A stretch of 64,000 bases of DNA from an uncultured Verrucomicrobiae bacterium (GTDB lineage: Bacteria; Verrucomicrobiota; Verrucomicrobiia; Chthoniobacterales; JAFAMB01), in NCBI GenBank assembly GCA_963813025.1, contig CAWEXO010000008.1:160001-224000 (forward strand). Direction: 5' to 3'. Below are positions 1 to 64,000 of the stretch, one piece after another; within the stretch, counting starts at the first letter, position 1, and each line of letters begins with the position of its first letter. A model generated the notes under the pieces. That model made no database searches, was not told where the DNA came from, and worked only from the letters and a program-made list of their open reading frames with translations. Both the position numbers and the translations under genes were made by a program.

Positions 1-78
1 GGTCGGAGCTCCAGCTTGTGAATAACTCCGCCCGGAGAAAAGAAAGCTTTGGAAAAAAGAAAGGGTTTTCTTTGCCAA

Positions 79-283
79 GGGCAGTCGGGCAAAATCCCGC
101 GCTGCCCACGCGAAGAAGGACGCGCCGGCTGGCTACGAATAGGATTTTCGGGTCCGCGAGATCTTTAGGGCAGAGTTTCGAGCCAGCCGGTCGCGCTTTG
201 ATTCGTCACAACGAATACTCTAGTTGAGGTCGAGCACTTCACACTTCGACGACTTAACTATACGGATTTCGGACGGCCAAAGC
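79..283 (+). ncRNA. Putative IS110 bridge RNA
   Basis: 5' hairpin 79-107. Stem CCGGCTGGCT(125-134)/AGCCAGCCGG(181-190) encloses a large internal loop. Second stem 195-207/272-283 has an internal loop and inner stem 221-228/253-260. Loop segment TAGGGCAG (166-173) is the exact reverse complement of flank CTGCCCTA (1635-1642). Confidence 0.7.
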
Positions 284-330
284 CAAGCGGCTTTTTTCGC
301 GCTGGGTAAAACCAGAAAAAAGGAGCAAGC

Positions 331-1605
331 ATGAACCGATCAAATCCGTTTCCGGTCCCAGATCCCCATTATATGGTCAGCGTGGGAATCGATTGGGCTG
401 ATAAAGAACACGCTGTCTGTCAACGCTCTGGTCCGGAGGGAGGATGCCGGACATTCCAGCTGGGCGCCGATCCCGTTTCGGTTCGGACCTGGCTCGAAGA
501 GCTCAAAAGCTTGGCTGGTCCGCAGGGGCGGGTGGCCATTGGTTTTGAACAAAATCGGGGAGCACTCTTTGAAATGCTCCGCACCCAGGGAGACTGGATC
601 GACCTCTATCCGCTCAATCCTTTGAGTTTAAGCGAATACCGCAAGGTCTTCTTTACTAGTGGCGCCAAGGATGACCCTCGCGACAGCCAATTGATCGAAG
701 AGCTCGTTGATCACCATCGGGATCGGCTCCGGCTTTATCAACCCCCGGAGCCGGTAGTGCGGGAACTGGATTTGCTCGGTCAGCACCGACGCAAAGCCGT
801 CGAGGCCTCCGTGGTGTGCGAAAACCAACTCACCAGCTTACTCAAAGTCTACTATCCGCTGGCCCTCGAGCTCCTCGATGATTTGGGCACCACTCTGGCG
901 CTGCATTTTTTGAAACGCTGGCCGACCCTGCAGAGTTTAAAAAAAGCCAAGCCCCAGACCCTGCGCTCTTTTTTTTATCAGCACCACAGCCGCAGCCAGA
1001 GCTTGATCGAGGAGCGCTTGGAAAAGATTGCTCGGGCCCAAACCGTCACCGAGGATCGTTCTCTGCTGGAGCCCTCCGTGCTGAGTTGCAAGTGTTTGGT
1101 CAGTCAATTGTTGCCGCTGCGAGATTCCATCAAGGCTTTTGACAAAGCCATCCACACTCTGTTTGCCAAACATCCCGATCGGCACATTTTTGAAAGTCTG
1201 CCCGGAGCCGGCCCGCAATTAGCCCCGCGCTTGTTGGTGGCTTTTGGCTCCAATCGGCAGGCTTTTGCCCAAGCCCTGGAGGTACAGAAAAAAAGCGGAA
1301 TCGCTCCGGTCCAAGTGCGCAGCGGCCAAACCAAAAGCGTCCAGCGGCGGCGCTTTCGCTCCAAATTCCTGTGCCAGAGCTTCCACGAATTCGCGGCTCA
1401 TTCCATTCCTTATTCCCAATGGGCCAAGCTCTATTATCAAGAGCAAATGGCCCGCGGTAAGTCCCACCACACTGCCGTGCGCGCCTTGGCCTTTAAATGG
1501 ATCCGCGTCATCTTCCGGCTCTGGCAGGACCGCACCCCTTATGACGAAGAGCGCTACCTCCAAGTCCTCAAAAAACGCCACTCACCAATCGGTGAAAAAC
1601 TTTAA
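331..1605 (+). CDS. IS110-family transposase/recombinase (DEDD RuvC-like plus Tnp domain)
   Basis: GIDWADKEH, GFEQ, KDDPRDS, SLPGAGPQLA, SGIAPVQVRSG motifs; AGGAG RBS upstream of ATG. Confidence 0.95.
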   Translation: MNRSNPFPVPDPHYMVSVGIDWADKEHAVCQRSGPEGGCRTFQLGADPVSVRTWLEELKSLAGPQGRVAIGFEQNRGALFEMLRTQGDWIDLYPLNPLSLSEYRKVFFTSGAKDDPRDSQLIEELVDHHRDRLRLYQPPEPVVRELDLLGQHRRKAVEASVVCENQLTSLLKVYYPLALELLDDLGTTLALHFLKRWPTLQSLKKAKPQTLRSFFYQHHSRSQSLIEERLEKIARAQTVTEDRSLLEPSVLSCKCLVSQLLPLRDSIKAFDKAIHTLFAKHPDRHIFESLPGAGPQLAPRLLVAFGSNRQAFAQALEVQKKSGIAPVQVRSGQTKSVQRRRFRSKFLCQSFHEFAAHSIPYSQWAKLYYQEQMARGKSHHTAVRALAFKWIRVIFRLWQDRTPYDEERYLQVLKKRHSPIGEKL

Positions 1606-1785
1606 CTTTTTCCCTTGCCAGACCTGCTCAGATACTGCCCTACCGCCGCAGGACAGTGCGGCATTCTGAGACGATCTCTGGCGCTCGCGCGACCCAAATT
1701 GGTGGCGTGCTACAGATTTCCCGAGTCCGACAGGCCGGAGGCCGTCCGCGCTACGGCAGGCCTTGCAATCGCCCTTGGCCGCGCT

Positions 1786-4700
1786 TCAGCCGACTGGGCG
1801 GCCAAATCCTCCGCCGCCTGGCGTTTCGATCACGATCGCATCGCCGCTTACCACATCGACCTGAGCGCAACCGGCGAGCTGTTCGGTCTCGCCGGTAGCT
1901 CGGATGACGGAGTTTCGACCGGTCGCCCCCGATTGACCACCATCCACTCCGAACGGTGGGACGATGCGGCTGCCCGACAGGATCGCTGCTTGCATCGGTT
2001 CGCGAAAAACGATTTTGCGGATAACGCCATCTCCTCCGTTCCATTTGCCACAACCTCCGGAACCTTCGCGGATCCGGAACTCCTCGACGACGACAGGATA
2101 GCGCAGCTCCAGGATTTCCAGATCGGTCAGGCGCGAGTTCGTCATGTGCGTATGAACGGCGGAGGCCCCGGGAAAGCCAGGACCCGCGCCGGCCCCGCCG
2201 CAAACCGTTTCATAATACTGGTATTGACTGTTGCCGAAGGTCAGGTTGTTCATCGTACCCTGGCTTCCCGCCATGATCCCGAGCGCACCGACGAGGGCGT
2301 TCGCCAGCGCTTGCGAAGTCTCGACATTCCCGGCGACAACGGCCGCCGGCCAGCGCGGATCCAACATACAGGCGGGTGGGACGATAATCTGGATCGGTTC
2401 GAGACAACCGTCGTTCAAAGGGATGTCCCGGTCGATCAAGGTCCGAAAAACATACAGCACCACCGCGCGCACAATCGCGCGAGGCGCGTTAGTATTATCC
2501 GGTTGTTGGGCGGAGGTGCCGGTAAAATCCACTTTGACGCGCCCGCCTTTTCGATCAACCTGCACGTGAATCTCTGCTCCGGTATCCGTCCGCTGAATGA
2601 ATTTTCCCACATTAAGCCGGGAAACGATCGACTCGACCTCCTTTGCCGCATTGTTGAAAACATGTTTGGTGTACGCTTCGACCGCCGCGACTCCGTAACG
2701 CTCGACGATTAACCGCATTTCGTGTACACCCCGGGCATTGGCGGCGAGCTGCGCCTGAATATCGCCGAGATTTTGCCGGGTGTTCCGCGCGGGAAACGGT
2801 CCTTTCTCGAGAGCTTCGATAAAAGCTTTCTCCTGAAAGACTCCCCGCGCTAGCAGCTGGAGGTCACCGACGAGAACACCTTCTTCCCCAATGGTCTGGC
2901 TGAACGGCGGCATCGAGCCAGGCATGCTTCCACCGATATCGGCGTGATGCCCCCGGCTAGCCACCCAGAAGGCCGGCTTTCGTGTCTGGCAGAACACCGG
3001 GCTGATTACCGTCAGGTCCGGCAAATGCGTGCCGCCGGCGTACGGGTCGTTTGAAAGGTAAGCGTCACCCAGCTCAACCGAACGGCCGTGCTTGGCAATG
3101 ATTGCCTGGACAGCGGCGCTCATCGATCCCAAGTGCACCGGGATATGCGGCGCGTTCGCAATCAGCCGGCCGCCTCGATCGAAAACGGCACAGGAATAAT
3201 CCAGTCGTTCTTTGATGTTCACCGAATAAGCGGTGTTCTGCAGAACTACTCCCATTTGCTCGGCGACAGCGACGAAAAGGTTATTGAACAGTTCGAGCAG
3301 AACCGGATCCACCGCGCTAGTTACGGCGAAGGTAGCTGCTCTTGACCGCAACCGTTCCAGGATCAGGTCACCGTTTCCGGCGATCTCGGCGCCCCAGCCG
3401 GGTTCAACGACAGTGGTTGAATGGTTCTCCGCAATGATCGCCGGTCCCTCAAGCCGGGCTCCCGACATCAGCTCGTCCCGGGGATATATCGGGGTTCGCC
3501 GCTCATGGCCCTGAAACGTCACGTCAGCAAAACGGATCTGCTCCTGGCGGGCCGCCGGATTCCAGGAAGGTACGACCTGGGGTGGTTCGCCGATCATTTC
3601 GACTTCAATCGAATCCAGGATCAGGGCGCGCTCCGGCATCACAAATCCGTACCAGCTCAAATGACGTTGCCGGAAGATTTCCGTTGCTTGATCGACAGTG
3701 CTTGCTTCGACCGCGATCGAACTATCGCTGCCCTCGTATCGCAAATAGACACGGCGCGCGACTCTCGACGAAAAGAGCGCCTCCTGCGAAAGATCCTCCG
3801 CAACAGCTTGTTCGAGGAGAGAAAATTCGCTTGTCAGGGCAGCCCAGTTTGACTCTTCCAAAGCCTTCTCGATCGTCTTTTGACGGAGCGCCCGCACCTC
3901 CGCCGCACCGATGCCGTACGCCGACAAGACACCGGCCAACTGCGGGACCATTACGCGGTTGATTTCCAGCCCGTCAGCAACAGCAGTGGCGTGTTGACCT
4001 GCGGCGCCACCAAATGCGACCAACGTATAGCCCCGGGGATCGCGGCCCTGGGCAAGCGTAATTTTCTTAATGGCGTTTACCATGTTGTCGACCGCCACAC
4101 GCAAAAACCCTTCGGCTACGGCCAGCGGATCCCAACCCGACAGTTCGGCGCATAAACTGCGCAACCGGGTAAACACAGCGTCGCGGTCGATTGGCTGATC
4201 TCCGCTCCGTCCAAAGACCTTCGGGAATAAGTCCGGTTGAAGACGACCGAGCGCCACGTTGCAGTCCGTGACCGTCAGTGGACCGTTTTTGCGATAACAG
4301 GCCGGCCCGGGTTCCGCGCCGGCGCTAGCAGGACCAACCCGAAAACGCGCCCCATCGAAGTGGCAGATCGAGCCGCCGCCCGCCGCCACGGTATGAACTT
4401 GTAACATGGGCGCCCGAATACTGATCCCGGAAATCTCCGTTTCCATCGCTCGCTCATACTCTCCGGCAAAGTGCGACACATCGGTGGACGTACCACCCAT
4501 ATCGAACCCAATGATGCGAGTGATTCCAGCGGCCCGGCCAGTCTTCACTGCACCCACCACGCCTCCAGCCGGACCGGAGAGTATCGCGTTCCTGCCATGA
4601 AACACCGAAGCCTCGGCCAAACCTCCATTGGACTGCATAAATCTCACTCGAACACCCGGAAGCTCCCGGCGCACGTGCTCGATATACCGGCGCAGAATCG

Positions 4701-5349
4701 GCGAAAGGTAAGCATCCACGACAGCCGTCTGACCACGGGGCACGAGCTTAATCAGTCCGCTCGCCTCGTGGCTCTTTGAGATCTGCGCAAAACCAATCTC
4801 ACGCGCGACATCAGCTACCCTGTTCTCGTGCTCCGGGAATCGGAAACTGTGGGCCAACACAATGCTTACGGACCGAAACCCATCTTGAAAAGCCGTTTGG
4901 AGAGTTCGCTTTGCTGCGTTCAGATCGAGCTCAACCAGGACCTCACCGGCAGAAGTTATCCTCCCGGCGATTTCGGCCACCCGGGACCAGAGCTGCTCGG
5001 GCAACTGAATAGCTCGATCAAAAAGCCGGGGCCGCTGCTGAGTGCCGATCCGCAGAATATCCCGCAGACCCTGGTTCACGAGCAACAGAGTGGGTTCGCC
5101 TTTCCGCTCTAGCAGCGCGTTCGTTGCGACTGTCGTGCCGATCCGAACCTCGGCAATCTCCTCCAACGGGATCGGCAATTCAGGGACGAGGCCGAGGATC
5201 GTGCGAATTCCGGGGATCGTGGCGTCCCGGAAACGGCCCGGGTCCTCAGAAAGAAGCTTGGCGGTTTTCAATGTGCCATCAGGCGCGCGGCCGACGATGT
5301 CTGTAAATGTTCCGCCTCGATCGATCCAGAATTGCCACACCCGAAGCAC
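1786..5349 (-). CDS. oplA: 5-oxoprolinase (ATP-hydrolysing), fused hydantoinase A/B
   Basis: [50 protein letters not shown]. Confidence 0.93.
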
Positions 5350-5697
5350 GTTGAACCTTCAGAGTTCAACGTTCAACGCCGAAGCGCTCCAGAGGAGCAG
5401 AAAGAATCTGAGGTGCGATTTGTCGCTGCTTTAGGATTCGCGCGGAGCGCAACCCTGGCCCCGACGCGCAAAACCGCGAAACTCACTGTTCCCTGGCGAA
5501 AAGACTTCTTTGGTTGGCCGCCGCGCCCCGCGCGGTATCAAAGCGGCCACACGCACTCCATTAACTCTTTGCCGGGAAGTCTCCGCGCGGTAGGGCCACC
5601 TCAGACCGATAGACATCTCACCGGAAACACTCGGGTGCGCGTGCAATCCAAAAAATTGCCTCCTCTGCGACCAGATCCGGGGTGATCTGAGTGGCAA

Positions 5698-6297
5698 TCA
5701 TGAAGTAAAGTCCTCGAGAGATGCGATCACAGCGGCAAGCGCGCGGGATCGGTGGCTCAGACTGTTCTTTATCAGGGAGGACAGTTCACCGAAAGTCTCG
5801 TCGTAGCCTCGGGGCACAAAGATCGGATCGTACCCAAACCCGCCCGTGCCTCGTTCAATCGTCAAGACGGTACCTTCGACCACGTCTGCGAACGAGCCCA
5901 CCATCTCCCCACCGGCGGCCAGGACCATGGCGCAACGGAAACGCCCGGGCGAACCGCTTGCCATGTTCTTTTTCTTTAAGTTGGCGATGACCAGCTGGCG
6001 ATTGCTCGCATCCGTTGCTTCCGGTCCGGCATAGCGTGCCGAGAAAACACCAGGTTCGCCATTCAATCCGTCAACCTCAAGCCCAGAGTCATCGGCCAAC
6101 ACCAAGCCGCGAAAGCAACGCGAAATGCCGAGCGCTTTGAGCGCGGCGTTCGCCTCGAAAGTAGTCCCGGTCTCTTCAATCTTCGGCGTGTCCTTGAGCG
6201 CAGTCAGGTCAGAGACTTCCCACGTTCGCCCAAGCATTTGCGCGATCTCACGTGTCTTATTGGTGTTCCGAGTGGCGAGAATTAACGACGACATCAA
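5698..6297 (-). CDS. rdgB: XTP/dITP diphosphatase (Ham1 family)
   Basis: LATRNTNK, ADDSGLEVDGL, PGVFSARYAG, GFGYDPIF, SHRSRAL. Confidence 0.95.
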   Translation of the reverse strand: MMSSLILATRNTNKTREIAQMLGRTWEVSDLTALKDTPKIEETGTTFEANAALKALGISRCFRGLVLADDSGLEVDGLNGEPGVFSARYAGPEATDASNRQLVIANLKKKNMASGSPGRFRCAMVLAAGGEMVGSFADVVEGTVLTIERGTGGFGYDPIFVPRGYDETFGELSSLIKNSLSHRSRALAAVIASLEDFTS

Positions 6298-6364
6298 GAT
6301 CCCCCGGCGTTCTTGGACCTCACGGTACTTTGCACCCGTGCGGGTGCGAGTGCCAGTGCAGTGT

Positions 6365-6481
6365 CAGTATCAGTATCAGTATCAGTATCAGTATCAGTAT
6401 CAGTATCAGTATCAGTATCAGTATCAGTATCAGTATCAGTATCAGTATCAGTATCAGTATCAGTATCAGTATCAGTATCAG
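6365..6481. repeat. Perfect hexanucleotide tandem repeat (CAGTAT)x19 plus CAG
   Basis: Read directly; lies in the divergent rdgB-leuS intergenic region. Confidence 0.97.
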
Positions 6482-6724
6482 CCTTCGGCGCCGGGATTTT
6501 TGCGAGCCTTACTCAAAGTCGGGGCGACGGAAACGGAGCCTGGCGCACGAGACCCTACGTCTTACATAACGCCGACGGCCTCGGGCGCTTCCGGGGTTCA
6601 TCGAGGGCTGCCCGGGGTTCAAGGTTCAACACCGGCACTAGCACTAGCACTGACACTACCTGGCACTGGCACAAACCCGCATCACCGCTATATGTGAGAT
6701 TCTACACCGCAGCGTGTTGTCCTG

Positions 6725-9316
6725 ATGAGCGCACGACGAAAGCAATTCCCATTTGATGAGTTCGAACCGAAATGGCAGCGGTTCTGGGAAGAGAACCGCA
6801 CTTTCCGTGCGCTGAATCCAGGCGAACCCGGGTTCGATCCGCGGCAGCCGAAGATCTACATCCTCGACATGTTTCCTTATCCGAGCGGCGAGGGTTTGCA
6901 TGTGGGACATCCGGAAGGCTATACCGCAACGGATATTCTCGCCCGGTACAGGCGGCTCAAAGGTTTCAACGTACTGCATCCGATCGGCTGGGATGCCTTT
7001 GGTCTTCCGGCCGAGCAGTTTGCTATCAGGACAGGCCAACATCCGTCCGTCGCAACGGCGACGAATATCGCCCGTTTCAGAACGCAGCTCAAACGGATCG
7101 GGTTCAGTTACGACTGGAATAGAGAGATCAATACTACGGACCCGGATTACTACCGCTGGACACAGTGGATTTTTCTCCAGCTGTATAATTCCTGGTACAA
7201 TCCGGAACGCAAGATGGCTGGGCCCATCACTGAACTCGCCGAACAAAAGAAAGCCGCCAGTCCGGGGCTTTCGGCCGACGAACTAGGGAAGTTTTTGGAC
7301 GATCACCGGCTCGCTTATGTTTCCGATGCACCGGTGAATTGGTGCCCGGAACTGGGCACGGTTCTGGCCAACGAAGAAGTCGTCGACGGCAAAAGCGAGG
7401 TGGGCGGTTTCCCGGTCATTCGCCGACCGATGCGGCAATGGATGCTGCGTATCACCGCGTACGCCGACCGGTTGAACGATGAGCTGGAAGGCCTCGATTG
7501 GCCTGAGTCAATCAAGCTGCTTCAGCGCAATTGGATCGGTCGGAGCGAAGGCGCGGAAATTCGCTTCCCGGTCGTCGGGACAGGGGCCGAGCTGACTGTC
7601 TTTACCACTCGGCCGGATACCTTGTACGGCGCGACTTACATGGTGCTTGCCCCGGAACATCCGTTGATCGATGCGGTCACGAGCGCGGAACAACGAAACG
7701 CGGTGCAAGCTTACCAGGAATCGACGAAGGCCAAGTCTGACCTCGAACGAACCGATCTGGCCAAGGAAAAGACTGGCGTTTTCACCGGAGGTTTCGCGCT
7801 CAATCCGGCAACCGAAGAACAGATCCCGATCTGGATCGCTGATTACGTGCTGATCAGCTACGGCACCGGGGCAATTATGGCTGTCCCGGCCCATGACGAG
7901 CGCGACCACGAATTCGCCCGGAAATTCGGGCTGGATATTCGGGAAGTCGTGCAGCCGCCCAAGCCGGTCGAAGGGTGCTTTACTGGAGAAGGAGTATCGA
8001 TCAATTCAGGTTCGTTCAGCGGCCTTCCGACCATGGAAGCCAAAGCACGGATCATTGACCACCTGGAAGCGACCGGGTCTGGGCGTCGGTCGATCAATTA
8101 CAAGCTCAGGGATTGGTTGTTCTCGCGGCAGCGTTACTGGGGCGAACCGTTCCCGATCGTGTGGCGCAACTCGCATCACGAGGCGCTGCCTGAGTCCGCT
8201 CTGCCGGTCGTTCCGCCCCCCTTGGAAGACTATCGGCCTACCGGCACAATCGAACCGCCACTCGCGAAAGCAGCCGATTGGATCGCACTCTCCGATGGCG
8301 CGCGGCGCGAGCTGAACACAATGCCCCAATGGGCGGGTTCTTGCTGGTACTACCTCCGTTTCGCTTCGCCGCATTGCGCCACCCGATTTGTCGATGCCGA
8401 AGCAGAACGTTATTGGATGGGCGGTAACCATTCCGGCGGAGTTGATCTGTATGTCGGAGGTACCGAGCACGCTGTGCTGCACCTTCTGTATGCCCGGTTC
8501 TGGCATAAAGTTCTCTATGATCTGGGATATCTGTCGAAACCGGAACCGTTCCAACGCCTGGTGAACCAAGGAATGATCCTGGGCGAGGACAATCAGAAAA
8601 TGTCCAAAAGCCGGGGCAACGTCGTTACCCCGGACGATATCGAGGCGGAGTACGGAGCCGACTCGCTCCGTCTCTTCGAGATGTTTATGGGCCCTCTGGA
8701 GGCAACCAAACCCTGGAGCATGAGCGGGGTCGAAGGAGTTTATCGTTTTCTGGCGCGCGTCTGGCGTTTGGCAATGGAGGAAAATCAGGAAGGCGAATGG
8801 CGGTTATCGGCCGCCCTGACAAGGCGCGAATTGAACGATCGCGAACAGCGCCTCCTTCATTCGACCATCAAAAAAGTCTCCGAAGATATCGAGTCGCTTT
8901 CCTTCAATACCGCGATCGCTCAATTGATGATTTTCGTGAACGAATTCACCGGGCCGAATCCGCGTCCGCTTGCCGCGCTTGAACCATTTCTGATCCTCCT
9001 GAATCCATTTTCCCCACACCTTTCCGAAGAGCTCTGGCAGCGGCTGGGCGAGAAGTTCGACGAATTCAGCGGTCCGATTTCTCGCCGTACCTGGCCGGTC
9101 TGGGACGACAATCGGCTCGTCCAGACCGAGGTCGAGGTGATTATTCAGATCAACGGCAAGCTGCGCGCGAAGGTCTCGGTCGCGAAAGACCTGCCGGAGG
9201 AGGAAATCAGAAAACTGGCTCTCGCCACGCCCCAGGTCCAAAAAGCGATCCAGGACAGATCAGTTCGGAAAGTGATCGTTGTTCCGAACAAAGTCGTGAA
9301 CGTTGTGGTGAGCTGA
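6725..9316 (+). CDS. leuS: Leucine--tRNA ligase
   Basis: [14 protein letters not shown] (HIGH), KMSKS, editing-domain FTTRPDT and [12 protein letters not shown]. Confidence 0.98.
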
Positions 9317-9373
9317 TTGGAAGGCGTAGCGCAGACGGCCTCGTCCATACTCTAGACCGCCTGAAAGGCCTAA

Positions 9374-10956
9374 CCCGGATATTTCATCATAAGGGCAAAA
9401 AAGTAGCGAAGTTCTTTATGTAACCTGTTAGGATTGAATAGGTTACAAACAAGCCAACAGGGAAACTTCGCTAATGACAGATTGTAGACAGTTTGATTTT
9501 GAATTGCCAGGAGTAAAAGGGAGAAAAATTGAGGGCAATTTCGAGGGTGGAGAGGTGAGCAGCGACGGCGGCTTGGTACTGCTGCGGCAGGCCGACCGCT
9601 GGATTGGGTTAACCAAAGCGTTGGCCAAGCAACTACCCGATAAGCGGGATCCAGACAAGATCGAGCACTCTTTTGAGAGCATGCTCCGGCAACGCATTTA
9701 CGGATTAGCGCTTGGCTATGAAGATCTTAATGATCACGACACTTTGCGCAAAGATCCCTTGTGGCAGACGGCGAGTGAACGGGCTGAGCAATTAGCCAGT
9801 TGCTCGACGCTGTGCCGATTAGAGAGCCGAGCCGGACGCACGGAAGCCCGGCTGATGCATGAAGTGTTGTTCGAACAGTTTGTGGGTAGCTTCGAGTCGG
9901 CGCCCAGCGAATTGATTCTCGATTTTGACTGTACCGACGATCGGGTACACGGCCTACAAGAGGGTCGCCACTTCCACGGCTATTACTACGATTTTTGCTT
10001 TTTGCCGCTCTATGTCTTTTGCGGCGAGCAGCTGCTGGTCAGTTACCTGCGAAAGAGCAACATCGATTCAGCCAAACATGCCTGGGCAATCTTAGCGTTG
10101 TTAGTCAAAGGGCTCCGCCGGCGTTGGCCCAAACTCAAAATTATCCTGCGTGCCGATAGCGGCTTTTGCCGCTGGAAAATGCTGCGGTGGTGCGAGCGTC
10201 ACCAAGTCCAGTATCTCGTTGGATTGGCCAAGAATGAGCGGCTCAATGCCTTATCAGCCAAGCTGCAGAGGCGGGCTAAGCGCAAGCACCAGAAGAGCGG
10301 GCAAAAAGTGCGACTTTTCACGCAGTTCAAGTACAAGGCCAAAACTTGGGACAAGAAACGACGGGTGATCGCCAAGGCCGAACACTCCGTTTATGGGGCT
10401 AATCCGCGCTACGTGCTCACCAACTTGGAGGGTCGTTCCCAAGAGCTCTACGACCAGATCTACTGCGCTCGTGGGGAGATGGAGAATCGTATCAAAGAAC
10501 AACAATTGGGCCTCTTCAGTGATCGCACAAGCTGCCATGCTTGGTGGGCCAATCAGTTCCGGCTTTTGCTCTCCTGGGGCAGCCTACGTGCTCTTAGAAG
10601 CGCTGCGGCGCCTCGGCTTAAACGGAACCCAACTGGCACATGCCCAGGTTGGGACTATCCGCCTGCGCTTACTGAAAGTCGGCGCTCTCATCACCCGAAA
10701 CACACGCCGAATCCGACTGCGCCTAAGCTCAAGCTTCCCACGCCGAGAACTCTTTTGCTCCTGCCTGGTGCGCTTCTACGGCTGACGCCCTTGGTGGTGC
10801 TGACCCCGGCACCCGAAAAACAACGGCGGCTGACCCGCGGTGTCTCCTGATCGTGCTCTCGCGCCATCCAATAGCCCGCTTTCGGCAGACAGTTTCGCCA
10901 TCAACCAAAAACTGATCTCGCCCGTGCGTTAACCATTACATGATGCAAAAAGCGGG
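9374..10956 (+). mobile_element. IS1380-family insertion sequence
   Basis: Imperfect 17-bp IRs CCCGGATATTTCATCAT (9374-9390) and ATGATGCAAAAAGCGGG (10940-10956), 13/17 match; 4-bp target duplication CTAA at 9370-9373 and 10957-10960. Confidence 0.92.
9474..10785 (+). pseudogene. IS1380-family DDE transposase with a +1 frameshift near 10574
   Basis: SSDGGL, GYEDLNDH, LDFDCTDD, RADSGF, RGEMENRIKE motifs; the conserved C-terminus AAYVLLEALRR...TIRLRLLKVGA is in the 10393..10785 frame. Confidence 0.85.
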
Positions 10957-11113
10957 CTAAGCAGCATGCCTGCGCGCCGTAGCTCAGAGCGAAACGAAGG
11001 GCGAAGGAGGGAGCGGTTTGAGCGTGCTGACACTGACATCGGCGCTAGCACTGGCACTTCCTTTCAGCTCCTTGAATTCTCAGCCGGTCGTGCCACACTT
11101 CTCCTCTGCCAGC

Positions 11114-11187
11114 GCACCCGTAGCTCAATTGGATAGAGTATATGACTTCGGATCATAGGGTTGCAGGTTCGAGCCCTGCCGGGTGCA
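11114..11187 (+). tRNA. tRNA-Arg, anticodon TCG (CCA not encoded)
   Basis: Acceptor GCACCCG/CGGGTGC, D-arm GCTCAATTGGATAGAGT, anticodon arm TATGA-CTTCGGA-TCATA, T-arm GCAGGTTCGAGCCCTGC. Confidence 0.96.
11144..11187 (+). repeat. attL core (3' part of tRNA-Arg)
   Basis: Identical 44 bp to 27447-27490. Confidence 0.95.
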
Positions 11188-11251
11188 AATCGGCTACCAG
11201 AGCCAATCTCCAAGCAATTCGCGATTCCGAAACATCCGCTTCCAAAATGTC

Positions 11252-11283
11252 TGTTGGCCGTTTGTTGGCCGTTTTTCGTGTTC
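11252..11283 (+). repeat. 32-bp repeat, probable integrase arm-binding sites (2x TGTTGGCCGTT)
   Basis: Identical to 27294-27325, both just inside the att sites. Confidence 0.8.
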
Positions 11284-11358
11284 GTCAAAAAGCGGATTTT
11301 CACGGCTTTTGAAGATTGACCTTCGGATGGCGCTCGGATCACCATGACGGTTTCCCCA

Positions 11359-11570
11359 TGAAAACCGCTCCTCCGAACTTCAAACCTTCGGGAACCGTCC
11401 TTTACACCTACCGGTGCCCTGAGCACATCGGATTTGATCTCCAAGTCGTTGCGCATATCGCACAAAGCCGCGCAGTGATCGCGCGCAAAGCAAAGACTGC
11501 TAAACAGTCTCTCGGCGCATTTATCTGGGACGAAATGGCGGCGCTAGTCGCTATGGCCAAGCTGGAATAG
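11359..11570 (+). CDS. Hypothetical protein
   Basis: ATG ORF, first of three closely spaced ORFs. Confidence 0.4.
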
Positions 11571-11576
11571 GCATTT

Positions 11577-11759
11577 ATGAAACAGCGAAAACGTAAGCTC
11601 AAAGCCTCCGAGGTCCAGCATATCGTGATTCCGAGCACTGAACTGGTCAAGGCAATCGAGCAGCGCGGACATTGGATGAAAGCCGAGGATGTGCGTCCTG
11701 TAGTAATGAAGGCGCCGGCAAGATTTGGGAACAAGAGGTCCCACTTTACAAAACACTGA
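11577..11759 (+). CDS. Hypothetical protein
   Basis: 60-aa ATG ORF packed between neighbours (gaps of 6 and 1 bp). Confidence 0.4.
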   Translation: MKQRKRKLKASEVQHIVIPSTELVKAIEQRGHWMKAEDVRPVVMKAPARFGNKRSHFTKH

Positions 11760-11760
11760 T

Positions 11761-12069
11761 ATGAAAAATTCACACTTCGAGGAACACGAAATAGAGGCTC
11801 AAGAACCTACTGGACACAGTTGCCCTGTTTGCGAAACCCCCATTTACCGGGTGCGCGCCGAGGGCAAAAACTGGATCAGCTGCGAATGTATGGCCGAAGG
11901 AGACTTTGTTGGCAAGGGTGTGTTGGTTGACGATACCGGCTTTCATAACTCCCTCAGTGAGATCTGGGGTCAAGAAGTCCGCTACATGATGGAGACTCGG
12001 AATGAAAAATTTCCGAAGTCTTCGCTCCCCGGACCGGTTGAGGGGCTTGATCTTTCGGAAGAAGAATAA
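11761..12069 (+). CDS. Small Zn-ribbon-like protein
   Basis: CPVC...CEC motif, acidic composition. Confidence 0.55.
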   Translation: MKNSHFEEHEIEAQEPTGHSCPVCETPIYRVRAEGKNWISCECMAEGDFVGKGVLVDDTGFHNSLSEIWGQEVRYMMETRNEKFPKSSLPGPVEGLDLSEEE

Positions 12070-12343
12070 CAGACAACTTCTCTTCCACCGGATCTTTACA
12101 GCGAATCCTGTTTTTCTCCGGCCGGCTCGAAATAGCGGGTCAACACAATACGGGAAACGAAGTATCCGGGGTTGCAGCCCAGCCGTTGACACTCCGCTCT
12201 GATTAATGCAGCTGTCCCACGCGGAATCTGCCAGCCGCAGCATTCGGTATCGGAGCGGGGACGGCCGGGGGGACGAAGGGACTTGGCGATGCTCGATCTC
12301 GTGCCCTCCACCGTAGCAATTTATCCGGGTTTTTGCTAGGACC

Positions 12344-12589
12344 TTGAACCAGGAGTTTTGTCTGGGGGAAGACGATTTCGTAGTGCTGCCACCTGACCAT
12401 GAGCCAAAACTGCCATTTGACCGTTGGTGCGAAGTCCTGGCCGGCTTGTTGGCAATCGCGATTGCCTGTGTGGATATCTGGAAGATCGGACCGACAGGTG
12501 GTCTTTCCCTTCCTTTGGATGAAATCTTGCTGCTCACCGGAATTGCCTTGGTGGCCGGGATTAACAATCTGTTTGGCCCAAAACCCTAA
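12344..12589 (+). CDS. Small two-TM membrane protein
   Basis: Two hydrophobic stretches (VLAGLLAIAIACV; ILLLTGIALVAGI); AGGA before TTG. Confidence 0.45.
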   Translation: MNQEFCLGEDDFVVLPPDHEPKLPFDRWCEVLAGLLAIAIACVDIWKIGPTGGLSLPLDEILLLTGIALVAGINNLFGPKP

Positions 12590-12597
12590 AGGCTAAC

Positions 12598-12798
12598 ATG
12601 CCAACAAACGCCAAAACCTCTCGGGTAGGACGCCCCCGGCTGGGTGATGAACGCATCGATGTGACTCTGCCGCGATCGGTTGCTAATCAGTTGCGCACCT
12701 TCGAGAATCTAACCGGCAAGTACCGGACCAGGATCGCGGCCAATATCATCACGAACGTCTTGGCCGATCCGGAAGCCACGCAACGCTTCCTCCACTAG
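12598..12798 (+). CDS. Ribbon-helix-helix-like DNA-binding protein
   Basis: GRPR followed by RIDVTLPRSVANQL, an RHH-type strand-helix pattern. Confidence 0.55.
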   Translation: MPTNAKTSRVGRPRLGDERIDVTLPRSVANQLRTFENLTGKYRTRIAANIITNVLADPEATQRFLH

Positions 12799-13512
12799 GA
12801 GCTTGAACACCTCCCGATTGAGCGCATTGCTTCGCGTTATGCCCATAATCTCACCAATCGTTTACGATCTCCCTCGTCGCGCTGGAACTCGGGGTGGACC
12901 AAGCTCGGCAAGAGCGCACCGGAGGATTGCTCAGATCCCTCGTCCTTCCAGGAGCACCGGCACCAGCCACCACCGAATTGAGCTCGTCCATCAAGTCGGC
13001 GAACTAGATGCCGCCGCTCGGAGGATTTGATCGCGCTCGAGCGTCTTAGCCCGATCATTCCTCCTCCTCTACCTCCTCACGCTGGAGCCGCTGGAGCGCT
13101 CCGCAGCCACGAATTGTTTGCGGATGGTGCAGCGCAGCGCTTGGCAGGAACGGGATGATCTCTTAACTAGCACCTCTGATGAATGAGGACGAAGCGCCGA
13201 CCCATGAAACCCACGCCAGAGATGGTCCAAATCCTTATCGAGCGGATAAGAGAAGTTTTAGCCGATCCGGATACGATGGCAGCCCACCCAAAGCGCCTCG
13301 ACTTTATTGCCGAGAGCGAACCGACCTACAAAATCGCAAATCGTTCATGTTGAACGGCTTAAATTCTAGGATCGACCGCTATGCTACCCGCATTGATTCT
13401 GTATTTGCCCTTATCCGAAATGTCGTTTCACTGACCGGAATATGGCGTCTACCGCTGAATCTGATATGATGAGAACGAGAACGTCACCGGAGCCGAGTCA
13501 CCGCAATCAATT

Positions 13513-14322
13513 ATGAATGAAATTCTTGTTGCAATAGGCGGTGGGTTGGCCACCGGTGGGACTCTCGAAAAGTTTCTCGGACCGACTGCGGAGTATCTTG
13601 GCCAGGGTATGTTGACCTTCGCAAAGAGGCGGGGGGAAAATATTCGCCGTATCTTCAGCAAGGCAATAGAAAAACTTGGCAATAGAATCGAATCGCCCGG
13701 ATTTGTCCCTCCGCGAGTTCTTGCCGGGGTTGTCAACGAGGGTTCGTATCGCGAAGACGAACTTGAGGCAGAGTATTTTGGCGGCGTTCTTGCCTCAGCT
13801 CGCACAACAATATCTCGGGACGATCGTGCTGCTTCGATTGTAGCGCTCATAAACCGGTTAACTACTTATCAGTTAAGATCCCATTACATTTTGTATCGGA
13901 CGATCAAGCGTCTCTTTAATGGCACCAATATCGCAATCTCTTCCCCAGCAGAGCGTCTATCTTTAGAAGTCATTATTCCTTTCTCCATATATTCGACTGC
14001 AATGGATTTTTCCGAAGAGGAGGACAATCGGTCACTCTTGCATCATGCTATGAGCGGGCTCGATCACGAAGATCTCATTGAAAAACAAGGACTTTGGAAC
14101 GGCGGGCTGGTCGCCTATTCGATTCAGCCCGAATCGGAAGATATCTCAGTGACGCCCTCTGTTCGAGGAGTCGAGTTGTTTCTCGCCGCCTACGGTTTCG
14201 CACACTTCGGAGTAGATTATTTCCTTTCGTCAAAATGCGAAATTGCCGATTTTGCAGGAATATCTATTCCGGAGGGAGCGCGCAAAGGTCGACCCTCAAC
14301 CCAGACTAGCGGGTTCGAGTGA
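13513..14322 (+). CDS. Abi-alpha/DUF4393-like protein (putative abortive infection)
   Basis: VPPRVLAGVVNEGSYREDELEAEYFGGVLASA...IVALINRLT resembles the Abi-alpha core; more AT-rich cargo. Confidence 0.55.
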   Translation: MNEILVAIGGGLATGGTLEKFLGPTAEYLGQGMLTFAKRRGENIRRIFSKAIEKLGNRIESPGFVPPRVLAGVVNEGSYREDELEAEYFGGVLASARTTISRDDRAASIVALINRLTTYQLRSHYILYRTIKRLFNGTNIAISSPAERLSLEVIIPFSIYSTAMDFSEEEDNRSLLHHAMSGLDHEDLIEKQGLWNGGLVAYSIQPESEDISVTPSVRGVELFLAAYGFAHFGVDYFLSSKCEIADFAGISIPEGARKGRPSTQTSGFE

Positions 14323-14326
14323 GCCA

Positions 14327-14392
14327 TTTTTGGCCACAATTTGTGGCCTTTTTCAGTTGCCTGATTTTGGGCCACGATTCGTGGACATTTTT
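14327..14392 (+). terminator. Tandem hairpins with U-tracts after the Abi-like gene
   Basis: GGCCACAATTTGTGGCC-TTTTT (14332-14353) and CCACGATTCGTGG...TTTTT (from 14372). Confidence 0.5.
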
Positions 14393-14573
14393 CCGCTCCT
14401 CTCGTCTATGTTAGACACCTAACATAGTTCTCGTTCACCTAATAACAAAGTTTGGTTTACATGCGGAAAATCACGCGCTCGACCAGTTCCCGAGTCGAAA
14501 TAGAATGTAAAAAGAAGCAGTTCTGGGTCACTGCTTCCTATTGAAATCGCTCAAATCGGACCGGGGTTTCCAT

Positions 14574-16568
14574 CTACCACACAACCGGCCTATTCTGAAC
14601 GCCGTACCGGTGCGGTCTTGAGGTGCTCTCGCCCTCCACACCGATCGGACGCCCAGCCGGCTGGTAAACGATATCTCGCCGCATCGGCTGGGCTCCCCAC
14701 GCCGGTCTATTGGCGGCGGATTGCTCCTGCTGCGAGAGCGGCGTGTGTTCTCCGACGCCCCTCTCATCCAGGTTGATCCGCAGGCTCTCGAGCGACGAGA
14801 GACACATCACCAAACAATCAAGCGCCTCGTTCCGGGCCCGGGTCTGCACCCATTGAAAGCTTTTGACTCCGTTGCGATACCGCGGCTGCCGGGACTCGCT
14901 GGCCAGTTGGGCAAAGAACTCGCTGTCAAAGCCGCTAGCAACGCCGCCCTCGGGTTCTTTCGGAACATGGACAAAGCCACGGCCCGGAGCTTCCACCTTG
15001 AGGAGGCCAGCTACCAAATCTTTGACCTTGTTCACGTCAGATTTGACGATTCGAGCCCGTTCGTTGGTGTCATCCCGGATCGTCCAGATTGCTCCTTGCG
15101 GCAGGCTGGACAAGCCCTGGAAGGCAATCAAGCGCGGGTAACGACGCTTGGTTTCCCGGCAGACGATTCCGTGGAAGTGGCCACCGCAATCCTGCAAAGC
15201 CCGTCGGACCTGCATCGGAGTGCCATCTTGCCTTTTCCAAGTCCGGTTTAAGACTCTCTCCTCGAGCTCGGCATACATGTGTGCCGTGTCCAGGTCGGGT
15301 CGCCCGAGAATCTGACCGTATTCGAGCAACCACGTCTCCCGACCGGGACCGAAGGCGCAGATCAGGTAGGCAAAGTAGGTGTCCTGGGTATCGATCCCGG
15401 CCACGATGAGCTTCGTTTGGTCGGGAAGTTCGCAGTGATAAACCTCACGCCGACCGACCAGATCGTCTTCGACAATCGCTTCCTTGGAAGTGACGAAAGG
15501 CTCGCCCAGCCTCGTGCCTAAGACCGCCCGGAGCGCACTGTGATCGCCGCTCTTGGCCTGGTGGCTGGCTTGCCGCCACTCGGCATGGACCACACGCCAG
15601 TCGATCAATGGCGATGGCCAGCAGGCCAGGTGGAACCCGCGACGGAACGGGTGGGAGGAGTGCGCCCGCCAGATCCCTTCGTTTCCCAACCATTCCAGCT
15701 GGCTGTATTCCCGCTCACAGGTGACGCACCGGCAAGCGCCAGTCTCAAAGTTCATCTCGGCCAGGGCGAGAATCTGGTAATGGCCAGCCGGACACCGGGA
15801 ATAGTAGTGTTCCTGGGTCGAGTCCTCGTAGAGCGCGCTGATCCGGCACGATTCCAATTCGACCGGGCTTGAGCTGTAGATCACTTTTGTGCTCCCCCGG
15901 AAAGTACTTGTTCTGACCTTGCCCAGAGATACGGCATCGCCTTCCGGTGACCGTCCTTTGGCCATCAAGGGCAGCCTTGAAAGCTCTTCAAAGATCAGGT
16001 AGCGGATCGGCCTCATGGAAAGACCGACGGCGCTCAAGCCGGCCACGATCGATACCTGGCAGCCTGGCCCCAAACTTTTGCGAAACATTGAGCTTTCCGG
16101 CCCGACTTCTTCCTTCTCCCATCTGCCGTTCAAATTCAGACTGTCGCGGAGCATCGGGTCAAGCCGGTCCAGGCTCATCGAGCGACATGCCTGCAGAGTC
16201 GGACAGACCAGAAGCGTCGGCGCCGGATCGACCGATGCCCAGTAAAGAATCGGGTTGAGCGTGGCAAGCTCGCTCTTTCCCACCTGGCTGGCGGCCGAGA
16301 TCACGACCTCCCGCATCGAAGGATTGGCGATTGCTCGAGAGATTTCCCGGCCATAGGGAAACCGATCAAAGGACCAGCGGCCAGGCTCAGCACTTGATTC
16401 CGGGGAAAGGCGCCGGTGTTTCTCCAGCCAGGGGACGATATCCAGCCGCTGAGTCGGTCGGGCCATCTGGCTCAGCTCTCGCAAAACTTCTCGGGTGACG
16501 GCGCTCGGTGTCTCCGAGCCGTTCAGGTGTTTCTTACCGCGCTTTTCTTTTCTCTTGAGAGTGACCAT
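14574..16568 (-). CDS. Phage terminase large subunit, lambda GpA family
   Basis: Walker A ASQVGKSE, PAPTLLVCPT, MRPIRYLIFEE, CPAGH...CVTC, nuclease AGIDTQD, QDCGGH, RNEALDC. Confidence 0.92.
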   Translation of the reverse strand: MVTLKRKEKRGKKHLNGSETPSAVTREVLRELSQMARPTQRLDIVPWLEKHRRLSPESSAEPGRWSFDRFPYGREISRAIANPSMREVVISAASQVGKSELATLNPILYWASVDPAPTLLVCPTLQACRSMSLDRLDPMLRDSLNLNGRWEKEEVGPESSMFRKSLGPGCQVSIVAGLSAVGLSMRPIRYLIFEELSRLPLMAKGRSPEGDAVSLGKVRTSTFRGSTKVIYSSSPVELESCRISALYEDSTQEHYYSRCPAGHYQILALAEMNFETGACRCVTCEREYSQLEWLGNEGIWRAHSSHPFRRGFHLACWPSPLIDWRVVHAEWRQASHQAKSGDHSALRAVLGTRLGEPFVTSKEAIVEDDLVGRREVYHCELPDQTKLIVAGIDTQDTYFAYLICAFGPGRETWLLEYGQILGRPDLDTAHMYAELEERVLNRTWKRQDGTPMQVRRALQDCGGHFHGIVCRETKRRYPRLIAFQGLSSLPQGAIWTIRDDTNERARIVKSDVNKVKDLVAGLLKVEAPGRGFVHVPKEPEGGVASGFDSEFFAQLASESRQPRYRNGVKSFQWVQTRARNEALDCLVMCLSSLESLRINLDERGVGEHTPLSQQEQSAANRPAWGAQPMRRDIVYQPAGRPIGVEGESTSRPHRYGVQNRPVVW

Positions 16569-17079
16569 TAGTACTCGCCCGAGCCAGGATATCGCCCAGC
16601 GAGTCTAACGCATCGGCGCTCTCCGCCTCAAGGATGGCCAGCTGGCTTGCGCGTTCCGTCGTATGGCTTAAGCGCTCAATCACTCGGCTCGAAAAGCTGC
16701 TCATCTTCTGCTGGTAGCTCCGGACCGCTCGGCCAAAGGTCGACAGAAACTCTTCCCGCGGGACCAGGTCGCCACGACTCCGCTCCATGGCCAGCTCAGC
16801 CTTAGCTCGGATCGCCGCCTGAGTCTTGGATTTCTCGGAAAGAAAATCGGTCTGCGCTTTTTCACGTTCCGATCGCTGCAGCTGGGAAAATGAGCGCACA
16901 CAATCAACCAGCGGATAAAGGTACGCCTTCTTGTTTCGCGGATCCTGAATTCGCGAAAACACGCCGCTCCGGGCCAGCCGGGTTGTCACCGTATCAGAGA
17001 GCCCGAGCAGCCGGCTCAGCTCCGCGGCCGGAACGTGGAGCGATTCATCCAACGTCAAAATCTGGACGGAATCTGCCAT
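16534..17079 (-). CDS. Terminase small subunit, Nu1-like
   Basis: N-terminal HTH (AELSRLLGLS...RLARSG...YPLVDCV), coiled coil ending RGDLVPREE, overlaps terL start. Confidence 0.8.
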   Translation of the reverse strand: MADSVQILTLDESLHVPAAELSRLLGLSDTVTTRLARSGVFSRIQDPRNKKAYLYPLVDCVRSFSQLQRSEREKAQTDFLSEKSKTQAAIRAKAELAMERSRGDLVPREEFLSTFGRAVRSYQQKMSSFSSRVIERLSHTTERASQLAILEAESADALDSLGDILARASTNGHSQEKRKAR

Positions 17080-17144
17080 AACAGTTTCGAAGCCCGTTGT
17101 ATCCGCCAATTTAAAAAAGCTCGAGGACTCGCTCGATTTAAAGG

Positions 17145-17186
17145 ATCGCTCGCACCCGTCGAGCGATTAAAGTTCCGACAGGACCC
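17145..17186 (-). other. Putative lambda-type cos site
   Basis: Minus strand GGGTCCT (lambda cosQ sequence), 23 nt ending ACG, then GGTGCGAGCGAT; 8-bp dyad ATCGCTCG/CGAGCGAT; directly upstream of terS. Confidence 0.6.
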
Positions 17187-17250
17187 AGTCCCGGGGATTA
17201 ATTTTTTCGGCGGGAAAGCGCTCGCCTCCCCCGAGTAGATGATTGGATGA

Positions 17251-17991
17251 TCAAGCGAAGTCATACCGTTTGCTTCGCTCGGTTGCGAACCTCTCACGCA
17301 AAGCCAGAACGCGTTTTACTTCCTGCGCCAGTTGTTCTGATCTCAGCTCCGGTGAAGAAGGACGACCTCGAATGAAACTTGAAAAGATCGAGTTACTTTG
17401 GACGAACTCGTTGAGCGCAATGACATCACGAGCACTTTCCGCGACTGGCAGGAGAGCGAAAGCCTGGGGTTCAATTCTTTTGGCCAACATCTCAAGATGA
17501 GCTGCCACACGTTCGGCCCGGAGACCTTGAGCCTGCTGCTCCAGGGAGACCCGAGCATAATCGATTCGGTCGCGAAGCTGCTGCCGAGCTTCCCCTTCCT
17601 GAGATAGCAGGCGGGTATGACGGGCGGCTAGAACTTTGGTCAAAGCCTGAGCCTTTGAGACGCGGTCCACCAACTCGTCTTCCTCGCCCAGGTCATCGGC
17701 CACGAGCTTGACTTCTTGGGCTTTGGCTGCTTCGAGCCGGCACGCGAGCTTGGCCAATTCCTGGCGGAGCTTGTCCGCTCTCGCTTGAACCACAGTCATT
17801 GCTTTCCAAGGATCCGGCTCGGTGGAATCAGGTCCAGGCGGTTTAGGGGAAGGGATTGGCGGCACCACGGGTAGAGCTGCCCACTGAGCAACAGCGTAAT
17901 CCGAGAGAGGCTCCGGCTTCGTACTGACCGGGAGTGCCGGAGTTGATGGAACAATGGGTGGACGGACGGGAGATTCAGTCATCGGGTTCAT
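17251..17991 (-). CDS. Hypothetical protein, Pro-rich N-terminus plus long coiled coil
   Basis: Composition; ATGA overlap with the upstream gene. Confidence 0.75.
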   Translation of the reverse strand: MNPMTESPVRPPIVPSTPALPVSTKPEPLSDYAVAQWAALPVVPPIPSPKPPGPDSTEPDPWKAMTVVQARADKLRQELAKLACRLEAAKAQEVKLVADDLGEEDELVDRVSKAQALTKVLAARHTRLLSQEGEARQQLRDRIDYARVSLEQQAQGLRAERVAAHLEMLAKRIEPQAFALLPVAESARDVIALNEFVQSNSIFSSFIRGRPSSPELRSEQLAQEVKRVLALRERFATERSKRYDFA

Positions 17992-18236
17992 TTGGTTTGA
18001 GCTGCTGCCTTTTTGAGAGAAGTAATAATCGGGGAAGGCTGCTTCGAGTTTCCGGCCCGGGTTGATCTCAGGTACTCGGCTTCGCTTTTGGGAAGCGTAG
18101 CTTTGCTTTTTACTGGGGGGCGGAGGCTAGCGGCGAGAAGCCGCCCGGCGTGATCGGCTGGGGAACGACCGAGCAACTGGGCGCCTTCGCGAAGCCGCTG
18201 GTAAAGCTCGGGGGCGAGTTGGATTTCTAATTTCAT
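17988..18236 (-). CDS. Ribbon-helix-helix-like protein
   Basis: MKLEIQLAPELYQRLREGAQLLGRSPADHAGRLL; ATGA overlaps on both sides. Confidence 0.65.
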   Translation of the reverse strand: MKLEIQLAPELYQRLREGAQLLGRSPADHAGRLLAASLRPPVKSKATLPKSEAEYLRSTRAGNSKQPSPIITSLKKAAAQTK

Positions 18237-18448
18237 GATGCTGCAATGCTTTTGGATCGGTGGGTTGACTGCGAAAGCCGAAGAGTTAAAGGCGCACCTG
18301 GCTGCTCGGAATTGAGCCAGACCTGGATTGAAACTGGCTTTCCCTCGATCTGGATTGTGCCGGCATAATTGGGTTGCCAGTCGGCGGTTCGATTTGCTTT
18401 GACGGGCAAGCGGACAGTGAGCGGGCACGCTTGGGTAAGTTCTTTCAT
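18233..18448 (-). CDS. Small DUF736-like/ssDNA-binding-like protein
   Basis: QPNYAGTIQIEG...QVWLN pattern; ATGA coupling. Confidence 0.5.
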   Translation of the reverse strand: MKELTQACPLTVRLPVKANRTADWQPNYAGTIQIEGKPVSIQVWLNSEQPGAPLTLRLSQSTHRSKSIAAS

Positions 18449-18909
18449 TGTAACGCCTCCGGGAAGGCCGCTCCGAAACAGTGGGAGTAAGCTTCATCAA
18501 AAGTGGCGTAACGCTGAGTGCTGGGTTCGGCGCCGTCACCCTCAAAGATGAGAGCTGCGAAATAAACGGGCTGAGCGGAAGGACTAACCTCGAAGATTCT
18601 TACCCGGCTGGATGGAGCACTCCACCGCTCTCTCCAGATAGCGTTGTTGCGCTGAAAACTAAGCCGACGCGTTCGGGTTCGGGCAATGGCCAGTGCCATG
18701 GTCCGGTTAGTCAAGCCGCTGAAAATTGGACCGCGCTCTGAGGAGAGCAGGCCGGTTATTTCGAAGGAAGAGCAGCCCTCGTAGCCGCCACAGGCCGGGC
18801 CGCGGCATTGGCCGGTAAGCAGATCGTTGGGTTCATCGAACTCCAGATGAATACTCCCGCCACATCGCGGGCAGCGGCGGGTAGTGTCGTAGTGCCAGGC
18901 TTGGGACAT
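18445..18909 (-). CDS. Zn-finger hypothetical protein
   Basis: CPRC...CRGPAC...C; coupled to the downstream gene. Confidence 0.55.
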   Translation of the reverse strand: MSQAWHYDTTRRCPRCGGSIHLEFDEPNDLLTGQCRGPACGGYEGCSSFEITGLLSSERGPIFSGLTNRTMALAIARTRTRRLSFQRNNAIWRERWSAPSSRVRIFEVSPSAQPVYFAALIFEGDGAEPSTQRYATFDEAYSHCFGAAFPEALQ

Positions 18910-18979
18910 AGATATTTTGTGGGTTTGAAGAACGTTTGGGACGGTCTGTGGAAATTGGTACGGGTTCGGGTTTGGGCAG

Positions 18980-19261
18980 TCATGACTTTATGATCAGTGC
19001 TCGTCCGCCTCCATAATGCGTTACGAATGGCCTCTGACACATGCTTTGTGCGCAGAGCTCTTCTTCGCGCTCGATGTTTGGCTGGACATAGCCACTAGCC
19101 GCTATGGTCACCGGCTTAGTAAGACCTCTTAAGATAAGGTCCTCAGCTGGCAGTATGTTATGGACACTGAACCGCGAAACCTTTCGGCGGTGCCAAGGCA
19201 ACAGCAGAAAGGCCAGAAGCTGGCCAAGGAAGAGACGACGTTTTACTTGCTCTGTTTTCAT
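18980..19261 (-). CDS. Hypothetical protein
   Basis: 93-aa ATG ORF on the operon strand. Confidence 0.35.
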   Translation of the reverse strand: MKTEQVKRRLFLGQLLAFLLLPWHRRKVSRFSVHNILPAEDLILRGLTKPVTIAASGYVQPNIEREEELCAQSMCQRPFVTHYGGGRALIIKS

Positions 19262-19368
19262 TGGGTAGAAACGAGTCTTGAAGTCACCCGACCATTCTTG
19301 GAAAGCCAGCAGCAGCCACCTCAGTGCTGTAGTCCGTTCTGCCTCGGTCCAGCAAGTCCGGTAAGGAA

Positions 19369-20916
19369 TCAGGTTGCCTGATCGCCCACCGAGGCATTTT
19401 TGCTAATGTCAGAAGTCTCGATCGCCCCTTCATAAAATTTCAAGACTCTTTGAATGTAATTCCGAGCTCCTTTCGGAGTTCCTACGTGCTCTAAAGGCCC
19501 AGCGAGCAAACGCGGTCTCCACTCGTCATCAAAAAGTTGGAGAAGTCTTTCTTGTTTCAATTTGCTGTAGATTGGTAGAAACATTTCCATCAATGTTCGC
19601 TTCGGGGCGATTGGCAGATCAAGGTGCGCCAGAAGGTAACCAACAAATGCAGACGTCATGGTATCCCCCGGCCATTCGCTGCTCAAGGCGTAAAGGCACG
19701 GCTTCGGCCAGGAGTTAGCGTTCGCGACATCAATCTCGTGCTGCTGGGATACAAAATGGTAGCCAGCCACGCATACAGCGGTAACAGTTTGAAAAAGGTA
19801 GAGGTACTCTCGAGTGGGGACGACTTCCTTTATCCGCTGAGCAATTGCCATGTCGCTTCTATAGCCTTGTTCAAATGCAAAAATCCCTTGGAATATCGGA
19901 ACAACTTGAGGATGCCGCGCTGTGGCTTCGAATAATATTTCGAGGGCTTCATCGAGCGCATTCGTGTTGAGTTTTGTTTTCACTTCTACAATAGCGCGCA
20001 CCGAATCCCGCGGAACGACGACCACCTCATTTTCTCTGAACAATGGTGCATAGTTGATGGCGTCCCAAACAATGATATCGAGCTGGCGTGCGCAATCCTC
20101 GATAAACCCAGTGCTCACCCGAAACTTTCCGGGAACAACCTTACGCAGAAATCCACGCAACAACTCTTCGCGAAAGCTTCCTGCGGTCCCAGAATGGCGA
20201 ATTAGAAAATCGACTTGCCTGCTTTGGGCAAGAAGCTGGTCTGAAAATCTCGAGAGGTAGTCTATTCTATCGAAAAATCCATGGACGAGCGGAGCCAATC
20301 CATACCAAATCTTATCTCCACTGACGTGTACACTTCCTGAGCCCATAGAGTCCATCATGCGCAGCGTGTCTTCGATGAGGTCTTTCTCGAGCTCTGGGTT
20401 GCCGCGGACGGTTTGAATGAGTTCCGGCAAGAGACGTCGCCGTCCCGTGGAGTCGCGTAAAATGAGCAGAACGGTTTCCTGTATTTTAAGCCACGGTGCC
20501 GGATCAACGGCGATTTTCGACGAACCACTTCTCGCGTTGCATAAAACGTGCTTCCCGATTGCCCGGTGATACTCGCGCAATGGCGAGACTATCCACTGGT
20601 GTCCAAGAATCACAGGAGCTTGGTGAATCCATAGCTCTCCTTCTTTTGAAACTATTAAACCGGTACGAGTGGTTCCCCAATCGGAATCCGGATCGTAAAC
20701 AAACTCTCTATCGGAGAAAAATGTTTCGTCATGGGGAAGTCTTGAAATCAAGCGTTCCTGATCTGTCATTGAAAGACGAATAGTAGCACCGTCATTGCAG
20801 AAACGCTTTCTGGCGATCACATACAAGTGTTCTGGGGGTGTGGTTGGTAAGACAGATACAAACGAGTGAACTGACTGAATAGGTCTTTCATGCTGATGGT
20901 GGTCGAATGTGACCAT
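19369..20916 (-). CDS. NucC/DUF6602-like PD-(D/E)XK nuclease with an unknown N-terminal domain
   Basis: HSGTAGSFREELLRGFLRKVVPGKFRVSTG...QLDIIVWD...PRDSVRAIVEVKT; more AT-rich than its surroundings. Confidence 0.75.
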   Translation of the reverse strand: MVTFDHHQHERPIQSVHSFVSVLPTTPPEHLYVIARKRFCNDGATIRLSMTDQERLISRLPHDETFFSDREFVYDPDSDWGTTRTGLIVSKEGELWIHQAPVILGHQWIVSPLREYHRAIGKHVLCNARSGSSKIAVDPAPWLKIQETVLLILRDSTGRRRLLPELIQTVRGNPELEKDLIEDTLRMMDSMGSGSVHVSGDKIWYGLAPLVHGFFDRIDYLSRFSDQLLAQSRQVDFLIRHSGTAGSFREELLRGFLRKVVPGKFRVSTGFIEDCARQLDIIVWDAINYAPLFRENEVVVVPRDSVRAIVEVKTKLNTNALDEALEILFEATARHPQVVPIFQGIFAFEQGYRSDMAIAQRIKEVVPTREYLYLFQTVTAVCVAGYHFVSQQHEIDVANANSWPKPCLYALSSEWPGDTMTSAFVGYLLAHLDLPIAPKRTLMEMFLPIYSKLKQERLLQLFDDEWRPRLLAGPLEHVGTPKGARNYIQRVLKFYEGAIETSDISKNASVGDQAT

Positions 20917-21192
20917 TCAAAAACTGATCCAGCCCGGATTCGAGGGCATCGGAGTTTGGTCGAAACATCAGCCTCGGGGATGTCATGAGGGGTTTAGCAT
21001 TTCTCAATCCAGAGCGCCAGACTTTGGAAAACAAGATGGCGCAACAGGAGCAGCTCCTTAAGTTCAGCGCGGTCCAACGAGCGTTGGAATTTCAGAGTGG
21101 TCAGTTCTTTGAACCGATCGTAGCGCTCCACGAAGGAGCGGGAATCCGCATCACTCCGGGTTCGTAACTCGCTCACGACGGTGGGTTCGGGC

Positions 21193-21400
21193 ATGTTCCA
21201 CAAGAATGTTCCACAAAGAACGCGGTTAGACAAAGAAGAGAAGGAAAGAAGAGATCCTTCCCACTAAAGCTTCTCCACTTTAGTAAATAGTAATAGAAGA
21301 GAAGAATAAGAAGAAGAGAAGAATAAGAAAGAAACAAGGAACGGGGTACGTCTTCCCGAAGCTGGCGGGAAGGTACCTGCACGAAGTTGGCGGGAAGGTA
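21193..21400. promoter_or_regulatory. Putative replication origin of the element
   Basis: 2x ATGTTCCACAA, hairpin 21263-21284, tandem 17-mer AGAAGAGAAGAATAAGA x2, 2x CGAAGYTGGCGGGAAGGTA; abuts the wHTH gene stop. Confidence 0.5.
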
Positions 21401-21709
21401 TCACTCCCAGGGCAGTTTCCAATTCAGGATTATTTTTGGATTTTTGCCATTTGTCCGTTCCCACGTAATGGCTCCGTATTTTTTCAACACCTGCAACGCT
21501 TTTTGTTTTTGATTCTTTGAGATTCTGTAGGAACGCAGGCTTTCTGAGGTGAGAGTGATGGGATTTCTATGTTTCCAGTCCAAGTAACACGTTTCATAGA
21601 GCACCAAGAGGACAGTCAAGGCGGGCATGTAGCCACTCGCAATGATTGTAAGCAGGACCGATTTCGGAAGGGTCAAGCGCTCCAACTTTCGATATTTCGA
21701 GGAACTCAT
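21401..21709 (-). CDS. Winged-helix DNA-binding protein (possible initiator)
   Basis: ITLTSESLRSYRISKNQKQKALQVLKKYGAITWER wHTH pattern; ATGA overlap with polymerase stop. Confidence 0.7.
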   Translation of the reverse strand: MSSSKYRKLERLTLPKSVLLTIIASGYMPALTVLLVLYETCYLDWKHRNPITLTSESLRSYRISKNQKQKALQVLKKYGAITWERTNGKNPKIILNWKLPWE

Positions 21710-23418
21710 AATCTCCGCATGATTTCGTCCCACATGGGTTTGCCCTTCTTTTTCATGTAGCGATCCGGATAGCGGACGATGGTCGGCTCTATTCGCAGTT
21801 TATAGCCGTCCAGAACCATGGCGGAGGCTTTTTCCATGCAGGCCTGCAGTGCAGCTACAACCGTCTCAATCTCGGCGGCTGGCGCTACCACGGCCATGGC
21901 GTCATGCATCAAACCGCAGACGGGAAGCCCGGCTTCGGTCGCGAAAATTGCCGCCAGCCGCAGCATGTCGCCAGCGTTGCCCTGGCTGTGATAATTACCG
22001 GCAGCCCGGGCATTGCAGCTGGCGTCGGTGATGCGTTTACGCCAGCCGAAGGTGGTAAATTGAAAGGTGTGAATGAAGGCATGATTCTTGACGTCCTCCA
22101 GCCACTCCCAGTAGCGCGGGAAAATCTCCCGGTGCAGGCGCAACAGACGCCTGGCCACCGTTTGTGGCTGTCCCAATTGGCCGGCGAGGGTTTGGTCGTG
22201 AATCTCGTATTGAGTGCCGAGGATGCAGGGCTTATAACGCTCGCGCAGCTCCTCGTGAGTCTCCTTGGTTGCGCCGGGCGGAGCATCTCCGACCTCCATG
22301 GCAAACCACAGGTAGATATCGGGACTTTCGTAAGCCCGGATCATGTTGGGATCGCCGCAGAGCACTGCGGCAATGCCAAACTCCTGGGCCACCCAGTCCA
22401 GGACAGCGAAGGTTTCGCCCGGCGCCGGTTTAACTAAGCCGCGCAGCCACGAGGGAGCGCCGAGAATGGATTGGGCAGGCGAGGGCATGTTACGGCCCGT
22501 GATTGTCCAGAATGGGTTCATGTACGCGCGATTGCAGCCATCCGAACCGACAGGAAAATCTAAAAGTCGCGTTTTGGAGAGAATGCCTCGCAGGTAGCGC
22601 AACTTCAGAAGCTGGGGATAAACTCGAGCCCGTTCTTCAAAAGCCTCGTCATCCAGGCGAAGTGTGCCGCTTTTAAGAACCGGCCATTCAATACCTTCTC
22701 GCGTCAGGTACTCAACAAATTTGTTCGTGTTAAACGAAGCGCCTTCATAAACTCCGTAGTCTCGATCGACTTCGGCAATCAGCTCGTGTTTAATCCGTGA
22801 CATCTCTTCCCGGAGACGATCGCGCAGCGGTTCATCAAAAGGTACGCCGACCCGCTCAATCCAAGCCAGGCTGTACATGTAGCGTCCGCGCAGAGTGGCT
22901 CGGGGCAGGTCCAACAGAGGCAACATCTTTCTAAAAAGCTCCGCAGTTTCATCCACGTCACTTTCGCAATAATCCAGAATTTCCTGGCGTTCTTCCGAGC
23001 TCCAAGGTCCGCCACGCAAGACCAGATCTCGCTTCGCGGCCTTTTCTTCTTTGGTGATCGCGACAATGCCGAAGTCCACTAGAGCCCGTAACAGGGAAGT
23101 TGGCGTGGGCTTCTTCGTCTGGCCGTTTATGAGCCAGCGATATTCGCTATAGAGATCCAGAATGCACTGCGGTTTGGCCCAGCCAAGCGCCAGGTGACAG
23201 GAAGCTTCGGCGCTTGTCTGGTATGATACAAAGAGGGAACCTGGCCCTATATCGTAGGGTGGACGGTCCTCAAATTCCGTGTACCAAAGTTTGATTTTCC
23301 GGTTCGAGCGCAGTTCGCGCGCGACCAAACAGATCGGCTGCACATTACCGTTGCCTTGCGGAATAAACTCAAAGTCAGCAATGGTAATGTGCCGGAACCG
23401 ATCGAGCAGGAAGGACAC
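21706..23418 (-). CDS. Family A DNA polymerase with 3'-5' exonuclease, no 5' nuclease
   Basis: ExoI ADFEF, ExoIII YCESDV, TITGR, motif A LDWVAQEFGIAA, motif B RERYKPCILGTQY, NYHSQGNAGD, motif C MHDA. Confidence 0.92.
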   Translation of the reverse strand: MSFLLDRFRHITIADFEFIPQGNGNVQPICLVARELRSNRKIKLWYTEFEDRPPYDIGPGSLFVSYQTSAEASCHLALGWAKPQCILDLYSEYRWLINGQTKKPTPTSLLRALVDFGIVAITKEEKAAKRDLVLRGGPWSSEERQEILDYCESDVDETAELFRKMLPLLDLPRATLRGRYMYSLAWIERVGVPFDEPLRDRLREEMSRIKHELIAEVDRDYGVYEGASFNTNKFVEYLTREGIEWPVLKSGTLRLDDEAFEERARVYPQLLKLRYLRGILSKTRLLDFPVGSDGCNRAYMNPFWTITGRNMPSPAQSILGAPSWLRGLVKPAPGETFAVLDWVAQEFGIAAVLCGDPNMIRAYESPDIYLWFAMEVGDAPPGATKETHEELRERYKPCILGTQYEIHDQTLAGQLGQPQTVARRLLRLHREIFPRYWEWLEDVKNHAFIHTFQFTTFGWRKRITDASCNARAAGNYHSQGNAGDMLRLAAIFATEAGLPVCGLMHDAMAVVAPAAEIETVVAALQACMEKASAMVLDGYKLRIEPTIVRYPDRYMKKKGKPMWDEIMRRL

Positions 23419-23425
23419 GCTTGCC

Positions 23426-24127
23426 CTACTCCACGCCAGCCAGGTTCTGCATGATCGGATGTTCCATGGAATCGATCACCCGATTCTTGAAGGCTAGCCG
23501 CAGAATTTCGCCAAAAGATACCTCCGGCCAAATCGGTTCGGGCATCTTTCCGTTAGGCCGGACATAGGCATAACAGCCGCCTTCGGCATAGACACGCAAC
23601 CATTCGGTTTTGCACATATCGGCAATCTCTCTGGCGGTTCTCCAATAATCATTGTCCCTGGCCCCATCCAGGGGGAGGCGTATTTTCCAGACGAAAGGCT
23701 TTTCCGCGTGGCGCTCCAAAGCCAGACAAAGAATGACACTTTTCATGAGCACCTTGTATTCCTCTGCCAGCTCCTGCAAAAAGGGAGGAGAAATCAGGTA
23801 GGTATCCCTTTCCATCCCTGCCTCATCGGTGTCTTCAAAAATGTAAGTCAGGTACTGATAGTCTTCCCCAGGATGCACCCGACAAAAGGAGCCCGGCCGT
23901 GGGACTTTTCTAATGCTGTAGCTGGTGACTAACTTCTTAGCCGGGGCTTTCAGCGTTGCCTGGCTAACCCGCATGTTGAGCGGATCAAATGGATCAAATG
24001 CGGGTTTTGGTTCGTTACGTGAAGCTTCAACCAGCTCGGATTGAGCCGTCGAACTTACTTCGGATATGTGGTTTTGTGTGCCATCCGAGCTGATTGTATC
24101 AAAACTAACTGTCTCGCGTTTTTTCAT
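23426..24127 (-). CDS. Hypothetical PolA-associated protein (possible ssDNA-binding protein)
   Basis: 7 bp upstream of polA; aromatic-rich motifs FCRVHP, PFVW, EPIWP, AF..RVIDSMEHP; function inferred from context. Confidence 0.75.
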   Translation of the reverse strand: MKKRETVSFDTISSDGTQNHISEVSSTAQSELVEASRNEPKPAFDPFDPLNMRVSQATLKAPAKKLVTSYSIRKVPRPGSFCRVHPGEDYQYLTYIFEDTDEAGMERDTYLISPPFLQELAEEYKVLMKSVILCLALERHAEKPFVWKIRLPLDGARDNDYWRTAREIADMCKTEWLRVYAEGGCYAYVRPNGKMPEPIWPEVSFGEILRLAFKNRVIDSMEHPIMQNLAGVE

Positions 24128-24158
24128 AAAAAGTTAGATTGCCGGGGTTTTTAATGAT

Positions 24159-24470
24159 TTAGGTTTGAAATTCTAGCTGTCGCGCGTCCCGTTTAGCCTT
24201 GCGCGGCCTCCCGGGCAGCTCGTAAAGGCTAAATACCTCGGGTAGGAGACAAGAGCAGGTCACCGCGGTGGGTATCCACCACCGGGGGTTCTCGTTCGTA
24301 ATTCGGGAGTCTGCTCGCGCCGCAAATAATACGACGAGCGGCTGCTGGCACTTATCGCAGCTAAGTTCCCGGTGCTTGTTCTCTCTCCAGCAGGGAAGAG
24401 AATTAAGCAGCGCAAACTGGGTGCCGCGGACTTCTAAGAATTCTGGTCTTTTGACAGTAACACGTTTCAT
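24159..24470 (-). CDS. Zn-binding hypothetical protein
   Basis: CDKC...CSC; same strand as the replication operon. Confidence 0.5.
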   Translation of the reverse strand: MKRVTVKRPEFLEVRGTQFALLNSLPCWRENKHRELSCDKCQQPLVVLFAARADSRITNENPRWWIPTAVTCSCLLPEVFSLYELPGRPRKAKRDARQLEFQT

Positions 24471-24508
24471 AATTATTGGGTTTCTTCCCCCTCTGGGAAC
24501 CCTTCCTC

Positions 24509-24850
24509 TCAAGGGCGCTCACTATCATCTTTTCTGAGACTGTTTAGGATAGGCCCTGTCGTGCGATTAAACCGGGTACCATATGCTCGCTTGCCCGCCC
24601 ATCGCCTTCTGGTGAGTTCCTCGACCTTTGATTTTAGTTCCGCCAAGTCGTCGCTGAACATGCTCCAGACAGGAACGGCCAATTCCGGGAACCTTTTCGG
24701 AACGCCGATAAAGATGCACTGGAAGCGTTCTCCCGATTCACCTGCACTTTCTTTTGTGTAGAACTCGAACAATCCATCCCGCGTTTCGACGGCGGGTTCT
24801 GGCAGTAGCGGACGATAGCCGTCCAAAATAGGGGCGTTAGTAAATCTCAT
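24509..24850 (-). CDS. Hypothetical protein
   Basis: ATG preceded by GGAGAG; operon strand. Confidence 0.5.
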   Translation of the reverse strand: MRFTNAPILDGYRPLLPEPAVETRDGLFEFYTKESAGESGERFQCIFIGVPKRFPELAVPVWSMFSDDLAELKSKVEELTRRRWAGKRAYGTRFNRTTGPILNSLRKDDSERP

Positions 24851-25172
24851 AGGCTCTCTCCGTTCTTTACTTGCCACAATTCTTGATGGGGTTGTGGCCC
24901 TCTTGTTTGGCGGACTTCTCAATGACCGGCGGCCGCCATTAAGCCGGCTGCCGGCAGCGTGCCGGCGAAAATGGGTCAAGGTGTTTTGGGGAGGCTCTGC
25001 GTTTTGCCGTCCGTCATCTGAAGAGAACGTCGGCTCATTGGAACGGCAGAAGACAAAGGCCCCGACGTCGGGACCTTCTATTTACAAACAACAGTTCTGC
25101 AATCGTCCGAAGACAGTGGTTTATTGGGAATAAGAGTGCGTAGTTCTGCTAGTACCACCCAAGATGCGAATT

Positions 25173-25376
25173 TTAGACCGCCTCCGCATACCGGCGATTC
25201 ACGCGCGCCCGGCGCCACGCCAGCACCTCACTCAAACGATAGCGAACAAGGCCGCTGCCAATACTGTGTGCTGGGCATCCCTCGCGCCGATATCGTCGGA
25301 TTGTCGCGGGGTCCACGTCGATCACCCGAGCCACATTGGGCCCGGACATGAGCTGCTCTAAGGGTTGTTTCTTCAT
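25173..25376 (-). CDS. Excisionase/AlpA-like HTH protein
   Basis: VARVIDVDPATIRRYRREGCP...VRYRLSEVLAW. Confidence 0.85.
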   Translation of the reverse strand: MKKQPLEQLMSGPNVARVIDVDPATIRRYRREGCPAHSIGSGLVRYRLSEVLAWRRARVNRRYAEAV

Positions 25377-25473
25377 AGATAGGCGATGGATACTCCATCG
25401 TTGTCCGCTTTTGATCAGCGGAACGCAAGAAAAAAGTTATAGCGATGATATATTTATGCACTATTATCCGCAC

Positions 25474-26031
25474 ATGCCCGCTTCTGTCCGACTACACAAT
25501 CTTGTAAGGCTACGAGAACACCTGAAACTGACCCAAGGCCAACTGGCTGAGCTTGTTCGCTACGCGCCAATCACGATTCGCTCAGTCGAAACCGGCAAAC
25601 TGGGGCTTTCCCGCGAACTCGCTGAGCGGGTTGCTGCGGTAACGGCTTGCGACGCCGCGTGGTTGCTTAATAACGATTTGAAAGCGCCGCTTAGCTTCAA
25701 CCGTCCACAACCGACGGCTAAGAGTGACTGGCAAAAGGTTGCCAAGGGGGATCTGCTCAACGTGACTGCGCGCGCTTTTGAAATTGCAAACCAAATTGAA
25801 GACGAAGCAAGTGCTCGGCTCCTGTCACATTGCGTAGTGCAGTTTCACCAGCATTTAGAGCGCACCGTTGGCTTGTTTGCCGGCCGCCGATCTCAGCCGA
25901 TAAAGCCGACCGAATATCTAATATCCCAACTTGAACAACTGTCTATTTCGACCCCGCGGCAGCGGCTGCAGCAGGAAAAGGATCCACCGAAGCGCCCGAA
26001 AGCACGCTCCCGAACCCGCTCGTCACTTTGA
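25474..26031 (+). CDS. XRE-family HTH repressor
   Basis: LREHLKLTQGQLAELVRYAPITIRSVETG; divergent from xis. Confidence 0.85.
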   Translation: MPASVRLHNLVRLREHLKLTQGQLAELVRYAPITIRSVETGKLGLSRELAERVAAVTACDAAWLLNNDLKAPLSFNRPQPTAKSDWQKVAKGDLLNVTARAFEIANQIEDEASARLLSHCVVQFHQHLERTVGLFAGRRSQPIKPTEYLISQLEQLSISTPRQRLQQEKDPPKRPKARSRTRSSL

Positions 26032-27340
26032 CGCTCCGGTCGGCATAGTACTCGCTTGTGGTTCGGATATCGCTGTGACGCAGCGCGGAGCTCGCCGCGT
26101 GCAATCCATGCCGGTCGGCAATCGCGCTCCCGAAAAGCTTCCGCAGCGCGTGGAAGGGTTTGTTTCCCTGGATACCCTTGGCTCGGAGCCAGCCCAGCAG
26201 CGATCCCCACACCTCTTGCGCCCGGTAACGCTGGTAACGCACATTCTTCGGTGCGCGTTTGCTCTCGATCACAAACGCCCCCCTGGCCGTCACCTTCCAG
26301 CCCCGGAACAACGCCATGATCTCGGGCTCTGCGGGCAGCACAGCCGCGCTTTCGCGGGTTTTAAGCTGGTAGTACCTGGTCGGCATGATTCGCACCGTGC
26401 TGGCGCCGAAATCGAAGCTCTGCCATTCCAAGGTGTCGGCTTCCTTGCGTCTTAACCCCAGCACCAAGGCCAAGATGAAGGCCTTCAGCTCTTCGGGTCG
26501 GTTAGTGGAAAGCTCGGTGAGGGCATCGCGGAAGAGCTGGTTTGGCTCCGTCCCGCAGCCGTAAAACTTGGTATCAGTGCGACGTTCCACGCTGACATCG
26601 TCGAAGGGAAGCACCGCTGGCAACTCAACGCCAGAGAGTTTGCTCAGCACATTGCGTTTCGAGAAGAGCGCCCGCGCCTGGCGCAAGAGCGAGTTACAGG
26701 AATTGGTGTACTGGCGCCGGCGAAGCTCATCCGTCCCAGCTCGGTCGATGAACTTCCTTTTCCAAGCCCGAACCTTGCTCGGTGTCACTTCGGCCAGCGG
26801 GACAGCGTGCACGCTGGCAAGCCATCTCTGGTTTCCGCCGGTCCGGTAATCGAAGCGAGCCTTACCCCCTTTTATCCTGGCAACCTCCGAAACGATGCGC
26901 CGGAAGCTTTTGGCGTAGCCCTCGACTGTTACCGGCGACAGCTCGGTCTGCGTGGCAACTGCGTTTAGGAATTCGCCGACAGTGCCTCCAAGCTCAGAAG
27001 TGCTTATATTATCACTACTTATTTTAGCCTTCTCCGTCTGCCGATCGCGGTACTTCTCCTTGAACTCCACCCAACCGTTGGCGACCAAAAATTGATAGCG
27101 TTCCTTGGCGAGGGCGGCAGCTTCGGCTTGATTGGCCGTCGCCAGACTCATCGTCACCCGGCGGCCGACATGCTGCAGCTTGACACAGTAGACCGGCGAC
27201 ACGTCCACCTTTCCTCCCGCCCGGAAAATCTTAGGTTTGAACACCCGTTTTGACCAGTAGCGGGTGTCATTTTTAGAAATGACAAACCTAGTTTGTTGGC
27301 CGTTTGTTGGCCGTTTTTCGTGTTCATGCATGTCCGGCAT
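25943..27340 (-). CDS. Tyrosine recombinase/integrase
   Basis: Full catalytic set: GLRRKE, LKTRES, HALR, LRHSD, TSEYY; next to attR. Confidence 0.95.
   Translation of the reverse strand: MPDMHEHEKRPTNGQQTRFVISKNDTRYWSKRVFKPKIFRAGGKVDVSPVYCVKLQHVGRRVTMSLATANQAEAAALAKERYQFLVANGWVEFKEKYRDRQTEKAKISSDNISTSELGGTVGEFLNAVATQTELSPVTVEGYAKSFRRIVSEVARIKGGKARFDYRTGGNQRWLASVHAVPLAEVTPSKVRAWKRKFIDRAGTDELRRRQYTNSCNSLLRQARALFSKRNVLSKLSGVELPAVLPFDDVSVERRTDTKFYGCGTEPNQLFRDALTELSTNRPEELKAFILALVLGLRRKEADTLEWQSFDFGASTVRIMPTRYYQLKTRESAAVLPAEPEIMALFRGWKVTARGAFVIESKRAPKNVRYQRYRAQEVWGSLLGWLRAKGIQGNKPFHALRKLFGSAIADRHGLHAASSALRHSDIRTTSEYYADRSVKVTSGFGSVLSGASVDPFPAAAAAAGSK
27294..27325 (+). repeat. 32-bp repeat, probable arm-binding sites
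   Basis: Identical to 11252-11283. Confidence 0.8.
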
Positions 27341-27446
27341 TGTGCGGATATTGTTTCACACGATCGCCTGGAGATCAAGTGCTGAAGCGGATTTGTAACC
27401 AGCTAAGAGCGGATTCTGCCGAACATTCAAAAACCCCGAAGGATAA

Positions 27447-27490
27447 GACTTCGGATCATAGGGTTGCAGGTTCGAGCCCTGCCGGGTGCA
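27447..27490 (+). repeat. attR core (duplicated tRNA 3' part)
   Basis: GACTTCGGATCATAGGGTTGCAGGTTCGAGCCCTGCCGGGTGCA, identical to 11144-11187. Confidence 0.95.
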
Positions 27491-28289
27491 TGACTCAGCA
27501 TCAATTAGTTACGCGAAGAATCACTAACTGGCCATTCTGCCTTCTTAGCCACTATTAACTTTGTTCTTCGGCCTGTTTTGTGTCAATTCTGTGCGCTAGC
27601 TTGCAGCGTTCGCATGTAGGCGTCAATCGACGACGCCGAAAGCCTAGAACAACCCCGCGGCTTCACCAGCTTGGATAGCTCGCCCAAATCGATTACCCGA
27701 TAAACGGTTCGAACGCAGACCGACGGTCTTCTGGCGGCCTCATAAGCGAACCGAGTTACTCATCATTTCCCTTACCCTCCGCATTGGCCGTCGACTCCCC
27801 TCTAGAGTCCCGCTCGCGCCACTCTTGCATCGCATCAGTCACAGAAACCGAAAATTAGCCGCTGTGAATATCCTTCGTCAGGCGGTCCCGAACCGCCGTC
27901 AACAGGTCAGGATTCTTCCTGATCCGTCTAGCGACTTCACGGTGCAGCGCAAGGCTTCGTTCCTCCAATCTTCTGTGACGCACTACCATCTCTTTCCCGA
28001 ATAATCGCATATTCGTCGACTACGTCCAACCCGAGGGAGTCTCCTGACCTGATACGGTTGCGTTTGACTTGCTCGCGCCAACCAAAAAGCGGCTACAGGT
28101 CCACGTTAAACATTAGGAAAAGGCGGCTTGCAGTTCAAAGTTGATCCTGGTTGGGAGTACCGTGGCAATCTTTGTTCCTTTTATAGCGCCAGGTATAGCT
28201 CCCATTCAGTAGCGCTACGCTTTCTCGACCGGGAAGAGGTCGCCACTTTTCGGCAAGAACAGTACAGGTGTCGTACGATCGCGAGAGCA

Positions 28290-28510
28290 GCCACCGCTGC
28301 GAATGGTGTGGGCGCGGCAAGTCGACGTTTTGTGAAAATAGCATCGGCACAGGAGTCCAGATGAGTGGCGGACACGCCGAATATATGGTGGCCTATGCCG
28401 ACGCAACTATGCTACTGCCGGAGGGGTTAGACTACGAACAAGCCGCCCCTATTTTCTGCGCCGGCTACACCGTTTGGTCGGGACTGCGCTGGGCTGAGCC
28501 CCAGCCCAAT
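28290..28510 (+). pseudogene. Zn-dependent alcohol dehydrogenase fragment
   Basis: HRCEWCGRG...FC, GGHAEYM, QAAPIFCAGYTVWSGL; both termini are missing. Confidence 0.75.
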
Positions 28511-28935
28511 TGCTTGCTTGCGCTGGAAGGTGGACTTTGCGGTCCGCGGAATCGCCCCACAGGCTCCTTAAAACGCCGCTCCCTACCATCGCAAGACCTC
28601 GCAGCATTCACGACGTCCATGACACTGGTACTTCCGGAATATTCGGCCCGTACTTTGCCCAACCGGCACCACGCTTGCGGTGCTTCATCCATGATGGTTC
28701 ACGAGGAAAACAGAGCTGTTGCCGTGTTTATTTTCTCTTTTGTGCGGTCACCCCGTTTGGAAAGTTCCCAAACATCATAATAGACAGTCACGTCAAAGAC
28801 GCGATCGGTACATTGTTTCCGGCATCGGGCCGACTGTCATTGATTGACGCCCGAAGAAGCAAAACGCTACTGGAATATCTTCCCGGCCGCGGAGGCCGAA
28901 AACGTGACGCCGATGGCGCAGGCATCGTGAAGGAT

Positions 28936-29524
28936 CTACAGCCCCTTGGCTTTTACGTTGTGAAGAATCGCCCCGTTCTGCCGGCGTACGTCGTCAACTC
29001 CCGATGGAAGAGCGTGTTTGAGAAGACTCGCAACAAGATCAAGGATGTTCAGTTGAGTCGCGGCCGCCAATGCCATCAAGTACACCGGACCGAGCAGACT
29101 GCCATCCGATTTAAATGTAACCTTCCCGCTTTTCGCGTGCTGTTCAGCGTAATGGGCCAATCCCATTGCGGAGACATGCGCGATGTCCCAAAGGATAGAA
29201 TAGAGGGTACTGTGTTCGTAGCCCAAACCGGCTTTCTCTGCTAACTGACGCTTTTGGATCCCATGCGGAATCTGACCTGCTCTGATCCGGGCTAGCTCTC
29301 CATTCACCTGGCGAAAGAACAACAATTTTAAAATGTTCCTTGAGGCTCGGGAGATTGTTTGGGTGAAAAATGGATGTGCCGCCTGCCTTACTCCCTCGGT
29401 TGTTCGTGCAAAAAACGTCGTAACCAAATGCATAGTGCGCAGAAAACGATTCCCCGTCCGCCCATTCAGCAACAGCGTTCGCATACTGACTAGTTGAGAT
29501 TTCGAGCTTCGACTTTTCTCTCAT
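28936..29524 (-). pseudogene. Possible frameshifted hypothetical gene (C-terminus DUF5677-like)
   Basis: AWDPK in one frame joins RQLAEKAGL...LYSILWDIAH in another at an A-run near 29255. Confidence 0.3.
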
Positions 29525-30732
29525 TACCTGCGATCAAATCCTTTAATGCCCAACATGATCCAATGATTAAGAGGAACAGGCACGCCGCCGGCCAGTGCCG
29601 CAGGGCTGTTTCCGCCCGCTCCAGTGCCATGCCCCACCAGAGAGACACCCGCATGGCGGCCTCACTTGCCACGGACGATGTCGCCCCCCGGCTCACGGGC
29701 AGGCGGTACCCCCATCGCCGCAGACCGATCGCCAGCCGCCAAGGGAGCCGTAAAGAGTCCAACCGGGAGAGCGGCCGGGTTCGCACCAGCGACCTCGAAC
29801 CACAGGCCGAGCCATCCCATCCCGGAAGGGTCTGCCTCAAAGTTGCTATTCTTCTCTGCGGCCTCGTGGTCCTGACAACGTTCTCTAGCATCGGATTGGC
29901 CGGCTCAGCGCGTGATTACCTCAACGCACCAATCGACACCTGGCTCACATTCTATAATGTTGGCTACTCCACGTCAGTGACGCCCGAAGACGGCATGGAC
30001 GTGACGTTAAGTATTCGCGCCAATGTCCTTTCGCAGTCGGTCGTCATTACCCGGACCATGGATTACTGGGGGCGAACTGGAGGGATCTCGGTAATTGTTC
30101 CCTATCGCTACTTGGAGGCAAGTTCCGATGCTTTTAGCTCCTCGAATCAAGGGTTTTCGGATATAGGTCTCCTCTGGCAGATTAACATATTCGGTGGACC
30201 TGCGCTAACGAAGGAACAGTTCCGGTCCTTTGTTCCCCAGACCTTTGCGAGCTTCCATTTATTCGTGGGTACACCACTCGGGAAATACAATCCAGAGAGC
30301 ACACTGAATCCCAGTTCTAACCGCTGGACGTTTTTTCCCACAATCAACTACAGCTACACGCCTGATCAGGGCTGGACATGGCTCGAAACTTATCTCTCGA
30401 CCAAGGTATTCACGGCCAATCACGATTACCGCGTAGGCAACGCTTCCAAGCTTACCCAAGAACCGTTGCTCTTGTTGGAGGGACATGCGAGCCGCAATAT
30501 TACTCCAGCGTTGTGGATGTCGGCAGATGCCTATTACAACGTCGGCGGTGAGACCAGTATCGATAGTGTCGGCCAGCGTGATGCCGCCAATACGCTCAGG
30601 TTAGGCGCAGGCATGGGCCTAAGGCTCTGGCCTGGAGCTGATGTCATTCTCAATTACGAGCGAGTGGTCGCCAAACCCGCTGGCCAACCAGACGCCCAAA
30701 CTATCCGATTGACCCTCAGACAGGTCTGGTGA
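29494..30732 (+). CDS. Outer-membrane beta-barrel channel (phenol MetA-pathway/QbdB-like); true start probably downstream
   Basis: Signal-like LLCGLVVLTTFSSIGLA, ARDYLNAP, NIFGGPAL, PLGKYNP...NRW, terminal W. Confidence 0.8.
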   Translation: MRFRASTFLSLPAIKSFNAQHDPMIKRNRHAAGQCRRAVSARSSAMPHQRDTRMAASLATDDVAPRLTGRRYPHRRRPIASRQGSRKESNRESGRVRTSDLEPQAEPSHPGRVCLKVAILLCGLVVLTTFSSIGLAGSARDYLNAPIDTWLTFYNVGYSTSVTPEDGMDVTLSIRANVLSQSVVITRTMDYWGRTGGISVIVPYRYLEASSDAFSSSNQGFSDIGLLWQINIFGGPALTKEQFRSFVPQTFASFHLFVGTPLGKYNPESTLNPSSNRWTFFPTINYSYTPDQGWTWLETYLSTKVFTANHDYRVGNASKLTQEPLLLLEGHASRNITPALWMSADAYYNVGGETSIDSVGQRDAANTLRLGAGMGLRLWPGADVILNYERVVAKPAGQPDAQTIRLTLRQVW

Positions 30733-30813
30733 GCGTCGCCAGCGAATGACGCCTCGGGATGTGGATGTAACATCTTTGCTGTTTTTTTCCACAAGCAATG
30801 CTATGTAACTGAC

Positions 30814-32409
30814 ATGCAACGACGTGCGTTTTTAAAAAGTGCAGCAGCGTTAGGATTGGCTGCAGGAACATCAACGGCGAGTGCCGTAGCAGCCCTACGG
30901 CAAACGGCTTCTGAAGGAACCCCTTTACCAGACAACATTGCCGCGGCCCTGGCACGTTTTCGCGAGACAATCCCCCCCAATTTTGATTCCACCTATGTTG
31001 AGAACGCGGTTGTTCCTTTTTTCCTAACCAGCTTCTACGAAGGGGAAAGACCGCTTCTACCGATGATCGATCTTAACCTCAGTAAGGAAAACGCCCTGCC
31101 CCACGATCTTTGGGGCTTGATTTACAAGGAGTGGAAACCGACGCCTGAGGAAGGTGTCACCGTCTTTTTGCAGGGACTGGAGAACCGTGGCGATAATAAT
31201 CTCCGCAAACGAATCTACTTCTCCGCTGTCAGTCCAGATCTATACCATCCGATGTATGGCGATAAGGTTGTTGCTTTCTTCGATCAGCTCATGGCCCCGG
31301 AATTTGCTGGTAAACCCTTCATGCGGCACTATCTCGACTATTATTTCGACATCTATTGGGATCTGCATCTTGGCGTCAAGGGTGAGGCTATCCCAAAGGA
31401 GGTCCGAGAGATTGGAGAGGCCTTTAACACTGTTCTGGCCTATCGCGACCCGCTGCTACCCATCGTCTATGAGAACTACATGGCGGTGCGCAACCTCCTC
31501 GACTTCCTCAAGCAGTGGATCGATGAACGTCTTGAGGATCTCGCTACCGGACGCACCGCTAATCCTGAAAAGACCATGGCCTGGTACTGGCTGAAAAACG
31601 CCGGGGATGGTAAGCATTTTAGCAAGAAGGATATCGTTTTTGAATGTTTCCACAATTTTGTAGCGTTCAGTCAGTGGGGTAATAGTATTTTTGGTATTAT
31701 GTCGCGCCTGAGTGAAAGCGGCGGTGATGCAGAAGTCCGCGAAGCATTCCAAAAGACGATGGCCGGTGATTTCGATAACGCCAATGGTGAGCCGTATACT
31801 CCCTTGGAACTGTTCGTAATGGAACTGTTCCGCACCATTTCGCCCAATGGTGGTAGCATCTCGGCTATCCAGGATGCCCGGGAAAAAACATTCTTTGGTC
31901 AATCACCGCACACCCGCTTCGGCCTGCCGTTTGAACGGAGTAGCTATATCAGCACCCCGCACACCAGCACCAGTTTCAGCCCAATACATTGGAAGAATCC
32001 AGAACAATTTGATCCTGAACGCTATCGCAGCGTGCCGACCAGTGCCGAGATTGACGAAGAGAAATGTAAGCAGATCGGCCTTGCCCGTTGCCCATTCGAT
32101 ATCACCACGCTTGCGGTCAAAGATGGACGAAAGGTCGAGGTAACCAATAGCGGCTTCGGGACGGTGTTCGGGGTCGCGGATGGTAAGCCGAAGCCGGTGT
32201 GCGATTATGCTGGCTTTGCGCCGTTTGGTTTCAGCTATCGCCGTTGTCCCGGTGAACAGTTGACGATCCAGGTATTCGAGGATTTCCTTCGTAAGGTTGC
32301 GCGTGACAAGATCGTTTTCCGTACGCTCGATTTGGCCAACCCAGGACGGGTGCCTATCGGGCCGAGCACGGTGATCGATGATAATATCGGATTCAACAAA
32401 CCTTCCTGA
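30814..32409 (+). CDS. Atypical cytochrome P450 with twin-arginine signal
   Basis: MQRRAFLK Tat motif; ELFR (ExxR), FDPERY, PFGFSYRRCPG heme-Cys loop. Confidence 0.85.
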   Translation: MQRRAFLKSAAALGLAAGTSTASAVAALRQTASEGTPLPDNIAAALARFRETIPPNFDSTYVENAVVPFFLTSFYEGERPLLPMIDLNLSKENALPHDLWGLIYKEWKPTPEEGVTVFLQGLENRGDNNLRKRIYFSAVSPDLYHPMYGDKVVAFFDQLMAPEFAGKPFMRHYLDYYFDIYWDLHLGVKGEAIPKEVREIGEAFNTVLAYRDPLLPIVYENYMAVRNLLDFLKQWIDERLEDLATGRTANPEKTMAWYWLKNAGDGKHFSKKDIVFECFHNFVAFSQWGNSIFGIMSRLSESGGDAEVREAFQKTMAGDFDNANGEPYTPLELFVMELFRTISPNGGSISAIQDAREKTFFGQSPHTRFGLPFERSSYISTPHTSTSFSPIHWKNPEQFDPERYRSVPTSAEIDEEKCKQIGLARCPFDITTLAVKDGRKVEVTNSGFGTVFGVADGKPKPVCDYAGFAPFGFSYRRCPGEQLTIQVFEDFLRKVARDKIVFRTLDLANPGRVPIGPSTVIDDNIGFNKPS

Positions 32410-32612
32410 ACAGGAAGTGGGAGGGACCCGTGAATCGGTGCCTTTAGACTAAGCGCTTTTCGTACTGGCTCCGCTTTGCTCCTTAACCCGAGCAGGCACC
32501 GACAAAGAAAGTGCCCCGCCTCGAAGACCTCGGACGCGGTGGCACGCAGATTCTGGCTGGCAAACAAGGGAACAGAAGACGCGATCTAAATTACTGGAAA
32601 ACATAGTCGACT

Positions 32613-32867
32613 GTGATGAAACTAACACTTTCCGCACTCTGCGCGCTCGCGGTTATCATCGATAACTGCGGCTGCGCCACACAGGGCGATCGGCCTGTCG
32701 CCTCCGCCGGCTCTTCGGCTCCCGCCGTGGTGACAATTGATTTTGTTGACCCAGGGAGATTTTCTGACTTTCGTGTCAACAATCGCGACTTCCAAAGTCG
32801 TCCACCGTTTTTTACCCGGAACGTAACCAACCCGCTCCAACCGGTAATCGGATCAACTTACTTTTAA
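32613..32867 (+). pseudogene. Truncated DUF3016-like exported protein
   Basis: Signal/lipobox-like start, then VTIDFVDPGRFSDF; ends early. Confidence 0.4.
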
Positions 32868-33135
32868 TTAAACTTTCCTGCGTTTGGGGGAACTAGTGAA
32901 GGCGATAGGTCAATTCTCGGATGGGACGCCATCCATGGCTCAAGATACGACCGCCGGCCGCGACATCGAAAACACCCATGGAAGCAATCCACGAATATTG
33001 CGACCGTACGGTTCGGGGGTCAAAAGGAGACGGTCACACAACGATCGTATCACCAGCCAGTAAGGCTGGGAGTACCCTTCCCAATAAAATCGTGGGCCAC
33101 TTAATATTAAATCGTTCCAGCTAACCGGGACGGCT

Positions 33136-34563
33136 TCACACGTAGAGATCAATCGGTCCGGAGCTGTCTTCCATTAGGTCTTCCTTGGTGTCGGCGAGTA
33201 TAATTTCGTAGGCGGCTCGCACTCCGGAGAGGAAGGCACCGTGGACCGTGGACGGGAAGTATTGGGAGGTCGCTTCGCCGGCGAAGAAGATCCGGCTTTC
33301 GACGGGCATGCCGATCTGGCGGCGCAAGCTTTGTTTGGACCCGACAGGGACATAGGAATAGGAGCCGAGGGTGTAGGGATCCTGGTTCCAACGTGTGACC
33401 AGATATCCGCTCGGCTCGGGGATCTCTTTCCCATACATTTTCCGCAGGGATACCATCAGGGCAGCCACGACTTCGCTGTCGCTGCCGAGTTCGTTTTTCT
33501 CGCCGGCCGCTCCTGCGCTGAAAGCCAGCAACACGGGCCAACCGGCGATTTTGTGGAAATTGACGATTTCGGGCCAGTCACAATCAGAGCTTCCCATATA
33601 GCCGATCAACTCGTAGTCCTTGTCCCAGAAAACCTCGGCGAATTTGAGGAAGATTTTGTTGAAAACGCCCATCCTGGCTTCGCGGATGGCCTCTCGTTTG
33701 CTAGCGGGCAGACTCGGGTTAAAAGCGATGCGCCCGGCCTGTAGGACGCCAAGGGGCACCGTGACGAGTACGTGATGAGCATGGTAGCTGCCCTGGTTGG
33801 TCAGAACGTCGACGAGTGCGCCCGAGTAATCGATTTGCTTCACTTCGTGCTCAAGGAGAATTTGGGAGTCCGAAGCCAGCTTGTCGGTAAGCTGGCTGTA
33901 GCCTTGCGGAAAAACCCGATCGTGTCCCGCGAAGTTGAGAGCCTTGTCGTGTTCGAGTAGGGACACCTCGGATCGTGGACCGGCCCATTCGTGCTCGAGA
34001 TAGGTGCGGGCGATGAAGTTTAACCATCGGCGCTGCTCGGGATTGAAGTTCTGGGTGACAGCAAATTCCTCCTCCACGGCCAGGAGGGACATCTCCCGGC
34101 CTTCCTTCTGTTTGAGGGCAATGAAGTCGAGATAGTCGGCCATCATTTCGGAGATCTCGACGGTCTCCTGTCTGCCGAGGCGGCGGCCGTCCTCGTCATA
34201 CAAGGCGACCGATCGGTAACGGGCGGGGGAAACGCTCGAGATATCCGTGCGGAGAATTTCAATCCCGTGCCGTTTCGCCAACCGCGAGATGGGGTTGTCC
34301 TCGAAGCCGTGAATCCACGAGGCTCCCAGGTCGGCCGGCACGCCCAAATCGCGCGAGGTCCAAATGCGGCCGCCGATCCGGTTGCGAGCTTCGAGCACTA
34401 GGACATCGTATCCATCGATGCTGAGATCCCGCGCGGCAGCCAACCCGGCGATTCCGGCCCCGACGACAATGACTTCGACTTTCTGTCGTGTTGTACCCAT
34501 GGAGAAGGATTTTTCCGTACTCCATGACAGTCTGGTCCGCCGGTGATTGTCGATTGTTTTCAT
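33136..34563 (-). CDS. Flavin monoamine/polyamine oxidase family
   Basis: VGAGIAGLAAA, LEARNRIGGR, DLGASWIHG, GSYSY, FAGEAT, TVHGAFLSG. Confidence 0.92.
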   Translation of the reverse strand: MKTIDNHRRTRLSWSTEKSFSMGTTRQKVEVIVVGAGIAGLAAARDLSIDGYDVLVLEARNRIGGRIWTSRDLGVPADLGASWIHGFEDNPISRLAKRHGIEILRTDISSVSPARYRSVALYDEDGRRLGRQETVEISEMMADYLDFIALKQKEGREMSLLAVEEEFAVTQNFNPEQRRWLNFIARTYLEHEWAGPRSEVSLLEHDKALNFAGHDRVFPQGYSQLTDKLASDSQILLEHEVKQIDYSGALVDVLTNQGSYHAHHVLVTVPLGVLQAGRIAFNPSLPASKREAIREARMGVFNKIFLKFAEVFWDKDYELIGYMGSSDCDWPEIVNFHKIAGWPVLLAFSAGAAGEKNELGSDSEVVAALMVSLRKMYGKEIPEPSGYLVTRWNQDPYTLGSYSYVPVGSKQSLRRQIGMPVESRIFFAGEATSQYFPSTVHGAFLSGVRAAYEIILADTKEDLMEDSSGPIDLYV

Positions 34564-34815
34564 CTTCGCCGACCGATGAGAGAGTACCACCGCCGACGAT
34601 CCCGTCATGCTTAGGGTCACGACCAGAGTCTCCAAACCCTTGGTGCGGTGATTCTGAAACTGGTCAGCTAACACCTGAACCGAACGACCAAAAGATCAGC
34701 GGTAAAAAGGCTTGCGATTGCTCGATCAATCTCCTTCCCGAGCTTCGCGGTCATTTTTGCGATGTCGTCGGCCATCTACAGCCGCTGCCGGATTCCTTTG
34801 CGAACGATTCCGAAC

Positions 34816-35067
34816 ATGAATCCAAATCAGCAGGACGAGAAGAAAGAAGAGCACGCAGAGCCCGGCCGACAGGGGGCGTCCCAAAAAAGCCCCGGAGAAG
34901 AGCTGGCGGAGCTTTTGACCGCCCGGCCAGCGACTTATTCTAAGAAGGAGAAACCGCGAACCGCCGAGAAGGAACAAATGCTCGCTCCCCAGGAAGAGTA
35001 CGTCGAGGATCAATCCCGATCCGCCGCGCACCAGAAGAGAAAGCGAGATCGCAAACGCAGTGCATGA
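34816..35067 (+). CDS. Small hydrophilic protein
   Basis: Highly charged 83-aa ATG ORF. Confidence 0.5.
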   Translation: MNPNQQDEKKEEHAEPGRQGASQKSPGEELAELLTARPATYSKKEKPRTAEKEQMLAPQEEYVEDQSRSAAHQKRKRDRKRSA

Positions 35068-35144
35068 GGTGCAACGTGTAAATATGCCCCAAGAAGACCG
35101 TGGTGAAAGTCGAGGCGGCGAGGTCATCCCCAGGTAGAAAGCCT

Positions 35145-36092
35145 ATGCCGGACGGTACATTCCCGCCTAATCTTAGCGATGAGATTGGTCAGCGGTGGTG
35201 GGCCGCCGCTCGATCGGGTGACCTGGAAACGGCGTGGCAGCAAAGCGACCGATTGCTGGACGCACGGCAGTCATGGTCGGATTTGCCTCGTTGTTTTCGA
35301 CCGCTATGGGATGGCACGTCGATCGACAAACGCGCGGTGCTCGTGCGCTGCTGGCGCGGGTTAGGCGACGCTATCCACTACGCCCGGTACATCTCGCTGC
35401 TCCGTGTTCGAGCCGCGTCAGTTTTTCTGGAAGTTCCCCCGGAGCTTCTCTCGGTTTTTGCCTGTCTTCCCCTGGATGGAATTTTCCCGCTCGACTCTCT
35501 ACCCGAGCTGCCGTCCGACATCGTAGAGATCGAATCGACCGAATTGCCATACGTTTTTCGAACCACACTGAAAACCGTTCCGGCTGACGTGCCGTACCTG
35601 CAGATCCCTTTGTCGGGCGTCCCTTCTGTTCCGGCGGAGGGCCTGAACGCTGGACTGTGCTGGGCCGGAGGAACCTACGATCCGCGCCGGGCGGTCCCGG
35701 CAGCGGAGTTGGCTCCCCTCTTCAACGCTCGAGGCGTGAACTGGTTTCAATTGCAAAGGGGCTGGCCGATCAACGGATTTCTTCCATTCAGGAACCCTGA
35801 ACAACAATCGATGGACCTTTTACCGACAGCCGCTTTGATCAACCAGCTCGACGTAGTTATTACCGTCGACACAATGGTGGCACACCTGGCGGGTGCCTTG
35901 GCGAAACCAGTCTGGACCCTGCTGCACGCCGACTCCGATTGGCGTTGGTTCCGAGACCGGCCCGATTCACCCTGGTATCCAACGATGCAGCTGTTTCGCC
36001 AAGCCAAAGCGAACGAATGGCGTCCTGTCGTCCAAACAGTGGCAGAGAAACTCTATCGCCGCGCAGCACACCCGCTCGTTCGATCCCTCTGA
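35145..36092 (+). CDS. GT9-like glycosyltransferase
   Basis: GLGDAIHYARY, GLCWAG, LDVVITVDTMVAHLAGAL, SPWYPTMQLFRQ. Confidence 0.85.
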   Translation: MPDGTFPPNLSDEIGQRWWAAARSGDLETAWQQSDRLLDARQSWSDLPRCFRPLWDGTSIDKRAVLVRCWRGLGDAIHYARYISLLRVRAASVFLEVPPELLSVFACLPLDGIFPLDSLPELPSDIVEIESTELPYVFRTTLKTVPADVPYLQIPLSGVPSVPAEGLNAGLCWAGGTYDPRRAVPAAELAPLFNARGVNWFQLQRGWPINGFLPFRNPEQQSMDLLPTAALINQLDVVITVDTMVAHLAGALAKPVWTLLHADSDWRWFRDRPDSPWYPTMQLFRQAKANEWRPVVQTVAEKLYRRAAHPLVRSL

Positions 36093-36174
36093 AGCGGAGA
36101 CATCGATTGGCGCCACTAAGCCCGTTGGTAAAATCTCACGCCGCTTCGAAATGCAGATTCGATGATCCAATACG

Positions 36175-36726
36175 TCAGGCACTACTTTCTGAATCCCGGG
36201 TCTCCTGCCCGATTCGATCCAGCACCTTTTCCGGACGAATATCCTGCTTCAGCTCATCAAGCTCGGGTGAAGTGCTGGCATTCACTCCGATCTTCTCGCC
36301 AATTTGCGACACCAACTGGATGAGCTTGGTGACTTCGTGTTCGGAAAGTAAGCTGACCTGCAAATCCAGGTCAGCGCGCCTTTCGCTTATCAGGCTCATC
36401 CGGTTTTGGGAGATAAGGATAAAGGTTGAGAGGAAAATTGCTTCGACCGAGGCGGACGTACCCAGAATCACAAACGTCGAATCAAATCGAGGCAATGGCA
36501 GCCAGCCGATATTGATAATCGTCCAAAGAGCGAAAATAACGGCATGGATGTAGACAAAGGGCATGCTGCCGGCAAAGCGAGTAATCGCGTCAGCGGCCTT
36601 TTGCTCTAAGCTGGATCCCTGCTCTTCCTGACGCCGTTTTTCGAGCAGCTTTTTAATATTTCGCACCAACACTTCGTTCATCCCGGATTCGGAAGTCGGT
36701 GAACCGTTATCTTGGATGGTCTTCAC
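36175..36726 (-). CDS. DUF1003 membrane protein
   Basis: ADAITRFAGS, SVEAIFLSTFILISQNR. Confidence 0.88.
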   Translation of the reverse strand: MKTIQDNGSPTSESGMNEVLVRNIKKLLEKRRQEEQGSSLEQKAADAITRFAGSMPFVYIHAVIFALWTIINIGWLPLPRFDSTFVILGTSASVEAIFLSTFILISQNRMSLISERRADLDLQVSLLSEHEVTKLIQLVSQIGEKIGVNASTSPELDELKQDIRPEKVLDRIGQETRDSESSA

Positions 36727-36837
36727 TTAGCTTATGCTTCGCAAGCAACGTAGGAACCGGACGGGTTCTCAAGGCAACGGCTGTCTCGGGCGCCCGAGAT
36801 TTACGGTGTTCTAAAGCAGAGTCAAAACGACCTTTGT

Positions 36838-37944
36838 TCAGCCGGCACTCTGTGGAGCGAGTTTTTGCACTTCCGGCGTATCGCCCCCCAGCCAATCCGG
36901 GTGCCTGGCTGTTGTATCGAAATGGGAAGTGGTTTTGAAAAGTTCGTATTTGCCAGCGGCTCCGCTGGCCTTGGTTTCAGCTAATAGGGAAGCCACTTCG
37001 TCTTCGTCCATGGGACGAAAACTCTTCGCTGCCTGAAAAGCCTGATCGAGCACCGCCTGTTTGTCGATCCCGGTGATAACGACCGACGTCGGCAAATTTA
37101 GCGAATAATGCAGGCACTTGATCGGGTCCAGCGCTCCACTTTTCAAAATAACGCCATCGGCGCCTCCGAAAGTTTTCATGCCGAGAACTCCAACGCCTTC
37201 CTGAACCGCTTGAGGCACGACAAGATGAGCAAAGCTGCGGAAATGCGCATCCATGACGTTCAGTGGCATCTGAACCGTATCAAAATGAAAGCCATGCCGG
37301 GCGGCGACAGCCAGCATGTAAAGATGGATTCTCGGATCCTTATGCCCAGTAAACCCAATAAACCGCACTTTTCCGGCTTTCTTGGCTGCCAGAAATGCTC
37401 CCATCGCGCCGTCCTCCGCAAAAATTCGGTCCGGATCGTCGAACCGCAGAATCTCATGGTGCTGAAGAAGATCGACACGATCGGTCTTTAAACGTTCGAG
37501 CGAGGTTTCAATCTGGCGGGTAGCATTATCTTTCGTCCGCCCATCAATCTTCGTCATGAGGAAGACCTTGTCACGGTAGCCGCTTTCGGAGAGCGCTTTA
37601 CCCATCCGGAGCTCGCTTTGCCCCTCATTATAATCCCAGGAGTTGTCCATGAAGGTGATCCCGCGATCAATCGCTTCGTGAATCAATCGGATCGATTCGG
37701 ACTCAGGCACAGCGGGCTTGCCGATGTGTGAGCCGCCCAAGCCAATCGCGGAAACCCGTTCACCGGTCTTTCCCAAAATCCGGTAAAGCATCTCGCCCCG
37801 TAATTCTCCAGGGTCCGTTACCCGGGGCAGCCTGGTCGGATTTGACTGGTTTTCGTTTTCTTCCGCCGCGTTGGAGCGAAGCACGCCAGTGGATCCGGCC
37901 AACCCAAGTGCGGAAGCTATTTTGATAAAGTCGCGTCTATCCAT
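36838..37944 (-). CDS. Aldo/keto reductase with Tat-like leader
   Basis: MDRRDFIK; DNSWDY, FLMTK, SLERLKTDRVDLLQHH. Confidence 0.9.
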   Translation of the reverse strand: MDRRDFIKIASALGLAGSTGVLRSNAAEENENQSNPTRLPRVTDPGELRGEMLYRILGKTGERVSAIGLGGSHIGKPAVPESESIRLIHEAIDRGITFMDNSWDYNEGQSELRMGKALSESGYRDKVFLMTKIDGRTKDNATRQIETSLERLKTDRVDLLQHHEILRFDDPDRIFAEDGAMGAFLAAKKAGKVRFIGFTGHKDPRIHLYMLAVAARHGFHFDTVQMPLNVMDAHFRSFAHLVVPQAVQEGVGVLGMKTFGGADGVILKSGALDPIKCLHYSLNLPTSVVITGIDKQAVLDQAFQAAKSFRPMDEDEVASLLAETKASGAAGKYELFKTTSHFDTTARHPDWLGGDTPEVQKLAPQSAG

Positions 37945-38253
37945 GACTTATTGTCCTTTATGACCAACAGGATCGCGCCGCGCCGGTGAAACGGACTTCT
38001 CGGTTCTGCCAGCTTTGCCCGGTCGCTTGCCAACCTTTGCGAAGGAAGGCGTGCCACTCAATGGCCAGCGACGACTCTACCATGTCACGGGGAAATTTAC
38101 GAGTCACCGGAGGTCAGATGCCTAGGTCGCGCCGGCCCATTTTCGACGCAAGGATGGCACCCGCATATGAGAGACGGTGCACTAGCACGAGACAATCTTC
38201 GGCGCGGTCAGTCGATGCACGCTATAGTCGGGGCAACCGCGAACAGAGTGATT

Positions 38254-39426
38254 ATGAAAGCTCTTTGCTGGTACGGAAAAGAGGATGTTCGGGTCGAAAC
38301 AGTGGAGGATCCGAAAATCGCACACCCGACCGACGCAATCGTAAGAATCACCGCGACTGCCATCTGTGGATCTGATCTCCATCTCTACGACGGGTTAATG
38401 CCCACGATGGAAAAAGGCGACATCCTTGGCCACGAACCGATGGGTGAGGTCGTCGAGGTCGGCGCGGAAGTAAAAAAAATCAAGGTGGGCGACCGCGTGG
38501 TTGTTCCATTCACGATCTCCTGCGGGTCCTGCTGGTACTGTAAGCGCGGTCTCTTTTCGCTTTGCGACAATAGCAACCCAAATGCGGAGATGGCCAAAAA
38601 GGCGATGGGTCAGTCTCCCGCCGGTCTATTCGGTTATTCCCATATGCTGGGCGGGTACCCGGGTGGGCAAGCCGAATATCTGCGCGTGCCTTTTGCGGAC
38701 GTCGGTCCCCTCAAAATTCCGGACGGATTGAGTGATGAACAGGTTCTTTTTTTATCCGACATTTTTCCGACGGGATATATGGCGGCCGAGAACGCCCAGA
38801 TTGAACCAGGCGATACCGTTGCGGTGTGGGGATGCGGACCGGTTGCCCAGTTCGCGATCAAAAGCGCCTGGATGTTCGGAGCGGGCCGGGTGATTGCCAT
38901 TGATCGAGTACCGGAACGGTTGCAGATGGCTTCAGAACAGGGCAAAGCGGAAATAATCAATTTCGAAAACGAAAATGTCCAGGAGCGTTTGATGGAAATG
39001 ACGTCGGGACGGGGACCGGATCGTTGTATTGATGCGGTTGGCGCCGAAGCACACAGCAGTTCTGGGTTATCGGCAGTCGTCGACAAGGCGAAAGAGGTGG
39101 TTGCTCTTGGAGCCGACCGTCCGCATGCGCTTCGCGAAGCGATCCTGAGCTGCCGCAAAGGCGGCACGGTTTCAGTGCCGGGCGTGTATGTCGGTTTTCC
39201 CAGTCACCTGCCATTTGGCGCGGCCATGAACAAGGGATTGACCATCAAGATGGGCCAAACACACGTCCAGAGGTACACTGAACCCCTGCTGCAGAAGATC
39301 GTGTCCGGTGAGATCGATCCTTCTTTCGTTATCACCCACCGGGTCGAGCTCGAGGCCGCTCCAAAAATGTACAAAACATTTCGCGACAAGGAGGATGGCT
39401 GCATCAAGGTCGTACTGAAACCCTGA
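38254..39426 (+). CDS. Zn-dependent alcohol/formaldehyde dehydrogenase (YbdR-like)
   Basis: ICGSDLH, GHEPMG, CGSCWYC...[14 protein letters not shown]. Confidence 0.93.
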
Positions 39427-39427
39427 T

Positions 39428-39960
39428 CTACTTGATGGCCGTCACGTTGATGGCCGATTTGGCCAATTGCGTCAGCTTCTTGTCTGTTTCTTCTTCCTCA
39501 CGCGAGGTCTGTTGGAGCAGCAGGGCGCCTTCTGTGTCCCCGAGCAATTCCGCGTACGTGCGGGCGCTTCCGTATCCGGCCATCTCGGTTCTTTCGGCAA
39601 ATGAGATTTGTGGAAGCTTGTAAATGGAATTAAACAAATTCACTCTGTTCCGCGGATGAGGACAGAATGACCGCAGGGACTGATACTCCGGTAGACTTCC
39701 TGGCTCGCCGCGAGCAATAGCCAGCCTCGACAGCGAGCGTTTTTTGGCTTGGAACAAGAGTGGACCAACTCAAAGAGGTGTGCGATTCGCTGACGAAGCT
39801 GACTGATTACCAGCGTCCGGCCGGCTAGGAAGCTGATCGGATCCCGGTCCCGCGTTGCGATTCCCAGATCCCGGGGCCTCGGTCGACCTCCAGTCTTCCA
39901 GGATTTCGCTGCGTTTGCTCGCTCATACAACAGATCGACGTCGCACCCTGAGCCGGATGT
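39428..39960 (-). pseudogene. Degenerate YciF/DUF892 ferritin-like gene
   Basis: C-terminal EMAGYGSARTYAELLG...EEETDKKLTQLA is intact; upstream part is decayed and out of frame. Confidence 0.7.
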
Positions 39961-40059
39961 ACTTTGTCCCATCCCATTTCTTCGGAAGAAAGCTGGTTTG
40001 AACGTTGCAAGTCGCATTCCGCTCCATATAGATTAGTTTACGCATGCCAAGCCTCTTTT

Positions 40060-40659
40060 ATGGACGAGGAGAACGATTCGAAAGTCATTTGTTCGGTACT
40101 CGATCAGTTTTGCGTTCCGGCGGCTTTGGTCGACCAGACTGAGAACTGCTTTCTCGCCTACAACCAAAGTTTTCAGGATGCGGTGGATCCCGAAGGTCGT
40201 CTTCTAAAGACCAAGCTGCCCAACGATTTGATCACTCTTCTGAAACCCGGCACCCCCAAGGACATTACCGAGGCCGTCCATCCCTCCCGGTCTCAGGCGT
40301 GCCGGGTTGGAACGACCGATCCGACCCAAGTTCGCACCGGACAATGCTTTCTGCGGGAAGACAACAAGTCCTTGCTGATTCTGGATACTCCGGATGAAGA
40401 GGATGGCCAAAAAGAGCGCGCCACCGGCAAACTCATCGGCCGGCTGATGGAGAAGGCGCGAGTCCGACGACTTTTTCATGATGCGATCAGCCCGGAAATT
40501 CTGGGCGCCGCTTTCGTGGCGGAAGCGCTCACCTGCCGCTTAGACTCCACGGGTAACGCTCGGGCGATCGAAGTGAAGGCTCTCTCCCGGCAACTCAGCG
40601 AGCTCATCGCCAATCTGCATTCGGCAATCAACGAAGATGACGCCTCGACCAAGCGATAA
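40060..40659 (+). CDS. PAS-like plus HisKA_3-like protein without ATPase domain
   Basis: PAALVD...AYNQSF, EKARVRRLFHDAISPEI; overlaps the response regulator start. Confidence 0.6.
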   Translation: MDEENDSKVICSVLDQFCVPAALVDQTENCFLAYNQSFQDAVDPEGRLLKTKLPNDLITLLKPGTPKDITEAVHPSRSQACRVGTTDPTQVRTGQCFLREDNKSLLILDTPDEEDGQKERATGKLIGRLMEKARVRRLFHDAISPEILGAAFVAEALTCRLDSTGNARAIEVKALSRQLSELIANLHSAINEDDASTKR

Positions 40660-41332
40660 GGCGGCTGCCCGGACTGAGGCTACAACCCGCATCCTGGTTG
40701 TTGATGATCATCCCGTGGTGATTCGCGGTCTCGAAGACTTAATCTCGAAGGAGCCGGATTTGGTGGTATGCGGTTATGCGGATTCAGCCCCCCTCGCTCT
40801 GGAACGACTTCGCTCTTTGCATCCGGACCTGGCGATCGTCGATATCACCTTACGGGGCACCAGCGGGATCGAACTGGTGAAACTGATGAAAGCCGAGAGA
40901 CCCAAACTTCCGATCTTGGTACTCTCGATGCACGACGAATCGTTATATGCTCTCCGGGCCCTCAAAGCCGGAGCGCTCGGCTACCTGATGAAGGCCGAGG
41001 CTGTTCAGCACGTCATCTCCGGTATTCGCCGCGTGTTGGAAGGGCGAATTTTCGTTAGCCCGCGCTTCAGCGAACAGCTGATCTACAAAGCGGTCCAGTC
41101 GATCGAGTCGGGATCAAGCTCTCCGATCGACGCGTTGTCGGACCGCGAACTGGAAGTTCTTGAACTTCTCGGAAAGGCGCATAATACCCGCTCAATCGCA
41201 AAGATGCTGAACCTGAGCGTCAAAACCATCGAGACGCACCGCGCCCATATCAAGGAGAAGCTCGGTTTTAAGGACGCGACCGAAATGGTCCGTTTCGCGA
41301 TTGACTGGGTTGCCCAGCAGGATCTCAACTGA
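40637..41332 (+). CDS. NarL/LuxR-family response regulator
   Basis: VVDDHP, IVDITL, LSDRELEVL, LSVKTIETHR. Confidence 0.95.
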   Translation: MTPRPSDKAAARTEATTRILVVDDHPVVIRGLEDLISKEPDLVVCGYADSAPLALERLRSLHPDLAIVDITLRGTSGIELVKLMKAERPKLPILVLSMHDESLYALRALKAGALGYLMKAEAVQHVISGIRRVLEGRIFVSPRFSEQLIYKAVQSIESGSSSPIDALSDRELEVLELLGKAHNTRSIAKMLNLSVKTIETHRAHIKEKLGFKDATEMVRFAIDWVAQQDLN

Positions 41333-41612
41333 ACTCGGATCGTGCGTCCGGCCGCGAGTTCGTCTGTAACGAGCGCCTCGGAATATTCTTGGGCTCTGTG
41401 CTGGTTGGACGATCCGCCTTGCCGGACGAGTGTCAGCGAGAACTTGTTTGACGTGTCCGCCATAGCCTCGGCGAAGGCGGAGCGTTTTGGAGGTGTGGCA
41501 CATCCCTTATGTTCGGCTCAAACGAGTCCTCGCTAAGGCTTCTCCTCCGCTAAAGCTTCGGCGAAGACGTCGGATAAATTTTCGCCCTACCGGAGCAGGG
41601 CCGAGGCCAAGG

Positions 41613-42200
41613 CTAGATCTTATCCTGCACCGGTGCCAACTGGTGCAGCAGCTTTTTTTGGGCCAGCTGCAGGCGGGTCTTCACGGTACCCAGCGCAATC
41701 GACTTTTGAGCCGCAATTTCGCGCTGGCTCATTCCCTGAAAGAACGTGAGATGCACCACTTCTTGCTGCGGAACTGGCAACTGCCGGATCATCCCCTTCA
41801 AAAGATCCGACAGATCGGTATAGACCGGTTCTTTTTCGGGAGTTCGCAGCCCGTCCCGAAAACCTGCCTTGACCTCCGATTCAAAACGATCGGTCACCCG
41901 CCGGTAGGCGAGTCGTCTCCGCAATCGATCCAGTGCGCGCCGCCGAGCCATGGTCGCGAGGAAACCATGCAGACCTTTCTCCGGTTGGAACCGATGGGCG
42001 TTGTCCCAGAGTTGCAGAAAAACGTCAAGAAGCACGTCATCCGCGTCGCTTTCTTCGTGCAGAACGCTCAGGATTACCGTGCGCAGCGTAGACTCATACC
42101 GGCGATAGATTTCCTCCATCGCCACAGGATCCTTCTGGACCAATGCATCCATGAGTTCTACATCCGATTTGGTTGCCGCGGGCTCAGTAGTTGTATCCAT
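41613..42200 (-). CDS. ECF sigma-70 factor
   Basis: ADDVLLDVFLQLW, ARRRALDRLR, SQREIA, LGTVKTRL. Confidence 0.92.
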   Translation of the reverse strand: MDTTTEPAATKSDVELMDALVQKDPVAMEEIYRRYESTLRTVILSVLHEESDADDVLLDVFLQLWDNAHRFQPEKGLHGFLATMARRRALDRLRRRLAYRRVTDRFESEVKAGFRDGLRTPEKEPVYTDLSDLLKGMIRQLPVPQQEVVHLTFFQGMSQREIAAQKSIALGTVKTRLQLAQKKLLHQLAPVQDKI

Positions 42201-42483
42201 GGGTCGGTCTGGTGGCGTTAGATTGAAAAAAACCTACCCGACAGCCCGGGACACGGAAATCGGGGAAGCCCATGGTGCACGCCTAAGGCGATGGGGAAAG
42301 CATCTCTCAGGTATTTGCGGGGGACCGGCTCAGCAAGAAGACTAACTGACTAATGACCGATGAATAACTTACGAATGAGTAGGCCTAGTGAGCTATCGGC
42401 CATCTTTCATCGGTCATCGCTCATCGAACATCGCCGCCAGACAACCGAGGGGAAGACCGCGCGCGAACTGAGCTAAGTCGAAA

Positions 42484-42636
42484 ATGGGTACTATTCTTAT
42501 CATTATTCTGATCTTGCTAGTGATCGGCGCCCTCCCGAGCTGGCCTTACAGCTCGGGGTGGGGCTATTATCCGACCGGCGGCCTAGGCATAATTCTCCTC
42601 ATTGTCCTCATTCTTGTCTTGATGCACCGAGCATAA
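42484..42636 (+). CDS. DUF3309 small membrane protein
   Basis: MGTILIIILILLVIGALPSWPYSSGWGYYPTGGLG (translated by hand; below the ORF-track cutoff). Confidence 0.9.
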   Translation: MGTILIIILILLVIGALPSWPYSSGWGYYPTGGLGIILLIVLILVLMHRA

Positions 42637-42679
42637 CTATTCAGTATCGTTCAATCTTAAACCCCGGCACTTTACTCCT

Positions 42680-42823
42680 ATGCTTTGGACGATCGTTGTT
42701 ATTCTCGTTGTTCTCTGGCTGCTCGGTTTTGCCACTCATGTGGCCGGCGGCTTAATTCATCTACTTCTGGTTATCGCGATCATAATCGTCATTGTCCGGC
42801 TCCTCCGAGGCGGTGCGGCGTGA
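42680..42823 (+). CDS. Lmo0937/DUF5670 small membrane protein
   Basis: MLWTIVVILVVLWLLGFATHVAGGLIHLLLVIAII (translated by hand). Confidence 0.88.
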   Translation: MLWTIVVILVVLWLLGFATHVAGGLIHLLLVIAIIIVIVRLLRGGAA

Positions 42824-42856
42824 CGGTCGGCAGGGCGGGACTTGTCGGGCTCCCAA

Positions 42857-43300
42857 TCAGCTCTGGTTCTCCCGGTCGAGGAGTTTTTTCATGCGATCGC
42901 TCAAGTAAACGTTTCCCGCCAGTAATTCCCGAATCGCCACGAAGATTTTGTCGACAGCGTCCTGTTTCGTGAGGTAACCCCGCGCTCCGGCCTGTAACGC
43001 TCGGCTCGCAAAGTACGCTTCATCATAGATTGAGAGGATCAGGATCGGCAGGCCGGGCACTATCTGCGACAACCGTGGAATCAGGTCCAGACCACTCTCG
43101 TTTTTCAGCGAAATGTCAACGACGGCGAGCTCCGGTTCCGTGCTTTCAGCGCTCGTCAGAGCATCCGAGATGTTGGCCGCTTCTCCGCAAACCGACAGAT
43201 CAGGTGTTTGATTGATCAACTGCGCTATTCCCTGTCGCAGAACCGGGTGATCATCAACAATCAGGATCCGATGCTTCACCGCTTCGTTAGACGAACTCAT
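42857..43300 (-). CDS. Stand-alone NarL-type receiver domain protein
   Basis: IVDDHP, VVDISL, GARGYLTK; no HTH. Confidence 0.88.
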   Translation of the reverse strand: MSSSNEAVKHRILIVDDHPVLRQGIAQLINQTPDLSVCGEAANISDALTSAESTEPELAVVDISLKNESGLDLIPRLSQIVPGLPILILSIYDEAYFASRALQAGARGYLTKQDAVDKIFVAIRELLAGNVYLSDRMKKLLDRENQS

Positions 43301-43500
43301 GTCAACACAAGAATCGACAACCTCTCTGCCAATCATCTGTTGAAAAAATCTGGGGTTTGTCCCGCCAAGCCACGCACTTTCTTTTGCGGAGCTGCGCCGG
43401 TAAAATCGAGCAGGACCTAGTGTGCCGCTTCTACCGCCGACCTACCCACCCTAGGTATTCGCGGGAGCATGGGTCTATGGACTTTGGGAGCTTCTCAACT

Positions 43501-46500
43501 TTAGAAGCTGCCCGAATCTTCTTTCTCTGCCGGCAACGTGACTGTGATAGTGGTGCCGCCCGATCCTGACTCGATCCGCAGATTTCCCCTGATCGCGTCG
43601 GCGCGATACCGCATGATTTGCAGACCCATACCGCCGGTCTCGCTTCCGCGCCGAGGAATGTTTTCCATACCCTTGCCGTCGTCATGGATGGCTAAAAGGG
43701 TGGTGCCCGTCTCGCGTTCAAATCGATAATCGATCGCAAGATGAGTCGCTTTTCCGTGCTTCAGGGCATTGTTAATTGCTTCCTGGGCGATTCGATAGAG
43801 ATGAGTGGCCTCCTGCTTATCTTTCGGTTCCCGGAACGGCTCAAAGGCGTGAAACGCGCAAGCAATTTTAAACAGGTTTTCCACATTGCTGGTCATGGTT
43901 TGCATCGCTGTCTTGAAATTGGCCGGCTCGAGCTGCATTGGATGCAGACCGTGGGCGAGATCATGCATAATCCCGATCGCCTTGTTGACCTGTAACAGGA
44001 GCGTTTTTCCATCTTCAGCCAGCCCCGGTGTTTCCTGCGGTTTGATGCGGTTGATCAAACCTTGAGCAAGGAACCCAACCGCGGTAAGCTGTTGGCCTAG
44101 CCCGTCGTGCAGATCTTGGGCTATTCTTTGTTGTTCCCGGTCGCTGATGGTCAGGATCTCGCGCTCGATCTGCCGCCGCTCCGTGATATCCTCCAACGTG
44201 AGCAGCACAAACGCCTTTTCTTCGTCGTCCGAGGCAATCTGGCGGGCCCTCAGGAGCAGCCTCTTTCGTCCAACCGTCGCGAACTGGCGCTCGACCGGGT
44301 AGCGATCTAGCCGACTTCCCCGCTCCAAGACCTCGACGAGCAGGTTCTGAAGGTGCTCATCTGCCCACTCGCGACCGCCAATTGTGGCCAACGGTTTCCC
44401 CACGATAGCAGACGGTGTGAGCTGAAAAACCTCGTAAAAACCCGGGCTCGCGCTGCGGATCAGCAAACCGCCCTCCAGCACAAGAAGAGGCTCGGTCATC
44501 CCGGCCACAATCGCTTCCGCGAAATCGCGCGACCCTTTGAGTTCTTCCAGGCTCTTCCGCAAAGGATCAATATCGATCACGGTTATCACCGCACCATCGA
44601 GCTTATTATCAGGCGTGAGATAGGGCCGGATACTCAGTCGATACCAGCGGCCCTCCTGATCGCGTACATCCTGTTCCTTCGAGCCGACATTCGACAGGAC
44701 ATCTTCGACCATTTCTATGAGGTCGCTCGTCTTGAGGTTGGTTTTGATATCACTAAATGGCCGTCCCGCATCGGAGGGAATCAGGTTAAACAGCCGGGCC
44801 GCCGTCGAGGTGAACCGACGAATCCGGCAATCCGCGCCCACCATGACAATGGCTAAGTTGACAGAATCTAACAGGTTGCTGAGATCGTTGTTCGCCAAGG
44901 CAAGCTCGAGATTGCCATTCTGGAGTTCCTCGTTAACCGTGATCAATTCCTCGTTGCTGCTCTGCAGCTCCTCTTTCGCTGTCTCTAGTTCTTCGTTGGT
45001 GGATTGCAGCTCTTCGTTGCTGGAAAGGATTTCTTCGTTGGCACTACGGATTTCCTCGTTGCTGTCATCCTGCTCCTCAACAATATTCTGGAGATATTGG
45101 CGGGTGGCAATCAGCTCGTGACGAAGCCGCTCAAGTTCTCCGCGCTCGTTTGTTTTGCCTTGCGTAGCCCGAGTGCGCTTACCCTCGGCTCTCACGACCG
45201 TTTCTTCCGCTTGGCGTTCCGGCGCTTCCCGCAATACAACCAAAAAATATTGTAGCTCACCCGGCGCCTGCCTGAAGGGAGTCACTTCCAGGTCAACACC
45301 AATGGTCCGGTTCTCGTCCGAGTAATAAACATTTTTTTGTAAACCACTTCCCTGTCGTCGTGCCGCCAAAACCGCCGCCCGGACATGGAGGGCCAATCCT
45401 TCTTTGAGAATTTTATGCAGATTGAGGGATGCCTTGCCTTCGGCCGGTTGCACGAACTCGTGCCTGTGCCCAAAGAAATGAAGAACGTCCAGATCCTGCG
45501 TAACCAGCATTCCAGGGGGCACATAACGTTGCGCTAAAAGCCGGCTCGCTTCGCGCTCCAGATCGATTAAACTTTGCTCTTCTTCGCCCTCAGATCGAGC
45601 TGCCCTGGCGCTCCAGGAAATACCCTCGGGTATGCTCAACTGCGGGAATTTCATCTCCGCGAGAAGACCTGTCGACAGCCGAAGACGGCTAGTGTTGTTC
45701 TGGCGGACAAAGACCTTCACTTTCTTATCCAGTGGAGTAAACAGATCAGTGAACTCCCCAACTGATTCCGAGTGGCCCAGGATCAAGTATCCGCCCGGAC
45801 GTAGCGCGTAATGGAAAGTGGGGAAGACTTTTCTTTGCAGGTTAGGACCAAGATAGATCAACACGTTTCGACAACTGATCATGTCAAGCGGGGAAAAAGG
45901 CGGATCTTTAGCGAGGTTTTGCCGAGCAAAAACTACCATTTCCCGGATCGGTTTGCTGATCTTGTAGCTTTTTCCCGTCCTAACAAAAAAACGCCGCAGC
46001 CGTTCCGACGATACGTCAAGCGCGATGTTCTCGATGTAAGTGCCCTCTCGCGCTCGATCGAGAGCGATTTCACTTAGATCGGTCGCAAAAATTTGCACCG
46101 GAAAATCACCGCGCCGTCTCCCAAGATATTCCGCCAGGACAATTGCGATGGAATACGGCTCTTCCCCTGTCGAACAGCCAGGAACCCAGATGCGCACCAG
46201 CTCGCTCTTGCCCCGGCCCCGGAACACTTCCGGAAAAACGTGTTTTCGAAGAAATTGAAACATCGCGGGATCACGGAAAAAACTGGTGACGTTTATAAGA
46301 ATATCGTGGTGAAGCGCCAGAATTTCCGGCTGATTGTTCTGCAGAACCCGCGCATAATCGACCGTGCTATCGATTCGGAGAAGCGCCATTCGGCGCTGGA
46401 CTCGGCGCAGTACAGTTGCAGGTTTGTAAAGGCTGAAGTCAACGCCCAGCGCATTGCGAAGGATTGTCAGGATCCGTCGGAGATGTCGCGCGCCACCCGC

Positions 46501-47328
46501 GGCCGAATCGGCCGGCGTCCCCTGCGGCCTCACCCTCGGCTCCGGTGCTGCGGGCCGCTTTGCGCCCACTTCGCGGTCGCCTTCGGCTGCGTTTGTTCGA
46601 ATGTACGGATGACCATCGATACGCGACAATTCTTTAGCGATCTGCGCCGGCGAGAGAACAAGATCGACGCAGCCGGTCGCCATGGCAGCGGCCGGCATAT
46701 CGGGATGCTTCGTCGAGGAAGGCTCCTGGACTAAGACGATTCCACCTTCCGCCTTGATCGCCTCAACCCCTAAAGCGCCGTCGGTGTTTCCGCCCGAGAG
46801 AATGATAGCTACGGCGCGGTTTCGGCGTTCAACGGCTAGACTTCGCAAAAAGATGTCAATCGGCATGTGCTGACCACGGTGTAAGGTGCGTTGCGCCAGC
46901 CGAAGTGCACCCCCTTCAAACGTCATATTCCGGTTGGGCGGAATGACATAGAATTTGTTTGGTTCCACCGTAGTACCTTCCGTTGCCTGAGCGACGGGCA
47001 ACTTCGATTTTCGTCCAAGCACTTCGCTGAGGAGACTTTGGTGGTTTGGGTCCAGATGCTGCACAAGCACAAACGCCATGCCAATGCGCTCCGGCAAATG
47101 CTCCAGTAGTTCAAACAAAGCCTCCAAACCTCCGGCGGAAGCGCCGATCCCAACCACAACTAACCCATCGCTCTTCGAACTGGTTTTCGGTTTTTCCGCA
47201 CTTTTTACGGGCTGCCCCTTTCCAGCCCCGCGTTTACGCGTTTTCCCGCGCTTCTCAATGTCAGACGTCTTTCTCTTGCCGGCTCCGGCCGATGCACCGA
47301 ACCGTGGCTTGCTGTTTTTCCTCGCCAT
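43501..47328 (-). CDS. CheB-CheR-PAS-histidine kinase fusion
   Basis: CheB GASAGG/QHL/DG; CheR NVTSFFRD, GCSTGEE, SCRNVLIY; NEELQS coiled coil; IAQDLHD, QEAINNALKH, DDGKG. Confidence 0.95.
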   Translation of the reverse strand: MARKNSKPRFGASAGAGKRKTSDIEKRGKTRKRGAGKGQPVKSAEKPKTSSKSDGLVVVGIGASAGGLEALFELLEHLPERIGMAFVLVQHLDPNHQSLLSEVLGRKSKLPVAQATEGTTVEPNKFYVIPPNRNMTFEGGALRLAQRTLHRGQHMPIDIFLRSLAVERRNRAVAIILSGGNTDGALGVEAIKAEGGIVLVQEPSSTKHPDMPAAAMATGCVDLVLSPAQIAKELSRIDGHPYIRTNAAEGDREVGAKRPAAPEPRVRPQGTPADSAAGGARHLRRILTILRNALGVDFSLYKPATVLRRVQRRMALLRIDSTVDYARVLQNNQPEILALHHDILINVTSFFRDPAMFQFLRKHVFPEVFRGRGKSELVRIWVPGCSTGEEPYSIAIVLAEYLGRRRGDFPVQIFATDLSEIALDRAREGTYIENIALDVSSERLRRFFVRTGKSYKISKPIREMVVFARQNLAKDPPFSPLDMISCRNVLIYLGPNLQRKVFPTFHYALRPGGYLILGHSESVGEFTDLFTPLDKKVKVFVRQNNTSRLRLSTGLLAEMKFPQLSIPEGISWSARAARSEGEEEQSLIDLEREASRLLAQRYVPPGMLVTQDLDVLHFFGHRHEFVQPAEGKASLNLHKILKEGLALHVRAAVLAARRQGSGLQKNVYYSDENRTIGVDLEVTPFRQAPGELQYFLVVLREAPERQAEETVVRAEGKRTRATQGKTNERGELERLRHELIATRQYLQNIVEEQDDSNEEIRSANEEILSSNEELQSTNEELETAKEELQSSNEELITVNEELQNGNLELALANNDLSNLLDSVNLAIVMVGADCRIRRFTSTAARLFNLIPSDAGRPFSDIKTNLKTSDLIEMVEDVLSNVGSKEQDVRDQEGRWYRLSIRPYLTPDNKLDGAVITVIDIDPLRKSLEELKGSRDFAEAIVAGMTEPLLVLEGGLLIRSASPGFYEVFQLTPSAIVGKPLATIGGREWADEHLQNLLVEVLERGSRLDRYPVERQFATVGRKRLLLRARQIASDDEEKAFVLLTLEDITERRQIEREILTISDREQQRIAQDLHDGLGQQLTAVGFLAQGLINRIKPQETPGLAEDGKTLLLQVNKAIGIMHDLAHGLHPMQLEPANFKTAMQTMTSNVENLFKIACAFHAFEPFREPKDKQEATHLYRIAQEAINNALKHGKATHLAIDYRFERETGTTLLAIHDDGKGMENIPRRGSETGGMGLQIMRYRADAIRGNLRIESGSGGTTITVTLPAEKEDSGSF

Positions 47329-47423
47329 GACCAACCTTTACCTTCCGCTCCGTACCTGCCGGGCACAAGCGCTGTTTCGCTCTTGGGCGCGTCGGAGTTT
47401 AGGCGCGCAAAGCTTGGAGAACT

Positions 47424-47618
47424 GCCGCGCTCCGCGCGGTCCGAAAGCGGCGACAAGTCGCGCCCACTCCAAAAAGTACGGGTTTGCTGACCTCCGATGT
47501 CTCTCATTTGAGAAAACTATTGGCAAATCGGCGCACTTTTTAGTGACATCTCCTTTCAGACAGCGGGTCTTGGAGTGCGCGCCACTTGTCGCCGCTTTCA
47601 GACCACGCGGAGTGCGGC
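47424..47618. repeat. REPIN-like inverted repeat pair
   Basis: 49-bp arms 47424-47472 and 47570-47618, 44/49 complementary, core GAAAGCGGCGACAAGT...CACTCCAA. Confidence 0.8.
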
Positions 47619-48030
47619 CAGGCAAAGAGAGTGGCTGGGACCCCGACAGACCCCGCTATTGAGGCTCGAGATTCGTCACGCTTGGTCGACGACTGGGCCT
47701 GCAGAGAACCCGATAAAAACGGATTTTTCGCAAACGCCGTCGCTCTGCTCTACGCAATAGTTCGCCGATCAGCAAAGGGTGATCGAAGAGTGTTCGCACG
47801 GTGTTCGCGTTCTAACATGCTTTATTACACTGTGCTCGCCCTTCCGAAAATCAGGCAAGAGCCTGACCGAAACGTCATCCGCACTCCGGGAATCCGCCCT
47901 TTTATTTTCTGAGCTTGCGCTCCCAGTAAAGGACCGGATAGATCGTTGTTCGGTGCACGCCCAGGGAGGGCCCAGCAACGCACATTGTTTTATGGATCTC
48001 ATTTGGCTTACACGCTCGGACGGTCGCTTA

Positions 48031-49116
48031 ATGTCCTCCGGCTTTTTGCTCTGTGCGGCTCTCTCCGGATTTTTCCTGTTCTCTGCCCGCGCGGGCTCTC
48101 CCGACGACACGGACGTGCTGGACGGCAAAACCCAAGTTCCGCGACCGCAAGTCGAAGCGACCGTTAGCTCGCCAGGTCGGATAACGGCCATCGAGGAAAA
48201 TCCTACCTTCGCTGTCGAGGGCAAGGATCGGCACTACACCAACGGCGCCAAACTGGCTTACACGACCGGCCAACTCTCGGACACAAGCTTTTGGAGTCAG
48301 CCCATCAAGCTCTTTAGTGGGTTTCTCTTCAACCGGCCAACCGCCTCAACCGACAACCGGCTCGAATGGACAATCCTGAGCCAAAGCATCTTTACACCAG
48401 AAGACCACCGGCGCCGGATACCGGACCCGAACGACCGACCCTTCGCGGCTTGGCTGCATGGTGGATTCACCTTTATCCAAAACACGGACGACCGTCAGCT
48501 AACCTCATTGGATCTGCAGGTCGGCGTGGTCGGGCCTTGGGCTCTGGGCCGGCAAATCCAGAATGGCGTTCACAGCATTTTTGGCGAAAATTTGGTGCGC
48601 GGATGGAGTTACCAGATCCACAACGAGCCGGGCATCACGATTTCCTGGGATCGGCGATGGCGTTTCAACCATGAACTTCAAGGAAACTATTCGTGGGAGA
48701 TAATCCCAGACGTTGGCGCCACAGTGGGCAACGTCTTCACCTACGCCAACGTCGGCGCGCTCGCCCGCATCGGTCGGGGGTTAAAGGCAAACTGGGGCCC
48801 CGACACGATCCAACCCGGGATCGGCAATACCTCGTATTTCTCCGCCGAACGTTCCGGGACTAACTGGGGTTACGATCTCTATGCCGGAGTCCAGGGACGG
48901 GCCGTCGCTCTGAACATTTTTTTAGATGGCAACAATTTCAAGGACAGCCGAAGCGTGGCCAAAATACCGGGAGTAGCCGATGGCAGTGTCGGCATCGAGT
49001 TCTTTTATCGAGACCTTTTGAAGTTTGGTTTCACTCTTACAGTACGCACCCCTGAGTTTTATCGACAACGCGGACCCGACCAGTTCGGCGGATTCAACCT
49101 CTTGGTCGGGTTCTGA
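48031..49116 (+). CDS. lpxR: Lipid A 3'-O-deacylase LpxR family (DUF2219)
   Basis: EEN...DRHYTNG, QSIFTP, DRPFAAWL, NIFLDGN, terminal F. Confidence 0.85.
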   Translation: MSSGFLLCAALSGFFLFSARAGSPDDTDVLDGKTQVPRPQVEATVSSPGRITAIEENPTFAVEGKDRHYTNGAKLAYTTGQLSDTSFWSQPIKLFSGFLFNRPTASTDNRLEWTILSQSIFTPEDHRRRIPDPNDRPFAAWLHGGFTFIQNTDDRQLTSLDLQVGVVGPWALGRQIQNGVHSIFGENLVRGWSYQIHNEPGITISWDRRWRFNHELQGNYSWEIIPDVGATVGNVFTYANVGALARIGRGLKANWGPDTIQPGIGNTSYFSAERSGTNWGYDLYAGVQGRAVALNIFLDGNNFKDSRSVAKIPGVADGSVGIEFFYRDLLKFGFTLTVRTPEFYRQRGPDQFGGFNLLVGF

Positions 49117-49118
49117 GG

Positions 49119-49265
49119 AGTGTAAGTGCCAGTGTCAGGCCAGTGCCTCGTAAGGCGATTTTAGGATGCCGGTCTTGCCGCGAGGGATAAGCTTTCCAGC
49201 CCTGTGGACTCCCGGAGCGGCAAGGATGCCGATCCTGCTAACACTGACACTAGCACTAGCACTGG
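49119..49265. repeat. Long imperfect palindrome with hexamer-repeat arms
   Basis: AGTGYN repeats on the left, NRCACT repeats on the right, inner CTTGCCGC/GCGGCAAG. Confidence 0.65.
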
Positions 49266-49269
49266 AAGC

Positions 49270-49518
49270 CTATGGCCTTACAACCTTAATCTCCAGCGTG
49301 CCCCCGTCTTTCAGGCCGGGATCATCGTCGAAATACACGTGCAAGAGTCGATCGACACGCGTCAACCCGATCACCTTGGTCTCGGTGTCAATCGTCCAGG
49401 TCTCCTCGGGGAGGTGGTGGGTTTCCTCGGGCAACTCCAAAATGACGGTGTACGTCTGATCACTTTTCTGTTTAACCACATTCACGATCTTGGCCGAAAT
49501 GGTGTCCACAGAGATCAT
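49270..49518 (-). CDS. Hypothetical protein
   Basis: Protein-like 82-aa ORF downstream of cbpM. Confidence 0.5.
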   Translation of the reverse strand: MISVDTISAKIVNVVKQKSDQTYTVILELPEETHHLPEETWTIDTETKVIGLTRVDRLLHVYFDDDPGLKDGGTLEIKVVRP

Positions 49519-49568
49519 GCTTAGCAGAATTCTCAGTCCATGCCGGAGAATTCTGTTAAGCATCATCT

Positions 49569-49904
49569 CTAGCGCCTTAAGAACCTGACCTCTGCGCGCA
49601 ACTGCTCGATCTCGCGCATCAGACCAAGCAGCACTTTCAATCCCGCCAGATTCATCCCGAAATCCTCGCGCATCCATTCGATCTGGCGAATGGTTCGAAT
49701 TGCTTCCTCGTCGAAGTACCAGCCGCTCTGTTCCGGATTGGAAATCGGCGTGATCAGCCCGTGTTTGCAATAGAGGGCGACAGATCGGCGGGACACTCGG
49801 CCAAGATAAGCCGCGATTTCGATCGAATACCGCGCCGAGGTCATCTGCTCGGCCAATCCGAGGGCCCGAGTAGACCGTTGCGGTGGCGCATCATCGTTCT
49901 CCAC
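49569..49904 (-). CDS. cbpM: Chaperone modulator CbpM-like (MerR HTH)
   Basis: LYCKHGLI, DFGMNLAGL, IEQLRAE; directly after the DnaJ homologue. Confidence 0.75.
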   Translation of the reverse strand: MENDDAPPQRSTRALGLAEQMTSARYSIEIAAYLGRVSRRSVALYCKHGLITPISNPEQSGWYFDEEAIRTIRQIEWMREDFGMNLAGLKVLLGLMREIEQLRAEVRFLRR

Positions 49905-49910
49905 GTTTGC

Positions 49911-50903
49911 TTAGCGTTCCTCTCTTGGATTGAAATGCGACTTGCTTCTCAGTTGTTCCCACAAGGTCCGTTCCTCAGTGGTTAACTTGGTTGGTACGTT
50001 AATCTTCACTTCGAGATAAAGATCGCCGCGATTACCGGACCGGTCGCGGGGAAGTCCTTGACCACGTAACCGCAAGCGACCTCCCGTTCCGGTGCCCGGT
50101 GGAACCCGAACTGTGAGCCGGCCGTTGAGCGTTGGTACAGTCACGCTGGCGCCAAGCGTCGCCTCCCAAGGAGCAACCTCCAGATCCGCGAAGAGATCTG
50201 AGCCCTGTACCCGAAAATCCGGATGAGCCGCGATCCGCACACGCAAATAGATATCTCCCGGCGGGCCACCTCCGAGGCCAGGTTGGCCCTTCCCGGGCAC
50301 TCGGATGCGTTGACCATCTTGAATTCCAATCGGAATCCGCACCCGAAGTGTCTCGGTCTCGGCCTGCCCCGTCCGCGGATTGACTCGTTCCAACGTAATC
50401 AGGCGGGTGGATCCATGGAAAACCTCGTCCAAGGTAACCAGCAGCTCACCTTCGATATCTTGTCCGGGGGCCTGGAAGCGCTCTCCGAATCTCTCACCGC
50501 TCGCTTGGCCACGACGGCCGCGCGACGCTCCGCGCTCAAATCCATTGAATCCGCCGCCAAAAAATTGCTCAAAAAAATCACTGAACCCAGTCGATCCACC
50601 AAAATGGAACTCGTATTGTCCCTCACCGGACCCGGCCGGCTGCGAACCTCGGCCTGTCCGCATCTCGTTTTGCCAATCAGGGCCAAGCTGATCGTACTTC
50701 CGCTTTTTCTGCGGATCGCTTAGGACCTCGTAAGCTTCATTGATCTCTTTGAATCGCTCCTCGCCGGCCTTCTTATCCTTCGCCACATCCGGATGATATT
50801 GGCGGGCCAGCTTGCGAAACGCTTTCTTAATATCTTCTTCGCTTGCCTGCCGCGGAACACCCAGGATTTCGTAATAGTCCTTGAATTCTACCGCCACGCG
50901 CAA
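49911..50903 (-). CDS. cbpA: DnaJ-class chaperone CbpA
   Basis: [22 protein letters not shown], no Zn finger, APWEATLG. Confidence 0.88.
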
Positions 50904-50976
50904 CGATGGACGTTCCAGATTGAACGTTCAATAGCCAAGTGGCGATGATAGGAGGGAGAATTTAGAATCCTCGTAT

Positions 50977-52008
50977 TCAGCTCTCCAACTGGAGCAAATT
51001 CGCGCCCACCTGCTGGATCTGATCAAACCGGCATTGCTTGGGCGCCTTTTCCGGACGCCAGCGCAGCAGGCGTGTCCCGTGCCGGAATCGACCTTCACTA
51101 AAATGATCGTAGGAAACCTCGACTACCAGCCTGGGTGCCAGCGGTTTCCAGTCACCGGATCTTTCCGTGGCCCACCGACTTGGCCCACCCGGCGCTCTGC
51201 CGGTAAAACCGGGCGCTTTGCTTAGTTTTTCCAATTTTTTGGTGAGCGCCGGCCGGTCGGCTGCAGCGACGCTCGAAGTGAACCCGACGTGGTGCAGCAG
51301 ACCGCTATCATCGTATAGACCGAGTAACAAGGACCCGACGTAAGGCTGCTTAGATCCATACCGGAAGCCGCCAACGACACAATCAGCGGTCCGATAGTTC
51401 TTGATTTTCTGCATCTGGCCGCGTTCACCGGTTTCGTATGAAGCGTCCGTACGTTTTGCCACTATTCCATCTAACCCGGATCCGACTAGCTCGATCCATT
51501 GATGCACACGGCCAATATCAGAAGTGCAAGGTGACACGCGAATTCCCCCAGCGTTCTTCAGATATTTCCCCACAAAGCGATCGAGCGCGACCCTTCGTCC
51601 GCTCAACGGGTGATCAACCAGGTGGATGTCCCCGGGGACGACCAGAAGATCAAATGCCACGAAAACGGCTGGCGTTTCCAACGCTAGTTTTCGAATGCGG
51701 GAGGCGGCCGGATGAATTCTTTGCAATAGCGCCTCGAAAGATAAGGTATTCTCGACTGGAATCGTGATCTCGCCATCGAGAATAAAGTCGTCAGCAGTCA
51801 AGCGCTCAGTCGCCTCAACCAGCTCCGGGAAATAACGGGTTAACGGTTTTCCCGCCTTCGATTGTAGATAAATCTGCCCGTCATCCTTGAAAATCAGACA
51901 GCGAAACCCATCCCACTTGGGTTCGTACTGCCAACCATCACCCTCCGGAATCTGATCAACCGAGTGCGCCTCCATCGGCTCAATCGGAGGGTGGAGAGAC
52001 AGAGGCAT
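50977..52008 (-). CDS. ATP-dependent DNA ligase (LigC-like)
   Basis: YEPKWDGFR, LDGEI, AFDLL, GIVAK, RFRHGTRLLRWRP. Confidence 0.92.
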   Translation of the reverse strand: MPLSLHPPIEPMEAHSVDQIPEGDGWQYEPKWDGFRCLIFKDDGQIYLQSKAGKPLTRYFPELVEATERLTADDFILDGEITIPVENTLSFEALLQRIHPAASRIRKLALETPAVFVAFDLLVVPGDIHLVDHPLSGRRVALDRFVGKYLKNAGGIRVSPCTSDIGRVHQWIELVGSGLDGIVAKRTDASYETGERGQMQKIKNYRTADCVVGGFRYGSKQPYVGSLLLGLYDDSGLLHHVGFTSSVAAADRPALTKKLEKLSKAPGFTGRAPGGPSRWATERSGDWKPLAPRLVVEVSYDHFSEGRFRHGTRLLRWRPEKAPKQCRFDQIQQVGANLLQLES

Positions 52009-52169
52009 AAGATGGCTTTCGTCACAATATTGCACCGCCCGGCTATTTTACACGTGCACGGAAGCAAGCCGATCTAGTGCGTGTCATTCCCGCCCGAAAG
52101 AACCTCAAGCAAATCTCTCGCCCTTCTATTCTCGCTTCCCACGGCAATCCTGGTTCGGTACAAGAGGCA

Positions 52170-53016
52170 TGTGCAACCGGTCCCCTCAAGACGCTCCACA
52201 TCATCATTCCATCCGCCGATTTCCCGTTCTCTCCTGTGCCTTTTTCTCACTCTGCTTCTTCTCTCGCCTTTTTACTGGGTCTTGGTGGGCAGTTTCATGT
52301 CGCCCCGCGAACTGTTCGGCTCCGCCTTCCATCTCTGGCCGACGCATCTCGCGCTGCAGAATTGGTCCACCGCGCTCATCCGGCTGCAGCCGCATCTTCT
52401 GAACAGCTTGCTCGTCAGTACTGGGACAGCCGCGCTCACCTTGCTCATTACCGCTCCCGGCGCGTACAGTATCGTCTGGCTGAAGCCGGCCGGGCGCAAT
52501 CTGCTCTTCGCGTTCACCATCACGAGTCAAATGCTTCCGGCCATTGTATTCGTTATTCCGCTTTTTATCTTATTCTCCCGGCTCAACCTGGTGAACAACC
52601 TCTTCGGCCTAACGTTGGCCGACCTCACCTTCACCGTACCGTTTGCGCTCGTGATGCTGCGAGCATACCTCCGGGATTTCCCCTATGAATTGGTCGAAGC
52701 ATCCCTGGTTGATGGCGCCAGCCACATCCAAGCCTTTTTTCGAGTAGTTCTGCCCATTATCCTTCCGGGCCTGGTTACGGTGGCTATTTTCAGCTTCCTG
52801 ATCCCTTGGGGCGACTTGATTTTTGGACTCAGCTTGATCACCGACCCTGGTTTGCAACCCTTAACGGTCGAACTCTACAAGGCCTTCGGCCAGTATGGTA
52901 TCGATTGGAGCTTTCTTTTGCCCGGCAGCGTGCTAACCGCGATTCCCGCCCTGATCTTTGTAACGGCAGCGAGCCGCTTTATTCTGGCCGGACTGACTCG
53001 AGGCGCCTTGAAGTGA
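52170..53016 (+). CDS. Carbohydrate ABC transporter permease (MalG-like); start approximate
   Basis: ELVEASLVDGAS EAA loop, GLTRGALK. Confidence 0.9.
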
Positions 53017-53963
53017 GTACGCCAGTATCCAACGTACCCCTGCCGGACTTGGCGCTTCGCCAGCGCAACCGCCGTTCGGTCCGGCAACTCCTCCGCGCCC
53101 GGCAAGCCTCCTGGTTAGGATATGCGTTTGCCGCACCCGCTGTTCTCTTTTGTCTGCTCCTGCTCGGATACCCGGTGTTCTACAGCCTTGCTCTCAGTTT
53201 CCGCAATGCGACCGTGGAAACTTTCGTGAGCGGTAACATGCCGTTCAACGGGCTGACACAATATCAGCAAGTGGTAGCGGACCCGGTCTTCTGGAGAGCC
53301 ACCACCAACACCTTGCTGTTTACTGTGCTGAGCATCTTTTTCCAGTTTACCATCGGATTTTTGCTCGCCTTATTTTTTCAGAAAAGGTTCCGGCTGAAAA
53401 ATCTCTGCCTCGCCCTGCTCCTTATTCCGTGGGTCATCCCGGTACTGACCGCCGCCAACATTTTCAAGGGTCTTTTCAACGAAATCGGGCCGATTAACCA
53501 GGTATTGCAAGCCGTCGGTCTGGGCGCAAAGCCTTGGCTGGCGGAGCCCGGATATGCTATCGCGGCCACGATCGTCGCGAATATTTGGATCGGCTTCCCT
53601 TTCAATTTCGTACTGCTCTACGCCGGTATCCGGAACATCCCGCCCGAAATTTACGAGGCTGCGAAGCTTGACGGCGCATCCTACTGGCGACAGGTGTTCC
53701 ATATCACCTTTCCTATCCTCAAACCAGTGACTGTCGCTGTCTTGCTCCTTGGTACCATCTACACCGTCAAAGTGTTCGATCTGGTCTGGATCATGACCGG
53801 AGGCGGCCCTGCAAACGGGACCCATCTCCTCTCGACCTATGCGTACCAGACGGGATTTTCGCTTCTGAATTTCGGGCAAGCAGCCGCGATTGGCACCATC
53901 ATCGTACTTGTCATTCTCTTGCTAAACGCCCTCCAGCTTTTACTGCAAAAAATCAACCGATGA
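53013..53963 (+). CDS. Carbohydrate ABC transporter permease (MalF-like)
   Basis: YEAAKLDGAS, FHITFP, MTGGGP; GTGA overlap. Confidence 0.92.
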   Translation: MSTPVSNVPLPDLALRQRNRRSVRQLLRARQASWLGYAFAAPAVLFCLLLLGYPVFYSLALSFRNATVETFVSGNMPFNGLTQYQQVVADPVFWRATTNTLLFTVLSIFFQFTIGFLLALFFQKRFRLKNLCLALLLIPWVIPVLTAANIFKGLFNEIGPINQVLQAVGLGAKPWLAEPGYAIAATIVANIWIGFPFNFVLLYAGIRNIPPEIYEAAKLDGASYWRQVFHITFPILKPVTVAVLLLGTIYTVKVFDLVWIMTGGGPANGTHLLSTYAYQTGFSLLNFGQAAAIGTIIVLVILLLNALQLLLQKINR

Positions 53964-54082
53964 CGGAACGAAGCTCCCACCCTGAACTGCCTAACGATTC
54001 AGCTACACACTCACTCGACTCCCTGCTAATTTGTCGTTCCTTGTTTTCCTGTCCACGACAATCAACAAAAGACCACAAATCA

Positions 54083-55315
54083 ATGAACAACCCCCGAACA
54101 ACCCTACGCACACCTTGGATTTCTCTTTGCTGTTCTTTCTTGCTCTTGTGTTCCGGCGCCGGTGCCGGCGCCGCCACGACAGTTGAAATCCTCCATTATT
54201 TTAATGTCAAAGGTCAGTTGACTGCTTTGAACGAGATCGCGACAGAGTTCGAGCAGAGCCATCCCGATATTAAGATCCAGTTTACGTACGTTCCGTTCGG
54301 TGAACTAGTGAGTCGAACCCTCCAAACTGCAGCGGTCCACCGGCCGCCAGCAATCTCCTGTATCGATAACCCTGATGTTTTAAGAGTCGCCAAAGCCAAT
54401 ATTCTCGAAGATATCTCCGGGGCAGTCGCCCAGTTCCCGCTCTGGAGCGATCTTTATCCGGGTCCAAAGAGCGCGGTCACTGATGGAGCCAAGACCTTTG
54501 GAGTGCCGATTGGCAGCAACAGCCTTGCTCTTTTTTATAACAAGAAAATGCTCAGCGACGCGGGCATCGCCGAGCCGCCGAAGACCTGGGCGGAACTGAC
54601 TGCGGCGGCGGCGAAACTGACCAAGAGCCCGGTTTACGGCCTGGCTTTTTCGGCCGTGAACACCGAGGAATCCACTTGGCAGTGGGAGCCTTTCCTCTGG
54701 AGTAACGGCGGCACGTTGGCCGATCTCACCTCGCCTCAGGCCAAAGAAGCGCTTCAACTGTGGGTCGATCTGGTCAAGAACGGATCAGTTTCGAAAGACG
54801 CGGTGAACTGGAACCAAGGCGATGTGGCAAATCAATTCATTGGCGGGCATGCCGCCATGATGGTGATGGGCCCGTGGATGCTCGCAGCCGTCAAAGAGAG
54901 CGGTATCGATTTCGGAGTGGTCACGATTCCGGTGCCGAAAGAGGGCGGTAAGCCAGTCGTTCCGCTCGGGGGCGAAGTCTGGTGCGTGCTGAAGACTGAC
55001 AAAGCCGTCGAGGATGCCGCTCTGGAGTTTATCAAGTTCACCCAGGACCCCGACCGGTTGATCAAGCTCTGTCTCACCTTCAACTATGTTTCCTCAGTCC
55101 GGAGCGTTGCCAAAAAACAGGGCGAACAAAACCCGGCACTCCAGCCGTTTGTCTTGCAGATGGATACCGCCCGCGCTCGACCCAGCGAGGGCGGCGCGAA
55201 TTACCCGGCCATCTCGTTAGCTGCCCGCACCGCCATCCAAAAAGCTTTAACAGGTCAGGCCACGGTCGAGGCGGCCTTGGCCGAAGCCGCGGCGAAGATC
55301 AAGACGATTAAATAG
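54083..55315 (+). CDS. Sugar ABC substrate-binding protein
   Basis: Signal peptide, LFYNKKML, PKTWAEL, MGPW. Confidence 0.92.
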   Translation: MNNPRTTLRTPWISLCCSFLLLCSGAGAGAATTVEILHYFNVKGQLTALNEIATEFEQSHPDIKIQFTYVPFGELVSRTLQTAAVHRPPAISCIDNPDVLRVAKANILEDISGAVAQFPLWSDLYPGPKSAVTDGAKTFGVPIGSNSLALFYNKKMLSDAGIAEPPKTWAELTAAAAKLTKSPVYGLAFSAVNTEESTWQWEPFLWSNGGTLADLTSPQAKEALQLWVDLVKNGSVSKDAVNWNQGDVANQFIGGHAAMMVMGPWMLAAVKESGIDFGVVTIPVPKEGGKPVVPLGGEVWCVLKTDKAVEDAALEFIKFTQDPDRLIKLCLTFNYVSSVRSVAKKQGEQNPALQPFVLQMDTARARPSEGGANYPAISLAARTAIQKALTGQATVEAALAEAAAKIKTIK

Positions 55316-55429
55316 AGAGCAGTTGCGCAGATCTCAGTCAGTTGAGCGGAGGGAGCGGTGGGAGCGGGTTCAGCGGAGGGAGGTAGCGCGAGAGCGCCGA
55401 AGGTTAAAGCTGTGTAGGCCTCAGACACC

Positions 55430-55457
55430 CTGACTCCTGACTCCCGACTCCCGACTC
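55430..55457. repeat. Heptamer tandem repeat CYGACTC x4
   Basis: Read directly, ending 6 bp before the GH127 start. Confidence 0.8.
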
Positions 55458-55463
55458 CTTCCC

Positions 55464-57395
55464 ATGTCTCCGTGGCTCCCCGTCCCTCGTCGCCGTGTCA
55501 CCCTGCACGCCGGCTTTTGGAAAACCTGGTGCGAACGCATTGGCCAGATCACAATCCCTCATCTGCTCAATCAGATGCGGCATCAAGGTCAGGTAGATGC
55601 TCTCGCACTTGACCCGCGCCTGCACCGAGGCCGTGAACTGGCCGATCACTGGTATTGGGGCGGCAGCGTCTTTTGGGATTCTGATCTCGCGAAATGGTTG
55701 GAAGCAGCCTCGTACTGGCTTGAACACCGCAACGACCCGACTTTGGACGCGCAAGTCGATGACGTGATTGTCCGGCTAACGAAAGCGCAGCAGCCGGACG
55801 GTTACCTCAATAGTCATATTCTGACTTGGCGACCAAATCACCGGTTCAAAAATCTGCGAGACCTCCACGAACTCTACTGCGCCGGACACCTGATCGAAGC
55901 CGGTGTTGCCCACTTCGAAGCGACCGGCAAACGCACGCTATTGGATCTTGTCCGGCGCTACGCCGACTACCTGACAACCGTGTTCGGCAAAGACAAACTA
56001 CCTGGGTACTGTGGTCATCCCGAAGTCGAATTAGCTTTGATCCGGCTTTATCGCCTGACCGGAGAACAACGGTACCTGGATCTCTGCCGATTCTTTATCG
56101 AAGAACGTGGTCAATCGCCCAACTATTTCGAGCGTGAAGCAATTAGCCGGATGGACGCAACACCTTTCCGGCCCAACCACCCGGGTTCACCCTACGCTTA
56201 CATGCAAGCGCATATGCCTATCCGGGAACAAACGAAGCTGGTTGGTCACGCGGTTCGGGCCATGTACTTGCTCTGCGCCGTGGCCGACCTCGCGATTGAA
56301 CTTGGCGACGAATCCTTGCGCGAGGCGGCAGAAAGACTCTGGACCGATGCGATTGCCACCAAGCTTTACCTCACTGGCGGGCTTGGCTCTGACGCCGAAA
56401 ATGAAGGATTTACGCGCGACTATGACCTACCCAACGAGAACGCGTACGCCGAAACCTGCGCCTCAATCGGTCTTTTCCTGTTCGCCCATCGCTTGCTCCA
56501 GTTCGGCCCCAACCGCCAATACAGCGATGTCATGGAACTCGCTTTGTACAACAATATTCTGTCCGGCGTCGGATTGGACGGTCGGTCTTTCTTTTACGAA
56601 AACCCGCTCGCCAGCCGGGGCCGGCATCGCAGGATCGGGTGGCCCTGGTGGTGCCCCTGTTGTCCACCGAATCTCGCCCGGCTGCTCTCCTCAATCTCTG
56701 GCTACGTTTTCAGTGAAAGCAAGAACTGTTTCGCCGTTCACCACTATATCAACTGCGAAACAACCATTAGCGGCCACACAGTTCGCCTGACGACCGGATT
56801 ACCCTTCGATGGTCCCACGCAGCTCGTCTTCAAGAGCGCTTTCTCCAATGCTCCGGACGACCAGCATCGATCGGAAACAACCCTTTTCCTTCGCCTTCCC
56901 GCGTGGTCCGCGCGCCCAACGCTCACCCTTAACGGCGACGAACAACCGGTCGAACTCGAGAACGGCTACGCGAAAGTTTCGCGCGCCTGGCAAACAAACG
57001 ACCGCCTCGAAATCGACTTCGATCTACCCATCCGCAAACAGTACGCGCGCTACGAAGTGCAGTCAGACCGGGGCCGATTGGCTCTCAGTCGCGGACCTCT
57101 GATTTACTGCCTGGAAGAAGCCGATAACGGGAAAGACCTGGATACATTCGTGGTTTCCGATCAGGCAGAATTTGCACCGGTCACCGACCCGAACGTCTTA
57201 GACGGGTTACCGGCCGTGGAGGGGCCCGCGTTGCATGAAAGCGTATGCTCCACGGCTCTTTATCAGAGCGCCCCTCCAACAACTGAACCAGCGCGCATTC
57301 TCGCCATCCCTTACTTCGCATGGGCTAACCGCGCTCCCGGCGAGATGCAAGTCTGGCTTCGGCGCGGCTCCGCGGGCGCTGACCGATGTCCCTGA
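55464..57395 (+). CDS. GH127 beta-L-arabinofuranosidase
   Basis: DSDLAKWLEA, HELYCAGH, GHAVRAMY, YAETCAS, CPCCPPN. Confidence 0.93.
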   Translation: MSPWLPVPRRRVTLHAGFWKTWCERIGQITIPHLLNQMRHQGQVDALALDPRLHRGRELADHWYWGGSVFWDSDLAKWLEAASYWLEHRNDPTLDAQVDDVIVRLTKAQQPDGYLNSHILTWRPNHRFKNLRDLHELYCAGHLIEAGVAHFEATGKRTLLDLVRRYADYLTTVFGKDKLPGYCGHPEVELALIRLYRLTGEQRYLDLCRFFIEERGQSPNYFEREAISRMDATPFRPNHPGSPYAYMQAHMPIREQTKLVGHAVRAMYLLCAVADLAIELGDESLREAAERLWTDAIATKLYLTGGLGSDAENEGFTRDYDLPNENAYAETCASIGLFLFAHRLLQFGPNRQYSDVMELALYNNILSGVGLDGRSFFYENPLASRGRHRRIGWPWWCPCCPPNLARLLSSISGYVFSESKNCFAVHHYINCETTISGHTVRLTTGLPFDGPTQLVFKSAFSNAPDDQHRSETTLFLRLPAWSARPTLTLNGDEQPVELENGYAKVSRAWQTNDRLEIDFDLPIRKQYARYEVQSDRGRLALSRGPLIYCLEEADNGKDLDTFVVSDQAEFAPVTDPNVLDGLPAVEGPALHESVCSTALYQSAPPTTEPARILAIPYFAWANRAPGEMQVWLRRGSAGADRCP

Positions 57396-57638
57396 GCAGC
57401 GCATCGAATGGCAAGCCTTCGCGGCCTCAACCCCACTCGCTTGCTCTTTGCCATCCGGATCTTCCAACACGACCTTGCAACCATTCACGCGGACCGCCCG
57501 ATGGCTTCCCTCCTCGCGTCGAAACCTGGCCACCATGTCGGCACCGGTTCTCCGTTACAAACGTTTGGCCCAAAGCCGCGCGGCACTCGTGGAGTACCTC
57601 AATGGACAATGACCGATGGTGTCCGGCCATTGCCCGCA

Positions 57639-58229
57639 CTATCTTTCCACGATCACCCAGATGTTCGTCTGACCGGCCCAGTTAAACAGTTCTTGGGCAT
57701 GCGGCGCTCCCACATGGATGCAACCATGTGACTCGACATTCGGATCACCTTGATGAATCGCTTCTCCGCCGTGATAGAACAGCGAGAACGCCATGTTATC
57801 TTTCCCGGGAAACTCACTGCTGCTGTGATGACGCAATCGGCGAGAAGTCATTTGGAAAACCCCTACCGTCGAGCGAAAACCGGGCCTTCCTCCGATGACT
57901 GGACTAATGTACAGCGCCATTGTTCCATCCACATACGCAGTTAGTTCGCGATCGAACAGATTAACCAGAATACTACGTGCCTGGGGAGCGCTCGGAACAT
58001 CGCCCGCCCCTGGTCCGTCAGCCGGTAATTTGTCGTTTGTGATCGGGCCAACGACTCCATCCACCGAAAGCCCATTCTGAAATTGGAACTCCATCACCCG
58101 AGCCATCGTGAGTGCATCGAAATTCCCATTGCCCGTTAACCGGGGCAACCGGGTCGGACCGACAAAGTTCAGAGCGATCTGTACATTTTCAACAGCTTGG
58201 CCGCTATCGCCATATTTAAGATTTTGCAT
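57639..58229 (-). CDS. Peptidoglycan-binding plus L,D-transpeptidase (YkuD) protein
   Basis: FQFQNGLSVDGVVGPIT; AIHQG...SHGCIHV. Confidence 0.9.
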   Translation of the reverse strand: MQNLKYGDSGQAVENVQIALNFVGPTRLPRLTGNGNFDALTMARVMEFQFQNGLSVDGVVGPITNDKLPADGPGAGDVPSAPQARSILVNLFDRELTAYVDGTMALYISPVIGGRPGFRSTVGVFQMTSRRLRHHSSSEFPGKDNMAFSLFYHGGEAIHQGDPNVESHGCIHVGAPHAQELFNWAGQTNIWVIVER

Positions 58230-58381
58230 AATAAGATCCGAGGTTAACCGCGCCTCTCAAGCGTCGCTATGACCCGTTCGAGTAAGCGCACGGTTTTCTT
58301 GGAATCGCCGTATTCCTTAATTCGAACGAGCCGCGCGTACTTTGGAGTTTGCGATTGCTTCAGGCGATGCTCCGCTACGAC

Positions 58382-59311
58382 ATGCTGACAACTGAAATCG
58401 CCACCGGCCTTTATCACCTCGATCTCGGCTTCGTGAACGTCTACTTCATCGGTGAAAGAGATCACTCCTGGTTCTTGATTGACACCGGCGTGTCCAACAG
58501 CGCCGAAAAGATTCGCGCCGCGGCCCGCGAACGATTCGACAAGACTATACCGTCCGCCATTTTGCTGACGCACGGTCATGCCGACCATTCCGGTTCTGTC
58601 AAGGAACTTGCTCATTTCTGGAATGTCCCGGTCTATGTGCATCCGGCGGAGTTACCATTTTTAAGTGGCTTCGCGACCTATCCTCCACCAGACCCAACGG
58701 TTGGCGGCTTTCTGGCTTTGCTGACCCGGTTGATGCCGGGCAAGCCGCTAGACCTCAGCGATCTATCCCTGCTCAACTACCCTCCAGATGGCATTTGTCC
58801 GGCCGGTCTCCAACAATGGCAATGGATTCATACTCCCGGCCACGCGCCTGGGCAGATCAGCTTGTACCGGAAACGCGATGGCGTATTGATTGTTGGAGAC
58901 GCGCTTGCAACGATGAATCTGGATTGTTTTGCCAGCGTCCTTCGCAAAAGCAAAGCGCTCAGCCGTCCGCCCGCTCCGGTAACCTTTGACTGGGAGGCTG
59001 CCCAGCAATCGGTGAAAAGATTAGCAGCTCTCGGACCAGCAATTGTCGCGGCCGGCCACGGTCAACCGATGTCGGGCGCCGATTTACCCGATAAATTGCA
59101 AACCTTTGCGGAGACGATGCGCCCACCGCGGCGCGGCCGCTATGTACGGAATCCAGCCCGCGTCGATGCCAGCGGCATCACTTATTTGCCGCCCGAGCCG
59201 GCCTCCGCGTTCCGGTCGCCCTGGGTCGCCGTTGCCCTTGCCGGCCTCCTGCTGCTGCTCACTCTTCTGGGCCTTCGGTTTCGCCGGGCTCCGCGACGCA
59301 TTAACGTCTGA
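58382..59311 (+). CDS. MBL-fold metallo-hydrolase
   Basis: LIDTG, THGHADHSG, TPGHAPG, VGDA, GHG; C-terminal TM. Confidence 0.9.
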   Translation: MLTTEIATGLYHLDLGFVNVYFIGERDHSWFLIDTGVSNSAEKIRAAARERFDKTIPSAILLTHGHADHSGSVKELAHFWNVPVYVHPAELPFLSGFATYPPPDPTVGGFLALLTRLMPGKPLDLSDLSLLNYPPDGICPAGLQQWQWIHTPGHAPGQISLYRKRDGVLIVGDALATMNLDCFASVLRKSKALSRPPAPVTFDWEAAQQSVKRLAALGPAIVAAGHGQPMSGADLPDKLQTFAETMRPPRRGRYVRNPARVDASGITYLPPEPASAFRSPWVAVALAGLLLLLTLLGLRFRRAPRRINV

Positions 59312-59368
59312 GGAAATCACCTAAACACATGGCCGTTCAGGCGCTTTTTTATTGGTTCGACCTTTGCA

Positions 59369-59766
59369 TCACGGGCTGATCGGCGTGACCGATGGAAAGT
59401 ACGTTCGATAGCGAGCAACGTCACGGGTAAGCAGGGCCATACCTTCAATGGCGGCGTGAGCGCCAATGTAGAAATCAGGCAGCGGCGCTCGTTTCTGGCC
59501 ACCTCGACGACGATATTGGAGGAAGCACTGGGCGGCGAGAAACCGGCGTCGTAGGGGAGCGGCAAACGCTGAAAATTCCCCGGCGAAAGCGCCTCATCCA
59601 GCACCTCGATTGTGAGAAATCCCAAGGAAACTTCTGCGTATATGATCGGGTTGATCGCCAGAACTTCGCGTTCCGCATGATAGACGAGTTTTTCTTCCGA
59701 CCAGGCCGACCACCGTGGATCGGCGGTCAGCACATCGAGCAGCACGCTTGTGTCGACCAGGACCAT
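59369..59766 (-). pseudogene. vapC: VapC PIN toxin with a 1-nt frameshift (possibly a sequencing error)
   Basis: MVLVDTSVLLD...YAE; adding one T at GGTTTCTC (~59541) restores GFLAAQCFLQYRRRGG...LPDFYIGAHA...LLTRD. Confidence 0.85.
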
Positions 59767-59771
59767 TTCGA

Positions 59772-60008
59772 TCAGGTTTCGCTACGCACCAGCTTCAGGA
59801 GTTCGTCTGTCGAACGTTGACCGGATATCTTCCCCCGCAGTTTCTCGACGAGGGCTCGGCCCCGACCGGACGAGCGGCTGGACTTGCGCAGCCGCAGTTC
59901 ATTTCCTTTAGGACTGACCACAAACTCAACCTCGGTATTTGGCAAAAGACCAAACTGTTCTCGAAAACGCTGCGGGATCGTTACTTGGCCTTTCGAGGTA
60001 ATGCGCAT
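59772..60008 (-). CDS. vapB: AbrB/MazE/SpoVT-type antitoxin
   Basis: MRITSKGQVTIPQRFREQFGL; upstream of the PIN gene. Confidence 0.9.
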   Translation of the reverse strand: MRITSKGQVTIPQRFREQFGLLPNTEVEFVVSPKGNELRLRKSSRSSGRGRALVEKLRGKISGQRSTDELLKLVRSET

Positions 60009-60031
60009 TCTTACTCTTACCGGTAGTACTA

Positions 60032-61155
60032 GTGCCTAATTGCGTAAGTTAGTTATATGTATGGCGACTTTCCCCTGATGTACCTGGGATTTGGTCCATT
60101 CGAAGGGAGCCGCATTGTTATTGTAGTTCTTGATGAAGGTGTCGATGGCGTTGCGCAGCTCTGCCACGCTGGTGAAGTTTGCCCCCTGGAGGGCTTGGCG
60201 GCTCAAGATACTAAACCAGATCTCAATCTGGTTGAGCCAAGAAGCGTGGGTTGGAGTGAAATGAAAATGCACATTGGGGTGAGCCTTCAACCAGCGATCT
60301 TGCTTTGGCTTATGGGTCGCAAGGTTGTCTAAGACCACATGAATTTCTTTGTCGAGATTTCCGGCAACTACCTGGTTCATAAACTCCAGGAATTCCCGTC
60401 GGCGCTGGCGCCGGTAATGACCAGCCTGCACTTGGCCGCTGGCAATGTTGAGGGCGGCAAAGAGAGTGGAGGTGCCATGGCGCTTGTACTCGTGGCTAAA
60501 ACCCGTCAGCGCCCTGCCATTGGGCAAGCGAATCCAACCTTGGGCTCTTTCCAGGGCTTGAATGGCTGGTTTTTCATCAATGGCCAAGATGAGCGCATTC
60601 TGGGGCGGATTGAGATAAAGACCGACAATGTCAGCGGCCTTGCGCACAAACTCCGGATCGGTGGAAATGCACCAGCTGCGGCGCCGTTCCAATTCAATGC
60701 CTTGTTGGCGCAAAATGCGCCAGACTTGATCGGAGGAAACATCGGCCAGACTCTGCGCCAGCAGTCGCCCATTCCAGCGCCCGTAGCCCGCCGGTGGATC
60801 TTCATCCAGCAGCGCCAAGACCCGCTTGACCGTCATTTGATCATACTTGGCCGGCTTTCCACTGCGTGGCGCGTCTTCCAAGCCAGCCAGGCCTTGGCGC
60901 ACAAAGCGCCGCCGCCATTTACTCACCGTCACCTCGGGAATGCGCAGGCTCTTGGCAATCGCACGTCCACTCAAGCCCGCTGCCGCCTTCAAGATAATCT
61001 GACTCCTGACCTTGAGCCGGTGTTCGACCCGTTGCGCTCGACTCCAACCCTCCAAGAGCTTGCGGTTTTCCACAGAAAGTTTGATGCAACCCATTGCCAT
61101 CCATCCAACAAATCATAATTTTTCATAAATATAAAGAACTAAAGCAACTAAGTAC
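60032..61155 (-). mobile_element. IS630-family insertion sequence
   Basis: Imperfect IRs (CTAGTGCCTAATTGCGTAAGTT vs CTAGTACTTAGTTGCTTTAGTT); TA duplication in CTAG at 60030-60031 and 61156-61157. Confidence 0.88.
60036..61100 (-). CDS. IS630-family transposase
   Basis: DAPRSGKP, IDEKPAIQAL, YKRHGT, LDNLATHK, ASWLNQIEIWF. Confidence 0.95.
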   Translation of the reverse strand: MAMGCIKLSVENRKLLEGWSRAQRVEHRLKVRSQIILKAAAGLSGRAIAKSLRIPEVTVSKWRRRFVRQGLAGLEDAPRSGKPAKYDQMTVKRVLALLDEDPPAGYGRWNGRLLAQSLADVSSDQVWRILRQQGIELERRRSWCISTDPEFVRKAADIVGLYLNPPQNALILAIDEKPAIQALERAQGWIRLPNGRALTGFSHEYKRHGTSTLFAALNIASGQVQAGHYRRQRRREFLEFMNQVVAGNLDKEIHVVLDNLATHKPKQDRWLKAHPNVHFHFTPTHASWLNQIEIWFSILSRQALQGANFTSVAELRNAIDTFIKNYNNNAAPFEWTKSQVHQGKVAIHITNLRN

Positions 61156-61321
61156 TAGTTTCAGTCAACGCTTTCCCGGGTCCGGGAAGCTTAGCCAAAA
61201 TCCGCGAGACGTCTTAGCACACCGATTCCGTCCGTTTGGCAGGCCACAGCCGGCAATCATTCGTGACCAACAGGTCTGCCTGAAAGGGTTGACATCGGAT
61301 GATAGACTAGCCTTTCAAACC

Positions 61322-63649
61322 ATGGTCACCAGCCCCTGCGCGCCAGGAGATGCTTTCAAGCCTGCTTTCGTCGTTGGCGTTACCGGGCACATGGACCTCG
61401 ATCCGGCCGAACGAGATCGAATCAAAACCGAGGTAAAACGGGTCTTCAATTGGCTTCGCGCTTCACCGGGCGATCGGGGCGATGTGAGTCTCGGTCCAGG
61501 TCTCGCCCTGAAGAACACGCCCATCATTCTGCTCTCCTCTCTGGCGCCGGGCGCGGACCAGTTAGTGGTCGAGGCGGCTCGAGAAACGGATCCGCCCGTC
61601 CGAGTATTGGCTCCTCTGCCTTTCCTCAAAGACCAGTATTTGGAGGCTTCCACGTTCAAACAGGATGGCGTTACAAAAGATGAAGCCGCGAGCAAGTTTC
61701 TCGCAGATTTTCCCGAAGAGGATGCTTTCGTGGTCCGTCTCCTCAATGAGATCGATCTCGACGATGACGCATTGCGCGCCAAACACAGATCCATTCTCAT
61801 CGGCCCGGCTGGCAAACTGGAGCGTGACCGCCGCTACGCCGCTGCGGGCGAATACGTGGCTGCCTACTGTGACATCCTCATCGCGTTGACTGACACGGCA
61901 ATAGGCTGCCCGACGTACAACATGCTCGTCGGCCCAGGCGAAAACGAGGGCGCCCGGGCGGTCGCGGAGCTGAAACGGCGCGGAGTAACGCCGGGCCTCC
62001 TGCCTGTTCTGCCGACGTTGAGTTGGGCCGACAACGGGCCCGTAATTCACGTTTACGCACCCCGAAAGCCGAAAGAAGCGCCTGCGATAGCAGCGACGTC
62101 CAGAGGTGCAGCAAGAAAGCAATTGGAGATGCTTTACCCCTACGACTGCCGGCCGCCCGAAGTCAGCGAAAAAGACCACGACAATCCCGCTTGGCGCAAA
62201 GCCGGTCACGCGATCCTGCGAGCCATCGCGGAGCATTTGGAACGGTTGAATACCGAAAAAATTCAGATTGAACTAGCCCGAGAGAATAGAGCATTCGTTG
62301 AGATGCTGCCGGCCGCGATCCAATCAATCATCAGAAGCGTCGCGGAGTCACGCGCTTCCCGGGGCTGGCGAGCATCTCCAGACAACCCTTGATCGGATTG
62401 CTCGACTCCGGCGTCGCATTGCCGACTACAGTGCCCATTACAATGCGCGCCTAACCGGCCTGAAGCGCGCGCTATTCAGTCTCGCTTTTGGCGCTGCCCT
62501 CTTCTTCTCTTTGGCCGACAACTGGGATGTTGCCGTCTGGACACTGCCGCCAATCTTGTTCTTAACCGCCTTGGGACTGACATTTGCCGCCTGGATTGTT
62601 TATTTCCGCTTCAAAAGAACTGCGGCCGCCGAGCGCTGTGACGATTATCGCGCCATCGCGGAAGGACTGCGCGTGCAATTCTATTGGACGGCCTGCGGCA
62701 GCGGAGAGTCGGTTGCGTCGAACTATCTGCAACACCAGCGAGGCGAATTAGGCTGGATCCGTAACGTCATCAATGTCGCCGCCTTTCCACACGAGCCGAA
62801 CCGCGTGCGATTTAACCAGCTTTCGTTCGAGGAGCAACGTGCGACGTTGCAAAGCATCCGCGAAACTTGGATCGCCGGCCAGTGCACTTATTTTAAGAAG
62901 ACCATCAGCGATCTTAATCTCCGACGTGAAGTTTTTTCGACTTACTCTCAAGTTTTGCTCTGGAGCGGATTTATCCTCTTCGCGTTCTTCTTTTTCTTTG
63001 CTCAACACACTTCCACTCCGGTTGTGTCGCACATGCTTGCTCGTTCTCTCTTTGGTGCGGGTTCTCTTATCCTCGCCATGCTTTACCGCGAGACGTATGC
63101 TCGAGGGCGGGCAACCGCCTCGCGCGGAGGGCAGGGCCAACCGGAGTCGTTGATTGGCGGATTCCGCCAGCGGTTTTTTTTGCTGCCCAGAATGTTTTTG
63201 CCGGATCGAGTACGGTCCCTGAAATGCGGAAACCTGATGCTTAACAGCCTGCTGTCAGCCGCCCTCGTCCTACTCATCGTCGGGACGGTTTATCTTCTCG
63301 AGGGAGTTGTGCCTTGGCTCCCGTCTGCCTACAAGCTTGGCAGTATTTCCAAGTATCTGGTCCTTGCCGGAGCCGTTCTCTGTGGCGCATGGGTGGAAGT
63401 TAACTTTTTCGCCGAACACATTCGCCATTACTCTTCCATGGCGTCTCTCTTCCAAGCTGCCGGCGTGCGCTTTGATGAATATTTTGATTGGCTGAAAAAG
63501 CCGGCAAGGACCAGATAGAAGCGGTTGAAAAACAGGTTATCGCGAACATCCAATCCCTCATTGTGGCTGTGGGCCGCGAATCCCTTTCGGAGAACGCCGA
63601 GTGGCTCATCACCCACCGAGCGCGGCCGCTCGAGCCGGTGAGCGTATGA
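61322..63649 (+). CDS. SLOG plus SLATT-like multi-TM protein, split by two apparent frameshifts (~62350 and ~63490)
   Basis: VGVTGH, SSLAPGADQL, YAAAGEYVAAYCDILIA; DYRAIAEGLRVQFYW; third frame ends VGRESLSENAEWLITHRARPLE. Confidence 0.7.
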
Positions 63650-63693
63650 ACTGCATTCGTCACAAATCGTCAGCGATTTGTGACGAATGCAGT
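63650..63693. repeat. Perfect 20-bp inverted repeat with 4-nt loop
   Basis: ACTGCATTCGTCACAAATCG-TCAG-CGATTTGTGACGAATGCAGT. Confidence 0.9.
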
Positions 63694-63705
63694 GGCTAAG
63701 GCCCG

Positions 63706-64000
63706 GCTAAGTGCAGCCAGTTCGTATCTGCCTTTTCGATGTTGCTGCTCGATATCACTCTTAAATCGCTTTCAGCGCGCCTTCATTCCCGCAAAGGTAA
63801 AGTTTCCCCTTATAGACAGCAAACGCGTCCGGACCATCGACATCCGCTAATACTCCGTTAGCTACTCCGTAGGAACAAAATGCGCCATACTGCGGAGCAT
63901 ATTTTCCGGGATCTTTGTCAAAATCGGCTTTATCCGCCGACCGAAACAAACAAGTACGTGGCGCCCTGATAAGTGCTCTAGGATCGCCGGATTCCCTTTG
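63706..64000 (-). pseudogene. YHS-domain protein, 3' part, frameshifted, runs off the window
   Basis: FDKDPGKYAPQYGAFCSYGV, YKGKLYLC; NIEKADTNW in another frame. Confidence 0.65.

Follow-up and report, generated by a model that had tools for sequence, protein, structure and literature searches.

The 64,000-nt stretch of DNA analysed here (the window) carries in a tRNA-Arg gene a 16.3-kb island (Table 1). The island probably belongs, as an intact copy, to a family of phage satellites that integrate at tRNA genes and descend from temperate phages of the lambda-like GpA/cos type. Our comparisons support a recurring, portal-less, terminase-carrying integrative element rather than what a deletion left of a closely related full-length prophage. 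We identified seven att-bounded elements of 9.9–18.5 kb at different tRNA genes in three genomes (G000, G001 and G011), all with the order int-regulator-replicon-terS-terL-cargo and none with a portal (0/7). Because this portal-less order recurs in seven att-bounded elements, the island is not a one-off deletion. The PICI-like order proposed in a first-pass annotation is found in independent genomes, and close relatives of the island are not full-length prophages, as its TerL clade has no portal-bearing member. With its own packaging motor and cos, and neither portal nor capsid genes, the element would most likely spread by loading its DNA into empty helper-phage heads.

Table 1. Features of the island, in window coordinates.
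Feature	Position	Strand	Remarks
tRNA-Arg(TCG)	11114..11187	+	last 44 nt (11144-11187) are attL
Probable integrase arm site, copy 1	11249..11283	+	35-nt repeat that contains tandem 11-mers
Variable cargo zone	11316..12589	+	small ORFs without family matches (Pfam, PHROGs)
66-aa conserved small gene	12598..12798	+	3' of terL in 6/7 att-bounded members; no library match
269-aa low-GC cargo gene	13513..14322	+	GC 0.49
Terminator-like hairpin	14512..14539	-	35 nt past terL stop; consensus match only
TerL, lambda GpA type, 664 aa	14574..16568	-	GpA ATPase and GpA nuclease matches
TerS, Nu1-like	16534..17109	-	phrog_57 (E 5.5e-13), phrog_141; alternative ATG start at 17079
cos site	17145..17186	-	cosQ 17186-17180; candidate cosN cohesive end 17156-17145
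246-aa helical-hairpin protein	17251..17991	-	upstream of cos
Four small coupled genes	17988..19261	-	common to three sister elements
DUF6602 / PD-(D/E)xK NucC-like nuclease	19369..20916	-	probable defence cargo
Origin candidate	21170..21400	.	purine-skewed tract plus two repeats of 24 nt; moves with PolA module
110-aa gene coupled to polA	21401..21733	-	putative winged-helix origin binder
Family-A DNA polymerase, 570 aa	21706..23418	-	PF00476, phrog_17; exonuclease and polymerase motifs intact
233-aa PolA partner	23426..24127	-	of no known family
Two small genes	24159..24979	-	travel with PolA module
Excisionase / AlpA-like HTH	25173..25376	-	HTH_17, phrog_66
XRE-family repressor	25336..26031	+	HTH_3/HTH_31
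Tyrosine integrase, 465 aa	25943..27340	-	PF00589
Probable arm site, copy 2	27291..27325	+	repeat of copy 1
attR	27447..27490	+	44 nt, identical to tRNA 3' end

Much of the anatomy is as first annotated: the 44-bp att repeats are intact, the integrase retains its catalytic residues (R297, K327, H397, R400, H422 and Y432), the repressor and excisionase-like genes are divergent, and ATGA overlaps are present at 18448/18445, 18236/18233 and 17991/17988. A sister genome lacks the island at this tRNA-Arg gene. A 22-mer of the putative arm sites occurs only twice genome-wide, and arm repeats are annotated at comparable positions in the P4 record. Using Pfam and PHROGs, we recognized no portal, capsid, tail, primase or helicase among the 27 island ORFs, again as first reported, and no holin; portal and gpE profiles likewise found no match in the six-frame translation. 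Of the nine open frames that reach at least 240 aa, seven correspond to assigned genes and another runs antisense to polA. The ninth (11773-12585, minus strand) is unassigned; it matched neither the portal nor the gpE profiles, the only ones applied to it.

The packaging module shares with phage lambda (J02459) its cosQ-cosN spacing, a Nu1-like TerS overlapping a GpA-like TerL, and catalytic residues. The predicted Nu1-like and GpA-like terminases were borne out by profile matches, and the cos-like site proved stronger than originally described, with cosQ (GGGTCCT), 20 nt and then ACGG at lambda spacing. TerL retains Walker A K98, Walker B E195 and nuclease residues D393, D460 and D584, and has a clade-specific C-terminal tail ending in W. 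Unlike lambda, in which the W-B-C-D-E head genes lie 3' of the terminase, the island lacks these genes and, more broadly, the portal-head-tail-lysis block that follows terL in a complete lambda-like prophage; its cosN lies <70 nt from terS (about 180 nt in lambda), and the two TerLs are only 23% identical. Because a cos pattern derived from the family was circular (and its fifth genome match, C6, a 95% duplicate of the C5 region), we dropped it and relied on a lambda-derived rule. In 12 of the 16 regions, several of them near-copies, this rule matched at a distance of 70–141 nt upstream of terS, whereas shuffled versions of a region (up to 400 nt) matched in 7–23% of cases; three regions were missed and G011 gave only distant matches. 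Terminator-like hairpins numbered 29 (19.8 expected), and a promoter scan performed at chance level.

Related TerLs provided a control: a lambda-type portal lies downstream in 74 of 80 IMG/VR loci, and in 74 of the 75 whose downstream DNA extends for 1 kb or more, although none of the 80 TerLs kept exceeds 35% identity. In the att-bounded members, by comparison, the 151–4,432 nt between the terL stop and att hold no same-strand frame longer than 311 aa. Island-type TerLs group in a single clade in which no member is linked to a portal (17 rows, SH-like 98, seven of them with too little or no context; 14 rows, SH-aLRT 99), in trees that warn of long branches. TerLs of this clade are under purifying selection, with dN/dS values of 0.10–0.36 (10 of 11 pairs computable), and terS gave 0.18–0.36 (5 pairs).

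Modules are exchanged between members. The C13 element is 95.7% identical to the island over 4.0 kb, yet their integrases are unrelated, indicating mosaicism, and a primase-replicase module is present in four sister elements. The lack of a capsid does not hold as a general trait, as one member, L027, encodes gpE and gpD; no gpE-type capsid was found in the G001 and G011 elements. A clade motif was found in 0 viral contigs and, in a sample of 401 class genomes drawn from beyond the host family, in G000 only; IMG/VR scans with a single TerL and the L027 capsid found nothing.

We propose that the family has retained cos, terS and terL while losing portal, tail and, in most cases, capsid. On a wider reading, about as likely as not, lambda-like phages would have given rise to this strategy repeatedly. 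The repressor would be lifted when a helper infects or DNA is damaged, allowing Xis and Int to excise a circle. This circle would replicate by a replicon that is exchangeable between members; in the island it would consist of PolA, the 233-aa protein predicted to bind it and the putative small origin binder, with helicase and probably priming taken from host or helper. The element's TerS would then bind its own cos and its TerL cut concatemers, the TerL C-terminal tail docking on the portal of a helper prohead so that the head is filled. The available text of two studies describes such docking of the TerL C terminus on the portal (PMC9026076) and a function of cosQ in terminating packaging (PMC4669245). 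Through cosQ, packaging would terminate at a cos further downstream, so that a head of lambda size would take up about three of the 16-kb copies. Tails and lysis would be supplied by the helper, and the host may gain from cargo such as the NucC-like nuclease. In a search for helpers, the phrog_21 portal was found in 0 of 43 host-family genomes, many of them incomplete. A look-up of sequencing runs with positions 18000–27600 of the window likewise returned none.

These elements could instead be defective prophages of one lineage, deprived of their late operon, which persist or are only occasionally rescued while their terminase goes unused, an explanation we consider unlikely. Frameshifted and truncated copies are indeed frequent: terL is frameshifted in two of the seven att-bounded members, another locus lacks integrase and replicon, and 11 of the 25 metagenome loci positive for TerL represent a single truncated remnant in a chromosome (of 48 pattern matches, 23 were not TerL and were discarded). 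Two members also carry phage early genes (AAA_24, DUF669, exonuclease). Portal-less GpA loci lie on several branches, a single origin of all such elements being rejected (AU p 1.5e-68), and L237 sits amid portal-bearing prophages. A decaying lineage fits poorly, however, with purifying selection that spans portal-less members up to about 40% amino-acid divergence, a TerL clade with zero portal-linked members, att pairs that are still intact at different tRNAs, modules swapped recently, and L027 capsid genes placed upstream of terS, unlike in lambda.

It is also improbable that the terminase acts mainly as an anti-phage or stress effector, jamming or occupying invading lambda-like proheads or serving as a nuclease, while the element moves by other means. 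Retention of a cis-acting cosQ-cosN at lambda spacing upstream of terS counts against this, because a decoy would not need cos; ATPase and nuclease residues are both retained, and no conjugation genes were seen in the members scanned. Consistent with an effector are the adjoining defence-type cargo, the failure to find a helper, and the Gifsy-1 terminase, which doubles as a tRNase according to the available part of PMC11610961. Finally, co-resident elements might complement one another (for example, a gpE/gpD element and an unrecognized portal), making an ordinary helper unnecessary. The soil-type genome G000 has five terL loci, one with gpE and gpD, as well as a further island in which an HK97-type capsid occurs together with a tape-measure-like gene, but no portal was found in this 80% complete genome with PF05136, PF04860, phrog_21, PF05133 or a custom profile (PF06381 matched no control genome either, making its negative uninformative), and the G001 and G011 elements lack a gpE-type capsid. 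We give complementation very little credence, and satellite packaging into helper heads remains our preferred reading.

The first-pass annotation had made PolA a defining trait of the type. The polymerase itself was confirmed, but it occurs in only two of the seven members, others using primase/helicase modules, and the PolA module is also present in head-encoding phage contigs; we therefore rejected it as a family marker. Pipolins are defined by a primer-independent family-B polymerase, so the island, with a family-A enzyme, is not one. PolA residues D15, E17, D88, Y150, D154 and L400 (the Leu at motif B) are invariant in 18 sequences, and polA has a dN/dS of 0.08. Cultured phages have only distant PolAs (about 22–25% identity among the matches listed), and an IMG/VR scan with a single PolA found nothing. 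Modelling predicts that the 233-aa partner contacts PolA with its residues 46–62: the complex scored 0.66 (best control, 0.00), on a scale whose mark is reached by 116 of 157 solved pairs versus 2 of 215 mismatched pairs, and runs shared at least 22% of contacts with partner pLDDT of at least 68. A single-sequence model of the partner was discarded (pLDDT 36.5); an ESM search gave no lead and a profile no real PDB match. The origin-like region, with its skewed tract and repeats, could be upheld only as a candidate. The island has no primase or helicase to account for the PolA start. Mobile-element polymerases of the CCPol-MP and CHEAP/PolA3 groups are described, in the available text, as lacking a 5'-3' exonuclease and having Leu at motif B3 and a small binding partner (PMC10201439, PMC12926913). 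By motifs and descriptions, the island PolA is like these polymerases in having no 5'-3' exonuclease and a small predicted partner, and resembles CHEAP/PolA3 in its exonuclease motifs and motif B3 Leu; it has a full 3'-5' exonuclease, which is truncated in CCPol as described there, and differs from all of these in a partner without detected family likeness and the lack of a Cch2-type helicase. With at least 3,404 proteins, the PolA-partner module represents a large unstudied family with a predicted binding motif and is a candidate for primase-free initiation.

Among known satellites, Gram-negative PICIs (EcCICFT073 type) rely on the TerL of the helper, which they recruit by their own TerS or by Rpp (PMC10085698, PMC10111431, PMC9026076). 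In the available descriptions they resemble the island in size (10–20 kb), in integrase-regulator-replication-late order, in an optional gpE-family capsid gene, as in L027, and in cos packaging into lambda-like helper heads, which the island would share. The island has the integrase/regulation module and small terminase (phrog_57) of a PICI and no tail or holin genes; it differs in having PolA in place of the primase-replicase module and an intact terL of its own instead of the helper's. In the accessible text of PMC10085698, terL is listed as specific to cf-PICIs, which make portal, capsid and head-tail connector/adaptor themselves and take nothing but tails from the helper. They share with the island terS and terL in a small integrative element, but portal and connectors are missing from all family members checked, and we rejected cf-PICI membership for the island, which has no portal, capsid, head-tail connector or adaptor. 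P4-like satellites also integrate at tRNAs with arm repeats and use cos packaging, as the island probably does, and its long helical protein could play a part similar to Psu/Sid, the Psu likeness being a weak lead. The P4 record lists no terminase, whereas the island has terS and terL, and we found no match to the alpha primase-helicase or Delta, nor one to Sid, and rejected P4 membership. VEIMEs/tycheposons, as far as PMC9618062 is available, are integrase-bearing satellites roughly a third as large as their helpers; a TerS or DNA polymerase gene is present in some, and the helper is expected to supply the large terminase, which the island encodes itself. Satellites in the literature compared either redirect the helper terminase or build their own head with a portal, and our search of it found no description of a portal-less, own-terminase family. 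A full motor of their own with a borrowed portal would be a third route, making the TerL-portal specificity of the C-terminal tail directly testable. Such elements, five of them in one soil-type genome, are not covered by present models of satellites and would be classed with the decayed prophages.

Several small genes accompany these modules. The two defence-like genes first noted fared differently: the NucC-like assignment stands, its gene being flanked by short ACTCGTTT repeats as an insert and missing in a sister element, whereas the 269-aa gene had no match in four libraries. One of the four coupled genes weakly matches an SSB (phrog_18154, E 0.004). The 66-aa gene, which may be ribbon-helix-helix-like, has a dN/dS of 0.10, based on 13 changes. 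The 246-aa protein is a candidate capsid-binding or interference factor on a weak Psu-like lead: its nearest named ESM cluster is Psu (0.88), and Foldseek placed 4dvd at rank 40 (E 1.4). A comparison by hhalign, using a 3-row profile, gave no match, and other searches returned generic coiled-coil matches only. The protein has 11 relatives within 1.84 billion representatives.

Seven att-bounded elements were identified across the window's own genome (G000), its sister genome (G001) and G011, all with the gene order integrase, repressor, replication genes, terS, terL, cargo and att. No portal was found in any of the seven, and their terL-to-att stretch holds no same-strand frame longer than 311 aa. 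Judged by their sequences, these elements are a real, recurrent and new variety of phage satellite, with the mode of transfer only proposed. Their replication genes vary: two elements have PolA (a family-A DNA polymerase), four have genes for primase and helicase, and one has AAA_24 with an exonuclease; PolA in place of pri/rep, as the first-pass annotation had it, thus describes the window element but not the family. The absence of a capsid likewise applies to the window element and not family-wide, since the tRNA-Leu member (L027) encodes a lambda gpE capsid (PF03864, E 3e-30), with a weak gpD match, upstream of cos-terS-terL; it has no portal, and 151 nt separate its terL from tRNA-Leu. Besides the window element, G000 (4.4 Mb, 80% complete) has four further terL loci. 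An eighth locus, L028, keeps cos-terS-terL, with neither an att pair nor an integrase of its own found.

For the window element, sequence and profile searches agreed with the proposed gene content. The last 44 nt of tRNA-Arg(TCG) recur at its far end, the tyrosine integrase has six of six catalytic residues, and the element also encodes a repressor and an excisionase-like protein in divergent orientation, a polymerase of family A, a TerS of Nu1 type and a TerL of GpA type. None of the 27 ORFs was found to encode a portal, capsid, tail, primase or helicase, as claimed, and portal and gpE profiles had no match in the six-frame translation. One open frame of 271 aa has no family assignment. A 35-nt repeat lies close to both ends and nowhere else in the genome; by comparison with P4, the copies look like integrase arm sites. 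Of two supposed defence genes, one is a DUF6602/NucC-like nuclease inserted between short repeats, while the other had no match in searches. At the same tRNA, G001 carries only a short integrase fragment, then host genes matching window 39997 onward; the DNA past attR has no match there, so the accessory region reaches beyond the element. A third, inverted tRNA-Arg att copy 145 kb away (L030, L264) is the remnant of an older element, perhaps relocated by inversion.

Locations and sizes of the elements and of features in and around them
Feature	Location	Size or content
Window element, tRNA-Arg	window 11144-27490	16.3 kb
Far att copy	window 27447-27490	
cosQ arrangement	window 17186-17157	
Candidate cohesive end	window 17156-17145	
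Region past attR	window 27491-39996	~12.5 kb
IS1380-family transposase (DDE_Tnp_1_4)	window 9474-10850	between leuS and tRNA
Tandem repeats of the hexanucleotide TATCAG	window 6335-6502	upstream of leuS
Element, tRNA-Tyr		17.7 kb
Element L027, tRNA-Leu	G000:C5:89810-99866	9.9 kb
Element L029, tRNA-Met		18.5 kb
Cargo of L029, between replicon and terminase	L029:9343-12258	971-aa alpha-amylase/solute-binding fusion and VWA gene
Element, tRNA-Arg-ACG		17.0 kb
Element, tRNA-Ser		17.3 kb
Element, tRNA-Ser		13.9 kb
Third tRNA-Arg att copy	G000:C8:332267-332317	adjoins DUF433/PIN genes and homologue of a 66-aa gene
Separate island (L240, L246)	G000:C5:317300-330900	integrase, primase-helicase, HK97-type capsid (TIGR01554), tape-measure-like gene

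The family is narrow: a TerL profile search matched 5 of 43 host-family genomes, two of them only as fragments, and, G000 and G001 aside, no more than three proteins in the database are above 45% identity. Among 48 metagenome motif matches, 25 encode a TerL of this family. Eleven of these 25 loci represent one remnant amid host genes, truncated to start at residue 156, in related soil metagenome contigs (L161, L165, L166, L173, L178, L182, L190, L192, L198, L202 and L203; the L198 frame stays open to the C terminus), and another two are N-terminally truncated. In another metagenome locus (L170), tRNA-Gln lies within 318 nt after terL.

The cos-like site was confirmed: the window repeats the arrangement of the lambda record, where 20 nt, ACG and then the cohesive end come after cosQ (GGGTCCT). 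The genome has three sites with exactly this spacing: in the window, upstream of L028 terS and in a duplicate of the L028 region. In 12 of 16 regions, which include near-copies, a relaxed, lambda-only rule found a match 70-141 nt ahead of terS, against matches in 7-23% of shuffles per region of up to 400 nt. Parts of PMC4669245 describe cosQ as required for ending packaging at a downstream cos, so that its conservation here points to actual translocation of DNA into a head. The ATPase and nuclease residues that TerL shares with lambda gpA are retained, and in the six aligned members its C-terminal tail closes with G-[AV]-Q-x-x-x-x-x-W or a similar motif. Excerpts of PMC9026076 describe portal binding by the lambda terminase C terminus; we infer that this tail may select the helper.

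In PolA, both the exonuclease and the polymerase motifs are intact and motif B carries Leu; its dN/dS is 0.08, and it has at least 3404 relatives. In 17 IMG/VR loci with PolA, the same upstream partner gene (233-aa product) often adjoins; in seven a GpA TerL lies downstream, and a single one of the seven (L212) also encodes portal and capsid, so the PolA module is also a phage replicon. Among 401 class genomes, PolA was found in G000, G455 and G618, each time beside integrases, with no GpA terminase match in the stretch examined in the latter two. The G618 locus (L229, contig C160) is a tRNA-Met island with an integrase and the partner-PolA module. ESMFold2 scored partner and PolA at 0.66 (best control 0.00), with runs sharing at least 22% of contacts and partner pLDDT at least 68; its mark was reached by 116/157 solved pairs and 2/215 mismatched pairs. 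This modelling supports a partner-PolA complex; the predicted interface lies at residues 46-62 of the partner, a motif that the alignment of partner proteins shows to be conserved. By analogy, synthesis may be primed either with the partner's aid, as in CCPol-MP of staphylococcal elements, where excerpts of PMC10201439 describe PolA priming with a small partner, or by host primase and helicase.

Gram-negative PICIs have a layout like that of the window element, which differs in lacking their primase-replicase and their dependence on helper TerL; unlike cf-PICIs, for which terL is named specific in part of PMC10085698, it has no portal or head genes. VEIMEs are expected to use the helper's large terminase (excerpts of PMC9618062), whereas the window element has its own. 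Source excerpts describe no large terminase for EPIPs and phiAH14b, and those of PMC11389934 and bioRxiv 2025.02.15.638363 contain no own-terminase, portal-less satellite type. Our literature search found no description of a satellite that lacks a portal yet carries TerS, TerL and cos of its own, although the VEIME, tycheposon and HE-PICI gene tables could contain such elements.

We consider it probable that the elements are satellites that would excise and replicate, cut their own cos with their own terminase and fill helper proheads, probably with multimers. Six of seven measure 14-18 kb, about one third of a lambda-sized genome, and part of PMC10111431 reports multimer packaging for an E. 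coli PICI. Counting against this reading, no lambda-type portal was found in the 43 host-family genomes, five portal profiles had no match in G000, and decay is frequent among the elements. A lineage of defective prophages is unlikely. Chance deletion does not account for the missing portal: among the 80 top IMG/VR loci carrying a GpA TerL, 74 have a downstream lambda-type portal, and five of the other six have <1 kb of downstream DNA. The elements fall in a single TerL clade (17/126 rows, SH-like 98; 14/45 chosen rows in a second tree, SH-aLRT 99) with no portal-linked member, although seven of the 17 rows are without genomic context and the trees carry long-branch warnings. Within it, terL has dN/dS values of 0.10-0.36 and terS of 0.18-0.36 (cleanest pair, L026 versus L031: 0.127, 673 codons). 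The window and tRNA-Tyr elements have PolA modules 95.7% identical over 4.0 kb, TerLs 55% identical and integrases with no BLASTP match to each other; such comparisons indicate that modules have been exchanged between elements. The portal-less clade, purifying selection and module exchange, with recurrence in G001 and G011, uphold the earlier view that this is not random prophage decay.

A role of the terminase as an anti-phage or stress effector, for which the abstract of PMC11610961 is cited, seems doubtful. It is very improbable that co-resident islands complement one another.

Further portal-less int-terS-terL loci are present elsewhere in the taxonomic order and in viral contigs. L236 (G190), L237 (G232) and L238 (G229, terL ending 283 nt from tRNA-Gly) are small loci near tRNA genes, with no portal detected, on unrelated TerL branches, and four PolA-bearing viral contigs (L208, L211, L222 and L224) have the same arrangement. 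One origin for all was rejected (AU p 1.5e-68); joining L211 and L222 to the element clade was not (p 0.56).

The separate capsid-encoding island in G000 adjoins a tRNA-Arg-like sequence (no ARAGORN call), with neither portal nor terminase seen. Further tRNA-end duplications in G000, at C4 tRNA-Pro, C13 tRNA-Arg(TCT), C14 tRNA-Val and C15 tRNA-Leu, bound islands of ~10-28 kb, of which the first two carry integrase and primase-like genes.
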